Assembly (NCBI GenBank): GCA_963976645.1
Contig: CAXBLK010000002.1
Coordinates: forward strand, 10,159-74,158
Direction: 5' to 3'
Length of the DNA stretch: 64,000 nt
From: an uncultured Rhodobacterales bacterium
Lineage (GTDB): Bacteria; Pseudomonadota; Alphaproteobacteria; Rhodobacterales; Rhodobacteraceae
Below are positions 1-64,000 of the stretch, piece by piece. The translations under genes were made by a program, and so were the position numbers. Below the pieces are notes generated by a model, which saw only the letters and a list, made by a program, of their open reading frames with translations, was not told the origin of the DNA and did not search any database. Each line of letters begins with the position of its first letter. The first letter of the stretch is position 1.

Positions 1-352
1 AGCCGCCCGGCGTTTCGATGGCCCGCGCGAACAGGCGGCGGGCATTGAGCAGCAGATCGGGCTGACCGTCGACATCCTCTCCCAGATCGCGCAGCGCTTG
101 TATCAGGGTCGCATCGGGCAGCATTGCCCATTCGCCCAGCCGCTGAAACAGGCGGTTCTGCATCTCGCTGGCGGCGGCCTTGGTGTAGGTCAGGCACAGG
201 ATGCGTTGCGGCAGGGTGCCGCGCAGCAACAGGCGCGCCACGCGGTCGGTCAGCACCCTGGTCTTGCCGGACCCGGCATTGGCCGACAACCAGGTCGAGG
301 CTACCGGATCCGCCGCATCGACCTGCCGCATGGTGGCCTCATGCATCGTCAT
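1..352 (-). CDS. addA: Double-strand break repair helicase AddA, N-terminal part (runs off the window start)
   Basis: Minus-strand translation (MT)MHEATMRQVDAADPVASTWLSANAGSGKTRVLTDRVARLL...ILCLTYTKAAA: UvrD-like Walker A AxAGSGKT. Start (352 or 346) overlaps the addB stop. Not in the ORF track because it is truncated. Confidence 0.92.
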   Translation of the reverse strand, partial: MTMHEATMRQVDAADPVASTWLSANAGSGKTRVLTDRVARLLLRGTLPQRILCLTYTKAAASEMQNRLFQRLGEWAMLPDATLIQALRDLGEDVDGQPDLLLNARRLFARAIETPGG

Positions 353-3260
353 CACCCACCTTGATCGTGACCGCGTCATCAGTCGGTTGCCATTCACCGC
401 GGCGCGCCAGCGGGTGATAGTCGCTGCGCCAGCGTTCCTTTTCCACGGCACGCATGGCGGTGAATCCCTGCTCGGGCGACAAATAGGCCGACAACAGGGC
501 CGCCAGTTCGGCGCGGTGCCTGGCCAGTGATTCAGGCGACACATCCGCGTCCATGGTGCCGAATTTCGACCCAAGGCCGACATAGGCCGCCGCCGCAACC
601 GGCATCGCCCCCAGCGCGGCAAAGGCACCGTCCTCGACCATCAACGCCAACAGCACAAGCTGCTTGCTGAACGTCGTCTGCTGACTTTTGCTGGGCAACG
701 CGCCGGTCTTGTAGTCATAGATCACCGCTTGATTGTCCGGCGTGACATCGATGCGGTCCGGCTTGCCGATCAAGGTGAAGGCAGGGTCACGCAGCGACAG
801 CGCGGCTTTGCTTTCGGTTACCGAAGGGGTCCCCGCCAGCCCGGCATTCCACGCCATGAAGGCCGCGGCCGAGGGCTGGAGCCGCGCCAGCCAGTGCAGC
901 CGCACCGAATGCCACGGACATTCGCGCGTCAGAACCGCCTCGGCGACCTGCATGAAGGAGTCAACATCGCCGGGTGTTCCGGGTGGATGGCGCTGAACAT
1001 AGTCGTCCAGCACCTGATGCAGAACCGTGCCCCGCAACCGCGCATCGGCCTCGGGCGATAGCGGGTCAAGGCTGCGCAGGCGCAGGACGCTCTGTGCATA
1101 GATCTGATACGGATCGCGGATCAGCGTTTCGATCTGCGTAACCGCCAGTTCTCGGGGGCGCGCAGACGGCGGCGGCGCCGGTGCCGGGCGCGGGTTGCGC
1201 GCGGTCATGCGGGCTGGCAAATCGGCCTGATGGTTTTCATGGGCATCCGCCAGCGCCAGCCATTGCGCACCGCGCGCGCGCATCTGCGCCAATGCCTCTG
1301 GGCCGCTTTGCGCGGGCAGGCCGGCGATCAGGTTGGTCAGCCGGTTCAACCAGCGCGAAGGCACCGTTTCGGCATCGGCATCCCGCGTCGCACGAACCAG
1401 CATCACCTCGGCCCCGGCGACAGCAATCTGGAAATCATGCGCCGACAGGCCGACCTGTCGCTCAGGCAACAACAGGCCGGCGTCCAGCCGCATTTGCCGA
1501 TTGAACCACGGATCCGGTTGCGGGGCGCTGGGCCAGACCCCATCGTTGAGCCCACCCAGAACGATCAGATCGGCGCCCTGGGCCCGTGCCTCCAGCGTCC
1601 CCCAGATCATCACATGGGGATGTGCTTCAAGCCCTTCGCGCACTTCACGCCCGGCAAAAACCGTCTCTAACAACGCCGAATAGTCACCAATTGGCATCTC
1701 TCCGCCGCTGTCCGACACCTCAAGCAAGGCATCGAACATCGCCCGCGCCTGCCCCCCCGCTTCGGTCTTCCACAATTCGCCGGGCTCACCACCTTCGGGG
1801 CCGCGCGCCAGATGCTCGGCAAACGCCAGATGCGTCTCTAACCATGCCGATAGGGAGCGAATTGCCAGTCCGTCCGGCAGCGACATCGCCCGGATCAGCC
1901 ATGCCGCCCAGCCTTGGCGCGGCGGCTTGCCATCGGCCCAGTGCCGCAACGCCGCCGCGTCCGGATAGGGCAAGCCCTTGCGGCGCAAATACAACTCCAG
2001 ATCCCGCAGATGCAGCAGGTGGGCGCCGCGCCCGGATGCGCTATGCGTGATCGGATGCTTGAGCAGCGACACCAGGGCCTGGGCGGTCACGCCGCCGCGC
2101 ATCAGTTCCGCGATCTGGCGCAGGTAGCGGCCGGGCGCGGACAGCGAAAGAGGCCGCCCGGCGCTGTCATCGGGGCGGATGTGCCAACGGTCCAGAACCG
2201 CCGTGACGCGGCGCGCCAGGGTGCGGTCCGGCGTGATCAGCGCGGCCTTGCGCCCGTCCACCGCAGCCTGGCGCAGGGCCAGCGCAATGCTCAGCGCCTC
2301 TTGCCGCGGGCTGCCCGCTTCGACCAGCGTGATGCCGCGCGTGGGGGCCATCAGGTCGCCCAGCGCTGGGCCGTCGCGCAGCCACTGATCCGTCACCGGC
2401 GCTGGCCGCAGCGCCAGGGACACCAGCGCATTGCGTTGCTGCGGACCGGGGTCATCGTGCCACGGCCGGACATTCCCGGCCTTCAGCCCCAGCCCCCGCA
2501 ACAGCCGCGCGTAGCGAAATTGCGGATGATCCTCGCCGATCATCGGATCGCGCAGCCCGTCCCACAGGTCCTGCGGCATCGCAGTGTCAAGTCCGGGCAG
2601 CACGACCGCACCCTGCGGCAGCCCGGCGATCGCCTGCATCAACAGCGCGGACGGCCCGCGCGACCCGGAGGACCCGGCCAGGATGACCGGATGATCGGGC
2701 GGGGTATTCGCCCAATGATCGGCCAGCAGCGCAATCGACCGCCGCAAACGCCCCTGTCCGCCCGAGACCGGCCCGAAATGCTGGCCGATCAGCCGGATGA
2801 ATCGCAGCGACCGCGTCCAGTGTTCGGAATGATTGCTGACATCCAGGCGCTCCAGCACGGAAAGCGGAACCGCCTCGCCCTGCATTTCATCGAGCAGCCG
2901 GAACAGACCGTCCGCCAACGCATGGGCGGCGTTGCCGGGCGCCAGATCCGGCTCTCGGGCCAGCAGCGCCCGGATGGTCTGCGCCAGCGCCAGGCGCGTG
3001 CGCAGACCGGTGTCCGCTGCCTCGGCGCCCGCCAGATCGCCGATCAGCCGAAGGCGGGGCAAAAAGCCCTGGCCCTGACGGATGAGCGCCTCGCGCAGCC
3101 GGGCCTGCATCCGCGCGGTGTTCACAATCACCTCGACCCGCGCCATCGCCTCGGCCGGCCGGCCGGCCATGCGCGCGCGCAACCCATTGGCCAGAACCTG
3201 CGGGAAATCCGGGCCCGGGGGCACACCAAAAACACGGGGGGCGGAGGTTGGGTCAAACAT
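339..3260 (-). CDS. addB: Double-strand break repair protein AddB
   Basis: 973 aa. N-terminal VFGVPPGPDF, C-terminal PD-(D/E)xK nuclease region (LIGKPDRID...IYDYKTG), directly upstream of addA. Confidence 0.93.
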   Translation of the reverse strand: MFDPTSAPRVFGVPPGPDFPQVLANGLRARMAGRPAEAMARVEVIVNTARMQARLREALIRQGQGFLPRLRLIGDLAGAEAADTGLRTRLALAQTIRALLAREPDLAPGNAAHALADGLFRLLDEMQGEAVPLSVLERLDVSNHSEHWTRSLRFIRLIGQHFGPVSGGQGRLRRSIALLADHWANTPPDHPVILAGSSGSRGPSALLMQAIAGLPQGAVVLPGLDTAMPQDLWDGLRDPMIGEDHPQFRYARLLRGLGLKAGNVRPWHDDPGPQQRNALVSLALRPAPVTDQWLRDGPALGDLMAPTRGITLVEAGSPRQEALSIALALRQAAVDGRKAALITPDRTLARRVTAVLDRWHIRPDDSAGRPLSLSAPGRYLRQIAELMRGGVTAQALVSLLKHPITHSASGRGAHLLHLRDLELYLRRKGLPYPDAAALRHWADGKPPRQGWAAWLIRAMSLPDGLAIRSLSAWLETHLAFAEHLARGPEGGEPGELWKTEAGGQARAMFDALLEVSDSGGEMPIGDYSALLETVFAGREVREGLEAHPHVMIWGTLEARAQGADLIVLGGLNDGVWPSAPQPDPWFNRQMRLDAGLLLPERQVGLSAHDFQIAVAGAEVMLVRATRDADAETVPSRWLNRLTNLIAGLPAQSGPEALAQMRARGAQWLALADAHENHQADLPARMTARNPRPAPAPPPSARPRELAVTQIETLIRDPYQIYAQSVLRLRSLDPLSPEADARLRGTVLHQVLDDYVQRHPPGTPGDVDSFMQVAEAVLTRECPWHSVRLHWLARLQPSAAAFMAWNAGLAGTPSVTESKAALSLRDPAFTLIGKPDRIDVTPDNQAVIYDYKTGALPSKSQQTTFSKQLVLLALMVEDGAFAALGAMPVAAAAYVGLGSKFGTMDADVSPESLARHRAELAALLSAYLSPEQGFTAMRAVEKERWRSDYHPLARRGEWQPTDDAVTIKVGDDDA

Positions 3261-3717
3261 CGGGCACTTCTTTCAGACGGGCCTTCCACGCCGGATCATC
3301 GGCCAGCGCGGTCACGCTGCGCCCATGATCCAGAACGGTAAACCGCAATGTCAGAGCCTGTTTTGGACGATCCGCGCCCAGCCTTTCAGGCCATTCGACC
3401 AGGCACAGCGCGGATTCAAAGGCCTCGGTCAGGCCCAGTTCGACCGCTTCATCCGGGTGGGTCAGCCGGTAAAGATCCGCGTGCCAGATCTCGAACCCCG
3501 GCGCATCATAGGTTTGCACCAGCGTGAAGGTGGGCGACGGCACGTCCTCGGCCACGAAGCCCTGGATCAGGGCGCGCGCAAAATGGGTTTTCCCGGCGCC
3601 GATCTGCCCTTCAAGCAGCACGGTATCCCCGGCGCGCAGATGCGGCGCAAGGGCCCGCGCCAGGTTCGCGGTTGCGGCGGCATCCGGCAGGAAAAGGGGG
3701 GTGTTCAACTGCATCAT
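3253..3717 (-). CDS. tsaE: tRNA threonylcarbamoyladenosine biosynthesis ATPase TsaE
   Basis: 154 aa with LEGQIGAGKT, VPSPTFTLVQ, HADLYRL and VEWPER motifs. 8-bp overlap with the addB start. Confidence 0.95.
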   Translation of the reverse strand: MMQLNTPLFLPDAAATANLARALAPHLRAGDTVLLEGQIGAGKTHFARALIQGFVAEDVPSPTFTLVQTYDAPGFEIWHADLYRLTHPDEAVELGLTEAFESALCLVEWPERLGADRPKQALTLRFTVLDHGRSVTALADDPAWKARLKEVPDV

Positions 3718-3763
3718 GGCGCCAGACTAACGCCCGCGTGACCGGCCCGCCAGAGCCCGGGTG

Positions 3764-3793
3764 CTTGTGAAGCACGGGTCACGCCGCCATATA
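3764..3793 (+). promoter_or_regulatory. Putative RpoH (sigma32)-type promoter of hslVU
   Basis: CTTGTG-N16-GCCATAT(A) about 27 nt upstream of hslV resembles the alphaproteobacterial RpoH consensus CTTG(AA)-N15-17-CC(T)ATAT. hslVU is a classical heat-shock operon. Confidence 0.5.
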
Positions 3794-3819
3794 GGGTCCA
3801 GCAATGAAAAGGGGTTCGC

Positions 3820-4374
3820 ATGTCCGAACAGAAATTCCCCGGTTGGCACGGCACCACGATCCTGGCGGTTCGTCGGGGCGGCGAGGTTGTCGTGGCCGGT
3901 GACGGCCAGGTCAGCCTGGGGCAGACGGTAATCAAGGGGTCCGCGCGCAAGGTGCGCCGGATCGGAACGGGCCAGGATGTGGTTGTCGGCTTTGCCGGGT
4001 CCACCGCCGATGCGTTCACGCTGCTGGAGCGGCTGGAAAAGAAGCTTGAGGCCGCGCCGGGCCAGCTGGCCCGCGCCTGTGTGGAGCTGGCCAAGGATTG
4101 GCGCATGGACAAATACCTGCGCAATCTTGAGGCCATGCTGATTGTCACCGATGGCGCCGATCTGCTGGTGGTGACGGGCGCGGGTGACGTTCTGGAGCCC
4201 GAACATGACATTGCCGCCATCGGATCGGGCGGCAATTTCGCCCTGGCCGCCGCGCGCGGGCTGATGGAAACCGACCTGCCCGCCGATGATGTCGCCCGCA
4301 AGGCCATGGCCATCGCCGCCGATATCTGCGTCTACACGAATGGCAACCTGACGGTTGAACGGATCAAGAAATGA
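3820..4374 (+). CDS. hslV: ATP-dependent protease peptidase subunit HslV
   Basis: [11 protein letters not shown] (catalytic Thr), [24 protein letters not shown] and DICVYTN. Confidence 0.97.
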
Positions 4375-5669
4375 CAGACCTGACCCCGCGCGAAATCGTA
4401 TCAGAACTGGATCGCTTCATCATCGGCCAGTCCGATGCCAAGCGCGCCGTGGCGGTGGCGCTGCGCAATCGGTGGCGGCGCAAGCAGCTGGACCCGGCGA
4501 TGCAGGAAGAGGTGTATCCGAAGAATATCCTGATGATCGGCCCCACCGGTGTCGGCAAGACTGAAATCAGCCGCCGGCTGGCGAAGCTGACCGGGGCGCC
4601 GTTCCTGAAGGTCGAGGCCACGAAATTCACCGAGGTCGGTTATGTGGGCCGGGACGTTGAACAGATCATCCGCGATCTGGTCGATGCGGCTATGATCATG
4701 ACACGCGACGACATGCGCGATCAGGTCCACGCGCGCGCGCAGGCCAACGCCGAGGAGCGCGTTCTGGATGCCATCGCCGGCAAGGATGCGCGCAGCGGCA
4801 CTCGCGATCTGTTTCGCAAGAAGCTGCTCGCCGGAGACCTGAACGATACCGTGATAGAGCTGGAAATCGCCGAAGCGGGCCCGTCGCTGCCGATGATGGA
4901 AATCCCCGGCATGCAGGCGCAGGGCATGAACCTGGGCGACCTGTTCGGCAAAGCGTTTGGCGGGCGCACGGTGAAAAAGCGCCTGACCGTGGCCGAAAGC
5001 CATGATTTGCTGATCAGCGAAGAGGCCGACAAGCTGCTGGACGAGGACGCCGTGAAAGCCGCCACGCTGGAGGCGGTGGAGCAAAACGGCATCGTGTTCC
5101 TGGACGAGATCGACAAGGTTTGCGCCCGCGCCGAAACACGCGGGGCCGATGTCAGCCGCGAAGGCGTGCAGCGCGACCTGCTGCCGCTGATCGAGGGGAC
5201 GACCGTGTCCACCAAGCATGGGGCGGTGAAAACCGATCATATTCTGTTCATCGCCTCGGGCGCGTTTCATGTGGCCAAGCCGTCGGACCTGCTGCCCGAA
5301 TTGCAGGGGCGCCTGCCGATCCGGGTGGAATTGCGCGCACTGACCGAAGACGATTTCGTGCGCATCCTGACGGAAACCGACAACGCGCTGACCCGGCAAT
5401 ACGCGGCGCTGATGGGGACAGAGGAAGTCGAGGTGACCTTTACCGAGGATGGCATCCGCGCGCTTGCCCGGATTGCCGCCGAGGTGAACCGCACGGTCGA
5501 AAATATCGGTGCGCGGCGGCTTTACACCGTGCTGGAGCGGGTGTTCGAGGAATTGTCCTTTGCCGCGCCTGACCGCGCCGGGCAGGCGGTGACGGTTGAT
5601 GCCGATTACGTGGAGCACAGCATCGGCGATCTGAGCCGCTCGGCCGATCTGAGCCGGTATGTGCTGTGA
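4371..5669 (+). CDS. hslU: ATP-dependent protease ATPase subunit HslU
   Basis: [48 protein letters not shown] and [12 protein letters not shown] overlap with hslV. Confidence 0.97.
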
Positions 5670-5681
5670 TCGAACAGGGAT

Positions 5682-5704
5682 GGTGGGTTGAAAACCCACC
5701 CTAC
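5682..5704 (-). repeat. GTAG-type REP palindrome, copy 1
   Basis: Minus strand reads GTAG-GGTGGGTT-TTC-AACCCACC. Same architecture as the copies at 14601 and 45045. Confidence 0.75.
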
Positions 5705-5722
5705 CCGTTTGGGTTGGGGCGC

Positions 5723-5790
5723 AAAGAGGGGCGCTGCCCCCTCTTTCGCTGCGCGAAATTCACCCCCGGAGTATTTCGGGCAAGATGAAG
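5723..5790 (+). repeat. Double-hairpin intergenic repeat (family B), copy 1
   Basis: AGAGGGGCGCTGCCCCCTC - TTTCGC/GCGAAA hairpin - CCCCCGGAGTATTTCGGGCAAGATGAAG. Homologous to 49765-49823 and 60704-60766. Confidence 0.75.
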
Positions 5791-5795
5791 TCGTG

Positions 5796-6224
5796 TCAGG
5801 GCAAAGCCAGATGCGGCTGAAGCCTCTCGCGCACCGCGTCCGGCATGGGCGCGGATTTGCGCGTGTTGGGGTCGAAGAACACTTCGGTCAGGTCATAGGT
5901 GGCGTGCAAGTCCCCGGTCACGGCATGGATCATCCGCAGGTGGAAAGTCGCGCTGCGCCCGCCCAGCCGGCTGACGGCGCCATCGATGATGAACCCGTCG
6001 CCGGCCACCAGTTCCTCGATGAAATTGGTTTCTGCCTTGGCGGAAACGACATGCACGCGGTGCTCGGACATCATCCAGTCTATGGGGATGTTGAATGCCG
6101 TATACATGAAGAACGACGCATCATCGAAGAACGGCGCGTAATGGCGCACGTTCATGTGGCCGAAAATGTCATGGTGCCATGGGTGCACCACGCCGCGCAG
6201 AAGTTCGGGGCGGGAGTCAGGCAT
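5796..6224 (-). CDS. Acyl-CoA thioesterase (4HBT / hotdog fold)
   Basis: VHPWHHDIFGHMNVRHY (D-x-x-GH-M/V-N motif). Start at 6224 overlaps the upstream stop (ATGCCTGA). Confidence 0.8.
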   Translation of the reverse strand: MPDSRPELLRGVVHPWHHDIFGHMNVRHYAPFFDDASFFMYTAFNIPIDWMMSEHRVHVVSAKAETNFIEELVAGDGFIIDGAVSRLGGRSATFHLRMIHAVTGDLHATYDLTEVFFDPNTRKSAPMPDAVRERLQPHLALP

Positions 6225-7014
6225 TGAGTTCGCGTCCTTCGACATAGTGGCCATAGATCGTGGTCATGATGGAAATGCCGAACATTGACGAGACCCACTG
6301 AACAGCGATCTGAAAGGCAATGCCCAAGATGGGCGCGGTTCCGGCCAGAAGGCCAAGCGGCAGCGTCAGGACGACCGACGCGACAATCGTCACCAGCGCC
6401 AGCGCCAGCATGGTGCCGCTGGCGCCACGGGTGGCGTTCCATGCCTGGCCTATGCTCAGGCGTTCGCCGATTGCGGCCGAGGGCAGGATGGGTGAGATTC
6501 GGTAGAAAATGATGATGATGGGCGCATAGATCAGCAGGCCGGAGAGAATGAGCACCAGGAGGGGGGGAAGGCCGGTCACGGCGAACACCGCGACGATCAT
6601 GCCGCCGACAAAGCCGAAAAGCAGCACCGCGCCGAAAATTGCCAGGGACAGAATGAGCCCTGAAATCAGATACCGCATGATCGCGCCGCCGTTGAACTGC
6701 GGGCCCAGCGCGCCGGGATGTTCCTCGAGCAGGATAAACCTGTGCCAGGCGGTGGCTGTCCACAGCAAGGCGATGACTCCGCCGATAAAGGCAACGGGAA
6801 AGAACGACCAGAATCCTTCTGGAACCTGCGACATCTGACCCGCGGGCATGGCGCTGCCCCATTCGGCCATCACGAATGTGGTGCCGAACCGAGAGATCAT
6901 CCAAAGGGTCATCAACACGATCCAGACCAGTGCCGGGATGGTGATACGGATGGCGGACCCCAGATTGCCGAAGATCATGCGCAAGGAATGAAGAAACAAC
7001 TGAACCCCCAGCAT
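6217..7014 (-). CDS. Hypothetical multi-pass membrane protein (~6 TM, 265 aa)
   Basis: [24 protein letters not shown]... with several long hydrophobic segments. The longer 498-aa ORF-track version overlaps argG antisense and is unlikely. Confidence 0.75.
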
Positions 7015-7149
7015 CGGGAACCTCCTGCGCCCTGTGGTCAATACGGCATTGTTCGGGTGTGCGGCGGGGTTGTCAATCGCCGCCGGGTGTTGCGCCCGGC
7101 GGGTAAAGGCGGTAGCCAAAGCGCGATTTATTCCATGGGAGTTTTCCAC

Positions 7150-8382
7150 ATGTCTGCGCCCAAGAAAGTTGTGCTGGCTTATTCCGGCGGGCTTGATACC
7201 TCGATCATTCTGAAATGGCTGCAAACCGAATACGGGTGCGAAGTCATCACTTATACCGCCGATCTGGGCCAGGGCGAGGAGCTGGAGCCCGCGCGCCGCA
7301 AAGCCGAATTGCTGGGCATCAAGCCCGAGAACATTCACATCCTGGACGCGCGGGAAGAGTTTGTGCGCGACTACGTGTTCCCGATGTTCCGCGCCAATGC
7401 GCTTTATGAGGGGCTGTATCTGCTGGGCACCTCGATTGCGCGGCCGTTGATCTCCAAGCATCTGGTGCAGATCGCGCATGAGCATGGCGCGGATGCGGTG
7501 GCGCACGGGGCGACCGGCAAGGGCAACGATCAGGTGCGGTTCGAACTGGCCGCCTATGCGCTGGATCCATCGATCCGGGTGATTGCCCCGTGGCGCGAGT
7601 GGGATCTGACCAGCCGCACCAAGCTGCTGGAATTCGCCGAGGCAAACCAGATCCCGATTGCCAAGGACAAGCGCGGTGAGGCGCCGTTCTCGGTGGATGC
7701 GAACCTGCTGCACACCTCAAGCGAGGGCAAGGTGCTGGAAGATCCGGCGGATGAAGCGCCCGATTACGTCTATCAGCGCACCGTGAACCCCGAGGATGCG
7801 CCGGATCAGCCCGAGATGGTCGAGATCGAATTCGAGCGCGGCGATCCGGTGGCGATCAATGGCGAGCGGATGACCCCGGCGGGCATTCTGACCAGGCTGA
7901 ACGAACTGGGCGGAAAGCATGGCGTGGGCCGGTTGGATCTGGTTGAGAACCGCTTTGTCGGCATGAAATCGCGCGGGGTCTATGAAACGCCGGGCGGCAC
8001 CGTGCTGTTGGAGGCGCATCGCGGGATCGAGCAGATCACGCTGGATTCAGGTGCCGGCCACCTGAAGGATTCGATCATGCCGCGCTATGCCGAGCTGATC
8101 TATAACGGATTCTGGTTCAGTCCTGAGCGGGAAATGCTGCAAGCCCTGATCGACAAATCGCAAGAGCATGTCACCGGAACCGTGCGGGTGAAGCTTTACA
8201 AAGGGTCGGTGCGGACGGTGGCGCGCTGGTCCGAGCATTCGCTTTATTCCGAGGCGCATGTGACGTTTGAAGAAGACGCAGGCGCCTATGACCAGAAGGA
8301 TGCGGCAGGTTTCATCCGGCTGAACGCGCTGCGCCTGAAGTTGCTGGCTACGCGCAACGCGCGGGTGGCTGACAAGGGCTGA
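7150..8382 (+). CDS. argG: Argininosuccinate synthase
   Basis: [37 protein letters not shown] and [17 protein letters not shown]. Confidence 0.98.
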
Positions 8383-8410
8383 GCGCCCCCGTCGCAAGGG
8401 TCAGGACACC

Positions 8411-8437
8411 GGGTCGCGGAAACGCGGCCCGTTTTTT
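8411..8437 (+). terminator. Rho-independent terminator of argG
   Basis: GGGTCGCG-GAAA-CGCGGCCC stem-loop followed by GTTTTTT, 28 nt after the argG stop. Confidence 0.75.
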
Positions 8438-8585
8438 ACATCATGATCGCGAAAATGCCGATCCACAGGACAGAGCCGATCAGAACGGCCAGCGCGATTC
8501 CGGTGCCGGCGGGCAGATGGATGGATTCGCCCCGTTCGGCACGGCCCGTGTCCATCAGTTCGGCGGTTTTGACCTGCGTGTTCAT
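8436..8585 (-). CDS. Small 49-aa single-pass membrane protein (not in the ORF track)
   Basis: MNTQVKTAELMDTGRAERGESIHLPAGTGIALAVLIGSVLWIGIFAIMM-stop. AAGGGA RBS-like sequence just upstream, GC3-rich codons, C-terminal hydrophobic helix, fills the gap between argG and the ribokinase. Confidence 0.6.
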   Translation of the reverse strand: MNTQVKTAELMDTGRAERGESIHLPAGTGIALAVLIGSVLWIGIFAIMM

Positions 8586-8676
8586 GGCGTCCCTTTCGAT
8601 CCAACCGGGCCAGTCTGGGCCCAGGTTCTGAAAGAACCCTTAATCGGGGCAGAAGAAAGGCGAGGATGCGGCGAAA

Positions 8677-9552
8677 TTACCGCGCAGCCAGAAAGGCGCC
8701 GATCTGATCGCTGTCCGGCATGGCGGCGGCAGCGCCCGGTCTGGTCACCTGAAGCGCGGCGGCGGCGGCGGCCAGCGTCAGGGAACGGTGCGCCGTGTGG
8801 CCCTGATCGAGCGCGGCGGCCAGAACGCCGGCAAAACAGTCGCCCGCGCCTGTGGTATCGATAGGCTTGACCGAAAAGGCCGGCACGAAAATCGGATCGG
8901 CGCCGCCGGTGATCCATTCGGCGCCGCGCGCACCGTGGGTGACGATCACGGCCTCGACGGGTTGATCGGCCAGGGCGATCCCGGTGGCGTCAATCAGCGC
9001 CTTCGCTTCCCCGGCGTTGACCAGAAGATGCGTGACATGCGGCAACACCGCCTTCAGCGGCTCCAACGCGAAGGGCGCGGCGGAATAGAAGACGCGCATC
9101 GCCCGGGCGCGGGCTGTCGCGGCGGCCACGGCCTGATGCGAGGTTTCATTTTGCAACAAGAGCGTGTCATCTGGCACTGCCTGCGCCAGTGTCTGCGCGA
9201 TCAGGTCCGGCGATTGCGCCAGATTGGCGCCGGAATAGATGATGATCTGGTTCTCGCCCCGCGCATCGACCGCCACAATTGCGTGGCCCGTCGGCTGCGC
9301 GACCCGCGCGATCGCATCCAGCGCCACGCCGTGCCGCACAAGCTGATCCTCGACCCAGGCATCGCCCTGCCCGATGGCACCGATATGCACCACCCGTGAC
9401 CCGGCGCGCAGCGCGGCGATGGACTGGTTCACGCCCTTGCCGCCCAGGCCCTGCGAAAACCCGTGCGCCGAGAGGGTTTCACCCGGCGCGGGCAGCGTGT
9501 CCATCCGGTAGACATTGTCGCAATTGATCGAGCCCAGGCAGAAGACGGTCAT
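8677..9552 (-). CDS. rbsK: Ribokinase / PfkB-family carbohydrate kinase
   Basis: LGSINCD, GGKGVNQ, PTGHA and DTTGAGDCF PfkB signatures. The substrate is not certain. Confidence 0.8.
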   Translation of the reverse strand: MTVFCLGSINCDNVYRMDTLPAPGETLSAHGFSQGLGGKGVNQSIAALRAGSRVVHIGAIGQGDAWVEDQLVRHGVALDAIARVAQPTGHAIVAVDARGENQIIIYSGANLAQSPDLIAQTLAQAVPDDTLLLQNETSHQAVAAATARARAMRVFYSAAPFALEPLKAVLPHVTHLLVNAGEAKALIDATGIALADQPVEAVIVTHGARGAEWITGGADPIFVPAFSVKPIDTTGAGDCFAGVLAAALDQGHTAHRSLTLAAAAAALQVTRPGAAAAMPDSDQIGAFLAAR

Positions 9553-11819
9553 TTTCCGGCGGCGCCCATGCGGCAGGCGGCCATGACGGCCATGTTCATG
9601 ATGTCGTTGACGGTAGCCCCGGTGGGCAGGATCTGGATGGGCTTTGGCACGCCCGTCAAAATAGGTCCGATCACGGTAGCCCCCGCCAATTCCTGCATCA
9701 GCTTGACCGAAATCGACGCCGAATGGCGCGCGGGCACGACCAGAACATTCGCCGGGCCGGTAAGCCGCGAGAACGGATAGGCAGCGGCAGCGACCGGATT
9801 CAGCGCGACATCCACGGTCATCTCGCCCTCGTATTCGAAATCCACGCCGCGCTTGGCCAGGACATGGGGCGCCAGGTGCATCTTCTGCGCGCGTTCGGAA
9901 ACCGGATAGCCGAAGGTGGAGAAACTGACGAAGGCCACGCGCGGTTCAAGGCCCAAAGAGCGGGCGACACCTGCGGCACGGGTGGCGATATCGGCCAGGT
10001 CGTCCTCCTCGGGCCATTCATGCACCAGGGTATCCGCGATCAGCACGATGCGCCCCTTGTGCAACAGGGCCGAGACGCCGACGGCGCCGTCTTGCGCGCG
10101 GGCATCGAATACGTGGTTGATCATGTCCATGACCAGCGCCGATTTCCGCGTGGCGCCAGTGACCAGCCCGTCGCCATGGCCATGCTGAAGCATCAGCGCG
10201 GAAAAGATGTGCCGGTCGCGCGTGGCCATGCGGTGCACGTCGCGCTGATCGAAGCCTTTGCGCTGGAGGCGGTTGTAAAGATAGCTGCGATAGGCGTCCA
10301 GATGGCGGGTATTGGCGGCGTTGACAATCTGAAGTTCGCGCACCGCGTCGCTCAGACCGGCGGTATCCAGCCGGCGGCGCACGTCATCTTCAGTGCCGAC
10401 GACCAGCGACTTGCCCAGACCAGCGCGCTGATAGGCAACAGCGGCGCGCAGCACGCGCTCGTCATCCCCCTCGGCGAAGATCATGCGCGACTGCGCCTGA
10501 CGGGCCCGCGCAAACAGGCTTTGCTGGATCGAGGCGGTGGGATCCATGCGCGATTTCAGGGTCAGTCGATAGGCGTCCAGATCGATGATCGGACGGCGGG
10601 CCACGCCGGTATCCATGCCGGCCTTCGCCACGGCGGGGGGGATAGTGTAGATCAGGCGCGGATCGAAGGGCGTGGGGATGATGTAGTCGCGCCCGAAGGA
10701 CAGCTTGCGGCCATAGGCCATGGCGACCTCGTCTGGCACATCCTCGCGCGCAAGTTCGGCCAGGGCGCGGGCGCAGGCGATTTTCATTTCGTCGTTGATC
10801 GCGCGGGCGTGGATGTCCAGCGCGCCGCGAAACAGATACGGAAAGCCCAGAACGTTGTTGACCTGGTTGGGATAGTCCGACCGACCGGTAGCGACGATGG
10901 CGTCCTGGCGGACCTCATGCGCTTCTTCCGGGGTGATTTCCGGATCAGGGTTGGCCATGGCGAAGATGACCGGGTTGTCGGCCATGCTGGCCACCATGTC
11001 TTGCGTCACGGCCCCCTTGGCGGACACCCCCAGGAACACATCGGCACCCTTCATGGCATCCTCCAGCGTGCGGGCGTCGGTCTTGACCGCGTGGGCGGAT
11101 TTCCACTGGTTCATGCCCTCGGTCCGGCCCTGATAGATCACGCCCTTGGTGTCGCACATGATGCAGTTGTCATTGCGCGCGCCCATGGATTTCAGCAGCT
11201 CCAGACAGGCAATTCCGGCGGCCCCTGCCCCGTTCAGGACGATCTTCACATCCTGGATCTGCTTGCCGCTGATCTCCAACGCATTGATGAGGCCCGCCGC
11301 GCAGATCACGGCGGTGCCGTGCTGGTCATCATGGAACACCGGAATGTCACACAGTTCCTTGAGGCGCTGCTCTATGATGAAACATTCGGGCGCCTTGATG
11401 TCTTCCAGATTGATGCCGCCGAAAGTGGGAGACATCAGATGCACGGCCTTGATAATCTCATCCGCGTCTTCGGTGTCCAGTTCGATATCGATGGCATTCA
11501 CATCGGCGAAGCGCTTGAACAGAACCGCCTTGCCCTCCATCACCGGCTTGGAGGCCAGCGCGCCCAGATTGCCCATGCCCAGAATGGCCGTGCCGTTGGA
11601 GATCACGGCGACCATGTTGCCTTTGACGGTGTAGTCAAACGCAAGGCCCGGATCCCTTGCAATGGCCTCGACCGGCACGGCGACACCGGGGCTGTAGGCC
11701 AGCGACAGATCGCGCTGCGTTGCCATCGGTGTGGTCGCGACGACCTCGTATTTGCCGGGCGTGGGGTCAAAGTGATAGGCCAGAGCCTCTTCCGGGGTGA
11801 TGCGGGATTTGCGGGACAT
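9549..11819 (-). CDS. maeB: NAD(P)-dependent malic enzyme with C-terminal PTA-like domain
   Basis: [54 protein letters not shown], and a C-terminal [13 protein letters not shown] domain. Confidence 0.95.
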
Positions 11820-11940
11820 GCGGGTTCCTCCAGTCCTGACCTGCATAACGCCCAACAATCAGCCAAACAACATGCGGTTCTGCCCTTCTCGCGGGCCGGG
11901 GGGTTTTGTAGGGTCGGCGGCGCTGAACACGGAGAGCACA

Positions 11941-14610
11941 GTGAACGAAGCACACCGCGCCGTCACGCCGATGATGGCGCAATATCTGGATATCAAGGCG
12001 CAGCATCCCGATGCGCTGCTGTTCTATCGCATGGGCGATTTCTACGAGATGTTCTTTGACGACGCGGCGGCGGCGGCGGCGGCGCTGGATATTGCGCTGA
12101 CCAAACGCGGCACGCATGAGGGGCAGCCGATCCCGATGTGCGGCGTTCCGGTGCATGCCGCCGAAGGGTATCTGCTGAGCCTGATCCGCAAGGGGTTCCG
12201 CGTGGCCATTGCCGAACAGATGGAAAATCCCGCCGAGGCCAGGAGGCGCGGATCGAAATCGGTGGTGAAGCGCGACGTGGTGCGGCTGGTCACGCCGGGC
12301 ACATTGACCGAGGACGCGCTTCTGGAGCCGCGCCGGCACAATTTCCTGACCGCCTGGAGCGATGTTCGCGGCGCCTCGGCGCTGGCCTGGGCCGATATCT
12401 CTACCGGCGAAATGCGGGTGATGCCCTGCCCGCGCGTGAAGCTGGCGCCGGAACTGTCGCGGTTGGGCGCGCGCGAGCTGATCGTGCCGGACGACCTGGC
12501 GAAAGACCTGCGGCCGCTGGCCGATGAAATGGGCGTGGCACTGGCTGAGCGCGGGCGCGCGGCGTTTGATTCGGTGTCCGGGCAAAAGCGGCTCTGCGCT
12601 CTGTTCGGCGTGTCCTCGCTTGACGGGTTCGGCAGTTTCGAGCGGGCGGAGCTTTCGGCGCTGGGGGCGCTGGTCGATTATCTGGACATGACGCAAAAGG
12701 GGCGGATGCCGCTACTGCGTTCGCCGGTGCGCGAACGTTCTGGCGAAGCGATGCAGATCGACGTGGCAACCCGGCGCAATCTGGAACTGACACAAGCGTT
12801 GGCCGGCGGGCGCGAGGGATCCCTGCTGGCGGCGATCGACCGGACGATCACGGCTGGCGGCGCGCGGCTGCTGGAGCGCCGCATCGCCAGTCCATCCTGC
12901 GATCTGGCGGTCATTGAGGAGCGCCATGCCGCCGTTGCCATGCTGGCGCAATCGGACGGGTTGCGCGACAGCGTGCGGCTGGCGCTGAAGGCCGTTCCCG
13001 ACATGGATCGCGCGCTTTCGCGGCTGACGCTGGAGCGCGGTGGCCCGCGAGATCTGGCGATGCTGCGGGCGGGACTGAGTCAGGCCGGCGAACTGGCGGA
13101 GGCCCTGGGACAAGAGGCCGTTCCGCCCCTGCTGGAACGCGCGGCAATGGCGCTGGTGGGGCACGAGGGCCTGACCGACCTGTTGACCACGCAACTGGTG
13201 GCGGAGCCGCCCCTGCTGGCGCGGGACGGCGGGTTTATCGCAATGGGCGTGGATGCCGATCTGGACGCCGCGCGCGAATTGCGCGACGAAGGCCGCGGTG
13301 TGATCGCCCGGATGCAGGCGGACTATGCCACGGCCGCCGGCATCCCCTCGTTGAAGATCAAGCACAACAATGTGCTGGGCTATTTCATCGAAACCACCGC
13401 GACCCATGCCGAAAAGATGCTGTCCGCGCCGTTGAATGAGCGCTTTGTGCACCGCCAGACCACCGCGAACCAGGTGCGGTTCACCACGGTGGAGTTGTCT
13501 GAACTGGAAACCCGCATTCTGAATGCGGGGTCGCACGCGCTGGAGATCGAAAAACGGCTGTTCGAAGCCTTGCGCGGCGCTGTTCTGGAAGCCGCCGGCC
13601 CGATTCACGACACCGCGCGCGCCCTGGCCGAAATCGACCTTTCGGCGGCTTTTGCGCAGCTGGCGCGCCGGCTGGACTGGTGCCAGCCCGTGATGGAAGA
13701 CAGCCGCGCCTTCGACGTTGTCGGAGGCCGGCATCCGGTGGTCGAGGCGGCGCTGAAGAAGGCAGGCCAGCCGTTTGTGGCCAATGACCTGGCCTTGACG
13801 CCCAATGGGCCCGGCGCGGCAGCGATCTGGCTGGTGACCGGGCCGAACATGGCGGGCAAATCGACATTCTTGCGTCAGAACGCTTTGATGGCGATTCTGG
13901 CGCAGGCGGGCGGGTTTGTGCCGGCGCGTTCGGCCCGCATCGGCCTGGTGGACCAGGTGTTCAGCCGGGTCGGCGCCTCTGACGATCTGGCGCGGGGCCG
14001 GTCGACCTTCATGGTGGAGATGGTGGAAACCGCCGCCATCCTGAACCAGGCCGGCGCGCGGGCCTTTGTGATCCTGGACGAGATCGGGCGCGGCACGGCG
14101 ACCTATGACGGTCTGTCGATTGCCTGGTCGGTGCTGGAGCACCTTCACGAGATCAATGGCTGCCGCGCGCTGTTTGCCACCCATTACCACGAGATGACCG
14201 CGCTGGCCGACCGTCTGGCGGGCGTGGAAAACGCGACGGTGGCGGTGCGCGAATGGGAAGGGGATGTGGTGTTCATGCACGAGGTCCGAAAGGGTGCCGC
14301 GGACCGGTCCTATGGGGTTCAGGTGGCGCGGTTGGCAGGTTTGCCCGATGCGGTTATTGCGCGGGCGCGCGAGGTTCTGGACATGCTGGAACGTGGCGAC
14401 GCGGGACAGCGGGGCGCCGAGGCGCTGATCGACGATCTGCCGCTGTTCGCCCTGCCCGCCCAGAAGCCGGCGCCCGTGGCCGCCAGGGCTTCGGTGGTCG
14501 AGGAGCGGCTGCGACAGATTCACCCGGATATGCTGAGCCCCAGGGAAGCGCTGGCGCTGTTGTATGAGATGCGGGAACTGCTGGACGGGCCGTCAGGCAA
14601 GGCGGGGTGA
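11941..14610 (+). CDS. mutS: DNA mismatch repair protein MutS
   Basis: [43 protein letters not shown] and SYGVQVA. GTG start. Confidence 0.98.
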
Positions 14611-14623
14611 AACCCCGCCCTAC
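14601..14623 (-). repeat. GTAG-type REP palindrome, copy 2 (contains the mutS stop codon)
   Basis: Minus strand reads GTAG-GGCGGGGT-TTC-ACCCCGCC. Confidence 0.75.
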
Positions 14624-14636
14624 CCGGGCTGTCAAA

Positions 14637-15197
14637 TCAGCCAGCAGGTGTTGACGACACGCCAACCTGCGCTGGGCGCAGAAGATGATCGTGCAGGCGG
14701 AAGCCATCGGCAACGATCTGGATGATCTGGCCTGCGGCGAAGTCTGCCACTGGGGCCTCGAACATGGCCTCGTGAAGGTGGGGATCGAACGCATCACCAG
14801 GCTGCGGCGAGAGCTTTTCGACGCCGTGGCGCGCGAAGATGTTGGTCAGCTCGCGCAGGGTCAATTCCAGCCCTTCGACCAGGCCCTTGGCCTTGGTTCT
14901 CGTTTCCTCATCCACCAGGGACAGGGCCCGGCTGAGGTTGTCGTAGACCGGCAGCAGGTCCCTGGCCAATTTGGTGCCGCCGTAAAGAGCCGCCTCTCGG
15001 CGGTCTTTTTCGCCGCGCTTGCGGCTGTTTTCCAGGTCCGCGAGTGCACGCATCAATCGGTTTCGCATTTCCTCGCGTTCGGCGTCAAACGCGGCATAGG
15101 CCTGTTCCAGTTGCGCTGCCGGATCGATGGCTTCATCGATTGTCTCATGCTCGGCGTCAACTTGCGGGTCGGCCGGATTTTCTTGTGGCTCTGCCAT
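14637..15197 (-). CDS. grpE: Nucleotide exchange factor GrpE
   Basis: RALADLENSRKR, LLPVYDNLSRAL, FDPHLHEAM and LLRPAQVGV. Confidence 0.96.
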   Translation of the reverse strand: MAEPQENPADPQVDAEHETIDEAIDPAAQLEQAYAAFDAEREEMRNRLMRALADLENSRKRGEKDRREAALYGGTKLARDLLPVYDNLSRALSLVDEETRTKAKGLVEGLELTLRELTNIFARHGVEKLSPQPGDAFDPHLHEAMFEAPVADFAAGQIIQIVADGFRLHDHLLRPAQVGVSSTPAG

Positions 15198-15209
15198 GTC
15201 TTCCTCGTC

Positions 15210-16283
15210 TTACTCAGACCCCAGATCGGTCAACATGCGACCGACCAATTGCGCTGTATAATCGACTATCGGAACGATGCGACCGTAATTCAGGCGGGTT
15301 GGCCCGATCACGCCGACGGCGCCGATAATCTTGCTGTCGGCGTTCATATAAGGAGAAACGACCAAAGTGCTACCCGTTAGTGAAAAAAGCCTGTTTTCCG
15401 CGCCGATAAAGATGCGCACACCGTCGCCGCTTTCGGTCAGCTCCAGAACCTCGGCGATGTCGCGCTTTCGCTCGAGGTCATCGAAGAGTTCGCGGATGAC
15501 TTGAAGGCTGTCGGCGTCGGTCTGGTCAAGAAGATTGGAGCGCCCGCGCACGATCAGGCGTTCGTTCTGCTCTCCCTCTTCCTCCCAGATGGCCATGCCG
15601 CGTTCGACCAGGTCGCCGGCGATCTGATCGATTTCCTGTCGGTGCCTGGTGATTTCCGTTCGCAGGCGGATACGCAGGTCGCTGAGAGTGAGGCCGCTGG
15701 CAAAGGCGTTGATGAAGTTCACGGCTTCGCGCAACGCGGAGGGCAGGAGGCCGGGCGGCGGATTGAAAAGACGGTTTTCCACCTGACCATCCGCGAAAAC
15801 CAACACGACCAGAGCGCGATCGGAGGCGATGGGGACGAACTCTATATGGCGGATCGGCGCTTCGTGTTTCGGGGTCAGGACGAGGCTGGCGCCCTTGGTG
15901 ATCGATGACAGCGCATTGCCGACATTGTCGAGCATTGTTGTCAGGTCCCGCTCATTCGACAGGCGTGTCGCTTCGAGCTTCTGGCGATCGGTGGCGTTGA
16001 CACTGTCCACCTCGAGCAGGCCATCGACAAAGAGGCGCAGCCCCGATTGTGTGGGGACCCGACCGGCGGAGACGTGGGGGCTTTTGAGCAGGCCCATATA
16101 TTCGAGGTCCTGCATGACATTGCGGATTGTAGCAGCCGAAACGTCCTCGCTGAAGTCTCGGGTCAGCGTTCGTGAGCCAACCGGAATGCCCGTTTCAAGA
16201 TAGGATTCGACGACACGGCGAAAGACCTCGCGCGTGCGTTGATTGAGGTCCAGGATCGTGGGTGCAGTGCTGGGCTTTGTCAT
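15210..16283 (-). CDS. hrcA: Heat-inducible transcription repressor HrcA
   Basis: [43 protein letters not shown] and [10 protein letters not shown]. The start is chosen at MTKPS and is uncertain. Confidence 0.95.
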
Positions 16284-16372
16284 GTCTTGCCATGTCTGTT
16301 TCTGCGCGATCCGGTTGCAAGACCGGGTTCTGCGCGTGTAACTGGGCATCAAACTTGGAAAAGGATGCTGGA

Positions 16373-17083
16373 ATGCGCCCCTCTGGTAGAAAGTTAGATG
16401 AAATGCGCGTGGTTTCAATCGAAACCGACGTGATGCGGCACGCTGAGGGTTCGTGTCTTATCAAGGTGGGCAATACGCATGTCCTGTGTTCTGCCTCGGT
16501 CGAGGACCGCACGCCCCCTTTCTTGCGAAATACTGGTTTGGGCTGGGTTACCGCAGAATACGGGATGCTGCCGCGCGCCACCAACACCCGCAACAGGCGA
16601 GAGGCGGCGACCGGCAAGCAAGGCGGAAGAACCGTTGAAATTCAACGGCTTATTGGAAGATCACTGCGTGCGGGAATTGACCGTTCGGCCCTTGGTGAGC
16701 GTCAGATCACGATCGACTGCGATGTTCTTCAAGCCGATGGCGGCACGCGCTGCGCTGCGATTACGGGAGGCTGGGTTGCGCTGCGACAGGCGGTAAATGT
16801 CCTGATGGCGGCGGGTCAGATCAAGACCGATCCAATTATTGGGCAGGTAACCGCTGTGTCCTGCGGGATCTACGGCGGGCAGCCGGTCTTGGACCTGGAC
16901 TACAGTGAGGACAGCGCCGCTGGCGTCGACGGGAATTTCGTGATGCTTGGGAACGACAGGTTGATTGAAGTGCAGATGTCCGGTGAAGGCAGCGTCTTCG
17001 GGCGCGACGAGCTCCAGTCGATGCTGGATCTGGCTGCGAAAGGTTCAGCAGAATTGAGTGCGGCACAGGGTGTTGCCAGATGA
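16373..17083 (+). CDS. rph: Ribonuclease PH
   Basis: [42 protein letters not shown] and QADGGTRCA. Confidence 0.97.
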
Positions 17084-17691
17084 CACGGCGGCTTGAAGGG
17101 CGAAGGCTGCTGTTTGCGACGCATAACGCGGGCAAGCTGGAGGAGATGCGGCAGCTGCTCGAACCTCGCGGGATCGAGATTGTATCCTCGGCGGAGCTTG
17201 GATTGGCTGAGCCGGCCGAGACAGAGGATACATTTGTCGGCAACGCGCGCATCAAAGCCCATAGCGCTGCGAGCGCGACCGGATTGCCGGCGTTGGCAGA
17301 TGACAGTGGGTTGTGTGTTGACGTGCTTGGCGGAGCACCGGGTGTCTACACGGCCGATTGGGCCGAGGTTGATGGCGCGCGGGATTTTGCTGTCGCCATG
17401 GCGCGAACGCGGAAAGCCTTGGCCGCGGCTGGTGCGGCTGCCCCTTGGGTGGCTCGGTTTCAGTGTGTCTTGGTGCTTGCATGGCCGGACGGTCATGATG
17501 AGGTGTTTAAGGGCTCTGTCGTCGGCGAATTGGTGTGGCCGATCCGCGGCGCCGATGGTCACGGATATGACCCGATGTTTGTACCCGAGGCCCGCGGTCT
17601 GACATTCGCTGAAATGTCCCCGGAAGAAAAAAACAAGATCAGCCACCGGGCGCGCGCGTTAGAGATGCTGCTGGCCAGATGTTTCACGTGA
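17080..17691 (+). CDS. rdgB: Non-canonical purine NTP pyrophosphatase (RdgB/HAM1)
   Basis: [34 protein letters not shown] and [10 protein letters not shown]. Confidence 0.96.
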
Positions 17692-18875
17692 AACATGCAC
17701 CCGCCAATTCCGACCTGAGCGCCCCACCGGTTACGGGCTTTGGCCTGTATGTTCATTGGCCATTCTGCGCTGCAAAGTGCCCCTATTGCGACTTCAACAG
17801 CTACGTTTCGGCCGATGTCAACCAAGAGCGGTGGGCGAAAGCTTTTGAGCTTGAGATCGAACGGATAGGGCGGAGCACGCGAGGGCGGACCCTGGATAGC
17901 GTCTTTTTCGGTGGCGGAACGCCGTCGCTGATGAATCCCGCGACCGCCAGCAGAATACTTGAGGCCGCACGAAAGCAGTGGCGCTTCCGGAACTCGATTG
18001 AGATCACGCTCGAGGCAAATCCGAGCTCGGTCGAGCTGGCCAGATTTGTCGACTTTGCGGGCGCTGGTATCAACAGGGTTTCCCTGGGTGTCCAGGCATT
18101 GAATGACGGCGCCCTTCGGCGCCTCGGTCGGCTTCACTCAACAAAAATGGCCCGCAAGGCATGGGACATTGCCAATAGCGTCTTCGAGCGCGCCAGCTTT
18201 GATCTGATATATGCGCGACAGCACCAGTCTCTGGCCGACTGGTCGGCCGAGCTGCGGGAGGCCGTGCAAATGAGCCCGAGCCACCTCTCGCTGTATCAGC
18301 TCACAATCGAAGACGGCACCGCGTTTGGTGACCTTTACTCCAAAGACAGGTTGCGCGGCCTGCCGGATGAAAATCTTGGTGCGGATCTCTACGAGCGAAC
18401 CCAAGACACCTGTGAGCGTTGGGGATTACCAGCATACGAGATATCCAATCACGCCATTCCAGGTCAGGAGTCGGTGCATAATAATCTGTATTGGAGCGCA
18501 GGTGACTATGTGGGAATTGGGCCCGGAGCCCATGGACGCCTAACGCTTGATGGCCATCGAATCGCCACCGAACAGGAAAGGGCTCCGGCTGGCTGGCTGG
18601 CCAGGGCCCTGAAAGGAGATTCGGCCATCGATAGCCGTGCGGCCCTGACGCAACGAGAACAGGCCACAGAATATCTTGTCATGGGGATGAGAACGGCTGA
18701 CGGTGTTGATTTGAAAAGGTTGAACCGCATGATTTCGCTTTCAGCGATTTTCCCCAGATCGCAGCATCTAGAAGACCTGGGGCTTGTCTGGCGGAGCGAG
18801 CGAAGAATGGGCGCAACTCGCGCCGGACGACCGTTGCTCAATCAGGTTCTGAAAGCACTGCTGCCCGACAATTAG
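17679..18875 (+). CDS. hemW: Radical-SAM heme chaperone HemW
   Basis: YVHWPFCAAKCPYCDFNS (CxxxCxxC), FFGGGTPS, YEISNH and YVGIGPGAHG. Canonical rph-rdgB-hemW order. Confidence 0.94.
   Translation: MFHVKHAPANSDLSAPPVTGFGLYVHWPFCAAKCPYCDFNSYVSADVNQERWAKAFELEIERIGRSTRGRTLDSVFFGGGTPSLMNPATASRILEAARKQWRFRNSIEITLEANPSSVELARFVDFAGAGINRVSLGVQALNDGALRRLGRLHSTKMARKAWDIANSVFERASFDLIYARQHQSLADWSAELREAVQMSPSHLSLYQLTIEDGTAFGDLYSKDRLRGLPDENLGADLYERTQDTCERWGLPAYEISNHAIPGQESVHNNLYWSAGDYVGIGPGAHGRLTLDGHRIATEQERAPAGWLARALKGDSAIDSRAALTQREQATEYLVMGMRTADGVDLKRLNRMISLSAIFPRSQHLEDLGLVWRSERRMGATRAGRPLLNQVLKALLPDN
17680..17695. promoter_or_regulatory. parS site 1 (perfect palindrome)
   Basis: TGTTTCACGTGAAACA, extended to 18 bp by flanking A/T. 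Matches the universal parS consensus. Confidence 0.95.
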
Positions 18876-19774
18876 CGCGCCGACGAAAGTAGCTGGCACA
18901 GCTGGTCCAGCTGCTCAAGTTCCTTGTATTGAATGGTGAGCCTCCCCTCGCCGCCAGCGCGGTGGTCAATGACGACTGACATCCCAAGATTCGCTGAAAG
19001 GTCTTCCTCCAACGCGCGGGTGTCTGCGTCCTTCTGCGGGTTCCTGAACGCCTCGGAATTCCCTTTGTTCGACACGTGCCTGGCGAGCCGCTCGGTCTCG
19101 CGAACCGATAGCCCCTTGCCGACCACTTGTTGAGCCAGCGCCAGCGGGTTTTCAGCGGTCACCAATGCGCGTGCGTGCCCTGCGGTTAGCGTGCCCGAAG
19201 TTACCATGTTCTGAACGCCGTCAGGCAGGTTGAGTAGCCTCAGCAGATTTGCTATGTGGCTCCGGCTTTTTCCGAGCGCCTCTGCGATCTTGTCCTGCGT
19301 GTGCCCAAACCGCTCAATCAGCTGCCGATATCCTGTCGCCTCCTCAATCGCATTCAGCTCTTCGCGTTGGATGTTCTCGATTATCGCAACCTCAAGAACC
19401 TCTTGATCCGACAGGTCCCGCACGATCACGGGAATGCTTGGCATCTGCGCAATTTGAGCCGCGCGCCATCGCCTCTCACCAGCGACAATCTGATACCCTG
19501 CCGCCTGACCTGATACCGCCCTGACGACCAGAGGCTGCAGGATCCCCTTCTCTGAAATTGACATGGCGAGCTCGTGCAGCGCAGCCTCGTTGAAACGACG
19601 TCTGGGTTGGTCTGGGTTCGGCGAAATCTCGTCAATTGGAACCTGCCTGAGCTGCGACAAGTCAGCGGCTTCCGCCCGGACCCCGGAGGGGCTTTCCGGG
19701 TCCAGACCAACATCCGCCATGAGAGCGGAAAGGCCCCTACCGAGGCCGCGTTTTTCAGTCCTGCGTTCAGACAT
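18872..19774 (-). CDS. parB: Chromosome partitioning protein ParB
   Basis: [59 protein letters not shown]. Confidence 0.97.
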
Positions 19775-20564
19775 CGGCCAGAGCCCTCTTTGTGTCGTTG
19801 TTGCCATTCAGAAACTCCAGAGCAAACGCCCTGTATGCCATCGACCCTTTGGACAACGAATCGTAGCTGAGGGCAGGCACCGAGAACGAAGGGGCCTCGC
19901 TCAGCCGAACGTTTCGGGGAATTACGGTTTTGTAGACCAAGTCGCCCAAGGTCTCGCGTGCATCACTTTCCACTTGCTGCGAAAGATTGTTGCGTTGGTC
20001 GTGCATTGTCAGCAACACGCCCTCCACTCGCAGATTCGGATTCGCGGTTTGGCGAATCTCGCGAATCGTTAGCATGAGCTGTGACAGCCCTTCCAACGCA
20101 AAAAACTCGCTTTGGAGAGGGATAAGAACTGAATCTGCAGCGACAAGGGCGTTCACGGTCAGCAGGTTGAGTGACGGCGGGCAGTCAATCAAAATGTAAT
20201 CGAAATCGAGCCGCCTCAGTGCGGGGTTTGCCAGAGAATCCCTTAGCAGATAGCTTCTTTTGCTTACGTTGTGGAGCTGGACGTCTGATGAAGATAGCTC
20301 TGTCGTGGAGGGGATGATCGATAGTCCCTCCGTTGATGTGTCGATAACCACGGCATCGGACTCCACATCTCCAAGCAGCATATCGTACACAGTCTGGCTG
20401 CGCCTCTCCAAACCAATCCCAAGCCCTGTCGACGCGTTGCCTTGTGGGTCCATGTCTACCAGGAGCACTTTTCGGCCTACCTCGCAAAGACAGGCCGCGA
20501 GGTTTATTGCCGTCGTGGTTTTTGCAACGCCACCTTTTTGATTGGCAATGGCGATGATTTTCAT
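19767..20564 (-). CDS. parA: Chromosome partitioning ATPase ParA
   Basis: [29 protein letters not shown] and [12 protein letters not shown]. Confidence 0.97.
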
Positions 20565-21199
20565 GTCGGCCGGTCCTTTGGTTCGAGTTTTCTTATCTTC
20601 AGAATACGAGAGTTCTCGTCCGTCTTGCTTTGGATGAGATCGGCACTGAAGCGCCAGAAGCGGGACGCGGCCTCCATTTCCCGCAGATAGTGCTGTCCTT
20701 TGAGCAAAAACGCAGCGGAATCTTCGGCGCCGTGCCTGAAAACATATCCCAGAAGTCTGTCCATAGGGGCAAGCGCTCGCGCTGAAATGACATCCGCATT
20801 CTGGGGCTCAGCGGTCTCAATTCTTTTGGTTATCACCTGCGCATGAAGGTCTTGTCTCTGAATCACGTGCTTCAGGAAGGCGGCTTTTCTCGCATCCGAC
20901 TCGATTAAGGTGAAGAACGTGAGCGGTCTGTGCTCCTTGCCCAGGATTGCCATAACCAACCCCGGCATGCCCCCGCCGCTTCCCAAATCGCACCAGTGTC
21001 TGCCGCTGGGTTCCGAAATCGGAAAAAGCTGCATTGAATCGAGAATATGCCGCTCCCAGATGGTTGGCACCGTGCTCGCGCTGATCAGGTTGATCTTCCC
21101 CGACCATATCGTGAGGAGATCCGCGAAATCTCTCAGCCTGTCGCATGTTTCACGTGAAACATCCATATCGTCGCAAAGAGTCGGGCGAGGCTGAGCCAT
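20561..21199 (-). CDS. rsmG: 16S rRNA m7G527 methyltransferase RsmG (GidB)
   Basis: [39 protein letters not shown] and LKG. Confidence 0.95.
21146..21161. promoter_or_regulatory. parS site 2 (perfect palindrome, inside the rsmG 5' end)
   Basis: TGTTTCACGTGAAACA, read as V-S-R-E-T in RsmG. Confidence 0.95.
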
Positions 21200-21201
21200 G
21201 A

Positions 21202-23055
21202 TTAACGAGCTTGCGCGCTTTTGGAAATTGAGAGCAAGATCGCAAGCGCCGCTGGTGTCATTCCCTCGACGCCCCTGGCCTGAGCAATGTCCGCGGGCTG
21301 AGCATCCTGCAATTTCTCTCGCAGCTCACCCGACAGAGACACAAGCCGAGAATAGTCGTGATTCGCAGGCAGCCTACGCACTCCCTCGCCCTCAAGTGCG
21401 GCCATCTCCTTTCGATGTCGCTCTACATACGGCTTGTACAAAGCATGATTCCGGAGAGCTTCTATCTCTGACACCTCAAAATTTCCGATACCCAAAACCA
21501 AATCGGCCACGATGCCCAAATCTACATCTGCGCGGCCCAAAATGTCGAGCAGAGACGTCTTGGCGGCACGCTTGGAGCTGTTTCCTGTAAGCACATCGGC
21601 CAACTGCCGATCAATCACTTTTTGGCTCGCGAGATCCGTGAGCCTTGAAAGCCTCTCCCGCTTTTCTTCGAAAAAGCGCTGCCGCCAAGCGCCAAGCAGC
21701 CCGACCCTCTGAGCAACCGGAGAGAGCCGCTGGTCGGCATTGTCCGCCCGAAGCATCAACCTGTATTCTGCGCGAGACGTGAACATACGATAGGGCTCGG
21801 TAACTCCTCGTGCTACCAGATCGTCCACCATCACGCCAATATAGCTGTTTTGTCGGGTCAATTCCAGCGGGTCCAGATCAAGAGCTACTGCAGCTGCATT
21901 GGCTCCAGCAAGCAGCCCCTGCGCGGCGGCCTCCTCGTAGCCAGTTGTTCCGTTAATCTGTCCGGCGAGAAAAAGCCCGGGCGTCGCCTTCATTTCAAGC
22001 GCCTGTGTCAATGTGCGCGGGTCGACATAGTCGTACTCAATTGCATATCCATATTGGGCGATTTCGACACATTCGAGCCCAACGATCGTGCGCAGAAATT
22101 CTTCTTGGACGCCCCTCGGAAGCGACGTGGAAATCCCATTCGGATAGACCAGATCACTGTCCAGCCCTTCTGGCTCAAGAAAGATGTTGTGAGAACCCTT
22201 GTCCGCAAATCGCGTAATCTTGTCCTCTACAGAGGGGCAATATCTGGGCCCGACCCCCGTGATGTTGCCAGACCTCATCGCGGACTTGGATAGGTTCTTC
22301 CGAATTATTTCATGCGTTTTCTGGTTCGTGGACGTAATTCCACAAGAAATCTGTCGACCAATAGGCGCCCGGCTCAAGAAGGAAAGCATGGTAGGGCGCT
22401 CATCCCCTGGCTGGGCGCCAACCCTGTCCCAATCAACGGTAGCCCCCACCAGCCGCGCTGGCGTGCCTGTCTTCAGTCGACCAAATCGAACACCAAAATC
22501 TCGGATCTGATCTGCCAGCCTGTTGGATGCCTGCGCTCCGCGCCGACCGGCCGATTGAGTCTCAGATCCAATATGTATCTCACCCCTCAAAAAGGTGCCG
22601 GTCGCCAAGACCACGGCGCGACAAGAAACGCCCGAGCCATCAGAAAAGATGACGCCAGAAACAGCCCCGTTATTGGCAACAAAATTGACGACCTCCTGAC
22701 ATAGGACACTGAGCCCGGGCTGCCTGGAAACGAATCGCTGAACAAACTCTGCATACCGCTTCCGATCAGCTTGAACGCGCGGACCTTGAACCGCTGCTCC
22801 TCTGGATTTGTTCAGCAATCTGAACTGAATCCCGGAATAGTCAGCAGCCAGCCCCATAAGCCCGTCCATGGCATCAATCTCGCGAACGAGGTGGCCCTTT
22901 CCGATGCCTCCGATCGCCGGATTGCAGGACAAAGCGCCCAGATCTCCCTTGCGAAACGTCACCAGCGCAGTTTCTGCCCCCCGTCGCGCCGCGGCCAGCG
23001 CCGCCTCGACACCCGCGTGCCCCCCGCCAATCACCACGACGTCGAAATGTTTCAC
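21202..23055 (-). CDS. mnmG: tRNA uridine-5-carboxymethylaminomethyl(34) synthesis enzyme MnmG (GidA)
   Basis: [54 protein letters not shown] and [12 protein letters not shown]. Confidence 0.97.
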
Positions 23056-23063
23056 GTGAAACG
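23048..23063. promoter_or_regulatory. parS site 3 (15/16 match, contains the mnmG GTG start)
   Basis: TGTTTCACGTGAAACG. Confidence 0.92.
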
Positions 23064-23067
23064 CTCC

Positions 23068-24351
23068 CTACTTTCCGATGCAGAAAGATGAAAAAATACG
23101 ACCAAGAACGTCCTCTACATCCACGCGGCCCACAATACCGTCCAGACAGCGCAAAGCCTCTCTCAGCATCTGACTGACCAACTCCCAATAACCCTGCCCA
23201 AGATCGAGCATTTCCAGCGCCTCCGCAAGACATCGCTCCGCACGCTCTAACTTGTCGAAATGCCGCTGCCTGGAAAATGCCGATGATTCCCTTGTGGTCA
23301 TCTCCAGCCTGGTGACGATCTCACTCATCAGCCAGTCCAGGCCCTGCCCGGTCACAGCGCTAATTCCTTCGCGCCCGCGAAGATCGGACTTTGCCAAAAC
23401 AACGATGTCCTTGCTACAAACGACATCCTCCGGCTCCTCGTCCGGCTCAACCAACAAACAAATCCTGAGGTCCGCCTTCCGCGCGCGCGCCAGCCCCCGG
23501 TCTATCCCAACCCGCTCGATCTCGTCGTCAGTTTCACGCCACCCGGCCGTGTCCATGAGCGTTACGGCAAATCCACCAACGTCCATTCGAACCTCAATGA
23601 CGTCCCGAGTGGTCCCGGCACGCTCGGAGGTTATCGCCGCCTCCCGGCGCGACAGCGCATTAAGCAGCGTCGATTTCCCCGCATTCACCTTACCGACAAT
23701 CGCGACCTCAAAACCATCGCGAACCGTCTCCGCCGCCTTTCGGCCGGCGATCTGACTCTGAAGCCCCGCCCCCAGTCGCTCAAGGGGCGCCCTCACAAGT
23801 TCTGAAAGATCGTCGGGGATCTCTTCGTCCGCGAAGTCCATGGAAGCCTCGAGCATCGCCAAAGCTTCAAGCAGGTCTTCGCGCCACTGATCGACCAGCC
23901 TTCCGGCGGAACCATCAAGCATCTGCATCGCCTGTCGTCGCTGACCCTCGGTCTCCGCATCGATCAAGTCCGCGAGCGCCTCGACCTCGGTCAGATCCAT
24001 CTGGCCAGCGATGAACGCGCGTCGCGTAAACTCTCCCGGCTCCGCCGTCCGAACACCATCAATCGCCAGACAGGCGGCCAGTATCGCCGAGACCACGGCA
24101 ACGCTGCCGTGAACCTGAAATTCACAGATTTCTTCGCCTGTAAAACTGCGCCCTTCCCCGAAAACGAGCACCACACCGCGGTCAATCAACAAGCCGTCGG
24201 CGTTCCGCATCGCAGTCAGCGTCGCGACCCTCTCTTCAGGGACTCGGCCGCAGATCTGCTCACAAACGGACCACGCCAGCGAACCTGATACGCGGATGAC
24301 AGCCACACCGGCGCGGCCCCGCGCCGTTGCCAGGGCGACAATCGTATCCAT
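23068..24351 (-). CDS. mnmE: tRNA modification GTPase MnmE (TrmE)
   Basis: MDTIVALAT, GVAVIRVSG, SFTGE, PGEFTRRAF, GKVNAGKSTL, GTTRD, DTAG and C-terminal FCIGK. Confidence 0.97.
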   Translation of the reverse strand: MDTIVALATARGRAGVAVIRVSGSLAWSVCEQICGRVPEERVATLTAMRNADGLLIDRGVVLVFGEGRSFTGEEICEFQVHGSVAVVSAILAACLAIDGVRTAEPGEFTRRAFIAGQMDLTEVEALADLIDAETEGQRRQAMQMLDGSAGRLVDQWREDLLEALAMLEASMDFADEEIPDDLSELVRAPLERLGAGLQSQIAGRKAAETVRDGFEVAIVGKVNAGKSTLLNALSRREAAITSERAGTTRDVIEVRMDVGGFAVTLMDTAGWRETDDEIERVGIDRGLARARKADLRICLLVEPDEEPEDVVCSKDIVVLAKSDLRGREGISAVTGQGLDWLMSEIVTRLEMTTRESSAFSRQRHFDKLERAERCLAEALEMLDLGQGYWELVSQMLREALRCLDGIVGRVDVEDVLGRIFSSFCIGK

Positions 24352-24367
24352 GAAAACCCCCTGATCC

Positions 24368-25639
24368 TCAGGAATTCATCGAATCGAAGAACTCGCCATT
24401 CGTCTTGGTCTGTTTCAACTTGGATAGCAGGAATTCGATTGCATCCGTCGTCCCCATCGGGTTCAGAATGCGCCGCAACACAAAGGTCTTTTGCAAGTTC
24501 GAACGGTCAACCAGCAATTCTTCCTTCCGTGTGCCGGACTTCAGAATGTCCATTGCCGGGAACACGCGTTTGTCGGCAACCTTCCGGTCCAGCACAATCT
24601 CGCTGTTGCCGGTGCCCTTGAATTCCTCGAAAATCACCTCGTCCATCCGACTTCCGGTATCAATCAGAGCGGTGGCGATGATCGTCAGCGATCCGCCCTC
24701 CTCGATATTGCGTGCCGCACCAAAGAACCGCTTCGGGCGTTGCAGCGCATTCGCATCCACACCACCGGTCAAGACCTTGCCGGAAGACGGCACAGTCGTG
24801 TTGAACGCACGCCCAAGACGCGTGATCGAATCCAGCAAGATCACCACATCACGCTTGTGCTCCACCAACCGCTTGGCCTTTTCGATCACCATCTCGGCAA
24901 CCGCCACATGGCGCGAGGCAGGCTCATCGAAGGTCGAAGATACGACCTCGCCATTTACGGAACGCTGCATATCCGTGACTTCTTCAGGCCGTTCATCGAT
25001 CAACAGAACGATCAGATAACACTCCGGGTGATTGCTGGAAATAGAATGCGCGATGTTCTGCATCAGAACGGTCTTGCCCGTCCGAGGCGGCGCCACGATC
25101 AACGCGCGCTGTCCCTTCCCCAAAGGCACGACAATATCAATGATCCGCGCGGAACGGTCCTTTACCGTCGGATCTTCGATTTCCATTTTCATACGCTCAT
25201 CAGGATAGAGCGGCGTCAGGTTGTCAAAATGAACCTTGTGACGCGCCTGTGCGGGATCGTCGAAATTGATCCGCGTCACCTTGGTCAGGGCAAAATACTT
25301 CTCGTTTTCGCCCGGTGCCTGGATCACCCCCTCGATCGTGTCCCCGGTTCTCAGCGAAAACTGGCGGATCATGTCGGGCGAGACATAGATATCATCCGGG
25401 CCTGAGAGGTAATTCGCTTCTGTCGACCGCAAGAAACCGAACCCGTCCTGAAGCACCTCCAGAACGCCATCGCCGCCGACTTCCCAGCCTTCTTCGGCGC
25501 GTTCCTTCAGGATCGAGAACATCATCTCGCCCTTGCGCATCGACGGCGCATTTTCAATTTCCAGCTCTTCGGCCATCGCCAGCAAAGCCGCCGGTGTCTG
25601 CGCCTTCAGCTCAGACAAATTCAATCGGTTCTCGGTCAT
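24368..25639 (-). CDS. rho: Transcription termination factor Rho
   Basis: [42 protein letters not shown] and [11 protein letters not shown]. Confidence 0.98.
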
Positions 25640-25739
25640 GAGAAAACCCCCAGGATACCCGCTGGTATCGGACCAAATGTGATTATCATCGGAAAACACG
25701 GATACCGGACGGTTCCGTCTTGGCGTCTCTTTATCGCCA

Positions 25740-26113
25740 TCAAACGGGCATGTCAATTTGGCCAGACGAAGCCCATCGCGCGGGATCTTCTTCCTAATAA
25801 AAGAAAGAATTGAGAAAGGATGATGATGTAGTAGGGGGCCGGGATAACCTCAATTCCTCAATTGTCCACAGCGCACAGGCCAACCGTCTTTGTAAAGGGT
25901 ATTCTGTTAATCTATATTATTCAACATCTTATCAGATCAAATCCCCCATGTTGGGCATCGTGCGGCTTTTGTCCACAGCCTGTTGATACGGTTTCTCCCT
26001 TGTGGAAAAACGCGGTCCGCCGCCTTGACAGATTGGGTATGACCGCGCCATCACCGCCACGGGGTTCGTTGTCCCCATGTTTGTCCAGCCCATCGCGCAC
26101 AGGCTTATCCACA
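25740..26113. other. Probable chromosomal replication origin (oriC)
   Basis: AT-rich gene-free gap between divergent rho and maf, next to parAB/parS. DnaA-box matches TTGTCCACA (25862-25870, 25969-25977), TGTGGAAAA (26001-26009) and TTATCCACA (26105-26113). Trinucleotide run GATGATGATGTAGTAG at 25819-25834. IHF-like ATTCAACATCTTA at 25919-25931. Confidence 0.85.
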
Positions 26114-26709
26114 TGACAATCCTGACCCTGGCATCCGGATCAGCCATTCGCGCGCGCCTTCTGCGCAATGCCGGGCTGGAAATTTCCGTCTCCCCGGCCC
26201 GGATCGATGAAGCGGCGATCCTTGATTCGCTACAGGCCGACGGCGCCACGCCGCATGACATTGCAGATGCCCTGGCAGAATTCAAATCCCAGCGCGTCGC
26301 CGCCAGGTTTCCGCAGTCGCTGGTTCTGGGATGTGATCAGCTGCTGGAATGCCAGGGCGTCCTGTATTCAAAGCCCGTGGATCAGCCGGATGCGCGCGCG
26401 CAGCTCGACCATCTGCGCGGCAAGACGCACCGGCTGTACACGGCCGCGGTGCTTTATGCCGAACAACAGCCCGTCTGGCGCCACGTTTCCACGCCAAGGC
26501 TGACAATGCGGCATTTCTCGGATGATTTTCTGAACCGCTATGTCGCCGACCACTGGCAGGATATCCGCAATTGCGTCGGCTGCTATCAGATCGAGGGCCC
26601 CGGCATCCGGCTGTTTTCCCAGGTTCAGGGCGATCTCTTCGCCATCCAGGGCTTGCCGCTGCTGGAGCTTCTGACCATCCTGATCCAGCGCAAGGATATC
26701 CCGGGATGA
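26113..26709 (+). CDS. maf: Maf-family nucleoside triphosphate pyrophosphatase
   Basis: LTLASGSAIRARLL, IDE, VLGCDQLL, YSKP and VGCYQIEG. Confidence 0.93.
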   Translation: MTILTLASGSAIRARLLRNAGLEISVSPARIDEAAILDSLQADGATPHDIADALAEFKSQRVAARFPQSLVLGCDQLLECQGVLYSKPVDQPDARAQLDHLRGKTHRLYTAAVLYAEQQPVWRHVSTPRLTMRHFSDDFLNRYVADHWQDIRNCVGCYQIEGPGIRLFSQVQGDLFAIQGLPLLELLTILIQRKDIPG

Positions 26710-27530
26710 TCCACGCAATCCCCCTGGCCGCCGTCATCGGCGACCCCATCGCGCATAGCCGCTCGCCGGCCCTGCATGGCCACTGGTTACACCGCTACGG
26801 CTTGCCGGGTCACTACGTGCCGCTGCCCATCACACCGGACGATTTTGCGCGGCTTTTGCCCTTGTTGCCGCGCATGGGTTTCGTCGGCGCCAACGTGACA
26901 ATCCCGCACAAACAGGCCGCCCTGGCTCTTGCTGACGTCGTAACCCCACTGGCGCTGCGGATCGGCGCGGCGAACACCTTGACCTTCACCCCTCGCGGGA
27001 TCGAGGCCGACAACACCGACGCCTATGGGTTTTCGCACAACATTCTCGGCGCACTGCCCCAATGGGCCCCCCGAACCGTGGCCGTGATTGGCGCGGGCGG
27101 CGCCAGCCGCGCAGTCCTTGCCGCGCTGAAGGATCTGGGCGCCGCCGAGATCCGCCTGACAAACCGGACGGCTGACCGCGCGCAGCGCCTGGCCGAACGC
27201 TTCGGACCGGGGGTGATCCCCGTGCCCTGGGAAAACCGGTCCGACATGCTGGAGGGCTGCGACACGCTGATCAACACCACATCGCTTGGAATGGTCAACA
27301 GTCCTGCCCTGTCTCTGGACCTCGGGGCCCTGCCCCGTGACGCCATCGTCAACGATCTGGTCTACGCCCCGCTGGAGACCGATCTTCTGGCCGCCGCCCG
27401 CCCGCGCGGCAACGCCTGCGTGGACGGGTTGGGCATGTTGCTGCATCAGGCCGCGCCCGGCTTTCACCGATGGTTCGGCACCAATCCGCAGGTTGACGAG
27501 GAACTGCGCCGCGCGGTGTTGTTGGCATGA
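26706..27530 (+). CDS. aroE: Shikimate dehydrogenase
   Basis: VIGDPIAHSRSP, GANVTIPHK, GAANT, NTD, GAGGA, NTTSLG and GLGMLLHQA. Confidence 0.96.
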   Translation: MIHAIPLAAVIGDPIAHSRSPALHGHWLHRYGLPGHYVPLPITPDDFARLLPLLPRMGFVGANVTIPHKQAALALADVVTPLALRIGAANTLTFTPRGIEADNTDAYGFSHNILGALPQWAPRTVAVIGAGGASRAVLAALKDLGAAEIRLTNRTADRAQRLAERFGPGVIPVPWENRSDMLEGCDTLINTTSLGMVNSPALSLDLGALPRDAIVNDLVYAPLETDLLAAARPRGNACVDGLGMLLHQAAPGFHRWFGTNPQVDEELRRAVLLA

Positions 27531-28126
27531 GCATCATTCTTGGCCTCACCGGCTCCATCGGCATGGGCAAATCCACCACCGCCCGGATGTTCGCCGATCG
27601 GGGCCTTCCGGTCTGGGATGCGGACGCCGCCGTGCATCGGCTCTATGCCCCCGGCCAGCCCGCCGCGCTGGCTGTCGGCGCGCTGTTTCCCGGCGTGATG
27701 GATGCGGATGGCAGTGTCAGCCGCCCGCTTCTGCTCGCCTTGATCGCGCAGGATCCTACCGTCATGGACCGGCTGAATGCCGCAGTGCACCCCCTTGTCG
27801 CTATCGATCGCGCGGCGTTCATTCGGGCCCATCCGGGCGCCGATATCATCGTCGTCGATGTGCCCTTGCTGTTTGAAACCGGCGGCGACACGGCTTGCGA
27901 TTATACGGTCGTCGTCAGCGCGCCCTTCGCGGACCAACGCGCCCGCGTTCTGGCGCGCGGCATGACCGAGGCAGAGTTCCAGACGATCCTTGCCCGCCAG
28001 ACGCCCGATGCCGAGAAACGCAGGCGCGCCGATTACGTGATCGAAACAACCAGCCTCGACACGGCGCGCGCCGGGGTCGATGATGTTCTGGCCGATATCC
28101 GCCGCCAAAGGACCGCCCATGCGTGA
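27527..28126 (+). CDS. coaE: Dephospho-CoA kinase
   Basis: GLTGSIGMGKST, DAD, HPLV and DVPLLFE. Confidence 0.96.
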   Translation: MSIILGLTGSIGMGKSTTARMFADRGLPVWDADAAVHRLYAPGQPAALAVGALFPGVMDADGSVSRPLLLALIAQDPTVMDRLNAAVHPLVAIDRAAFIRAHPGADIIVVDVPLLFETGGDTACDYTVVVSAPFADQRARVLARGMTEAEFQTILARQTPDAEKRRRADYVIETTSLDTARAGVDDVLADIRRQRTAHA

Positions 28127-28814
28127 GATCGTTCTGGATACCGAAACCACCGGACTGGACCCGTTTGAGGGGCATCGCCTGGTCGAAATCGGCGCGGTCG
28201 AACTGCAAGGCCACATGCCGACCGGGCGGCACTATCACCAATACATCAACCCCCAGCGCGACATGCCCCCCGAGGCCTTCGCGGTGCACGGGTTGGGCGA
28301 TGATTTCCTGCGCGACAAGCCCCTGTTCGCGCAGATCGCCGACGAATTTCTGGCCTTCGTCAAAGGCGGCACACTGGTGATCCACAACGCGGCTTTCGAC
28401 ATGAAGTTCCTGAACGCCGAGCTGGATTGGGCCAGGAAACCCCAGCTTCCAACCCAGGGCGTGGTCGATACCCTGGCCATCGCCCGGCGCCGCTTTCCTG
28501 GCTCGCCCGCCTCGCTCGACGCCCTGTGCCGTCGGTTTGGCATCGACAATTCCGCGCGCGACCTGCACGGCGCCTTGCTGGACAGTGAAATCCTGGCCGA
28601 GGTGTATCTGGAACTGATGGGCGGGCGGCAGCCGGATTTCGCGCTGTCCACGACCTCGGACCAGGGCAACAGGGCGCAGGTCCAGACCGATTGGCACCCG
28701 CCGCCGCGCCCCTCGCCGCTGCCCCCCCGTCTGAGCGCCGACGAAAAGGCCCGGCATGAGGCGTTTGTCCAGAAGCTGGGCGATTCGGCGATCTGGCGCC
28801 GCTATGACGCCTGA
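28119..28814 (+). CDS. dnaQ: DNA polymerase III epsilon subunit
   Basis: MREIVLDTETTGL, HNAAFDMKFL, SLDALCRRFGIDNS and HGALLDSEILAEVY. Confidence 0.97.
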   Translation: MREIVLDTETTGLDPFEGHRLVEIGAVELQGHMPTGRHYHQYINPQRDMPPEAFAVHGLGDDFLRDKPLFAQIADEFLAFVKGGTLVIHNAAFDMKFLNAELDWARKPQLPTQGVVDTLAIARRRFPGSPASLDALCRRFGIDNSARDLHGALLDSEILAEVYLELMGGRQPDFALSTTSDQGNRAQVQTDWHPPPRPSPLPPRLSADEKARHEAFVQKLGDSAIWRRYDA

Positions 28815-30024
28815 GAATTCCTGCGCCCTGGTGATTGGCGCCGGCCCGGCGGGTCTGATGGCCGCCGATGCCCTGTTGCGCGCGGGTCTGCGCGTTGTCA
28901 TGGCCGAGGCCAGGCCTTCACCCGCGCGCAAGCTGCTGATGGCGGGAAAATCCGGGCTGAACATTACCAAGGACGAGGACAAGGACCTGTTCCTGACCCG
29001 CTACGCCGAGGCCGCCGACTGGCTGCGCCCGATGATTGCCGCCTTCGGCCCGGCGCAGGTCCGGTCCTGGGCGCGGGAACAGGGCCAGACAGTGTTCACC
29101 GGGTCAAGCGGCCGGGTGTTTCCCAGATCCATGAAGGCCTCACCGCTGTTGCGCCATTGGCTGGCCGATCTGGCGGCGCGCGGGCTGGACCTGCGCACCC
29201 GCTGGCGCTGGACCGGGTTGCAGGGCAGCGAAGTCGGTTTCGAAACCCCGCAAGGCCCCCGAACCCTGCACCCGGCGGTAACGGTCCTGGCCCTGGGCGG
29301 GGCCAGCTGGGCGCGGCTTGGGTCGGATGGCGCCTGGGCGGCGATCCTGGCGCGGCATCGGGTGCCGCTTGCGCCTTTCCAGCCTGCGAATATCGGCTTT
29401 CAGGTTTCCTGGACGCCCCACATGGCCCCGCATTTCGGCGCGCCGCTGAAATCCATCGCGCTGACCTGTGGCGCGCAGCGGATCGAGGCCGAGGCAGTGA
29501 TCTCCAGCGACGGGATCGAAGGCGGCGGCATTTATGCCGTCAGCCGCGCCTTGCGCCGGGGCGCGCCGCTGTTTATTGACCTTTTTCCAAGGCAAGGCGT
29601 TGATTTGATAGCGAATAAGCTAACCAATCGACCCCAGGGAGAAACCCGCGTCAACACGCTGCGCAAGGCGTTGAAGCTAAGCGGCGCGCGGCTGGCGCTG
29701 GCGCTGGAATGCGCAAACCCCCTGCCCGGTGACCCAACGCAGGCCGCGATGCGCCTCAAGGCGCTGCCGGTTCCGGTCACCGGGCCGCGCCCGATGGATC
29801 AGGCGATTTCCACGGCGGGGGGCATCCCACAGGCGGCTTTGACAGACGGGCTGATGCTGCGCGCCCTGCCCGGCGTTTTTGTCGCCGGCGAAATGCTGGA
29901 TTGGGAGGCCCCGACAGGCGGCTATCTGCTCACCGCCTGCCTGGCGACCGGCCGATGGGCGGGCGACCACGCGGCGCGTTGGTTACTGGAAAACCCCGGT
30001 CAGGATCAGCCTGCTGCCGATTGA
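28804..30024 (+). CDS. HI0933/BaiN-like NAD(P)/FAD-dependent flavoprotein
   Basis: IGAGPAGLMAA, KLLMAGKSGLNIT, GSSGRVFP, LALGGASW, AISTAGG and GEMLDWEAPTGGYLLT. Confidence 0.88.
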   Translation: MTPENSCALVIGAGPAGLMAADALLRAGLRVVMAEARPSPARKLLMAGKSGLNITKDEDKDLFLTRYAEAADWLRPMIAAFGPAQVRSWAREQGQTVFTGSSGRVFPRSMKASPLLRHWLADLAARGLDLRTRWRWTGLQGSEVGFETPQGPRTLHPAVTVLALGGASWARLGSDGAWAAILARHRVPLAPFQPANIGFQVSWTPHMAPHFGAPLKSIALTCGAQRIEAEAVISSDGIEGGGIYAVSRALRRGAPLFIDLFPRQGVDLIANKLTNRPQGETRVNTLRKALKLSGARLALALECANPLPGDPTQAAMRLKALPVPVTGPRPMDQAISTAGGIPQAALTDGLMLRALPGVFVAGEMLDWEAPTGGYLLTACLATGRWAGDHAARWLLENPGQDQPAAD

Positions 30025-30648
30025 AAACCGCCCCGCGATGGTATCGCCTGCGCGAAACGGCGCGACGGCGCCCTGAAACACCGCCTTGAATGTGCGATCG
30101 CCGGGAAACACTGTGATACCCAGCGTGTCAAACCCGAAGATTTGCCCGCTGCGGGGAAACTGCGCCTTGTAGGCGCACTCCTTGATGCTGAAGATCAGCC
30201 GCGCGGCCCGGCCCGGTGTTTCCTGCGCCGTGACCCAGGCCCGTTCCTCGTCGGTCAGCACTGTTGACCAAATGTCACCGGGCAGATCTTCATCCAGTTC
30301 CAGATCGATACCGATCATCGAACCCGCCGCGCCAGCGACTGCCAGCGCCCATTCCCCGGCATGGGTGACAGATCCGGTTGTGCCGCCAGGCCAGACGGGC
30401 GCGCGGTTCGCTGCCATGGGAATCGCGGTGTCCTGCCCCAGGGCAAGGCGCGCGGCCTGCCGACCAGCGGCGAATTCCCGCCGCCGCGCGGGGATCGCCC
30501 CGGCGATGGCGGGCTTTTCGATATCGAACAGCGCCCCAGGATCGGCATCGGCGATCTGCACAATGCCAACCCCGGCCGAGGCCCCAAACACCCCGGTCGC
30601 CATGCGGCCAAGCGATTGCCGGCGGCTGATGGTGTCTGCGGCGCTCAC
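29983..30648 (-). CDS. 4'-phosphopantetheinyl transferase (EntD/Sfp-like)
   Basis: RRREFAAGR, PVWPGGTTGSVTH, IGIDLE and FSIKECAYKAQ. ATGA-coupled to the NRPS. Confidence 0.9.
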   Translation of the reverse strand: MSAADTISRRQSLGRMATGVFGASAGVGIVQIADADPGALFDIEKPAIAGAIPARRREFAAGRQAARLALGQDTAIPMAANRAPVWPGGTTGSVTHAGEWALAVAGAAGSMIGIDLELDEDLPGDIWSTVLTDEERAWVTAQETPGRAARLIFSIKECAYKAQFPRSGQIFGFDTLGITVFPGDRTFKAVFQGAVAPFRAGDTIAGRFSIGSRLILTGVFQ

Positions 30649-33600
30649 CCCAACCGGCTCAGCCGTTCCGCGCGCATCGCCCGGCGGCGTGACATGGCAT
30701 CCTGGCGCCCGCGCGCCGCCTGGCTTTCCGCCCGCGCGCCAAACCCGGCCGCGTCGGAATCTGGCGCGCCGGATTCTGCCGTGGCCGGCACCGGGCTTAC
30801 CGGTTTCAGCTTAGCGTCGATATGACCTGCCAGCGCCGACAGGACCGGGAAGCGGAACACATCGGTGATCGACAAACCGGGCAACGACAGGGCTTCGCGA
30901 ATGTCGCGGTGCGCCTGCACGGCCAGCAAGGAATGCCCGCCCAGCAGGAAGAAGTTGTCGGTCGGTTTGACATCGCCAACACCCAGAACCGCGCGCCAGA
31001 TCTCGGCAATCCGGGCCAGCGTATCGCCGCCATTGGCCGCGACCGGCGCTTCAAACACGGCAGGGCGAACGATACCGGGTGCGGGCAGCGCCTTGCGGTC
31101 GATCTTCTTGTTCGGGGTCAGCGGGAACTGTTCCAACTTGACGACATGCGCGGGCACCAGATGCGCGGGAAGCGTTTCGGCAAGGGCGCTGCGCAAGCCT
31201 GATCCATCGGCGCTGCCGGTGACATAGGCCACCAGCCGCACATCGCCCGGCGCGTCCTCTCGCGGGATGACCACGCTTTGGGTGACGCCGGGCAGGGCGT
31301 CCAGCGCGGTTTCGATTTCCCCCAGCTCGATGCGGAAGCCCCGGATCTTGACCTGATGATCGGCGCGGCCCAGGAAATCCACCGTGCCATCGGCGCGCAG
31401 GCGCACCAGATCGCCGGTCCGATACATCCGCCCCGGTGCAAAGGGATTGTCGATGAAACGATCCGCGGTCAGGCCCGGTTGGCGCCAGTAGCCGCGCGCC
31501 ACACCTGCGCCGCCAATCCACAATTCCCCCTCGGCCCCGACAGGCACCGGGTTTCGCGCCGCGTTCAGAACATGCAGCGTCGTGTTGGCAATGGGCGTGC
31601 CGATCCCGACAACCCCGTCACCGCCCCGGCTCTGGCTGGTTGTCGACCAGATGGTGGTCTCGGTCGGGCCATACATGTTCTGCACCGGCGCCCCGGTGAT
31701 CTGTGCCAGATCCTGCGCCAGCGCACCCGGCAGCGCCTCTCCGCCGATCATCATGTGATCGACGCGGGCCAGCGCCGCGCGCGCGTCATCGTTCTCCACG
31801 ATCATGCGCGCCATCGAAGGCGTGCATTGCAGATGACTGACACCGTGCCGCCGGATCTGCGCCGACAGCGAAAAGTCGTCTTCGGCCAGTTGCGTGGGCG
31901 CATTGGAGCGTCGCAACACCTCGGCCAGCGGATAGAGCCCCTCGAGCACCTGCTGAACCGGGATGCCATAGTCGATCAGGCAACCGATTTCATCGACGCC
32001 AATCGCCTTGAGCTGCTCCACGCGGCGCAAGCAATCCTCGACCGTGCCGAACAGGCCCGAATCTTCAAAATACCGGTTAAAGGCGTAATCCAGAATGCCG
32101 TCTACCTCATCCTGGCTCAGGCTGGCCAGGTCGATATCCATGGGATTGGACACGCCCTTGGGTTTCTTGAAGGCCGGGAAGGCCCAGGCGTATTGCTTGA
32201 CCAGCCCGGCGGCGGCCAGCAGGTAGGTCTTCATCGGCTCGCGCGCGGTGTCGCGGGCCAGGTCGCGGCTGCGCGCAACATAGGTGTGCAGCATCAGCGT
32301 GACGCTGAAATCCTTGGGGTCATGGCCCGCCTTGCGCAGCGCCTCGTGGTAGATCTTGATCTTGCCCGCAACCTCGTCGATCGACTGGCCCAGCAGATGC
32401 GTCAGCACATTCGCGCCGATTTCGCCGGCCTCGCGCCAGGTATCGGGGTTGCCGGCGATGGTCAGCCACAGCGGCAGTTCCTTGGACACCGGGCGCGGCA
32501 GCGACTGCACGCTGCGGGTTTCGCCGTTGTGATCGAATTCGACCGATTCGCCGCGCCACAGGCGGCGGATCTTGTCGATCGTGTCGAACATCGCCGCCTT
32601 GTTGCCCGGCACGCTGTTTTCCGGGCGCAGCACGAAATCCACCGGGTGCCAGCCGCTGGCGATGCCCAGCCCGGCGCGCCCGTCGGTCAGGTTGTCGATC
32701 ACCGCCCAGTCTTCGGCGATGCGGATCGGATGATGCAGCGGCGCCACGCAAGAGCCTGAGCGCACGGCGATGTTCTTCGTCACCGCCGCCACGGCGGCAC
32801 CCGTCACCGCCGGATTGGGATAGGGTCCGCCGAACGCGTGAAAATGGCGCTCGGGCGTCCAGACGGCCGAGAACCCGTGGGTATCGGCGAATTTCGCGCC
32901 TTCCAGCAGCAATTCATATTTCTGTGGACCGGGACCATCGTCATTGCCCCAGTAGAACAGGCTGAAATCCATCGGCTTGTCCGACACAGGCAAGGAGCCG
33001 CCCGAGACCAGCATCCGGTCCTGATCCGATGTCAGAACCAGCTTGAAGCCGCGCGACAGGGTCCAGAACAGTTCCAGCACGGAAATATCGAAGGACAGCG
33101 AGGTCACGGCCAGCCAAACGCCCGCCGGATCATGCTGAATGCGGTCATCCATCCCGGCAAAGAAATTGGCCACGTTGCGGTGCTCGACCATCACGCCCTT
33201 TGGCAGGCCTGTCGAACCCGAGGTGTAGATCAGATAGGCCAGATTTTCAGGCCCGGCCCCGGATTGCGGATTCTCGTTGCTGGCCCGCGCCAGGCGGATA
33301 TCAGTGTCCAGCACCAACAACTCGCCGGTGTGTTCCGGCAACGTATCGATCAGCGCCGATTGGGTGACGATCACGGGCGCGGCGCTGTCGGTCAGGAAAT
33401 GGCGCAGGCGGTCGGCGGGATAGGACGGATCCATCGGCACATAGGCGCCGCCAGCTTTCAGGATGCCCAGCGCGCCGATCAGCAATTCCGGCGCGCGGCG
33501 GGTGCACAGCGCAACCGCGACATCGGGCCCGACGCCCATATCCTGCAACACCGCCGCCACCCTGTTGGCGCGCGCGTTCAGGTCGCCATAGGTCAGGGTT

Positions 33601-35216
33601 TGCCCCTCGAACACCAGCGCGGTGGCGTCCGGCGTGCGGGCGACTTGCGCCTCAAACAGCCGAGAGATCGTTTGGCTGTCGAAATCGCGCGCGGTGGCGT
33701 TGACCTGGTCGAACAGCGCCTGCTCGGTCGGGCTGATCAATTCGGCCGACGTCAGCGGCACATCGCCTTGGGCGTTGGCCAGCAGGGCAATGCGATCGGC
33801 GAACAGATCCAGTTTGGCCTGATCCGTCAGGCTCAGGTCGGCGGACAGGATGCAATCGGCCTCACCGACAATCAGACACAGCGCCGTGCCGTCAATATGC
33901 GCACCATCGGTCGACAGGCCCAGCGCGGGCATGGAAAGCGGCGATAGCGCCGGGTCACGGCCGATCAGGTCGCGCGGGTAAGAGGGGTGTTTTTGAACGC
34001 GCTCCAACGCGGCGGTGATGCCTGCCGTCCGCTCGGACAGCGTGTCGCCCTGCGGGGTCAAGGGCACCCAAGGGGCGATATGCCCCGGCGCGGATTGGTG
34101 CAGGGAGGCCGTATCCGCGCTGACGCAAGCCCAGCCGCCGGGAACATATTGTGCAATGATTGCCGCCGCGCGGGTGGCGTCAACCGGCAGCTCGCGCGTG
34201 GCGAACCCGCGCCCAACGGATTTCGCAGCCGCCATTTCACTGGCCGAAAACCCGGTCAAAGCCTTGCGCCAAAACCCCTCGCCCGGGGTGATCCGGGCCA
34301 TGGCAGCGGTCAGCGCCGGGCTTTGACCAAAGGTCAGCGCGTCGCCCACCGGTGCAATTTGATCCGCAGTCACCGGCAGTCCGCCCAGGCAGGCAAAGCC
34401 CGACAACCGCACCGCGCCGTCTGCGCAAGCGACCACCAGGGTGTCGCCGACCTCAAGAACCGTGCCCGGTGCGCCCGTTCCCTGCGCGGGTTCCGCCTGT
34501 GAAACAGCAAACACGCCCGCCGCGCTTTCGATCTTTGGCAGGGCCAGCGGGTTCCAGTAGCCGCCATGATCCAGCGCGCGCACCATGCGCAGCAGTTCAG
34601 AGGCCGGGCGGCTGAAATCCAGCCGTGCGGCGGTGTCGGGGCGGTCATTCTTGCGGCAAAGCGTGCGCTGGCTCAGGTCTTGCCTGCGCCGGTTCATCGC
34701 CCCGGTTTCCAGCGCGGCGACAACGGCGGGAAAGCTTTCGATCGCCGCGCCGTAGCAGCGGGCGTTCAGGGAAAAGGCGGTATCGTCGTCGCCAATGTCA
34801 AAGGTGACCTGCTCCAGGATATCGCCCTCATCCACGCCACCCTGGATCATGTGCCAGGTGATGCCGTGGCGCATTTCGCCGTTCAGCGCAGCCCAGACCG
34901 GTGCGTTCAGTCCGGCATAGCGGGGCAGGGGGCCGTCATGGAAGTTCACCGCGCCCTGACGGGCCTTCGCCAGCAGCGCATCGGGCAGAACCGACAGATT
35001 TGCAATCGACAGCAGCCAGTCGAACGGCGCGGTGATCCGGTGCTCCAGCCCGGCGCCCGGTTCGACCACCTCGACCCCGGCGCCCCGCGCCCAGGCGATG
35101 ACGTCGGCATTGTGGCTGACGACGGTCTGAATACCGTGTCCGCGCCCCAGCAAGATCTTGGCGCACTGAACCAGAAGCGATTCATTGCCAACCAGAACAC
35201 ATGAAAACGAGGCCAT
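30645..35216 (-). CDS. NRPS-like loading module: formyltransferase - adenylation domain interrupted by a luciferase-like monooxygenase - PCP
   Basis: Formyltransferase motifs NFHDGPLPRYAG and GVDEGDI. A-domain cores YTSGSTGLPKG, FDISV, YGPTETT, YRTGD and GRADHQVKIRGFRIE. LLM motif WTPERHFHAFGGPYPNP. PCP FFLLGGHSL. Confidence 0.93.
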   Translation of the reverse strand: MASFSCVLVGNESLLVQCAKILLGRGHGIQTVVSHNADVIAWARGAGVEVVEPGAGLEHRITAPFDWLLSIANLSVLPDALLAKARQGAVNFHDGPLPRYAGLNAPVWAALNGEMRHGITWHMIQGGVDEGDILEQVTFDIGDDDTAFSLNARCYGAAIESFPAVVAALETGAMNRRRQDLSQRTLCRKNDRPDTAARLDFSRPASELLRMVRALDHGGYWNPLALPKIESAAGVFAVSQAEPAQGTGAPGTVLEVGDTLVVACADGAVRLSGFACLGGLPVTADQIAPVGDALTFGQSPALTAAMARITPGEGFWRKALTGFSASEMAAAKSVGRGFATRELPVDATRAAAIIAQYVPGGWACVSADTASLHQSAPGHIAPWVPLTPQGDTLSERTAGITAALERVQKHPSYPRDLIGRDPALSPLSMPALGLSTDGAHIDGTALCLIVGEADCILSADLSLTDQAKLDLFADRIALLANAQGDVPLTSAELISPTEQALFDQVNATARDFDSQTISRLFEAQVARTPDATALVFEGQTLTYGDLNARANRVAAVLQDMGVGPDVAVALCTRRAPELLIGALGILKAGGAYVPMDPSYPADRLRHFLTDSAAPVIVTQSALIDTLPEHTGELLVLDTDIRLARASNENPQSGAGPENLAYLIYTSGSTGLPKGVMVEHRNVANFFAGMDDRIQHDPAGVWLAVTSLSFDISVLELFWTLSRGFKLVLTSDQDRMLVSGGSLPVSDKPMDFSLFYWGNDDGPGPQKYELLLEGAKFADTHGFSAVWTPERHFHAFGGPYPNPAVTGAAVAAVTKNIAVRSGSCVAPLHHPIRIAEDWAVIDNLTDGRAGLGIASGWHPVDFVLRPENSVPGNKAAMFDTIDKIRRLWRGESVEFDHNGETRSVQSLPRPVSKELPLWLTIAGNPDTWREAGEIGANVLTHLLGQSIDEVAGKIKIYHEALRKAGHDPKDFSVTLMLHTYVARSRDLARDTAREPMKTYLLAAAGLVKQYAWAFPAFKKPKGVSNPMDIDLASLSQDEVDGILDYAFNRYFEDSGLFGTVEDCLRRVEQLKAIGVDEIGCLIDYGIPVQQVLEGLYPLAEVLRRSNAPTQLAEDDFSLSAQIRRHGVSHLQCTPSMARMIVENDDARAALARVDHMMIGGEALPGALAQDLAQITGAPVQNMYGPTETTIWSTTSQSRGGDGVVGIGTPIANTTLHVLNAARNPVPVGAEGELWIGGAGVARGYWRQPGLTADRFIDNPFAPGRMYRTGDLVRLRADGTVDFLGRADHQVKIRGFRIELGEIETALDALPGVTQSVVIPREDAPGDVRLVAYVTGSADGSGLRSALAETLPAHLVPAHVVKLEQFPLTPNKKIDRKALPAPGIVRPAVFEAPVAANGGDTLARIAEIWRAVLGVGDVKPTDNFFLLGGHSLLAVQAHRDIREALSLPGLSITDVFRFPVLSALAGHIDAKLKPVSPVPATAESGAPDSDAAGFGARAESQAARGRQDAMSRRRAMRAERLSRLG

Positions 35217-35217
35217 A

Positions 35218-36162
35218 TCAACTCTCCCGGGAAATGCGCGTTCCCCAACTGTGTTTCACAAGATCACGGAGAAAATGTGGCGGGGTATGGGGTTTCTTGC
35301 GGCCCGCCAGCACGCGCAGCCCGTAAACGCCCAGCCCGGCGATATGCGCGGCGGTTGCCAAACCCGCGTAAAGCCTGCCGTGGTTCTTTTCAAAATAGTG
35401 ACGACGCGAGGCGAACCAGTAGCCTGGCACGCGCTGCCATTCCTTCATGCCGGTGCTGACCGATCCCAGATGCATCACCCGGCTTTCGACCACATAGACC
35501 GTGGGCCACCCGGCCATCGCGGCGCGGCGGCACAGGTCGGTTTCCTCGAAATACAGAAAGAAGGCCTCATCAAACAGACCGACCTGATCCAGCACCGACT
35601 GGCGCATCAGCACGCTGGCCCCGGCCAGCCAATCCACCCGGGCGGTTTGCGTGGGCAGATCGGGCGCGACAATGGCGTTTTTCAGCAGTCTCGAAATCGG
35701 GCCGGTTTTCGCCGCCCCCTCGAACTCGCCGGCGATGGATGGAAAGCGAAAGGCGCTGACGTGGGGAACGCCATCTTCGCCGTAGATATGGCTGCCCGCG
35801 AAGCCGACATCGGGGTTCTGTTCCAGATACGCCACCAGGCCAGAGATCGCATCCGGGTCCGGAAAGGCGTCCGAGTTCAGGATATAGACAAAATCCGGAC
35901 TGGATCCATCCGGCAGGCCTGCGCGAATGCCGAAATTGTTGCCCGCGCCATAGCCGCCATTGCGCCCGGATTGCAGCACCCGCACGCGCGGCCAATCGGC
36001 GGCGGCGGCGCTCATGGCTTCGAAGCTGCCATCCAGGCTGTCATTGTCGACAATCGTGATGGCGCCCTCGATCCCCTCCATCGCCGTGATCGCGGCTTGC
36101 GCGGCGCGCAGGGTCATGTCGGGCGTGCGCCAGTTCAGGATCACACACAGAACGCGGCTCAT
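35218..36162 (-). CDS. Glycosyltransferase family 2 (WbbL/RfbF-like)
   Basis: VILNW, VDNDS, NGGYGAGNN, LNSDA, WLAGAS and FFLYFEETDLC. Sandwiched between the PKS and NRPS. Confidence 0.9.
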   Translation of the reverse strand: MSRVLCVILNWRTPDMTLRAAQAAITAMEGIEGAITIVDNDSLDGSFEAMSAAAADWPRVRVLQSGRNGGYGAGNNFGIRAGLPDGSSPDFVYILNSDAFPDPDAISGLVAYLEQNPDVGFAGSHIYGEDGVPHVSAFRFPSIAGEFEGAAKTGPISRLLKNAIVAPDLPTQTARVDWLAGASVLMRQSVLDQVGLFDEAFFLYFEETDLCRRAAMAGWPTVYVVESRVMHLGSVSTGMKEWQRVPGYWFASRRHYFEKNHGRLYAGLATAAHIAGLGVYGLRVLAGRKKPHTPPHFLRDLVKHSWGTRISRES

Positions 36163-39100
36163 GCCTCGGACTCCGATATCAGGGTTTTCAACCGGGATGC
36201 CATGACCCGCACATTGGGTTCCAGAACCATGCTGTCGTGATCGCCAGGCACTTCATGGACGCTCAGCCTGGGCATCCAGGGCGACCAGTCATTGTCATCA
36301 TGCACGTATTCCTTCGCACTGCTGACCCAGCGACCGCCGGTGACCCTCCAGTGTTTGTCCAGCGGTGGGCGGAACAGGGCGACCGGCGCGTCATAGCCGC
36401 GCAGGGTCACATGGGGCAGGGCATCGCGGAACGCGGCCTCGATCGCGCGGTTGTGGAACCCGCTGTCGGCCTCGGCTTCGGCTTCATCGGCCATGCGGGC
36501 AAGCTGTGCTTTCCAGTCGCGCCGGGCCTGCATCCATTCCCCGACATAGCCGAACCCCTTGCGGCGGAACTCGTGCAGCTTGATTGCCGCCTTGTCCGCG
36601 CGGCTCAGTTCCGGGCGCAGCGGCAGCGGCGTGTCCAGCAGCGTCAGCAAGGCCACGTCCTCGCCTGCCGCCCGCAACTGATGCGCCATTTCCAGCGCGG
36701 TCAGCCCGCCGCCGGAAAACCCGCCGATCAGATACGGCCCATGCGGCTGCACCTGACGGATTTCCGCCAGATAATCGCGCGCGGCGTCTTCCAGCCGGGT
36801 ATGAGGCTCGGCCCCGCCCAGCAGCCCGCGCGCCTGAACGCCATAAAACCGGCGATCCGTGCCCAGAAGCTGCGCCAGGTGCCGCAGGTTCAGCACGTTG
36901 CCGAACATGCCGGCCACCAGGAAGAACGGCGTTTTCGGCCCGCCCTCGCCTTCATGCATCGGCACCAGGAACTCATAGCGCCGGGTCGGCGCGCTGGGCG
37001 CAGGCGCGTCGCCGCTTTCGGTGATACCCGCGACTTCGGCCACCATGGCCGCGACCTTTTCCACCGTTGGCGCCTCGAACAGGACCGAGATGGGGAAATC
37101 CACGGCCCAGGTCTTTTTCACCCGCGCAAACAGGCGCACGGCGATCAACGAGTGCCCGCCCAGGTCAAAGAAGCTGTCCTGCACGCCGACCCCTTCGACG
37201 CCCAGCAATTCTTCCCACATCGACACCAGCATCCGTTCGACATCGTTGCGCGGTTCGACATACGCGCTGTCCAGGTTGGGGCGGTCGAATTTCTGGCCGT
37301 CGCCGGCGTCATTGCTCTGAACGACTGCTGCTTCAGCGATCAATTCAGGCAATGTCAGAGACGAAACGACCACCTGTGCGCGATCCAGCGACAGGGCCCG
37401 CAAAAAGGCCGTGGCCCCCTCGGGCGGGGTGATCCCCATCGACAGATTGCGCGCCAGCCGCTCTTCGCCGGGGTTTAGCGCGCGGTCCTCGCCGCCGGGG
37501 TCATCAAACTGCACCTCGGACGGCAGAAGCGGTGCGGGCGTGCCGAAGCCGCCCTCAAGCCGCTTGATGGCAAACCGCCCGATCTCGGCGCAGACCTGGC
37601 CGTCAGGCGTGGCCAGCGTGATATCGAAACTGGCAAAGCCCGGCTCGGCGGGGGCGATGCGCACATGGCTGACGATCTCGGCGGGCAGGGCGCGGTAAAC
37701 CCGCACGCGGCCATAGGACACCGGCACCCACAGCGCGCGGCCGCCGTAGCCGTCAATCAACTCCATCGCCCAACCTGTGGCCAGATCGGTCAGCGCCGGG
37801 TGCAGCACGTAGCCCTGCCCCAGATCGTCGCGGAACGCTTGCGGCAACGACAGATGCGCGATGCCTTCGCCGGTGCCATAGGCACGCCTGTTCAGCACGC
37901 GCCAGCGCGGACCAAAGGCCAGATGCGCTTCTTGCCCGGTGGCCATGCCGTTCGGATCCTCGGCAACATCGCGGTCGCAGCGGGCCATGATCGCGGCGAC
38001 ATCAATCTGCCCCGGCACTTTCATGGGCGCCATTTCGATCCGCGCCTGCGCGTTCAGGGCAAACCCCGTGCGCCCGCGCAGGGTCACGGCAGAGCGCAGT
38101 TCAAACTCATACCCCGCATCCGAGCGTTCCAGCGTCACGCGGATCTCACGCGGTTCATCGACCTCCAGCGCGCGGAAGAAGGTCAGATCGGCGATTTCGA
38201 ACGGCTCCACCTCGCCCTGCGCATGCAGCGACTGCACGGCGATTTCAAGCAATCCGGTGCCCGGAACCAGCGCGGTGGCGTCCTTTGTGCGGTGCTCATC
38301 CAGCAGCCACATGCCGGTGTCATAGGTCGCTTTGAATTGGCGATTCATGCGGGAATCAAACCCGGCGCTGTCCAGAAGCGGCACCGCAACAGGTGTTTCG
38401 GGCATCGCCGGGCCGTGACCCAGACGCTGCGCCATGGCCTCGGCGGCCATGCCGACCTCGGCCCAGATACCCCAGTTCAGGGACAGAACCCGCGTCTTGC
38501 CGGTGCGCGCCCGGGCCCAGGCGTTCAGGTATTCATTGGCGGCCACGTAATCGACCTGACCGGCCGGGGCGGTCAGGGTGGAGGTGGAGGAAAACGCCAC
38601 GATCCGATCGACCGCGCCGTCCGGCAGCAGCGCATCCAGCACGCGCAGCCCGTGGACCTTGGGCGCAAAGACACTTTCCACGCTGCCCACGGTTTTCGCC
38701 AGCAAGGGCGCGTCATCGATTGCGCCGGCGGCGTGGATCACACCGTGAATGCGGCCGAAGCGGTCTTGCACCTGCTCCAGCGCGGTGCGCATCTCGTCGA
38801 TGTTGCAGACATCGGCGGCGATGACCATGACCTCGGCGCCCAGTGCTTCCAGCCGTTCGACCGCCAGAATGCGGCGCGCCACGGGGTCGGCGGGGTTTTC
38901 GGACCGCGCCGCCCAATCGCCGCGATCGGGCAGGGCGGTGCGGGCGATCAGCGCGAGCTTCGCGCCCGAGGTCTTGACCAGCGCTTCGGCCACCGTCTGG
39001 CCGATCCCGCCAAAGCCGCCGGTAATCACCCAAGGCGCACCCTGCGGCAGATCGGGGGTTTCGGTCAGCGGCTGAGGGCGCAGGCGCTGTTCGAACCGCT

Positions 39101-42100
39101 TGCCACCCCGCAGCGCGGCGACACTGTTGCCGGGCTCGGCAAACAGCTCCTCCAGCAGCGCCTGGGTCAGATCAGGGTGGCCGCCACGCTTGCGGGCGCG
39201 CGGTTCGATGTCCAGCGTCGCAACGCTCATCCCCGTCATTTCATGCGGGATCACGCGGGCCGGTCCGGCGATCATTGCCTTTTCGGGCCAGCGCAGGGGT
39301 TCATCCTTCACTTGCGCGGCGCCGGCAGTGATCACGGTCATGTGCATGTCGTCCAGCCCCTCGGCGGCGATGGCCTGCCCCAGGAACATCAGCGAATAGA
39401 ACCCCTGCTCCACATGCGCCTGAAACGCGTTCGAGCCGGGGCGGAAACGCTCTTCGCCGCTGGCCAGCCAGAAATGGGCGATGCGGGTCGGCACGGTGCC
39501 ACGATGCACCAGGTCCTGGATCAACTGGTCATAGCCTTCGCGCCCGCGCTCCGTGGGCAGCGAGTAAACACTGTCGGTGCGCCGGCGGAAGGAATCGCCG
39601 CCCTGCACTTCGATCACCTTTTGCCCGGCCGCCCGCAGCCGCGCGATCAGCGGCGCAGAGATGCCATCTTGATCGGCAAAGATCAGCCAGGTTTCGGGCG
39701 GGGCGTCATCCAGTTCGGTCTCGACATCCAGATCCACAGAAGCGGAGCGCGGCACCCATCCCAGCCGGGTGCCCATCTGTTCCACGCTGTCGATCCGCGC
39801 GGGGATGGCGGTGACGGTATCCGCGCGGGGCTTGGCGGGGGCGATGAAATATTCGCGCCGATCGAACGGATAGGTCGGCAGCGGCACGCGGTTGCGCCGT
39901 GCATCGCCCCAGATCTGTGACCAGTCGAACGCGCCGCCCAGCGCCCAGATGCGGCCCAGCAGGCCCATGTGGTAAAGGTCGTCGGCGATGTCCTCCTCAG
40001 GATGGCGCAGCGCGGCCAGAACCTGCTGCGGCGGCACCGCGCCATGCATCCGCGTCAGCGAGGACAGCGCCTTGCCCGGGCCGACTTCCAGCCAGATGCG
40101 ATTGGGCTTTTCGGCAAGCGTAGAGACACATTCGGCAAACATCACCGTGCCGCGCAGGTGCTGCGTCCAGTAATCCGGGCTGGTGGCTTGCTCATCCGTC
40201 AGCGGCAGGCCGGTGCGGTTGGAGATGATCGGCAGGCGCGGCGGGCTTAACGGAATCGAGGCCAGGAAAGCGCGGAACCGGTCCAGGATCGGATCCAGCA
40301 TCCGGGAATGCGCGGCAATGTCGATGGCAATGCGCTGGGTTTCGAATCCGTCGGCCAGCAACCGCGCGGACAGCGCGTCCAGATCGGCGTCTGGGCCGGA
40401 TACCACGGTCAGTTCCGGCGCGTTCATGCTGGCGATGTCCAGATCGCCCAGATAGGGCGTCAGGGACTTCACCGACAGCGGCACCGACACCATGCCACCG
40501 GCGGGCACGGTATCGAACAACGTGCCGCGCAGGTGAACAAGCGCGATGCAATCCTCGAAGCTCATCACCCCGGCCAGGCAGGCGGCGGTGTTTTCGCCCA
40601 TCGAATGCCCAACCAGCGCGGCGGGTTGCACGCCCCAGGCCATGAACATCCGCGCCAGCGCGTATTCGGTGATCATGATCAGCGGCAGCTGCACCGACGG
40701 TTTTTTCAGCGCCGCATTCGCGGCGTCCTCGGCCCCTGGTTCGGGCAGCCAGAGCGCGCGGATGTCATAATCCAGACGCGGTTGCAGGATCTCCAACCCC
40801 TTGTCCATCCATTCGGCAAAGACCGGCTCGGTCTCATAAAGATCGCGCGCCATGCCGGCGAACTGCGCGCCGCCGCCAGGGAACAGGAACACGACATCCG
40901 GGCTGTCCAGCGCGGTATGGGTGAACACGCGCTGCGGGTTGTCGGCCTCCAGCAGCGTTGCGGCCTCGTCATGGGTTTGCGCCACCACCACGCGGCGCTT
41001 GTCAAAGGCGCGGCGCCCGTTCTTGAGCGTCCAGGCGATGTCGGCCAGGTTCTGTTGCGGTGCGCCGCGCAGATGGGCGGACAGGTTCGCCGCCTGTGCA
41101 TCCAGCGTGGATTTCGAGCGCGCCGACAGGGTCAGCAATTGAAACGGCCAATCGCTATCGCCACTTGCCGCGCGTTCAGGCGCTTCCTGAAGAATCGCAT
41201 GGGCATTGGTGCCGCCCACGCCCAGGCTGTTAACCCCGGCGCGGCGCGGGTGGCCGCGACTGTCCCAGGGGGTCAGCACGGCGTTCACCGCAAAGGGCGA
41301 GGCCTCAAATTCAATCGTCGGGTTGGGCGCCTCGAAACCCAGCGACGGGGGCAATTCCCTGTTGTGCAGCGACAAGGCCACCTTGATGACGCTGGCCACG
41401 CCGGCGGCGGTGTCCAGATGGCCGATGTTTGTTTTCACGGATCCGATCTTGCAAAAACCGGTCTGGTCGGTGGTTTCGCGAAACGCCTCGGTCAGCGCCG
41501 CCACTTCGATGGGATCGCCCAGATAGGTGCCGGTTCCGTGGCATTCGACGTAATCGACCGTATCGGCGGTGATGTCGGCCACTGCCTGCGCCTCGGCGAT
41601 GCAGCGCGCCTGCCCTTCGACGCTGGGCGCCAGATAGCCGGCCTTTTGCGCGCCGTCGTTGTTGATCGCGCTTCCCTTGACCACGGCCCAGACATGATCG
41701 CCGTCGCGGATCGCATCGTCGAGCCGTTTCAGCACCAGGCACCCGGCACCGGAACCGAACACCGTGCCCTGCGCGCGGTGATCAAAGGCGTGGCATTCGC
41801 CATCGGGCGAGAGGATCTCGTTCTCCTTGTGCAGATACCCGCGGCCCTGCGGCAGTTCGATGGTCACACCGCCCGCCAGCGCCATGTCGGATTCACCCGA
41901 CAGAAGCGCCTGCACCGCGTAATGCAGCGCGACCAGCGATGTGGAACAGGCGGTCTGCACGTTGATCGACGGACCGCGCAGGTCGAAGATGTGGCTGATG
42001 CGGGTGGACAGGAAGTCCTTGTCATTGCCGGTGTGGCGCAACAGGAACATGCCGACATCGCGCACCAGATCGGCGTTCGAGCAGATGTTGAAATAGAAGT

Positions 42101-42500
42101 AGCTGCCCATCCCGCAGCCCGCATAGACGCCGATATTGCCGTCGAAATTCTCGGGCATGTGACCGGCATTTTCCAGCGCCTCCCACGCCACTTCCAGGAA
42201 CTGGCGGTGTTGCGGGTCCAGGATGGCGGCTTCCTTGGGCGAAAACCCGAAGAATTCGGCGTCGAAATCGGCAAACCGGTCCAGCGGCGCGGCAAAGGGC
42301 ACGTAGTTGGGCTGGCGCATCAGCGCCGGATCCTCGCCGGCGGCCAGCAGCGCGTCCTCGTCCAGGCGGCGGATGGAGCGCAACCCGGCGCGCAGGTTGA
42401 GCCAGTATTCGTCGATCGACGCGGCACCGGGCAGATGCGCGGCCATGCCGACAATGGCAATATCGGACTCGCTGACGGAAGACTGGGGATCGGCGGACAT
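36159..42500 (-). CDS. Type I polyketide synthase, KS-AT-KR-DH-ACP-TE (2113 aa)
   Basis: KS QTACSTS / HGTGT / NIGH; AT GHSMG; KR TGGFGGIG / DYVAAN; DH HRTKDATALVP / HPALTD; ACP LGGHSL; TE GFSGG / GDH. Confidence 0.95.
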   Translation of the reverse strand: MSADPQSSVSESDIAIVGMAAHLPGAASIDEYWLNLRAGLRSIRRLDEDALLAAGEDPALMRQPNYVPFAAPLDRFADFDAEFFGFSPKEAAILDPQHRQFLEVAWEALENAGHMPENFDGNIGVYAGCGMGSYFYFNICSNADLVRDVGMFLLRHTGNDKDFLSTRISHIFDLRGPSINVQTACSTSLVALHYAVQALLSGESDMALAGGVTIELPQGRGYLHKENEILSPDGECHAFDHRAQGTVFGSGAGCLVLKRLDDAIRDGDHVWAVVKGSAINNDGAQKAGYLAPSVEGQARCIAEAQAVADITADTVDYVECHGTGTYLGDPIEVAALTEAFRETTDQTGFCKIGSVKTNIGHLDTAAGVASVIKVALSLHNRELPPSLGFEAPNPTIEFEASPFAVNAVLTPWDSRGHPRRAGVNSLGVGGTNAHAILQEAPERAASGDSDWPFQLLTLSARSKSTLDAQAANLSAHLRGAPQQNLADIAWTLKNGRRAFDKRRVVVAQTHDEAATLLEADNPQRVFTHTALDSPDVVFLFPGGGAQFAGMARDLYETEPVFAEWMDKGLEILQPRLDYDIRALWLPEPGAEDAANAALKKPSVQLPLIMITEYALARMFMAWGVQPAALVGHSMGENTAACLAGVMSFEDCIALVHLRGTLFDTVPAGGMVSVPLSVKSLTPYLGDLDIASMNAPELTVVSGPDADLDALSARLLADGFETQRIAIDIAAHSRMLDPILDRFRAFLASIPLSPPRLPIISNRTGLPLTDEQATSPDYWTQHLRGTVMFAECVSTLAEKPNRIWLEVGPGKALSSLTRMHGAVPPQQVLAALRHPEEDIADDLYHMGLLGRIWALGGAFDWSQIWGDARRNRVPLPTYPFDRREYFIAPAKPRADTVTAIPARIDSVEQMGTRLGWVPRSASVDLDVETELDDAPPETWLIFADQDGISAPLIARLRAAGQKVIEVQGGDSFRRRTDSVYSLPTERGREGYDQLIQDLVHRGTVPTRIAHFWLASGEERFRPGSNAFQAHVEQGFYSLMFLGQAIAAEGLDDMHMTVITAGAAQVKDEPLRWPEKAMIAGPARVIPHEMTGMSVATLDIEPRARKRGGHPDLTQALLEELFAEPGNSVAALRGGKRFEQRLRPQPLTETPDLPQGAPWVITGGFGGIGQTVAEALVKTSGAKLALIARTALPDRGDWAARSENPADPVARRILAVERLEALGAEVMVIAADVCNIDEMRTALEQVQDRFGRIHGVIHAAGAIDDAPLLAKTVGSVESVFAPKVHGLRVLDALLPDGAVDRIVAFSSTSTLTAPAGQVDYVAANEYLNAWARARTGKTRVLSLNWGIWAEVGMAAEAMAQRLGHGPAMPETPVAVPLLDSAGFDSRMNRQFKATYDTGMWLLDEHRTKDATALVPGTGLLEIAVQSLHAQGEVEPFEIADLTFFRALEVDEPREIRVTLERSDAGYEFELRSAVTLRGRTGFALNAQARIEMAPMKVPGQIDVAAIMARCDRDVAEDPNGMATGQEAHLAFGPRWRVLNRRAYGTGEGIAHLSLPQAFRDDLGQGYVLHPALTDLATGWAMELIDGYGGRALWVPVSYGRVRVYRALPAEIVSHVRIAPAEPGFASFDITLATPDGQVCAEIGRFAIKRLEGGFGTPAPLLPSEVQFDDPGGEDRALNPGEERLARNLSMGITPPEGATAFLRALSLDRAQVVVSSLTLPELIAEAAVVQSNDAGDGQKFDRPNLDSAYVEPRNDVERMLVSMWEELLGVEGVGVQDSFFDLGGHSLIAVRLFARVKKTWAVDFPISVLFEAPTVEKVAAMVAEVAGITESGDAPAPSAPTRRYEFLVPMHEGEGGPKTPFFLVAGMFGNVLNLRHLAQLLGTDRRFYGVQARGLLGGAEPHTRLEDAARDYLAEIRQVQPHGPYLIGGFSGGGLTALEMAHQLRAAGEDVALLTLLDTPLPLRPELSRADKAAIKLHEFRRKGFGYVGEWMQARRDWKAQLARMADEAEAEADSGFHNRAIEAAFRDALPHVTLRGYDAPVALFRPPLDKHWRVTGGRWVSSAKEYVHDDNDWSPWMPRLSVHEVPGDHDSMVLEPNVRVMASRLKTLISESEA

Positions 42501-42592
42501 CGGCTTACCTGAACGTTCGGAACATGGATTGGAAACAATCAATTCAATGGGGCAAGAGTTGCCCGCAATTCGGGCGTAAAGGTGGCGCCCGC

Positions 42593-44110
42593 CTATAGAA
42601 TTGTGCGGCGCCCTTTGCGTGGCGGCTGCCGGGGGCGGTCGGCCGGGCGAGAGACGCCCAGTGCCACGCCGGAATGCGCTTGCCGCATCCGCTCTTGCCG
42701 TGCGGCGGCGATGGTGGTTTTCAGGGCTTCGGCGTATCCCAATAGCGCCCCGGCCATCAGCCAGGTGAACGGGATCAATGTGGCGTTGGGCAACAGGTCC
42801 ACCATGTTGACCGCCAGGATCAGGCCCAGCGTGGACACGGCGATCGGCACAGGCGGGGCCTGCGGCTTTCTGGCCTGCCACCACAGGCTCAGAACCGGCA
42901 GGGCCAGTAGCCCGAACATGGCGATATAGCCCAGCCAGCCGTAATGCCCGATGGTGATGATCCACTGACCGTCGACGATCGACTGTGTTCGGCCTGTTGC
43001 CGGATCATAGACCATGAATCGCCCCCAGCCGCCCCAGCCGAACAGCGGCTTGGCCTCGACATGGGCCAGGATGCGGTCCTCGTTGGTGAATCGATAATTG
43101 AGCGACTGCGCGCGCTCCTCGTTGAAGCTTTCGACGAAGGCGACCAGCTCGGCCGTCGGCACCGCGCCCGAGCCGCGCAGCAACGGATAGGCCAGCACCA
43201 CAACCACCAGCATTGCCGAGACCGCCAGATGGGCCCGGGGCTTCAGCAGAAGCACGGCGGGAACGAAAACCACGGTAAAGACCAGTGCGCCCATGGATTT
43301 GGTGATGACCACCAGGCCGAAGATGCCGACAACGACCAGGAACCGTTTCAGCTTTGCCCTGGATTCGGCCTCTCTGACCATGGCCGCCGCCGCCATCGTG
43401 CACATGAAGGCAAAGAACGCCACCCACAGACCGTGCGGCATGAAAACGAAGGGCCGGAAGCCGCCGTTGCGCATGGCCTGGGCAAAGTCATGCTGAAAGA
43501 AGCCATAAAGCCTGGTGTGAAGCTGCGGGCTGAATCGCACCTCCCACAGCATGGGCAGGGCATAGATCCCGGCAGCGATGACCAGCGCGATCAGGATTTC
43601 CCGGATCGCCTGTTCCGAGCGCAGCGCAATCCGCGCCAGAAAGAAGGGCAGCATCAGGAACACCTGCTGCGCCAGCGCGGAGATGGAATCGTAGATGCGC
43701 AACCCGGGCAGGCCCCAGACCTCCAGCGCGTTTGGGTCCACCAGGCGCATGGTGCCGAAAGTATCGACGCCGAACGGCACGGCCTCCAGATTGGTCAGCA
43801 CCGTGATCGCCGGGCTGACGATGAACAGCACCAGCAGGATGCGCCCAACCCAGCCCCTGGGGAACAGCTCGGGCATCTTTCCCCAGACCGCCAGGCTGAT
43901 GCCAAACGCCATCAGGTTCGGAATGGTTTCCTTGTTCAGTGCCGGCACGATCGGCAGGTCAATGGCCGAAATCTGTGGCAGGAACATATAGGGGCCCAGA
44001 ATCGACCAGATCAGCGCCCGCTCGAACGGAAGTTTCCTGAACAGAAAGACAGCCATCAGCGGCCAGCCCAGCAAGGCCAACAGCGCCGTGGTATTGCCGA
44101 TCTGGATCAT
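42593..44110 (-). CDS. Wzy / O-antigen-ligase-like polysaccharide polymerase
   Basis: 505 aa with ~12 hydrophobic segments, SLNYRF, PLFGWGGWGR and DGQWIITIGHYGWLG (Wzy_C-like region). Confidence 0.75.
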   Translation of the reverse strand: MIQIGNTTALLALLGWPLMAVFLFRKLPFERALIWSILGPYMFLPQISAIDLPIVPALNKETIPNLMAFGISLAVWGKMPELFPRGWVGRILLVLFIVSPAITVLTNLEAVPFGVDTFGTMRLVDPNALEVWGLPGLRIYDSISALAQQVFLMLPFFLARIALRSEQAIREILIALVIAAGIYALPMLWEVRFSPQLHTRLYGFFQHDFAQAMRNGGFRPFVFMPHGLWVAFFAFMCTMAAAAMVREAESRAKLKRFLVVVGIFGLVVITKSMGALVFTVVFVPAVLLLKPRAHLAVSAMLVVVVLAYPLLRGSGAVPTAELVAFVESFNEERAQSLNYRFTNEDRILAHVEAKPLFGWGGWGRFMVYDPATGRTQSIVDGQWIITIGHYGWLGYIAMFGLLALPVLSLWWQARKPQAPPVPIAVSTLGLILAVNMVDLLPNATLIPFTWLMAGALLGYAEALKTTIAAARQERMRQAHSGVALGVSRPADRPRQPPRKGRRTIL

Positions 44111-44291
44111 GCCCGCGCGCCTTTGTGACGCAGCGGCGCCAAACGCGCCCTCATTCTGCCGTGCCTCTCAGCCTGTCGCCCCTTGCCGGGGGTTTGATGA
44201 TACTGTGCCCAATTCTTAACAAAGTTTCCCGATACTGTCTGCGTATCGGTTTCAATCTTGCGGCAAAATGCGGTCATAGTATGAGGTTTTC

Positions 44292-45056
44292 GTGGAGTTT
44301 TCCTTTCCGCCCCACACAATCCGGGTGAATATCCCCGATACGGGGGAATTGCTGACCGAGGTGCGCCGCCGCATGCGGAATGGCGAAGGCTATGCGCTGG
44401 CGACGATCAACCTGGATCACCTGGTGAAACTGTCGCGCGATCCCGCGTTCCGCCAATCCTATGCGGCGCAGGATCTGGTCTGCGCCGATGGCAATCCCAT
44501 CGTCTGGCTGTCGCGCGTTGCGCGGCGGCCGGTATCGCTGGTTCCCGGATCGGACGTGGTGCTGCCGCTGGCCGCGCTGGCGGAAAGGAACGCCATTTCC
44601 GTCGCGCTCATGGGTTCCACCGACGAGGCATTGGCGCAAGCCGCCGAGGCGATGAAACAGGCGGTTCCCGGCCTGACCATCGCCGCCCGGATCGCACCGC
44701 CCATGGGATTTGATCCCCAGGGGGACGATGCCGTCGTCATTCTGGATCAATTGGTGAAATCAGGCGCCGGTCTGGTGTTCATCGCGCTGGGCGCCCCCAA
44801 GCAGGAAGCCTTTGCCGCGCTGGGCCGCAAGCTGGCGCCGCGCATGGGGTTTGCCAGCATCGGCGCCAGCCTGGACTTTCTGGCCGGGCGCCAGACCCGC
44901 GCGCCGCATTGGGTGCGCGCGATAGCCATGGAATGGGCCTGGCGGATGATGTCGAACCCGAGGCGGCTGTTCAAACGCTATGCCGAATGCGCGTTGATCC
45001 TGCCGGGATACGCGTTGCGCGCCTGCCGGCAACGGTGGAGCGATGGCGGGGTATAA
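44292..45056 (+). CDS. WecB/TagA/CpsF-family glycosyltransferase
   Basis: TINLDH, ADG, VPGSD, VFIALGAPKQE, IGASLDFLAG, RAPHW and EWAWR. Confidence 0.92.
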   Translation: MEFSFPPHTIRVNIPDTGELLTEVRRRMRNGEGYALATINLDHLVKLSRDPAFRQSYAAQDLVCADGNPIVWLSRVARRPVSLVPGSDVVLPLAALAERNAISVALMGSTDEALAQAAEAMKQAVPGLTIAARIAPPMGFDPQGDDAVVILDQLVKSGAGLVFIALGAPKQEAFAALGRKLAPRMGFASIGASLDFLAGRQTRAPHWVRAIAMEWAWRMMSNPRRLFKRYAECALILPGYALRACRQRWSDGGV

Positions 45057-45067
45057 CCCCGCCCTAC
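45045..45067 (-). repeat. GTAG-type REP palindrome, copy 3 (contains the stop of the WecB/TagA gene)
   Basis: Minus strand reads GTAG-GGCGGGGT-TAT-ACCCCGCC. Confidence 0.75.
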
Positions 45068-45070
45068 CGC

Positions 45071-46036
45071 CTATTTGTATTCGATCAACCGTGCCTTGCC
45101 GCGCGTCAGGCGCCGCGCATGGAAACGCAGCGCACCCACGGCTTCGGCCAGCTTGCCCAGCGTGCTGAAAAACGCGGGCTTCAGCCCCATGGACCGTGAC
45201 AGGCGCAGCACCTGAAGCGGATAGGCCAGCAGCACCAGCACCGCCGCCGGGTGCAGCAGCGATCCCAGCAGTGCAAAAAGCGGAATCCCCAGGCCCCAGA
45301 TCCAGATACGCCGTGTCTCGGCCGCCCAATGCGGCATCTGCGGCGTGGAAAACCGCGCCGACCCTTCGGCAAAGGCATGGCCCGCGCGCTCTGCGCGTTT
45401 CCACCATTGCCTGAACCGGTGCATGTCGGCGTCATGCCAGGTCATTTCCGCGTCAATCCGGCGGATCTGCCAGCCCTCCTTGCGCAGGCGCAGACACAGT
45501 TCCGGCTCCTCGCCGGCGATCAGATCCTCGCGGTAGCCGCCCGCCCGCACCACCACGTCGTAGCGCATCAGCGCATCGCCACCGCAGGCCAGCGCCTCGC
45601 CGACCGGCGTGTCCCATTCCGCGTCGATCATGGCGTTGTAAAGGCTGGCCTGGGGAAACCTCTCACGCCGCCGACCGCAGACCACCGCCACGCGCGGCGC
45701 GTCCTGCAACACCCGCGCAGCGGCGCCGATCCACCCGTCGCGCAGCGCGCAGTCGCCGTCGATGAACTGCACGTAGCGCGGCGGATCATCGGCCAGCGCC
45801 GCCAGCCCGGCGTTGCGCGCGCGCGCGGCGGTGAAGGGCAGGCTCATGTCCAGCGCGACACCGGCTGCACCGGCATCGGTTGCCGCCTGAACGCTGCCAT
45901 CGGTGGAGCCTGAATCGACATAGATCACCCGGCGCACCTGCCCGGACAGGGACTGAAGGCAGGCGATCAGCCGCGCGCCCTCGTTGCGGCCAATGACCAC
46001 GGCGTCGATCGCGGGGGGTTCGGGTGCGGTTTGCAT
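45071..46036 (-). CDS. Glycosyltransferase family 2
   Basis: VVIGRNEG, YVDSGSTDGS, FTAARARNAG, FIDGDC and AGEEPELC, plus a C-terminal membrane segment. Confidence 0.9.
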   Translation of the reverse strand: MQTAPEPPAIDAVVIGRNEGARLIACLQSLSGQVRRVIYVDSGSTDGSVQAATDAGAAGVALDMSLPFTAARARNAGLAALADDPPRYVQFIDGDCALRDGWIGAAARVLQDAPRVAVVCGRRRERFPQASLYNAMIDAEWDTPVGEALACGGDALMRYDVVVRAGGYREDLIAGEEPELCLRLRKEGWQIRRIDAEMTWHDADMHRFRQWWKRAERAGHAFAEGSARFSTPQMPHWAAETRRIWIWGLGIPLFALLGSLLHPAAVLVLLAYPLQVLRLSRSMGLKPAFFSTLGKLAEAVGALRFHARRLTRGKARLIEYK

Positions 46037-46171
46037 GACTGCCCACGGGGATACGGCAGCCGCTTTGCCCCTGTCCAGCACGCAAGGTTATTGCCCGTGC
46101 CCTCTGGGCAAAGCCCGCGCGATGTGTTGCATTCCTGCCAAGCGGAAAAACGGCAGCGAAAGGACAGATCC

Positions 46172-47341
46172 ATGACACACGCGCAGATCGTCGGTTGGAG
46201 CCATTCCCGGTTCGGCAAGTCCGAACAGCCCGACACCGAACACCTGATCGCCGAGATCCTGGCCCCCGCGCTGGACCATGCCGGGATCGGTGCCGAGGAT
46301 GTTGACGGCATATTCGTCGGCGTTTTCAACGGCGGGTTCAGCCGGCAGGATTTTCAGGGCGCGCTGGTCGCACTGGCCGAGGACAAACTGCGCCATGTCC
46401 CGGCGATCCGCTATGAAAACGCCTGCGCGACCGGTTCAGCCGCGCTGTATGGCGCGCTGGATTTCATCGAAAGCGGGCGCGGGCGGATCGCGCTGGTGGT
46501 CGGCGCGGAAAAGATGACCGCAACCCCCACGGCCGAGGTCGGCGACATCCTGCTGGGCGCGTCCTATGTGGCCGAGGAAGCCGATGTGCCCGCCGGTTTC
46601 GCCGGGCTGTTCGGCAAGGTCGCGGGCAGCTATTTCCAGAAATACGGCGATCAATCCGACGCGCTGGCGATGATCGCCGCCAAGAACCACAAGAACGGGA
46701 TGAACAACCCCTACGCCCATATGCGCAAGGATTTCGGGTTCGAATTCTGCAACACCGTGTCCGACAAGAACCCCCATGTTGCCGGGCCCCTGCGGCGCAC
46801 CGATTGCTCGCTGGTGTCCGACGGCGCGGCGATTCTGGTTCTGGCCGATGCCGAAACCGCCGCCACCCTGAACCGCGCCATCGGCTTTCGCGCGCGGGTG
46901 CAGATGAATGACTTCCTGCCCATGTCCCGGCGCGACGTCCTGGACATGACCGGCGCGCGCAAGGCCTGGGCCGGGGCGCTTGAGGGCGCGAAGGCCAGTC
47001 TTGATGACCTCTCGTTCGTGGAAACCCACGACTGTTTCACCATCGCCGAGATGCTGGAATATGAGGCCATGGGCCTGGCCGAACGCGGGCAAGGGCACCG
47101 GGTGATCCGTGACGGCCTCACCGCGATGGATGGCAAACTGCCGGTCAACCCCTCGGGCGGGCTGAAATCCAAGGGCCATCCCATTGGTGCCACCGGCGTG
47201 TCGCAGCATGTCATGGCCGCCATGCAACTTGCGGGTGACGCGGGTGACATGCAGGTGCCGGGAGCGGAGTTGGGCGCGGTGTTCAACATGGGCGGTCTGG
47301 CGGTGGCGAATTACTGCTCCATCCTGGAGCGCGTGAAATGA
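46172..47341 (+). CDS. Thiolase-like acetyl-CoA acetyltransferase (SCP2/HDCF type)
   Basis: ENACATG (catalytic Cys), GAEKM, DCSLVSDGA, ETHDCF, NPSGGLKSKGHPIGATG. Confidence 0.88.
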   Translation: MTHAQIVGWSHSRFGKSEQPDTEHLIAEILAPALDHAGIGAEDVDGIFVGVFNGGFSRQDFQGALVALAEDKLRHVPAIRYENACATGSAALYGALDFIESGRGRIALVVGAEKMTATPTAEVGDILLGASYVAEEADVPAGFAGLFGKVAGSYFQKYGDQSDALAMIAAKNHKNGMNNPYAHMRKDFGFEFCNTVSDKNPHVAGPLRRTDCSLVSDGAAILVLADAETAATLNRAIGFRARVQMNDFLPMSRRDVLDMTGARKAWAGALEGAKASLDDLSFVETHDCFTIAEMLEYEAMGLAERGQGHRVIRDGLTAMDGKLPVNPSGGLKSKGHPIGATGVSQHVMAAMQLAGDAGDMQVPGAELGAVFNMGGLAVANYCSILERVK

Positions 47342-48939
47342 GGATCGATCTGTCGCAGGGCATCGCGCCGGTGTCCGCCCGGGTGATGAACCTGTCGCAT
47401 TTCCTGACCGATACCGCCCGCCGCCACCCGGATGCGCCGGCTTTCATCTGGGGCGATCAAACCTGGACCTGGGCGCAGACAGAGGCCCGCGCCGCCGCCT
47501 TTGCCGAGGCGCTGATACGGCGGTTCAACGTGCAAAAAGGCGACCGCATTCTGGTCCAATCGGCCAACAACAACCAGATGGTCGAGGCCATGTTCGGCTG
47601 TTGGCGCGCGGGCTGCATCTGGGTGCCCGCCAACTTCCGCCAAACGCCTGATGACGTGGCCTTTCTGGCGCAATCATCACAGGCACGCGGGCTTCTGGTG
47701 GGGGCGGAATTCGCCGCTCATGCCGCCGCCTGCGCCCCGACGCTGGATTTTACCATCTCCATCGGCGCCAGCGATTTCGCGGACGATTATGAAACCCTGA
47801 TCGCCCCGTTCATCGGCCAATCCCGCCCCGCCGCGGCCGTTCAGCGCGATGATCCGTGCTGGTTCTTCTTCACATCCGGCACCACGGGCCGGCCCAAGGC
47901 CGCCGTGCTGACCCATGGCCAGATGGGCTTTGTCACAACCAACCACCTGTGCGACCTGATGCCCGGCACCGGGCCGGACTGGGGCAGCGATGACGCCTCG
48001 CTGATCGTCGCGCCGCTGTCGCATGGCGCGGGCGTGCATCTGCTGGGGCAGGTCGCGCATGGCGTGGTGTCGGTGCTGCCTTCGGGTGCGAAAATGGATC
48101 CGGCGCAAATCTGGGCTCTGGTCGAACAACACCGCATCACCAACATGTTCACCGTGCCGACCATCGTCAAACTGCTGGTCGAACACCCCGCCGTGGATCA
48201 ACATGACCATTCCAGCCTGCGCCACGTGATCTACGCCGGCGCGCCGATGTATCGCGCCGATCAGATCGCCGCGCTGGAAAGACTGGGCCCGGTTCTGGTG
48301 CAGTATTTCGGGCTGGGCGAGGTCACCGGCAACATCACCGTCCTGCCAGCAGCGCAGCATTCAACCGACGGCGACGCGCGCCTTGGCACCTGCGGTTTTG
48401 CCCGCACCGGGATGCAGGCACAGATCCAGCGCGAGGATGGCAGCGAATGCGACCCGCTGGAAACCGGCGAGATCTGCGCCATCGGTCCGGCCGTGTTCGC
48501 GGGGTATTTCAACAACCCCGAGGCCAACGCCAAATCCTTCCGTGACGGCTGGTTCCGCACCGGTGATCTGGGGCACATGGACGAGGACGGCTATGTCTAC
48601 CTGACCGGGCGTGCGTCGGACATGTATATCTCGGGCGGCTCCAACATCTACCCGCGAGAGATCGAGGAAAAGATCCTCCTGCACCCCGCCGTGTCCGAGG
48701 TCGCCGTTCTGGGCGTGCCCAACCGCAAATGGGGCGAGGTCGGCCTGGCTGTCTGTGTCTGCCGTGAACCGGTAAAGGCCGCCGATCTTCTGGCCTGGCT
48801 GTCCGACAAGGTTGCGCGCTACAAGATGCCGCATCACGTGGTGTTCTGGTCTGAGATGCCCAAATCCGCCTATGGCAAGATCACCAAGAAGCTGATCCTC
48901 GAGGCGCTGATCCGACGCGGCCAGCTTCCTCCCGAATGA
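47338..48939 (+). CDS. Acyl-CoA synthetase (AMP-forming)
   Basis: FTSGTTGRPK, APLSHG, YFGLGE, GWFRTGD, GRASDMYISGGSNIYPREIE and GKITK. Confidence 0.9.
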   Translation: MRIDLSQGIAPVSARVMNLSHFLTDTARRHPDAPAFIWGDQTWTWAQTEARAAAFAEALIRRFNVQKGDRILVQSANNNQMVEAMFGCWRAGCIWVPANFRQTPDDVAFLAQSSQARGLLVGAEFAAHAAACAPTLDFTISIGASDFADDYETLIAPFIGQSRPAAAVQRDDPCWFFFTSGTTGRPKAAVLTHGQMGFVTTNHLCDLMPGTGPDWGSDDASLIVAPLSHGAGVHLLGQVAHGVVSVLPSGAKMDPAQIWALVEQHRITNMFTVPTIVKLLVEHPAVDQHDHSSLRHVIYAGAPMYRADQIAALERLGPVLVQYFGLGEVTGNITVLPAAQHSTDGDARLGTCGFARTGMQAQIQREDGSECDPLETGEICAIGPAVFAGYFNNPEANAKSFRDGWFRTGDLGHMDEDGYVYLTGRASDMYISGGSNIYPREIEEKILLHPAVSEVAVLGVPNRKWGEVGLAVCVCREPVKAADLLAWLSDKVARYKMPHHVVFWSEMPKSAYGKITKKLILEALIRRGQLPPE

Positions 48940-49757
48940 TCGCCACGCTGGCCCATCCCGGCCCGGCGTATGCCCGGCGCTGGGCCGCGCTCCCCTGCAG
49001 TGCACAACCAGTGGATCTGATCCTGCCGGTCGCGGACACTCTGGCGCAATCGGTGGCTCTGGCGCTGGCGGGTTTCGACGGCGGCTGGCTGGTGATCGAA
49101 GACGCGCCGCTCGCCAATCTGGAATTCGTGGTGCCGGGCGCCGATCCCACCGGCCAACATGCCGCGTGGTATGCCGGTCCGCACCGGATGGGCGCAGGAA
49201 AGGTCACGCATCTGGGCCTGTTCGCCGCCCTCAAAGACCGCGCGCCCTGGCTCCATGGTCACGGTGGCTTTGCGGCATCCGGCTGGAAGGGTCCCGATTT
49301 CGGGCATATCCTGCCGCTGGACTCGCGCCTTTCCACCCCCGCCCGCGCGCGCGGCTGGGCTCTCAGCGGCGCCGGTTTTGACGTGCAAACCGATCCCGAA
49401 ACAGGCTTTCCCCTGAATCAGCCCGCTGCCCTTGGTGGCGGACAGGGCGCGGCGCTGATTACCCTGCGCCCCAATCAGGACATGGCCACGGCGCTGGTGG
49501 CTGCCGCCGCCGAAGTCGGGATCGCACAGGGCCGCGTTTACGGGCTTGGCTCCGTCGTGCATCCGCATCTGACCGGCCAAGAACCCATCGACAGCTACGC
49601 CACCGAACTCCTGCTCACAGACGGGCGCATTGATGGCGGCAACGCCACGCTCGATGTTGATCTGGTCACCCTCTCGGGCACGCGGCACAGGGGCAGGCTG
49701 GAACCCGGCAAGAACGGCGTCTGCATCACCGCCGAACTCCTGGTCATCGCAGACTGA
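48936..49757 (+). CDS. Tandem PPC/DUF296-like domain protein
   Basis: Two ~130-aa halves with His motifs (WLHGHG; HPHL) and GxG elements. ATGA-coupled to the synthetase. The family call is tentative. Confidence 0.6.
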   Translation: MIATLAHPGPAYARRWAALPCSAQPVDLILPVADTLAQSVALALAGFDGGWLVIEDAPLANLEFVVPGADPTGQHAAWYAGPHRMGAGKVTHLGLFAALKDRAPWLHGHGGFAASGWKGPDFGHILPLDSRLSTPARARGWALSGAGFDVQTDPETGFPLNQPAALGGGQGAALITLRPNQDMATALVAAAAEVGIAQGRVYGLGSVVHPHLTGQEPIDSYATELLLTDGRIDGGNATLDVDLVTLSGTRHRGRLEPGKNGVCITAELLVIAD

Positions 49758-49764
49758 CCCCCGG

Positions 49765-49823
49765 CTTCATTTTTCTCAAAATACTCCGGGGGGCCCCGAA
49801 GGGGCGGGGGCAGCGCCCCCTCT
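49765..49823 (-). repeat. Double-hairpin intergenic repeat (family B), copy 2
   Basis: Minus strand reads AGAGGGGGCGCTGCCCCC-GCCCC/TTC/GGGGC-CCCCCGGAGTATTTTGAGAAAAATGAAG. Confidence 0.75.
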
Positions 49824-49827
49824 GGCG

Positions 49828-50349
49828 CTAAAAACCGGGCAATACCTGATCGCCGTGATCGCGCAGGTAGATTTGCAGCCATGGCGTAAACTCGGCGGGC
49901 GTATCCGCCATTGCGCCATGCAGGTCCGCGGCGTTGATCCAGTCGGTGTCCATCACCTCATCGGGGTTTGCGGTCAGCGGCGGGCGCGCGGCACAGTCGG
50001 CCAGGAACAGATCGACCACCTCATGCTCGATCATGTCGCCACCCACATCGGCGCGGTATTCCACAACGCCGCGCGGCTCCAGCGTCAGCCCGGTGATCCC
50101 TAATTCCTGCTCCAGCCGGCGATGCGCGCAGTCCAGCGGATCTTCACCCCACACGGGATGCGTGCAGCAGGTATTCGCCCACAGACCGGGTGTGTGATAC
50201 TTGCCCAGCGCCCGGCGCTGGATCAGCAGGCGCCCCTGGCACACCACGAACACCGACACCGCCGGATGCCGCAGGCCCTGTCGATGCACGGCCAGCTTGT
50301 CCATCGGCCTGAGCTGACCGTCGATCCACGCGGGAATATCCTGTTGCAT
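49828..50349 (-). CDS. idi: Isopentenyl-diphosphate delta-isomerase, type 1 (intact copy)
   Basis: HRQGLRHPAVSVF, QRRALGKYHTPGLWANTCCTHP, RLEQELG, YRADV, EHEVVD, NPDEV and FTPW. Confidence 0.94.
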   Translation of the reverse strand: MQQDIPAWIDGQLRPMDKLAVHRQGLRHPAVSVFVVCQGRLLIQRRALGKYHTPGLWANTCCTHPVWGEDPLDCAHRRLEQELGITGLTLEPRGVVEYRADVGGDMIEHEVVDLFLADCAARPPLTANPDEVMDTDWINAADLHGAMADTPAEFTPWLQIYLRDHGDQVLPGF

Positions 50350-50406
50350 GATGCGCGCCCCTTGTCCGGGCGGATCTATGCCGCATGATGCGGGGTTTTG
50401 GAAGGG

Positions 50407-50720
50407 TCAGAACAGACCCATAGCCACGCCCGCCACCGCCACACCGGCAATCAGGATGGCCAGCCCGGCCCCCCAGATCATCCGCCGTCGGCGCCGTTCC
50501 TGAACGGGCATGGTGTAGGGAATGCTGATAACCGGGCGCAGTTGCAGATCGCGCTCCACCCGCTGCGCGCTGCGCATCACGGGTTTGAGCCACTCCATCG
50601 CATAGGCCACGAACAGCCCCAGCCCGATCCCGGCAATCAACCCGATCAGCGCCACCTTCTTGCGGCTGGTCGAGATGGGATATTCGGGCACCAGCGCGCG
50701 TTCAAGCAGCTCGAAGCGTT
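50407..50720 (-). pseudogene. Duplicated 3' fragment of the wzz/GumC-like gene
   Basis: Identical to the last ~104 codons of 51063-52364. It lacks the native start. Confidence 0.85.
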
Positions 50721-51005
50721 AACGCCGCGCGGCTCCAGCGTCAGCCCGGTGATCCCTAATTCCTGCTCCAGCCGGCGATGCGCGCAGTCCAGCGGATCTT
50801 CACCCCACACGGGATGCGTGCAGCAGGTATTCGCCCACAGACCGGGTGTGTGATACTTGCCCAGCGCCCGGCGCTGGATCAGCAGGCGCCCCTGGCACAC
50901 CACGAACACCGACACCGCCGGATGCCGCAGGCCCTGTCGATGCACGGCCAGCTTGTCCATCGGCCTGAGCTGACCGTCGATCCACGCGGGAATATCCTGT
51001 TGCAT
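50646..51005 (-). pseudogene. Truncated idi copy: first 95 codons fused out of frame to wzz sequence
   Basis: Identical to Idi up to ...LEPRGV, then NASSCLNARWCP...stop. It lacks the EHEVVD catalytic region. Confidence 0.85.
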
Positions 51006-51062
51006 GATGCGCGCCCCTTGTCCGGGCGGATCTATGCCGCATGATGCGGGGTTTTGGAAGGG

Positions 51063-52364
51063 TCAGAACAGACCCATAGCCACGCCCGCCACCGCCACAC
51101 CGGCAATCAGGATGGCCAGCCCGGCCCCCCAGATCATCCGCCGTCGGCGCCGTTCCTGAACGGGCATGGTGTAGGGAATGCTGATAACCGGGCGCAGTTG
51201 CAGATCGCGCTCCACCCGCTGCGCGCTGCGCATCACGGGTTTGAGCCACTCCATCGCATAGGCCACGAACAGCCCCAGCCCGATCCCGGCAATCAACCCG
51301 ATCAGCGCCACCTTCTTGCGGCTGGTCGAGATGGGATATTCGGGCACCAGCGCGCGTTCAAGCAGCTCGAAGCGTTCCGATTGCTGATCCACCTCGATGC
51401 GAGAGCTCAATTCGGCCTCGCGGCGGCGATCGGCGGCGGTGGTCAATTGTGTCTGCAACTGCTCCATCCGGCGGTTCAGGGCAATCAATTGCTGTTCGAT
51501 CGCCGGGGCGGCCTGAAGCGCGGCCTGAATCTCGCCGATCCGCGTGTTGATGACCCCGGCCTGCTGGGTCAGTTGCTCGATTTCGTCGGTCAATTGCGTT
51601 GCGCGGCGGCGCATGACAACCCGCTGCGAGCTGCTATCCTGCCCGGCCAGTTCATTGCGCCGGGCGCTGATTTCCTGCTGGATCTGCAAAAGATCGTCGG
51701 CCAGCCTGCCCCTTTCGGCCCGCTGAATGGCGACGGCGGCGGGCAGATAGGCCTCGTTCTCGCTGCGATAGGTGGCGATCCGGGTTTCCAGATCGGCGAT
51801 TCCCACTTCCAGCCGCGCTTCCTCGGCGCTGAAGAATTCCAGCGCCTGCCGCGCGTCGCTTTGCCGGTCGCTGACGCTTTCGCGCACCAGCGCATCGGCC
51901 AGGTCATTGGCGATCGCGGCGGCAAGCTGCGGCTCGCCATTCGACGCCGACACGATCAGCGCCGACAGCGACCCATCGCGCGAAAACCCCTGCTGGGCGG
52001 CGGCGATGGCGCTGATGCTGAAGGCTTCGCGCATCATGGCCACCTGCTCAGCCGGGCGGATCGCGGCGCCCGCGAACAGGTCAAAGCGGTCCGCAAGATC
52101 CAGCAGCGCCTCGCGCGACATCAGCCGCTGTTCGATGATCTGAACGCGGCGGGTCACATCCGGCGGCGTGACGCCAGTGCCGTCCTCGCCCACCGCGACA
52201 ACCGGATTGATGACCTGGATCACGGCGCTGGCCGAATAGACCCGCTCGGTCCGCATGGCCATGACCAGCCCGACCACGGCACCCAGCGCGGTGATCGCCA
52301 CAATCACCTGCCAGCGGCGGGTGAGCCAGCTGATCAGTTCATGGAGGGTCTGGATCGGTCCCAT
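51063..52364 (-). CDS. Polysaccharide co-polymerase (Wzz/GumC/Wzc N-terminal-like)
   Basis: N-terminal TM (RRWQVIVAITALG), YSASAVIQV, long coiled coil, ERFELLERALVPEYP followed by C-terminal TM segments. Confidence 0.85.
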   Translation of the reverse strand: MGPIQTLHELISWLTRRWQVIVAITALGAVVGLVMAMRTERVYSASAVIQVINPVVAVGEDGTGVTPPDVTRRVQIIEQRLMSREALLDLADRFDLFAGAAIRPAEQVAMMREAFSISAIAAAQQGFSRDGSLSALIVSASNGEPQLAAAIANDLADALVRESVSDRQSDARQALEFFSAEEARLEVGIADLETRIATYRSENEAYLPAAVAIQRAERGRLADDLLQIQQEISARRNELAGQDSSSQRVVMRRRATQLTDEIEQLTQQAGVINTRIGEIQAALQAAPAIEQQLIALNRRMEQLQTQLTTAADRRREAELSSRIEVDQQSERFELLERALVPEYPISTSRKKVALIGLIAGIGLGLFVAYAMEWLKPVMRSAQRVERDLQLRPVISIPYTMPVQERRRRRMIWGAGLAILIAGVAVAGVAMGLF

Positions 52365-52377
52365 CGCGGATCCCCCG

Positions 52378-53271
52378 TCAGAACCGGCGCCGCGCGCGGC
52401 GCCGCGTGTCGCTGTCTTCGGATTTGTTCAGGGCGACGCCCAGCAACGGCACCTGCCCGTCCAGCAGGCGTTCGCATTCCATGATGTCGGCGGCGGTGCT
52501 GCTGGTCCCGTCCGAGATCAGCAGGACGGCGTCCAGTTGCGCCAGCAGCGCCTGTGCCGCCTGGTCCTGCAACAGCGGCGGCATGTCCAGCACCGTCACG
52601 TCCGGGGCCAGCGCATCCATCATCGCCCGCAACGCCAGAATCGCGTCCGGCGATTGCAGCAACTCGGCGCCGTAATCGATCGGCACGCCGTTCAGCGCGA
52701 TTGCCAGATTGTCTCCGATCCGCAACAGATGGTCCAGCGGATCCCGTGCGCCGGTCAGAACATCCTCCAGCGCACCGGGCGCGGGCGTGTCGATCAGCTC
52801 GGCAAGGCCGGGATCCTCCAGATCGGCGTCGATCAGAAGCACGCGCAGCGTGTCCAGCCGCGCCATGCTGGCGGCCAGACCGGCGGCGACAAAGCTGCGC
52901 CCCGCCCCGCGCGCCGGCGAGGTCACACCGATGCGGCGCCAGTCATTGGATTTCAGAACCCGGGTCAATTGCGTGCGCAACTGGTCGAAGGCATCGCCGG
53001 GCCCGGTGTGCCGGTCGAAGGGCGGCACCAGGCCCGCGCGCGTCGCCAGGTCCGACAGCGAATGATCCAGCCGCGGCAAGGCGCCCCAGGCGTCCTCGAC
53101 GGCCAGCCGACGCGGGCCGGCGCGGGTGCTCCCGCGGTCGCCGGGCTCCAGGCGGCCTTGCAGCATCGGTGCGTGGCTGATCGGACGTGCCGGCGGCGTC
53201 GGCTCCTGATCGGGGCCGGCGCTGCGCCATCCCAGGCGTTGTTCCAAGATACGGGTGTTGACCATACTCAT
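52378..53271 (-). CDS. CpsD/CapB-family BY-kinase homologue (Walker A has Arg instead of Lys)
   Basis: AFDQLRTQL, IGVTSPARGAGRS, LLIDADL, VLDMPP and LLGVALNK. Confidence 0.85.
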   Translation of the reverse strand: MSMVNTRILEQRLGWRSAGPDQEPTPPARPISHAPMLQGRLEPGDRGSTRAGPRRLAVEDAWGALPRLDHSLSDLATRAGLVPPFDRHTGPGDAFDQLRTQLTRVLKSNDWRRIGVTSPARGAGRSFVAAGLAASMARLDTLRVLLIDADLEDPGLAELIDTPAPGALEDVLTGARDPLDHLLRIGDNLAIALNGVPIDYGAELLQSPDAILALRAMMDALAPDVTVLDMPPLLQDQAAQALLAQLDAVLLISDGTSSTAADIMECERLLDGQVPLLGVALNKSEDSDTRRRARRRF

Positions 53272-53386
53272 CCTCTGACCGCCGTTCTGGCGGATCTGCG
53301 CCCTATGCTACGCCCGTGATGACGCAAAACCCTGTCACAAATAGGGCAAAACAGCGAAGATTGCGCCCCGTCGCGCAACAGCAGGC

Positions 53387-54733
53387 CTAGAGAGCAAAGA
53401 CCTGCGCCAGCTGCGCGCCATGCAGCAGCAGGACCAGGCCCAGCAGTCCGGCCGCCAGGGCCGCCATGATCGCGTCATGCAGCGGATCCCAGGCGCCATG
53501 CCTGCGCGCCAGCCGCACTTGCAGCGGATAGCTGAGCAGCGCGGTCGAGGCCATGGCCAATGGCGCGCCGGGCAGGCCCATCATCGGCACCAGAATGACC
53601 AGCAGGATCACCAGCATCACCGCGCGCGCGGCGTTCAGCGCGAAGAACCCGCGCGAATCACCCGAGGCCAGCGCCACCTGGTCATAGGTCAGGCCCAGCA
53701 TTTGCGGCAGCAGCGCCAGGCTGACGATGGTCGTCACCGCGCCCGAGGTCGCGTAGCGCGCATCATAGAGGAAATCGACGATATAGATCCCACCCAGCGC
53801 CAGCGGAGCGACGCCGCCGATCAGGAACAGCGACAGCATGAACCGGATGCGGCGCAGGCGCGCGAAATTTTCGGCCGAGTCCCTTGGCGGGCTGGCGCGG
53901 TAGATGGGGATCATCAGCCGCTGCACCAGCAACTGACCCAGCATCAAGGGAAACCCGGCCAGAAAGAAGCCGATGTTGTAAAGGCCCAGTTCCTCAAGCG
54001 TCAGGTAGTGACCCAGAATCAGCTTGTCGCTTTGCAGCACGATGAAACCGGCCACGGTGCTGAAGAAGATCCAGCGGCCATAACGCACCAGTTCGCTGGC
54101 CGAAGCGCGTTCCAGACGCAGCCGGTTGGAGATCCCCGGCAGCATGACCCAGGCCAGACCGGCGCGGGCGCCAGCGGCCACCACATTGCCGATCACCAGC
54201 GCCCAGATCGAACCGGTGATCCATGCCAGGATCAGCATCACGGTGATGCTGATGACCTGCGCCGACATCTCCATGAGCGTGACGCGTCCCAGGGCCATGT
54301 GCCGCGACGCGGTTTCGGCGCGCGTCGGCTCCAGCGCGAGCAGCAAGATGCTGGTGGCAGCGACCGGGATCAGTTGAAACAGGATCGGTTCCTGGTAGAA
54401 CCAGGCCATCGGCCAGGCCAGCGCCGAGGCGGCAAGGAACAGGACCACGGCGCGGACGATGTTCAGTGTCCAGGCCGTGTTCAGAAACGCCGGATCATCG
54501 CCGCGCTTTGAGCTTTGAATGGCGGGCTGGATGCCCAGATCGGACAGCATCGTCAGACCGATCAGCAAAACCGTGACCAGCGCCATGGTGCCGAAGGCTT
54601 CCGGGAACAGCAGCCGCGCCAGGATCAGGTTCGATCCGAAGCGGATCGCCTGCTGCGCGCCAAAACCCATGATGGTAAATGCCGACGACCGCATGATGCG
54701 GCTCATCAGGCCGCCGGAACCGGGTGTGCTCAT
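53387..54733 (-). CDS. Wzx-like oligosaccharide flippase
   Basis: LILARLLFPEAFG, SDLGI, LNTAWTL, QSDKLILG and LGLYNIG, with ~12 hydrophobic segments. Confidence 0.88.
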   Translation of the reverse strand: MSTPGSGGLMSRIMRSSAFTIMGFGAQQAIRFGSNLILARLLFPEAFGTMALVTVLLIGLTMLSDLGIQPAIQSSKRGDDPAFLNTAWTLNIVRAVVLFLAASALAWPMAWFYQEPILFQLIPVAATSILLLALEPTRAETASRHMALGRVTLMEMSAQVISITVMLILAWITGSIWALVIGNVVAAGARAGLAWVMLPGISNRLRLERASASELVRYGRWIFFSTVAGFIVLQSDKLILGHYLTLEELGLYNIGFFLAGFPLMLGQLLVQRLMIPIYRASPPRDSAENFARLRRIRFMLSLFLIGGVAPLALGGIYIVDFLYDARYATSGAVTTIVSLALLPQMLGLTYDQVALASGDSRGFFALNAARAVMLVILLVILVPMMGLPGAPLAMASTALLSYPLQVRLARRHGAWDPLHDAIMAALAAGLLGLVLLLHGAQLAQVFAL

Positions 54734-54945
54734 GATTGCTGCGTCTGCCAAAACAAGGGTCTTTCCTGATAATTGCACCGATTCGACGGCGGGCAACCGC
54801 CAGAGTTCTGGCCGTTTTCCCTGATTTGCCCGCCAAATGAGGCAATGTTGTGACATCGGCGCGCCTTGGCTTTTCCGCGCCGGTTACTTGAATTCGCCAG
54901 ATTTGCTCCGTAGCGCTGGGCACGCAAAAACGAACAGGTGCCTGC

Positions 54946-56166
54946 GTGAAAGTCGGATACATCCTTAATACCTACCCGTCGCCGTCGCACAGTTTCATCC
55001 GCCGCGAGATGCTTGCGCTGGAGCGGCTCGGCGTGGCGGTGCACCGGTTTGCGATGCGGCCTTTCGACGGGTCGCTGTCGGATGCCGGCGATCAGGACGA
55101 GGCCGCAAGGACGGAATATGTGCTGGCGCGCGGCGTGCTGGCGATGATCTGGGCGGTGTTCGTGAACGGTTTGCGGGCACCGACGCGGATTTACAGCGCG
55201 CTGGGCCTTGCGCTTCGGGCGTCTCGCGGGTCCGAGGCCGGGGTGTTCAAGCATCTGGTCTATTATCTTGAGGCCGCATTGGTTGCGCGCCGCGTGGTCG
55301 AGGAAAACATTGACCGCGTTCACGCGCATTTCGGCACCAACGCGGCAACGGTGGCGATGCTGGCGGCGGAAATGACCGGGCGGCAATTCAGCTTCACGGT
55401 GCATGGCCCCGAGGAATTCGACAAGCCCGCCGCCATCGCCCTGCCCCTGAAGATCAGGCGCGCGGATTTCGTCGTGGCGATCAGTTCGTATGGGCGCAGC
55501 CAGCTGTGCCGGCTGGTAAGCCACCGCCATTGGGCGCGGATCCGTGTGGTGCATTGCGGGATCGAGCCGCAGAACTACACCGCCGCGCGCCCGATGCCGC
55601 CCGCGCGCCCGCTGACGCTGGTCAATATCGGGCGCTTTGCCGAACAAAAGGGCCAGTTGCTGCTGATCGAGGCGATGGCCGAAATCGTGCGCCGGGGTGT
55701 CGATGCCCGTCTGGTGCTGGTCGGCGATGGCGAGTTGCGCACCCCGGTCGAACGCGCGATTTCCCATGCCGGGCTGGGGCATCATGTGGAACTGGCGGGC
55801 TGGTTGGATGAAGCTGGCGTGCGCCGCGCGCTGGAAGAAGCCCATGCGCTGGTCTTGCCGTCTTTTGCCGAGGGGCTGCCGATGGTGGTCATGGAGGCCA
55901 TGGTCACGGCCCGCCCGGTCATTGCCACCTGGATCGCCGGCGTGCCCGAACTGATGCAGCACGGGCGCACCGGATGGCTGGTGCCCGCGGGCGATGTGGC
56001 CGCGCTGGTCGAGGCGATCACCGAGATGAGCGCCACCGATGGCGAGACCCTGCGCCGGATGGGCACGACCGGGCGGGCCCGGGTCTTGCAGCGCCACAAT
56101 ATCGATACCGAAGCCGCGAAGCTGGCCGGGTTCTTCGCTCAGCGGCCGCGCACCCAGCCGCGTTGA
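54946..56166 (+). CDS. Glycosyltransferase family 4 (WcaL-like)
   Basis: GYILNTYP..SHSFIRRE, HAHFGTN, FTVHGPEEF, GRFAEQKG and SFAEGLPMVVMEAM (E-x7-E). Confidence 0.92.
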   Translation: MKVGYILNTYPSPSHSFIRREMLALERLGVAVHRFAMRPFDGSLSDAGDQDEAARTEYVLARGVLAMIWAVFVNGLRAPTRIYSALGLALRASRGSEAGVFKHLVYYLEAALVARRVVEENIDRVHAHFGTNAATVAMLAAEMTGRQFSFTVHGPEEFDKPAAIALPLKIRRADFVVAISSYGRSQLCRLVSHRHWARIRVVHCGIEPQNYTAARPMPPARPLTLVNIGRFAEQKGQLLLIEAMAEIVRRGVDARLVLVGDGELRTPVERAISHAGLGHHVELAGWLDEAGVRRALEEAHALVLPSFAEGLPMVVMEAMVTARPVIATWIAGVPELMQHGRTGWLVPAGDVAALVEAITEMSATDGETLRRMGTTGRARVLQRHNIDTEAAKLAGFFAQRPRTQPR

Positions 56167-56963
56167 CGTCCCCATCCGGCGCGCACCGCCAGGGTGACCG
56201 CCGCATAAGTGCCAAACCCCAGGGGGTCGCGCAGCAACTGGCGCAGCAACCAGCCCTTGCCGGGGCTGTCCTTGCCTTCATTGGCCAACAATTCAGGCTC
56301 TAACCCGGCCAATTCGGCCACACCCTGATCCTGTCGCCGCCGCACGCGCACCAGCGGCGCGAATCCTTCGACCATGGGCCAGTCATAGGATGCCGGGACC
56401 TTCTCGCGCTCGGCCGGGGTAAACTGGATGCGCACAAAGGTGTCGTCTGAAATGATCGGCGGAAACCGCCCCCAGCGCGCGCGCCCCGCCGCGTTCACGG
56501 CGTAAAGGCCAAACCCCGGCACCCCCTGCGCGACAAACGGCAACCGCACCCAGAACCGGGCATAGGCGCGGGTGATCCACGAGCGCGCGGTGACGCGGGG
56601 CGTGCCGGACGCATAACGCGCCGCATCGCCCCCCAGGGCCTGCGCGATCTGCGCCAGCAAGTGCGGCGAGACGATCACATCGGCATCCAGATAGGCGCGC
56701 GCGCCATGCCGCGCGGCATCATCGCCCGCGTTCAGCGCGCCGGGCTTGCCCAGCGCGGGCAGATCCAGGACGATCAGGTGCCAACCTTTGTCCGCGGCTT
56801 GCCGGGCGAAGGCCTTGGCGCGCGCCACCGTGTCATCGGTGCAGCCATTGGCGGCAACGATCACCTGCGCCCCCGTCACCCCGCCCGACGCAAACACCGC
56901 CGTCAGGCAGGCGTCGATATAGCCGCCCTCGTTGCAGGCGGGGATGATGATGCTCAGGCTCAT
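56139..56963 (-). CDS. Glycosyltransferase family 2
   Basis: IIIPACNEG, NGCTDDT, GKPGALN, YLDAD and ISDD. Confidence 0.88.
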   Translation of the reverse strand: MSLSIIIPACNEGGYIDACLTAVFASGGVTGAQVIVAANGCTDDTVARAKAFARQAADKGWHLIVLDLPALGKPGALNAGDDAARHGARAYLDADVIVSPHLLAQIAQALGGDAARYASGTPRVTARSWITRAYARFWVRLPFVAQGVPGFGLYAVNAAGRARWGRFPPIISDDTFVRIQFTPAEREKVPASYDWPMVEGFAPLVRVRRRQDQGVAELAGLEPELLANEGKDSPGKGWLLRQLLRDPLGFGTYAAVTLAVRAGWGRQRGWVRGR

Positions 56964-58642
56964 GGGGCGGTTGCCTCCATCAGCGCGTCCCAGCGCGGAT
57001 TGCTGTCATCAAGATGCCGCAGCGCGCCCCAGCTGCCCCAGACCGAAGGCTGGCCGATATCGATATAGGCGCTGAACGGCGCGTCGGTCAGGGTTTTCCA
57101 CCCGGCGATCAGCGCGCGATACAGATCGCCCATCTGCGCCGAGTAATTCAGCGCGGTGAAAAACGCCACCAGGTCGGCGTCGTCCTGGGCTTCGGGGCGC
57201 ACGGTCACATGGGTGCCGCCCTCATACATCACCAGCGCAAGGTCATAGGACCGGGCGACCGCGGCCTGGTAGGTCAGCGTGCGGTCGATCAGGTCACGGA
57301 CCGAATTTTCCGGATTGCCCGAAACCGATCCGTCCAGCAAGTCCCGCCCGGCAAGATCCAGCGCCAGATCGAACCGGGTCTCGGCCAGATAGGCGTCGCG
57401 CGCGTCGCCCGTCAGCCCCAGATCGTCGGCGCGCGATTCCGCGTCCGCGCGGCTTTGCGCCAGCCAGCCGCGGATCATCGGCAGCTTTTCTTCGGTATGC
57501 AGTTCGGAAGAAAAATATCCGGTCACGGCAACAGCGTCGAAGAACTCATACGGGGGGCGATTGGTTGGATCCTCGGCGACGAAATCGGGCGCCTCCAGCA
57601 TGTCGTTCTCCAATCCCAGCCAGCCGGTGAACAGGCCCAGCACCCGCACCCGGCGCTCGGGCGCGTCGGCATAGACATCGTCGATGATGCGCATCACCTC
57701 GGCGGCGCGGACGGCGCCGTATTGGACCCAGGCCCAGTCCCGGTTCCAGCGCGCCTGAGCCGCCTGTTCCGCCCAGTCGGCCTGGGCAAAGCTCCAGTTC
57801 CAGATCTCGTTGGAAAATTCGAACCAGCCGCGCAAGCCCGGGCGCAGCCCGTCATGCACCATCAGCGCAAATTGCGCGACATAGTCATCATCCGCCAGAT
57901 GGGGCAGGGTGAACCACGGCTCGGCGCCGGTGTCATTGGCCAGCTGGATCATGATTTCCAGCGGCACCCCGCGCCGCGCCCAGCTATAATCGGCCACCCG
58001 TGCGCGCTGATCCCAGGTGCTGACCTCGGAATTGTTGGTCAGCATCCAGTCCATGAAGCGGAATTGTTCGGCATCGCCGATGCGCGCCAGCCAATCGGGG
58101 TTGAAGACCGCGCCGTCGGCAAAGGCTTGCAGGTTGCGCTCGTGGACGACCCTCAGGTTGCGCACGCTGCCACGGTTGAACTCGATGATCACACCGCCAT
58201 TGCCCGGCTCGAAATCGAAACTGGCCGCGTTGTCGCCGAAGCGGACATTGCGCGCGGCGCCGGAAAACCCCAGATAGGCGGTGCCTTCCCAGGTCGCATA
58301 CCAGCGCCCGGCGGTCGAGGTCATGCCGGCCGGCAGATCCACCAGCACCGAGGTGGACAGCCGCCGCGCGGTGCGCGGCACGCCGGTGGGCCAGCCGTTT
58401 TCGTCCAGCACCCCGGCCTCGAACAGCGCGGCCTCGTCCAGGCCGCCCCACTGGCCGGGCAGATGCCCGATCCAGCGGGTGGCGTTGCGCATCGCATCGA
58501 TGAACGGCAGTTCGGTGGACCAGCCGACGACCTCGGCCAGGTTCAGCGCCAGCGCGCGCCGCCCCTCGCGCGGGGCCACATCAACCTGCGCCGCGGCCGC
58601 CAGCGGCCAGAGCAGGGTCATCAGGATCAGGATCAGTCTCAT
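56960..58642 (-). CDS. Secreted protein, putative clan GH-A-like glycoside hydrolase
   Basis: Sec signal peptide (MRLILILMTLLWPLAAAA-Q), FRFMDW, FEFSNEIWN (NE acid/base-like) and MYEGG (nucleophile-like). ATGA-coupled to the GT2 gene. Confidence 0.6.
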   Translation of the reverse strand: MRLILILMTLLWPLAAAAQVDVAPREGRRALALNLAEVVGWSTELPFIDAMRNATRWIGHLPGQWGGLDEAALFEAGVLDENGWPTGVPRTARRLSTSVLVDLPAGMTSTAGRWYATWEGTAYLGFSGAARNVRFGDNAASFDFEPGNGGVIIEFNRGSVRNLRVVHERNLQAFADGAVFNPDWLARIGDAEQFRFMDWMLTNNSEVSTWDQRARVADYSWARRGVPLEIMIQLANDTGAEPWFTLPHLADDDYVAQFALMVHDGLRPGLRGWFEFSNEIWNWSFAQADWAEQAAQARWNRDWAWVQYGAVRAAEVMRIIDDVYADAPERRVRVLGLFTGWLGLENDMLEAPDFVAEDPTNRPPYEFFDAVAVTGYFSSELHTEEKLPMIRGWLAQSRADAESRADDLGLTGDARDAYLAETRFDLALDLAGRDLLDGSVSGNPENSVRDLIDRTLTYQAAVARSYDLALVMYEGGTHVTVRPEAQDDADLVAFFTALNYSAQMGDLYRALIAGWKTLTDAPFSAYIDIGQPSVWGSWGALRHLDDSNPRWDALMEATAP

Positions 58643-58835
58643 GCCGGGGGCTCCGTTTGCACGCCGTGGCAGGGGTCAGCGCGGCTCACCGGCGCTGCGG
58701 GTGCCGATCCTTGCACAATTCTTGATCCCGCGGGGCTTCGCGGGGCGCCATACCCCGATTTTGGACGGACTTTGCTCGACATTCCACAGTTTTTTCTTAC
58801 TAGTTGAAGATGTTGGAACGTGAACGGGTCTTTGT

Positions 58836-60008
58836 ATGGCTTCCCTCCTGATGCTTTCCCCGGCGCCGGTCGTCGAACGCGCGGGCGGCGAAGTGATTCT
58901 GGACGTGAAATTCGTCGAGGGGATGAAGCTGCATTGCCAGCTGTGGCCGGGCCCGGTGCGCTGCATTCTGTGGCGCGGGCAAACCCAGATTGACGAGCCG
59001 CTGCGCTATTCGGTGCAACAATTGGGATTTGACCTGATCTTGCTGGATGCAGGCGCGCCGGTGCCGGAATTGCTGTTGGAAGAAAGCAGCATGGTCTATT
59101 GCGCGGCCGATGACATGAAGCATCTGGACCTGCCGAAGACCATGCGCGGCCGGATCGGCAAGGTCGTCTATACCGTGGAACAATCGCTGGCCGGGCGCAT
59201 GGCGGCGGGGATCGCGCAACAGGCCAAGATCCGGCGGCGTATCGGCTCGGCTGTATGGAACCTGCGCAACGAGCGGCATCTGCGCGCGGCGCTGGCCCAG
59301 TCGGACGGTGTGCACTGCAATGGCTACCCGTCGCGCGATGCCTATTCGCGCCTGAACCCCGCGCCGCTGTTCTACCTGGACAACCGGATGCGCACGCCGA
59401 TGCTGGCCCGCGGCACCGAGCAAGCGGCGCGCGCCGACCGGCTGCGCGCGGGCGCGCCGCTGCGGCTGGCGTGGTTCGGCATGCTGACGCCGGAATCCAA
59501 CGCGCTGGATTTCCTGCCGGTCGCGCAGCTTCTGACCCTGCGCAATGTGCCGTTTGAAATGGACCTCATCGGCACCGGGCCGCTGGAAAACCGCCTGCGC
59601 GACGGGATCGCCGGGCTTGGCCTGGGCACGCAGATGCGCCTGTCGCGCCCCCAAGGATTCGATGCGCGTCTGGTGCCCCGGATGCGCCAACAGGCCGATC
59701 TGTTCCTGTCCGCCCGCCGCCTGCCGACGCCGCTGTCATCCTATGTCGAGGCGCTGGGCTGCGGGCTGCCGGTCCTGGGCTACCGCAACGCCATGTTCCG
59801 GCGCCTGCTGCGCGAGTCGGAAGCCGGGTGGATGACGCCGCGCCGCACGCCCGGATCCCTGGCGCGCCAGATCGAACGCCTTGATCGGAACCGCGAATTG
59901 ATCATCGAGGCGTCAGCCAAAGCGGTCAATTTTGCCCGCGCCAACAGCTTCGAATCGGTCTTTGCCCGCCGCATGACCCATCTGCGCGACATTGCGCATC
60001 TGGAATAG
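58836..60008 (+). CDS. Divergent GT-B (GT4-like) glycosyltransferase
   Basis: LIGTGPLE and YVEALGCGLPVLG in the C-terminal Rossmann-like domain. The N-terminus is atypical. Confidence 0.7.
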   Translation: MASLLMLSPAPVVERAGGEVILDVKFVEGMKLHCQLWPGPVRCILWRGQTQIDEPLRYSVQQLGFDLILLDAGAPVPELLLEESSMVYCAADDMKHLDLPKTMRGRIGKVVYTVEQSLAGRMAAGIAQQAKIRRRIGSAVWNLRNERHLRAALAQSDGVHCNGYPSRDAYSRLNPAPLFYLDNRMRTPMLARGTEQAARADRLRAGAPLRLAWFGMLTPESNALDFLPVAQLLTLRNVPFEMDLIGTGPLENRLRDGIAGLGLGTQMRLSRPQGFDARLVPRMRQQADLFLSARRLPTPLSSYVEALGCGLPVLGYRNAMFRRLLRESEAGWMTPRRTPGSLARQIERLDRNRELIIEASAKAVNFARANSFESVFARRMTHLRDIAHLE

Positions 60009-60011
60009 GGG

Positions 60012-60665
60012 TCAGCCGCCCATCAGCGCGCGCACGACGGCGGGAAACTCGGTCCAGTCGTCAAACGCGCGGTCATGTGTGATCCGGGCGACGGGCGTCT
60101 TGCGATAGCCTTGGGTGAACAGGGCAAAGGGCACACGCGCCGCCTGTGCCGTGCCCGCGTCAACCTCGGAATCCCCGACATACAGGACCGGCCCGCCGCC
60201 CATGGCGCCGATCACCGCATGAAGCGGGGCCGGATCGGGCTTGTGCACCGGCAGGCTGTCGCCGCCGATCACCTGTTCGAACAGATCCGACCAGCCGAAA
60301 TGGGCCAGCACCGTTCGTGTCGGCGCGATCGGCTTGTTGGTGCACAGCCCGAAGCGCCAGCCGTCCGCGCGCAGGGTGGCCAGGGCATCCTCCACGCCGG
60401 GATAGAGGCGGGTCAGGGCGTGAGCGGTCTCATATTCGGCCGCGAAGCGGGCGCGCATCCGCTCCACCCGGGCCGGATCGTGGCGGTCCGCGACCGCGCC
60501 TTCAAGCCGTTTGACATAGACGCCCGCCCCGTTGCCGATGAAGCTGCGGGTCTGCGCGAGGGACACACCGGGCAGGCCCTCGGCCACCAGAACCGCGTTG
60601 CCGGCGGCGTTGATGTCAGGCGCGCTGTCGATCAGCGTGCCGTCCAGATCGAAGACGATTTTCAT
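60012..60665 (-). CDS. gph: Phosphoglycolate phosphatase (HAD family)
   Basis: VFDLDGTLIDSAPD, IGNG, CTNKP, HKPDPAP and YVGDSEVD. Confidence 0.9.
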   Translation of the reverse strand: MKIVFDLDGTLIDSAPDINAAGNAVLVAEGLPGVSLAQTRSFIGNGAGVYVKRLEGAVADRHDPARVERMRARFAAEYETAHALTRLYPGVEDALATLRADGWRFGLCTNKPIAPTRTVLAHFGWSDLFEQVIGGDSLPVHKPDPAPLHAVIGAMGGGPVLYVGDSEVDAGTAQAARVPFALFTQGYRKTPVARITHDRAFDDWTEFPAVVRALMGG

Positions 60666-60703
60666 GGTGAAAGCACCGAAAGCAAGGGCAGGGGGAACCG
60701 GGG

Positions 60704-60766
60704 CAGGGGGGTTTCACCCCCCGGTCGCCTGCGGCGACTCCCCCCAGAGTATTTCAGGAAAGATGA
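60704..60766 (+). repeat. Double-hairpin intergenic repeat (family B), copy 3
   Basis: CAGGGGGG-TTTCA-CCCCCC, GTCGCC-TGC-GGCGAC, then CCCCCAGAGTATTTCAGGAAAGATGAA. Confidence 0.7.
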
Positions 60767-60768
60767 AT

Positions 60769-61329
60769 TCAGCGGCTTTGCGCGTGGTATTCCGGGTTCG
60801 GTTCCATGCCGATGGCCGAGGCGACGCGGTTGGACATGTTGTAGAACCCGACGACCGAGGCGATATCGAAGATATCCCGGTCGCTGAACCCGGCGTCGCG
60901 CAACGCCTGGCGATCGGTTTCCACGATTTCGGCGCTGGTCTTGGTGGCTTTTTCGGCAAAGGTCAGCATCGCGGTCTGGCGCGCGTCAAGAGAGGCGTAG
61001 CGCCAGTTCATCACCATCGCCTCGCCCAGTTCGGGCGAGCCCAGCGCGCGCACGGCGGCCCCATGGGCCACCTGGCAATACCAGCAGCGGTTGATCGAGG
61101 AGACGACCACCGCGATCATCTCGCGCTCCAGCTTGGACAGGCCCGAAGCGCCGAGCATCAGGTCATTATACATCGCGGTGAAGGCGTTCAGCTTGGCGAT
61201 GTCAAAGGCATAGGCTTGCAAGACATTGGGCACCAGGCCCAGCTTATCCTGGCAGACATCGAAATATTTCTGCGTGACTTCGGGCAATGGGTCGACCATC
61301 GGCAGGTCAAGTCTGGTGATATGGGTCAT
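60769..61329 (-). CDS. Peroxidase-related enzyme (AhpD/CMD-like)
   Basis: GLVPNV, EREMIAVVVSSINRCWYCQVAHG (CxxC-x3-H) and FYNMSNR. Confidence 0.88.
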   Translation of the reverse strand: MTHITRLDLPMVDPLPEVTQKYFDVCQDKLGLVPNVLQAYAFDIAKLNAFTAMYNDLMLGASGLSKLEREMIAVVVSSINRCWYCQVAHGAAVRALGSPELGEAMVMNWRYASLDARQTAMLTFAEKATKTSAEIVETDRQALRDAGFSDRDIFDIASVVGFYNMSNRVASAIGMEPNPEYHAQSR

Positions 61330-62036
61330 GCGGATTTCCCCCGGTAATGATAGGCGCCAGCCTGTTCCATGCCGAGCCCCTCGTAAAGGCCGCGCGCCGC
61401 GTTGTTGCGCTGCGTCACGGCAAGGGCAAGGGTTGTGGCACCGTGGTTGCGCGCCCAGTGCGCCATGCCGCGCACGCTGTAACGGGCGACGCCGGCGCGG
61501 CGGAATTCGGGCTCGATCTGAAGCGCGTGCATCATCGCGATGCCGTCATGCACGGCCACAAACCCGGCACCGGCGGCACGGTTGCGAAACCGGGCCGCGA
61601 AGCTGGTTTTCGGATCACAGGCGCGCAGCATGACGGCCACGCGGTCCGGCCCGACGCCGCCATCGGCCCAGATCTGGCGTTGAATGGCCAGCGGTTCCCA
61701 GGCTTCGAGCAGGGACACCGGGCGCGGGGCTTCGGCGATCTGGTCGATGGGTGCGGCGTATAGGATGGTGGGATCGATCACCGTGTAGCCGCGCGCCGCC
61801 AGCGCCTGATCCAGCGCCGCCTGCCCGTCGCGCACCTGGAACAGGGGCCGCGCGCCCATGGCGGCTTCGGCCTGGTCCAGCAGCGCGGCGTCGAATTCAC
61901 CGTCCTGCACGGCGGCGCTGACCCGCTTGCCGCCGCCCGCCCCGTCACGCAGGCGAAACGGCCCGAGCCTTTGGCTGGAGGCCGGCGGCCAGGTGGCTTC
62001 AAGCGCGGCAAACAGTCGATCAACCGAAGGGCTCAT
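61326..62036 (-). CDS. GNAT-family N-acetyltransferase
   Basis: GGGKRVSAA; C-terminal RRAGVA (motif A) and NNAARGLYEGLG (motif B). Confidence 0.85.
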   Translation of the reverse strand: MSPSVDRLFAALEATWPPASSQRLGPFRLRDGAGGGKRVSAAVQDGEFDAALLDQAEAAMGARPLFQVRDGQAALDQALAARGYTVIDPTILYAAPIDQIAEAPRPVSLLEAWEPLAIQRQIWADGGVGPDRVAVMLRACDPKTSFAARFRNRAAGAGFVAVHDGIAMMHALQIEPEFRRAGVARYSVRGMAHWARNHGATTLALAVTQRNNAARGLYEGLGMEQAGAYHYRGKSA

Positions 62037-62758
62037 TCGGCGCGCACCAGTTTGGCAAGCTCCACCAGAGCCGCGTCCATACGCCCGGCATCGGTGCCGC
62101 GCACCACCAGTTGCGTGCCATAGGCGCCGTTGCGCTGATAGGGGTAGGAGCCGAAATCGAGGTCAGGGAAGCGGGCGGCCAGTGCGGCCAGCGGCGCGGC
62201 GATCTCGCCCTCGCCGCGGTCCACGTCGATCATCTGGCTGAGCAGCGGATCCCCGCCCGTCAGCGTTGGCAGCACACTGGCGACCATCGCCTGAAAGATC
62301 GCCGGAACGCCGGCCATCACATGCACGTTGCCCAGCGAGAAACCGGGTGCGGCGGAAATCGGGTTGTCGATCAGCGCAGCACCTTCGGGGATGCGGGCCA
62401 TGCGCAGGCGGGCGGCGTTCAGCTCCAGCCCGGTGCGCTGGTAATGCGCTTTCAGGACCTCATGCGCATCGTCACGCACACCGATGGGCACGCCGAAGGC
62501 GGCGGCAATGGCATCGGCGGTGATGTCATCATGCGTCGGGCCGATCCCGCCCGAGGTGAACACGTGATCGGCGCGCCCGCGCAACGCGTTCACGGCGGCG
62601 ACGATGGCGTCATGGTCGTCTGAAACCACGCGCGCTTCGATCAGGCGAATGCCCCGGCCGGTCAGTTCGTTGGCCAGATGGTGCATGTTCGCGTCGCGCG
62701 TGCGGCCCGAGAGGATCTCGTCCCCGATGACAAGCATGGCGGCGGTGGGGTTTGTCAT
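62033..62758 (-). CDS. Competence/damage-inducible protein A (CinA-like, molybdopterin-binding domain)
   Basis: LVIGDEILSGRTRDAN, VSDD, TSGGIGPTHDDIT, ARLRMARIP and MAGVP. Confidence 0.9.
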   Translation of the reverse strand: MTNPTAAMLVIGDEILSGRTRDANMHHLANELTGRGIRLIEARVVSDDHDAIVAAVNALRGRADHVFTSGGIGPTHDDITADAIAAAFGVPIGVRDDAHEVLKAHYQRTGLELNAARLRMARIPEGAALIDNPISAAPGFSLGNVHVMAGVPAIFQAMVASVLPTLTGGDPLLSQMIDVDRGEGEIAAPLAALAARFPDLDFGSYPYQRNGAYGTQLVVRGTDAGRMDAALVELAKLVRAE

Positions 62759-62840
62759 GGGAACCTCGTGCTGATTTTGCGCGACACTAGCGCAGGGCCG
62801 CGGCGTTTCCAATCGGCGCAATGCGGGCTATGTGCTGGAA

Positions 62841-63518
62841 ATGGACTTTGACCGCCCCTTGCGCCGCGCCACGCTGATCCGCCGATACAAGCGGTTTCTC
62901 GCGGATATGGATCTGGATGGCCAGATGATCACCGCCCATTGCGCCAATCCGGGCTCGATGCGGGGCATGGCCGAGCCGGGTATGACTTGCTGGATCGAGG
63001 GCAACGATGACCCAAAGCGGAAACTGCGCTGGTCCTGGAAGATCGTCGAGGTGGGACGCGGAATGGCGGTGGTGGATACCGGGCTTGCCAACCATGTCGT
63101 TGCCGAGGCGTTGCGCGCGGGCGCCGTGCCGGGGCTGGAAGCAGGCGCCTTCCGCGCCGAGGTGAAGATGGGTGAGCGCAGCCGCGTGGATTTCAAACTG
63201 GCCGACGGCACGCTGCTGGAGGTCAAGAGCGTGACCCTGATGCGCGACGGTTGGGCCGAGTTTCCCGACAGCGTGACGGCGCGCGGCACCAGGCACCTGC
63301 GGGACCTGACCGAAGCCGCCCGCGCCGGGCGTCCGGCAATGATGGTGTATCTGCTGGCACGCGACGACGCCGCGCGGATCCGCATGGCCGCCGATATCGA
63401 CCCGGCCTATGCGCGCGCCTTTGGTGAGGCGCGCGATGCCGGTGTGCGCATGGTGGGGCTGGCCACGCGGATCACGCGCACAGGGGTCACCGCCGCGGGG
63501 CCGGTGCCGGTGGTCTGA
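62841..63518 (+). CDS. sfsA: DNA/RNA nuclease SfsA
   Basis: RRYKRFLAD, AHCANPGSM, EVK, SRVDF, EVKSVT and FPDSVTARGTRHL. An alternative GTG start lies at 62832. Confidence 0.93.
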   Translation: MDFDRPLRRATLIRRYKRFLADMDLDGQMITAHCANPGSMRGMAEPGMTCWIEGNDDPKRKLRWSWKIVEVGRGMAVVDTGLANHVVAEALRAGAVPGLEAGAFRAEVKMGERSRVDFKLADGTLLEVKSVTLMRDGWAEFPDSVTARGTRHLRDLTEAARAGRPAMMVYLLARDDAARIRMAADIDPAYARAFGEARDAGVRMVGLATRITRTGVTAAGPVPVV

Positions 63519-63523
63519 CCGGG

Positions 63524-64000
63524 TTACAGGTGCGTCGTGAACGGGATCTTGATGCCGAAAGTCAGGGTGGCCGGCTGCATCCCGCCGCCGCGCAGGGTGC
63601 GCATCTGGCCGACGCCCAGCGACAGCCGCCAGGACGGCGCAACCTGGTAATCCAGCTCGGCCCGCAGGGCGCCGACAAAGCCGCCAGCGGTGTTCACGCC
63701 ACCACCGCCGGCAACGCCGATATGCCCCTCAAGCGACAGGCTCCAACGGTCGGAGAGCGGAAATTCATAGCCCGCGCCCAGCGATCCGATGGCATAGCCC
63801 GCAACGCCGCCCGCCATCGTGGTTTGCGCCGTGCCGGTGACGTAGAACCGGCGGCCCACGAAGTAATCGATCGAGCTTTCCTGCATGACCACCAGATTGG
63901 CGAGATTGCCCGGGGCCATGAAGTAATTCGCGCCCACCTGCTGCGCCGAAAACCCTGCCGAGAACGCCCATCGCTGACCCGTGCCATCGGCCTGCACCGG
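63524..64000 (-). CDS. C-terminal part of a probable outer-membrane beta-barrel protein (5' end off the window)
   Basis: The frame is open to the window end. Alternating hydrophobic strands with aromatic ends (GAGYEF, ELDYQV, FGIKIPF). Confidence 0.6.
   Translation of the reverse strand, partial: PVQADGTGQRWAFSAGFSAQQVGANYFMAPGNLANLVVMQESSIDYFVGRRFYVTGTAQTTMAGGVAGYAIGSLGAGYEFPLSDRWSLSLEGHIGVAGGGGVNTAGGFVGALRAELDYQVAPSWRLSLGVGQMRTLRGGGMQPATLTFGIKIPFTTHL

Follow-up and report, generated by a model that had tools for sequence, protein, structure and literature searches.

An orphan megasynthase block of the marine Roseobacter group was found to lie inside a polysaccharide export locus and to be inherited together with it, so what it makes most likely forms part of a surface polysaccharide and is not a free antibiotic. 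The 64-kb window (the whole stretch of DNA analysed) carries adjacent PKS, glycosyltransferase, NRPS and PPTase genes that match, in their number, order and bacterial family, the conserved PKS/GT/NRPS/PPTase cluster of that group, whose product was given as unknown (Martens et al. 2007, as cited in PMC4337385 and PMC5014874) and which was still an orphan in 2023 (PMC10584327). The window's four-gene block is a member of this family, as the preliminary description of the DNA had correctly stated; we found no literature report of a product, papers to date have always classed it as a secondary-metabolite BGC (PMC4337385, PMC5014874, PMC10584327), and polysaccharide genes are not mentioned in the searchable text of papers on it. 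The link between the orphan block and sugar genes is what is new here. On balance, we lean towards one integrated pathway, a Wzx/Wzy-type glycan assembly line with its own NRPS–PKS module, rather than a chance-adjacent secondary-metabolite cluster.

As described earlier, the Wzy-like gene is followed on the minus strand by a 92-nt gap and then by the PKS, GT2a, NRPS and PPTase genes. The junctions, read from the sequence, are operon-like: the wzy stop codon (TAG, 42595-42593) precedes the PKS ATG at 42500 with no terminator-like site in the 92-nt gap, PKS and GT2a overlap by ATGA (36162-36159), GT2a and the NRPS gene are separated by 1 nt at 35217 (TGA-t-ATG, 35220-35214), and the NRPS and PPTase genes overlap at 30648-30645 by GTGA, not by the ATGA previously given. 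The block is surrounded by a Wzx/Wzz/BY-kinase/WecG/GT2/GT4 locus (Pfam and NCBIfam annotation of the window), in which the previously listed Wzx, Wzz-like, BY-kinase, WecG/TagA, two additional GT2, two GT4 and secreted glycoside hydrolase (GH)-like genes were all recovered in place, and domain annotation likewise bore out the absence of efflux, resistance and regulator genes from the locus. The locus also contains idi (49828-50349) and a plus-strand insert (46031..49757) encoding a thiolase-domain protein, an acyl-CoA synthetase and a 273-aa protein of no assigned function (NCBIfam PRK07516, 669 bits; PRK07470, 866 bits), neither of which the preliminary description mentioned. The insert occurs in 6 of 14 congeners and in none of 80 named loci; it is lineage-specific and probably not part of the system.

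Of 400 Rhodobacteraceae genera, 140 (about a third) carried the full NRPS (orthologues 52-83% identical), and the 40-kb context of this gene was compared in 50 genera drawn evenly. Relatives of the glycan genes lay within ~14 kb of the block in all 50, in at least four gene orders, and the window's housekeeping neighbours (HI0933-like flavoprotein, idi and HAD phosphatase), which served as an internal control, lay near it in none; a same-strand Wzy or Wzx gene stood immediately 5' of the PKS in 44. Glycan-assembly genes adjoined the block in 14 of 14 congeners (with the entire locus collinear in 12) and at all inspected 'exception' loci, and glycan-gene relatives flanked it, in three or more arrangements, at the 80 named loci from many genera. 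Common occurrence of the block without polysaccharide genes, which by the preliminary description would count against its proposal, was not borne out: no such case was encountered among the 50 genera, the congeners or the inspected exceptions. In Erythrobacter, the transferred copy is immediately preceded, on its own strand, by genes for a WbaP-like priming transferase and WecG; that in Hydrogenophaga is flanked by GT4 and WecG, and the Ruegeria ANG-S4 copy has two GT4 genes and a priming transferase upstream and rmlABD downstream. Across the 400 genera, co-occurrence counts (both, NRPS only, partner only, neither) were 128/12/13/247 for the NRPS and the GH-like protein and 128/12/19/241 for the NRPS and the WecG relative (19 genera had a WecG relative but no NRPS, and in 12 with the NRPS no WecG relative was detectable), with odds ratios of 135-200 from raw genus counts uncorrected for phylogeny. 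The association is far beyond chance, and the block is gained and lost jointly with the glycan genes.

The NRPS (30645..35216, minus strand) is a loading module without a C domain, F-A(Gly)-PCP, with an LLM monooxygenase inserted in the A domain (F, ~34997-34362; A N-part, ~33656-33018; LLM, ~32966-31917; A C-part, ~31895-31104; PCP, ~31013-30819). Its Pfam matches were Formyl_trans_N/C, AMP-binding (in two stretches), Bac_luciferase and PP-binding, the LLM domain matched TIGR04020 (MupA/Atu3671 LLM, 474 bits), and the A domain also matched DltA models; the best solved relative in the PDB was LgrA (714 bits), with a further match to PuwE (348 bits). The specificity code is DILQMGMIWK in the window and DILQ[MLFY]GMIWK in 63 of the 64 NRPS orthologues compared (DILQLGLIWK in the other), and the F-domain N/H/D residues and the PCP Ser are conserved. 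These residues support the predicted glycine specificity and an active F domain, in agreement with the loading module proposed earlier; formyl-Gly loading is established chemistry (PMC5764310). The monooxygenase, previously placed after the NRPS domains and suggested to oxidise the finished unit, is not C-terminal but sits between A4 and A5 of the glycine A domain, and this placement, together with the A-embedded FMO domains of MtaG/MelG and SolF, which yield alpha-hydroxyglycine (PMC10204066), suggests that its most likely target is the C-alpha of carrier-bound glycine, which it would hydroxylate, and not a finished chain. Because the module contains F and lacks C, the hydroxylated residue would be the starter.

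The PKS (36159..42500, minus strand; first residues MSADPQ...IAIVGMA from the ATG at 42500) is a single-module type I enzyme with the Pfam domain order KS-AT-KR-DH-T-TE, in which KR precedes DH (KS, ~42467-41334; AT, ~40892-40077; KR, ~39032-38457; DH, ~38345-37554; carrier, ~37229-37041; TE, ~36923-36480). The motifs TACSTS/HGTGT/NIGH, GHSMGE, GGFGGIG/YVAAN and HRTKDATALVPG were read, along with a PCP-like carrier motif (GGHSL) and a TE motif (GFSGG...GDHDS) with a normal Ser/Asp/His hydrolase set; the best PDB match of the KS-AT region was 8xju (697 bits). Together, the NRPS and PKS would make a short formyl-(hydroxy)glycine-derived acyl unit, or a longer one if the PKS iterates. Between them, GT2a (35218..36162, minus strand; Pfam Glyco_tranf_2_3, 59 bits) is a soluble GT2 family glycosyltransferase with strong orthologues (E<=1e-100) in 133 genera, all NRPS-positive; in Tabrizicola-type loci, it lies apart from the PKS, among glycan GTs. 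GT2a belongs to the glycan GT set; sister loci of NRPS-less genomes carry a paralogue (33-42% identity) beside WecG. The PPTase (29983..30648, minus strand), an Sfp-type 4'-phosphopantetheinyl transferase (Pfam 4PPT_N, 58 bits; ACPS, 46.5 bits) whose GTG start overlaps the NRPS stop, adjoins the NRPS in 42 of the 50 genera.

Upstream of the PKS, an integral membrane protein of the Wzy_C/O-antigen-ligase superfamily (42593..44110, minus strand; Pfam Wzy_C, 30.6 bits, just below the 31.7 cut-off; ~8 or more hydrophobic spans) could be either a polymerase or a ligase; Wzy-like genes flank the block in 35 of the 50 genera, directly upstream of the PKS in 25. The WecG/TagA/CpsF-family glycosyltransferase (44292..45056, plus strand; Pfam Glyco_tran_WecG, 154 bits; TIGR00696, 106 bits), of a family that typically adds the second sugar to an Und-PP-linked primer, is near the block in 46 genera, as are both a Wzz-type co-polymerase, or chain-length determinant (51063..52364, minus strand; Pfam Wzz, 33.7 bits; TIGR03007, 113 bits, under its cut-off), and a BY-kinase-like P-loop ATPase (52378..53271, minus strand), the separate kinase half of a PCP-2b-type pair with weak matches to TIGR03018 (69.7 bits) and TIGR01007 (49.4 bits), both under their cut-offs. 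The Wzx-type MOP flippase (53387..54856, minus strand; Pfam Polysacc_synt_3, 148 bits) recurs near the block in 37 genera, directly upstream of the PKS in 19. Three further glycosyltransferases recur as well: GT2b (45071..46081, minus strand; Pfam Glycos_transf_2, 49.9 bits) in 41 genera, GT4a (54946..56166, plus strand; Pfam Glyco_trans_1_4, 123 bits) in 43 and GT2c (56139..56963, minus strand; Pfam Glycos_transf_2, 60 bits) in 36. GT4b (58836..60008, plus strand; Pfam Glycos_transf_1, 35.8 bits), found in 12 of 14 congeners but in only 1 of the 50 other genera, is a genus-specific member of the locus. A minus-strand ORF at 54730-56175, of low-complexity R/H/Q/P-rich composition, was rejected as an antisense artefact of the GT4a gene. 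Neither Wza nor a priming phosphoglycosyl transferase was seen in the window's locus; a relative of the latter is encoded on another contig, and a Bac_transf priming enzyme (Und-P) belongs to the locus in 29 of the 50 genera.

The secreted GH-like protein (56960..58642, minus strand; signal peptide present) had no sequence match in Pfam, NCBIfam or PDB. Its AF2 model (pLDDT 95.5, 76 sequences) matched GH10, GH53, GH5, GH1 and PgaB-C by Foldseek (probability ~1), and the predicted fold is an N-terminal beta-sandwich plus a clan GH-A-like TIM barrel of no existing family; N278-E279 and E474 are invariant. The gene is near the block in 34 of the 50 genera, and the protein is a signature partner of the NRPS.

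From these components, we infer the chemistry, including covalent linkage to the glycan and where on it this occurs, as follows. The PPTase would prime both carrier domains, the A domain would load glycine onto the PCP, the F domain would N-formylate it and the embedded flavin monooxygenase would hydroxylate its C-alpha. The KS would then join this starter and one malonyl unit on the PKS carrier, and KR and DH would produce a 4-formamido-(4-hydroxy)-3-hydroxybutanoyl or -but-2-enoyl thioester (longer if the module iterates). At the cytoplasmic face, the TE would move the acyl group onto a sugar hydroxyl or amino group of an undecaprenyl-PP-linked repeat unit made by the priming transferase, WecG and the GT2/GT4 enzymes, with the acceptor sugar supplied or extended by GT2a. 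Transfer by the TE is assumed here on the analogy of Pks13, and the 64-kb window encodes no dedicated acyltransferase for sugar acylation; the putative attachment of the acyl unit to the glycan is likely. The decorated unit would be flipped by Wzx and polymerised or ligated by the Wzy_C-family protein, chain length would be set by Wzz and the BY-kinase, and the polymer may be trimmed or released by the GH-like protein.

Instead of being a side-chain decoration, the NRPS–PKS product might serve the glycan as its aglycone, primer or terminal cap. The chain would then begin on the Gly-derived acyl unit or be ligated to it at the end; either GT2a would glycosylate a hydroxyl installed by the monooxygenase or KR, or the polymer would be ligated onto the unit by the Wzy_C/WaaL-like protein. 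Consistent with this are the position of GT2a between PKS and NRPS, the polymerase/ligase ambiguity of the sole Wzy_C-family protein and its frequent place directly upstream of the PKS (25 of 50 genera), the hydroxyl that the embedded monooxygenase would give the starter (PMC10204066), and the precedent of WcbR/RkpA, with a proposed role in capsule anchoring (PMC3908369). However, a normal Und-P priming enzyme accompanies the locus in those 29 genera and in transferred copies, a C4 unit would be too short as a membrane anchor, and the NRPS-less sister loci with a GT2a-like paralogue indicate that the megasynthase is apparently dispensable for making the glycan, which together leave such a role rather unlikely. 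A separate metabolite that is co-regulated with matrix production (for example, a biofilm-stage signal or antibiotic) could also account for the clustering; it would be released by TE hydrolysis and might be a formyl-Gly polyketide glycosylated by GT2a. The long handling of the cluster as a secondary-metabolite BGC (PMC4337385, PMC5014874, PMC10584327), the normal hydrolase residues of the TE and the origin of other F-A(Gly)-PCP loading modules in diffusible oxazole polyketides (PMC5764310) point that way, but Wzx is the only exporter, resistance and regulator genes are lacking, a PP-loop cyclodehydratase motif (SGGxDS) occurs nowhere in the window, and the megasynthase sits inside same-strand glycan gene runs in 44 of 50 genera. 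That the block is gained and lost along with a secreted glycosidase and WecG, and that it keeps glycan genes beside it after moving into other orders, is hard to square with co-regulation alone, and we regard a free small molecule as doubtful.

Fortuitous adjacency, an island inserted in a plastic polysaccharide region with no functional meaning, is highly improbable and already contradicted. Polysaccharide loci are common insertion hot spots, and the window's own locus holds the unrelated thiolase/acyl-CoA synthetase insert and idi; however, by our own estimate, the chance of a single-copy gene lying as near as ~14 kb in a 4-Mb genome is <1%, set against glycan genes at that distance in 50 of 50 genera, housekeeping neighbours in none and the co-occurrence odds ratios above.

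Relative to the four-gene orphan cluster, the integrated pathway that we favour corresponds to a co-localised and co-inherited unit of ~13-15 genes, which adds Wzx, Wzy-like, Wzz, BY-kinase, WecG, GT2s, GT4 and GH-like genes and, in most genera, a priming transferase. Its loading module resembles OzmO, CongA, PtxE (PMC5764310) and LgrA in joining an F domain, its catalytic residues conserved, to a Gly-specific A domain and a PCP; as in OzmO/CongA/PtxE, it would hand over to a PKS KS. Unlike in these relatives, a flavin monooxygenase interrupts the A domain, only a single PKS module comes next, the OzmP/CongE/PtxD-type PP-loop cyclodehydratase is absent and the context is glycan assembly. MtaG, MelG and SolF share the luciferase-like/flavin monooxygenase between A4 and A5 of a glycine A domain, where it hydroxylates the glycyl C-alpha (PMC10204066), but they are elongation/termination modules (C-A(MOx)-PCP, with or without TE) whose chain ends as an amide or alpha-hydroxyglycine, whereas the window's NRPS is a loading module with F and without C.

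The closest analogues of the system are the WcbR/RkpA capsule PKSs and Dlt. WcbR and RkpA are encoded by type I PKS genes within the Burkholderia and Sinorhizobium capsule (wcb/rkp-1) clusters, likewise among surface-polysaccharide biosynthesis and export genes, and what they make is regarded as a non-sugar component of the glycoconjugate (PMC3908369). Compared by description, those clusters differ in having a PKS only, without the F-A-PCP NRPS, embedded monooxygenase, dedicated PPTase or TE-terminated single module flanking a GT2. They are ABC-transporter (Kps-type) capsule systems, whereas the window's locus is of the Wzx/Wzy/Wzz type. In Dlt (teichoic acid D-alanylation), an adenylation enzyme and a carrier protein similarly decorate a cell-surface glycopolymer and make no free metabolite; DltB/DltD-type transfer machinery is absent here, and the amino acid would instead be formylated, probably hydroxylated and PKS-extended before release by the TE.

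The four adjacent same-strand genes of the block, encoding a type I PKS, a glycosyltransferase, an NRPS and a PPTase, have the form of the cluster described by Martens in 2007, and the preliminary description had correctly placed such clusters, without a known product, in the Roseobacter group. Of 57 roseobacter genomes, 28 share a conserved NRPS/PKS/glycosyltransferase/PPTase cluster with an uncharacterised product (PMC4337385); the product had not been identified as of 2016 (PMC5014874), and a 2023 paper regards the hybrid NRPS-T1PKS cluster as novel (PMC10584327). The window's block is orthologous to this cluster, which many Rhodobacteraceae genera carry, isolates of Ruegeria and Leisingera among them. 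In Ruegeria sp. ANG-S4, a strain of the first of these studies, the corresponding NRPS, GT2 and PKS (locus L110) are 57-63% identical to those of the window. Our literature search returned no identified product, only statements that the product is unknown, and found no paper tying the cluster to polysaccharide genes. The block itself is already known; its polysaccharide neighbourhood is newly described here.

The host genome (3.1 Mb in 196 contigs, with the window on contig C2) has Pararhodobacter species as its closest named relatives. Gene calls across 29983-60008, based on Pfam and NCBIfam, place the block on the reverse strand as PPTase (29983-30648), NRPS (30645-35216), the GT2 between NRPS and PKS (GT2a, 35218-36162) and PKS (36159-42500), with a Wzy_C-like membrane protein upstream on the same strand (42593-44110, -). 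Beyond these lie a WecG/TagA glycosyltransferase (44292-45056, +), GT2b (45071-46081, -), an opposite-strand insert (46031-49757, +), idi (49828-50349, -), Wzz (51063-52364, -), a BY-kinase-like ATPase (52378-53271, -), Wzx (53387-54856, -), GT4a (54946-56166, +), GT2c (56139-56963, -), a secreted 560-aa protein (56960-58642, -) and GT4b (58836-60008, +). Housekeeping genes border the locus, with an HI0933-like flavoprotein and, farther out, a rho-mnmE-gidAB-parAB region on the left and a phosphoglycolate phosphatase on the right. These calls, together with junctions read from the sequence, bear out the gene set and order of the preliminary description, as well as its 92-nt wzy-PKS gap (between the wzy stop at 42595-42593 and the PKS start at 42500, MSADPQ...IAIVGMA), the ATGA overlap of PKS and GT2a and the 1-nt GT2a-NRPS gap; the NRPS/PPTase overlap, which it had given as ATGA, is GTGA. 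No terminator-like site was found in the wzy-PKS gap by a promoter/terminator scan, the counts of which were otherwise at shuffle level.

A 481-aa ORF at 54730-56175 (-), first taken as a gene, was rejected: it is an R/H/Q/P-rich low-complexity sequence, and its conservation in tblastn arises because it is antisense to the real, Pfam-matched GT4 gene at 54946-56166 (+). It illustrates how DNA of 65% GC can contain long ORFs that are spurious; a PDB sequence search with it gave no match. The insert in the middle of the glycan locus encodes three proteins, one with a thiolase domain (PRK07516, 669 bits), one acyl-CoA synthetase (PRK07470, 866 bits) and one of 273 aa without an assigned family; the insert occurs in 6 of 14 congeners and in none (0 of 80) of the named loci of other genera, and it may be unrelated or may be a lineage-specific acyl-CoA supplier. 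Between idi and wzz, a perfect 656-bp tandem duplication (50065-50720 repeated as 50721-51376, 0 mismatches) copies the idi 5' end and the wzz 3' end; idi-wzz spacing is ~0.1 kb in congeners, so the duplication is specific to this assembly, as either a recent event or an assembly artefact. A GC trough (0.55-0.58 versus ~0.65) at window positions 18000-26000 covers hemW, parB, parA, rsmG (gidB), mnmG (gidA), mnmE and rho, an origin-proximal set that therefore places the glycan/NRPS-PKS locus within ~10 kb of parAB-gidAB in this genus.

The whole locus is collinear in 12 of the 14 species of the genus, and in the other two, Wzy and WecG are the only locus genes left next to the block. A profile search with GT2a returned at least 593 loci, and in the best 80 of these (covering Nioella, Gemmobacter, Paracoccus, Salipiger, Roseovarius, Ruegeria, Tabrizicola, Amylibacter and others) relatives of the window's glycan genes flank the block, with at least three arrangements distinguished. 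In one, Wzy-WecG-GT2b lie upstream of the PKS; in another, that place is taken by GT2c-Wzx, and Wzz and BY-kinase follow the PPTase; in a third, the Tabrizicola type, GT2a is grouped with WecG, GT2c, GT4a, GT2b and Wzy, with PPTase-NRPS-PKS inverted. For an even sample, one genome per genus was searched for 400 Rhodobacteraceae genera, 140 of which encode a full-length NRPS, and 40 kb around the NRPS were taken in 50 of these 140, with contig room as the sole selection criterion. Within ~14 kb of the block, WecG, Wzz and BY-kinase were each found in 46 of the 50 genera, followed by GT4a (43), GT2b (41), Wzx (37), GT2c (36), Wzy (35) and the secreted 560-aa protein (34), and the controls (HI0933-like flavoprotein, idi and HAD phosphatase) were each found in 0 of 50. 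The same-strand gene immediately upstream of the PKS was Wzy (25 genera) or Wzx (19) in 44 of the 50. Loci that had looked like exceptions are glycan-flanked too; a WbaP-like priming transferase and WecG lie immediately upstream of the PKS in the Erythrobacter copy, GT4 and WecG flank the block in the Hydrogenophaga copy, two GT4 genes and a priming transferase lie upstream and rmlABD downstream in Ruegeria ANG-S4, and DegT, GT61 and GT4 flank the block in one further MAG. Beyond the Rhodobacteraceae the NRPS is uncommon, with 3 occurrences in ~320 further genomes from the phylum. The preliminary description had raised the prospect of a block commonly standing without polysaccharide genes; in the genus, named and 50-genus samples alike, glycan genes adjoin it.

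In raw counts over the 400 genera, which ignore kinship, the NRPS and the secreted 560-aa protein occur together in 128 genera, the NRPS only in 12, its partner only in 13 and neither in 247; for the NRPS and the WecG relative (E<=1e-45), the counts are 128, 12, 19 and 241, respectively. Strong GT2a orthologues (E<=1e-100) were found in 133 genera, and the NRPS in all 133. Genomes negative for the NRPS hold a distinct GT2a-like class, 33-42% identical, that adjoins WecG and secreted-protein homologues. There is thus a sister glycan locus that lacks the megasynthase, and the glycosyltransferase inside the block belongs ancestrally to the glycan set. Such sister loci without NRPS/PKS, as judged from match coordinates alone and with genes a few kb to ~30 kb apart, were seen in genomes G133, G170, G414, G417, G406, G345 and G264, with a WecG relative (49-57%), a GT2a-like paralogue (33-42%) and, in some, a GH-like homologue (35-39% identical); they could serve as a natural 'undecorated' comparison. 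Shuffled gene orders, the internal control and transferred copies all point to selection of the linkage rather than to mere inheritance. The data strongly support both a physical and an evolutionary link between the orphan NRPS-PKS block and a Wzx/Wzy-type glycan pathway.

Among the pathway components, Wzx matches Polysacc_synt_3 (148 bits) and the MOP flippase model NF007773 (74.5 bits, under its cut-off), Wzz is over its Pfam cut-off at 33.7 bits, and BY-kinase models match only under their cut-offs. The Wzy candidate, a multi-spanning protein scoring 30.6 bits against the Wzy_C cut-off of 31.7, had no relative in a PDB sequence search, nor did GT2a have a match there; the sequence of the Wzy candidate fits a polymerase and a WaaL-like ligase alike. 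The window's locus holds no priming phosphoglycosyl transferase; a priming transferase (Bac_transf) lies inside the locus in 29 of the 50 genera, and a 58% identical relative lies on another contig of this genome. Wza/OPX is missing from the ORFs in 29983-60008 and from the genes conserved at two reference loci, and the window has no dedicated sugar acyltransferase. An SGNH/GDSL-like secreted protein of ~310-335 aa, with GHSLVG and DxxH motifs and a weak DUF4886 match, is encoded immediately after the PPTase in 17 of the 50 genera and in the Erythrobacter copy (for example, at 12052-12981 (-) in locus L168, 16246-17256 (+) in L110 and 16412-17419 (+) in L084). This protein is missing from the window, with only a 40% identical partial homologue elsewhere in the genome; it may serve the system as a periplasmic acyl-transferase or esterase.

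The secreted 560-aa protein carries a signal peptide and has no Pfam, NCBIfam or PDB sequence match; 868 homologues were found, and the 120 listed are all without family annotation, any name given by a source being 'hypothetical' or 'uncharacterised'. An AF2 model from a 76-sequence alignment (pLDDT 95.5; the single-sequence model, at 37.8, was useless) resembles clan GH-A TIM-barrel glycosidases (GH10 with CBM22, GH53, GH5 and GH1) and the PgaB C-terminal domain, with fold-match probabilities of ~1 yet TM-scores of only 0.3-0.5. Asn278-Glu279 and Glu474 are invariant and would fit the GH-A acid/base and nucleophile positions. The signal peptide, model and invariant residues support the earlier label of a secreted GH-like protein, and the protein represents an uncharacterised family linked to the system. 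The GH-like protein reaches 830-1000 aa in many genera, and RTX repeats extend it in other genera; the example at 9508-12261 (-) in locus L147 has C-terminal RTX calcium-binding repeats, which suggests type I secretion there, and the window's copy has a signal peptide only.

Within the block, the NRPS comprises a formyltransferase (F) domain, an adenylation (A) domain interrupted by a luciferase-like monooxygenase, and a carrier (PCP). AMP-binding matches at residues 521-733 and 1108-1371 flank a Bac_luciferase/TIGR04020 match at 751-1100 (TIGR04020, 474 bits), inserted after the A4 motif FDIS and before the residue matching GrsA position 278. Pfam found no condensation (C) domain in the NRPS, and its N-terminus is the formyltransferase domain. 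The formyltransferase Asn/His/Asp, A10 Lys and PCP Ser are conserved, and the closest solved structures are LgrA, a formylating initiation module, for the whole NRPS and PuwE for the monooxygenase. The specificity code is DILQMGMIWK, and 64 orthologues read DILQ[MLFY]GMIWK or DILQLGLIWK, which we take to be glycine codes. F-A(Gly)-PCP loading modules make formyl-glycyl starters (PMC5764310), and A-embedded flavin monooxygenases hydroxylate the glycyl C-alpha, with alpha-hydroxyglycine persisting in solanimycin B (PMC10204066).

The PKS has the Pfam domain order KS-AT-KR-DH-carrier-TE, with an intact KS Cys/His/His, AT GHSMGE, the KR NADPH site GGFGGIG and YVAAN, the DH His motif and the TE Ser and His motifs. 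Its carrier is PCP-like (NRPS-type), with GGHSL instead of the usual ACP GxDSL, and the carrier and TE (window 36480-37229) match the EntF PCP-TE region (NCBIfam PRK10252, residues 1749-1960); on these features, the PKS release end appears to derive from an NRPS. The predicted unit would consist of a formyl-(hydroxy)glycine starter lengthened by one malonate and then reduced and dehydrated, with iteration possible because KR precedes DH.

Such a unit might decorate the glycan, act as its primer or cap, or be a separate metabolite; of these, we favour decoration, by TE-mediated transfer onto the lipid-linked repeat unit. An oxazole like that of oxazolomycin was rejected as the product, since the Ozm/Cong/Ptx route to it requires a PP-loop cyclodehydratase: SGGxDS occurs in none of the six frames of the 64-kb window, and no cyclodehydratase Pfam domain was found among the locus ORFs. 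We give even chances to the full proposal, that about a third of Rhodobacteraceae genera and scattered other Alpha- and Betaproteobacteria make a Wzx/Wzy-exported polysaccharide, either surface-borne or extracellular, with a covalently bound, N-formyl-(alpha-hydroxy)glycine-primed and malonate-extended NRPS-PKS unit, off-loaded by the PKS TE directly onto a lipid-linked sugar.

Roseobacters rank among the most abundant marine bacteria that colonise surfaces, and genome papers have filed their one widely conserved NRPS/PKS cluster under orphan 'secondary metabolite' clusters. Should the product be polysaccharide-bound, natural-product screens of culture extracts have used the wrong fraction. 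TE-mediated decoration, if true, would provide the first polysaccharide tailored by a hybrid NRPS-PKS and solve the roseobacter orphan cluster known since 2007. A polysaccharide-bound product would also mean that an abundant class of surface glycans in marine bacteria carries an undescribed non-sugar group, with possible consequences for attachment, for receptors of phages and gene-transfer agents, for algal symbiosis and for marine dissolved organic matter chemistry. The capsule-receptor cluster for RcGTA in Rhodobacter capsulatus, considered because it might include NRPS/PKS genes, was set aside, as a paper on it mentions none.

The locus shares its F-A(Gly)-PCP loading module with the Ozm, Cong and Ptx oxazole starter systems, which differ in having an adjacent ATP-pyrophosphatase cyclodehydratase (OzmP/CongE/PtxD, SGGKDS). 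Similarly, MtaG, MelG and SolF have a flavin or luciferase-like monooxygenase between A4 and A5 of a Gly-specific A domain, as here, but these are elongation or termination modules with an upstream C domain, whereas the present NRPS has an F domain instead. The known analogues for carrier-protein chemistry feeding glycopolymers are few, namely Dlt and the WcbR/RkpA capsule PKSs (PMC3908369), and the enzymology and export route proposed here differ from both; if true, our reading would extend such chemistry to a formylating, hydroxylating NRPS-PKS with TE transfer. WcbR/RkpA systems place a type I PKS inside a capsule biosynthesis and export cluster, and their likeness to the present locus is one of location only: they have ABC-transporter (KpsMT-type) export and RkpG-J/Wcb partners, whereas this locus encodes Wzx, Wzz and a Wzy-like protein and lacks an ABC transporter. 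On gene content, with a PKS that has an NRPS partner and a TE, we do not count it among the WcbR/RkpA systems.
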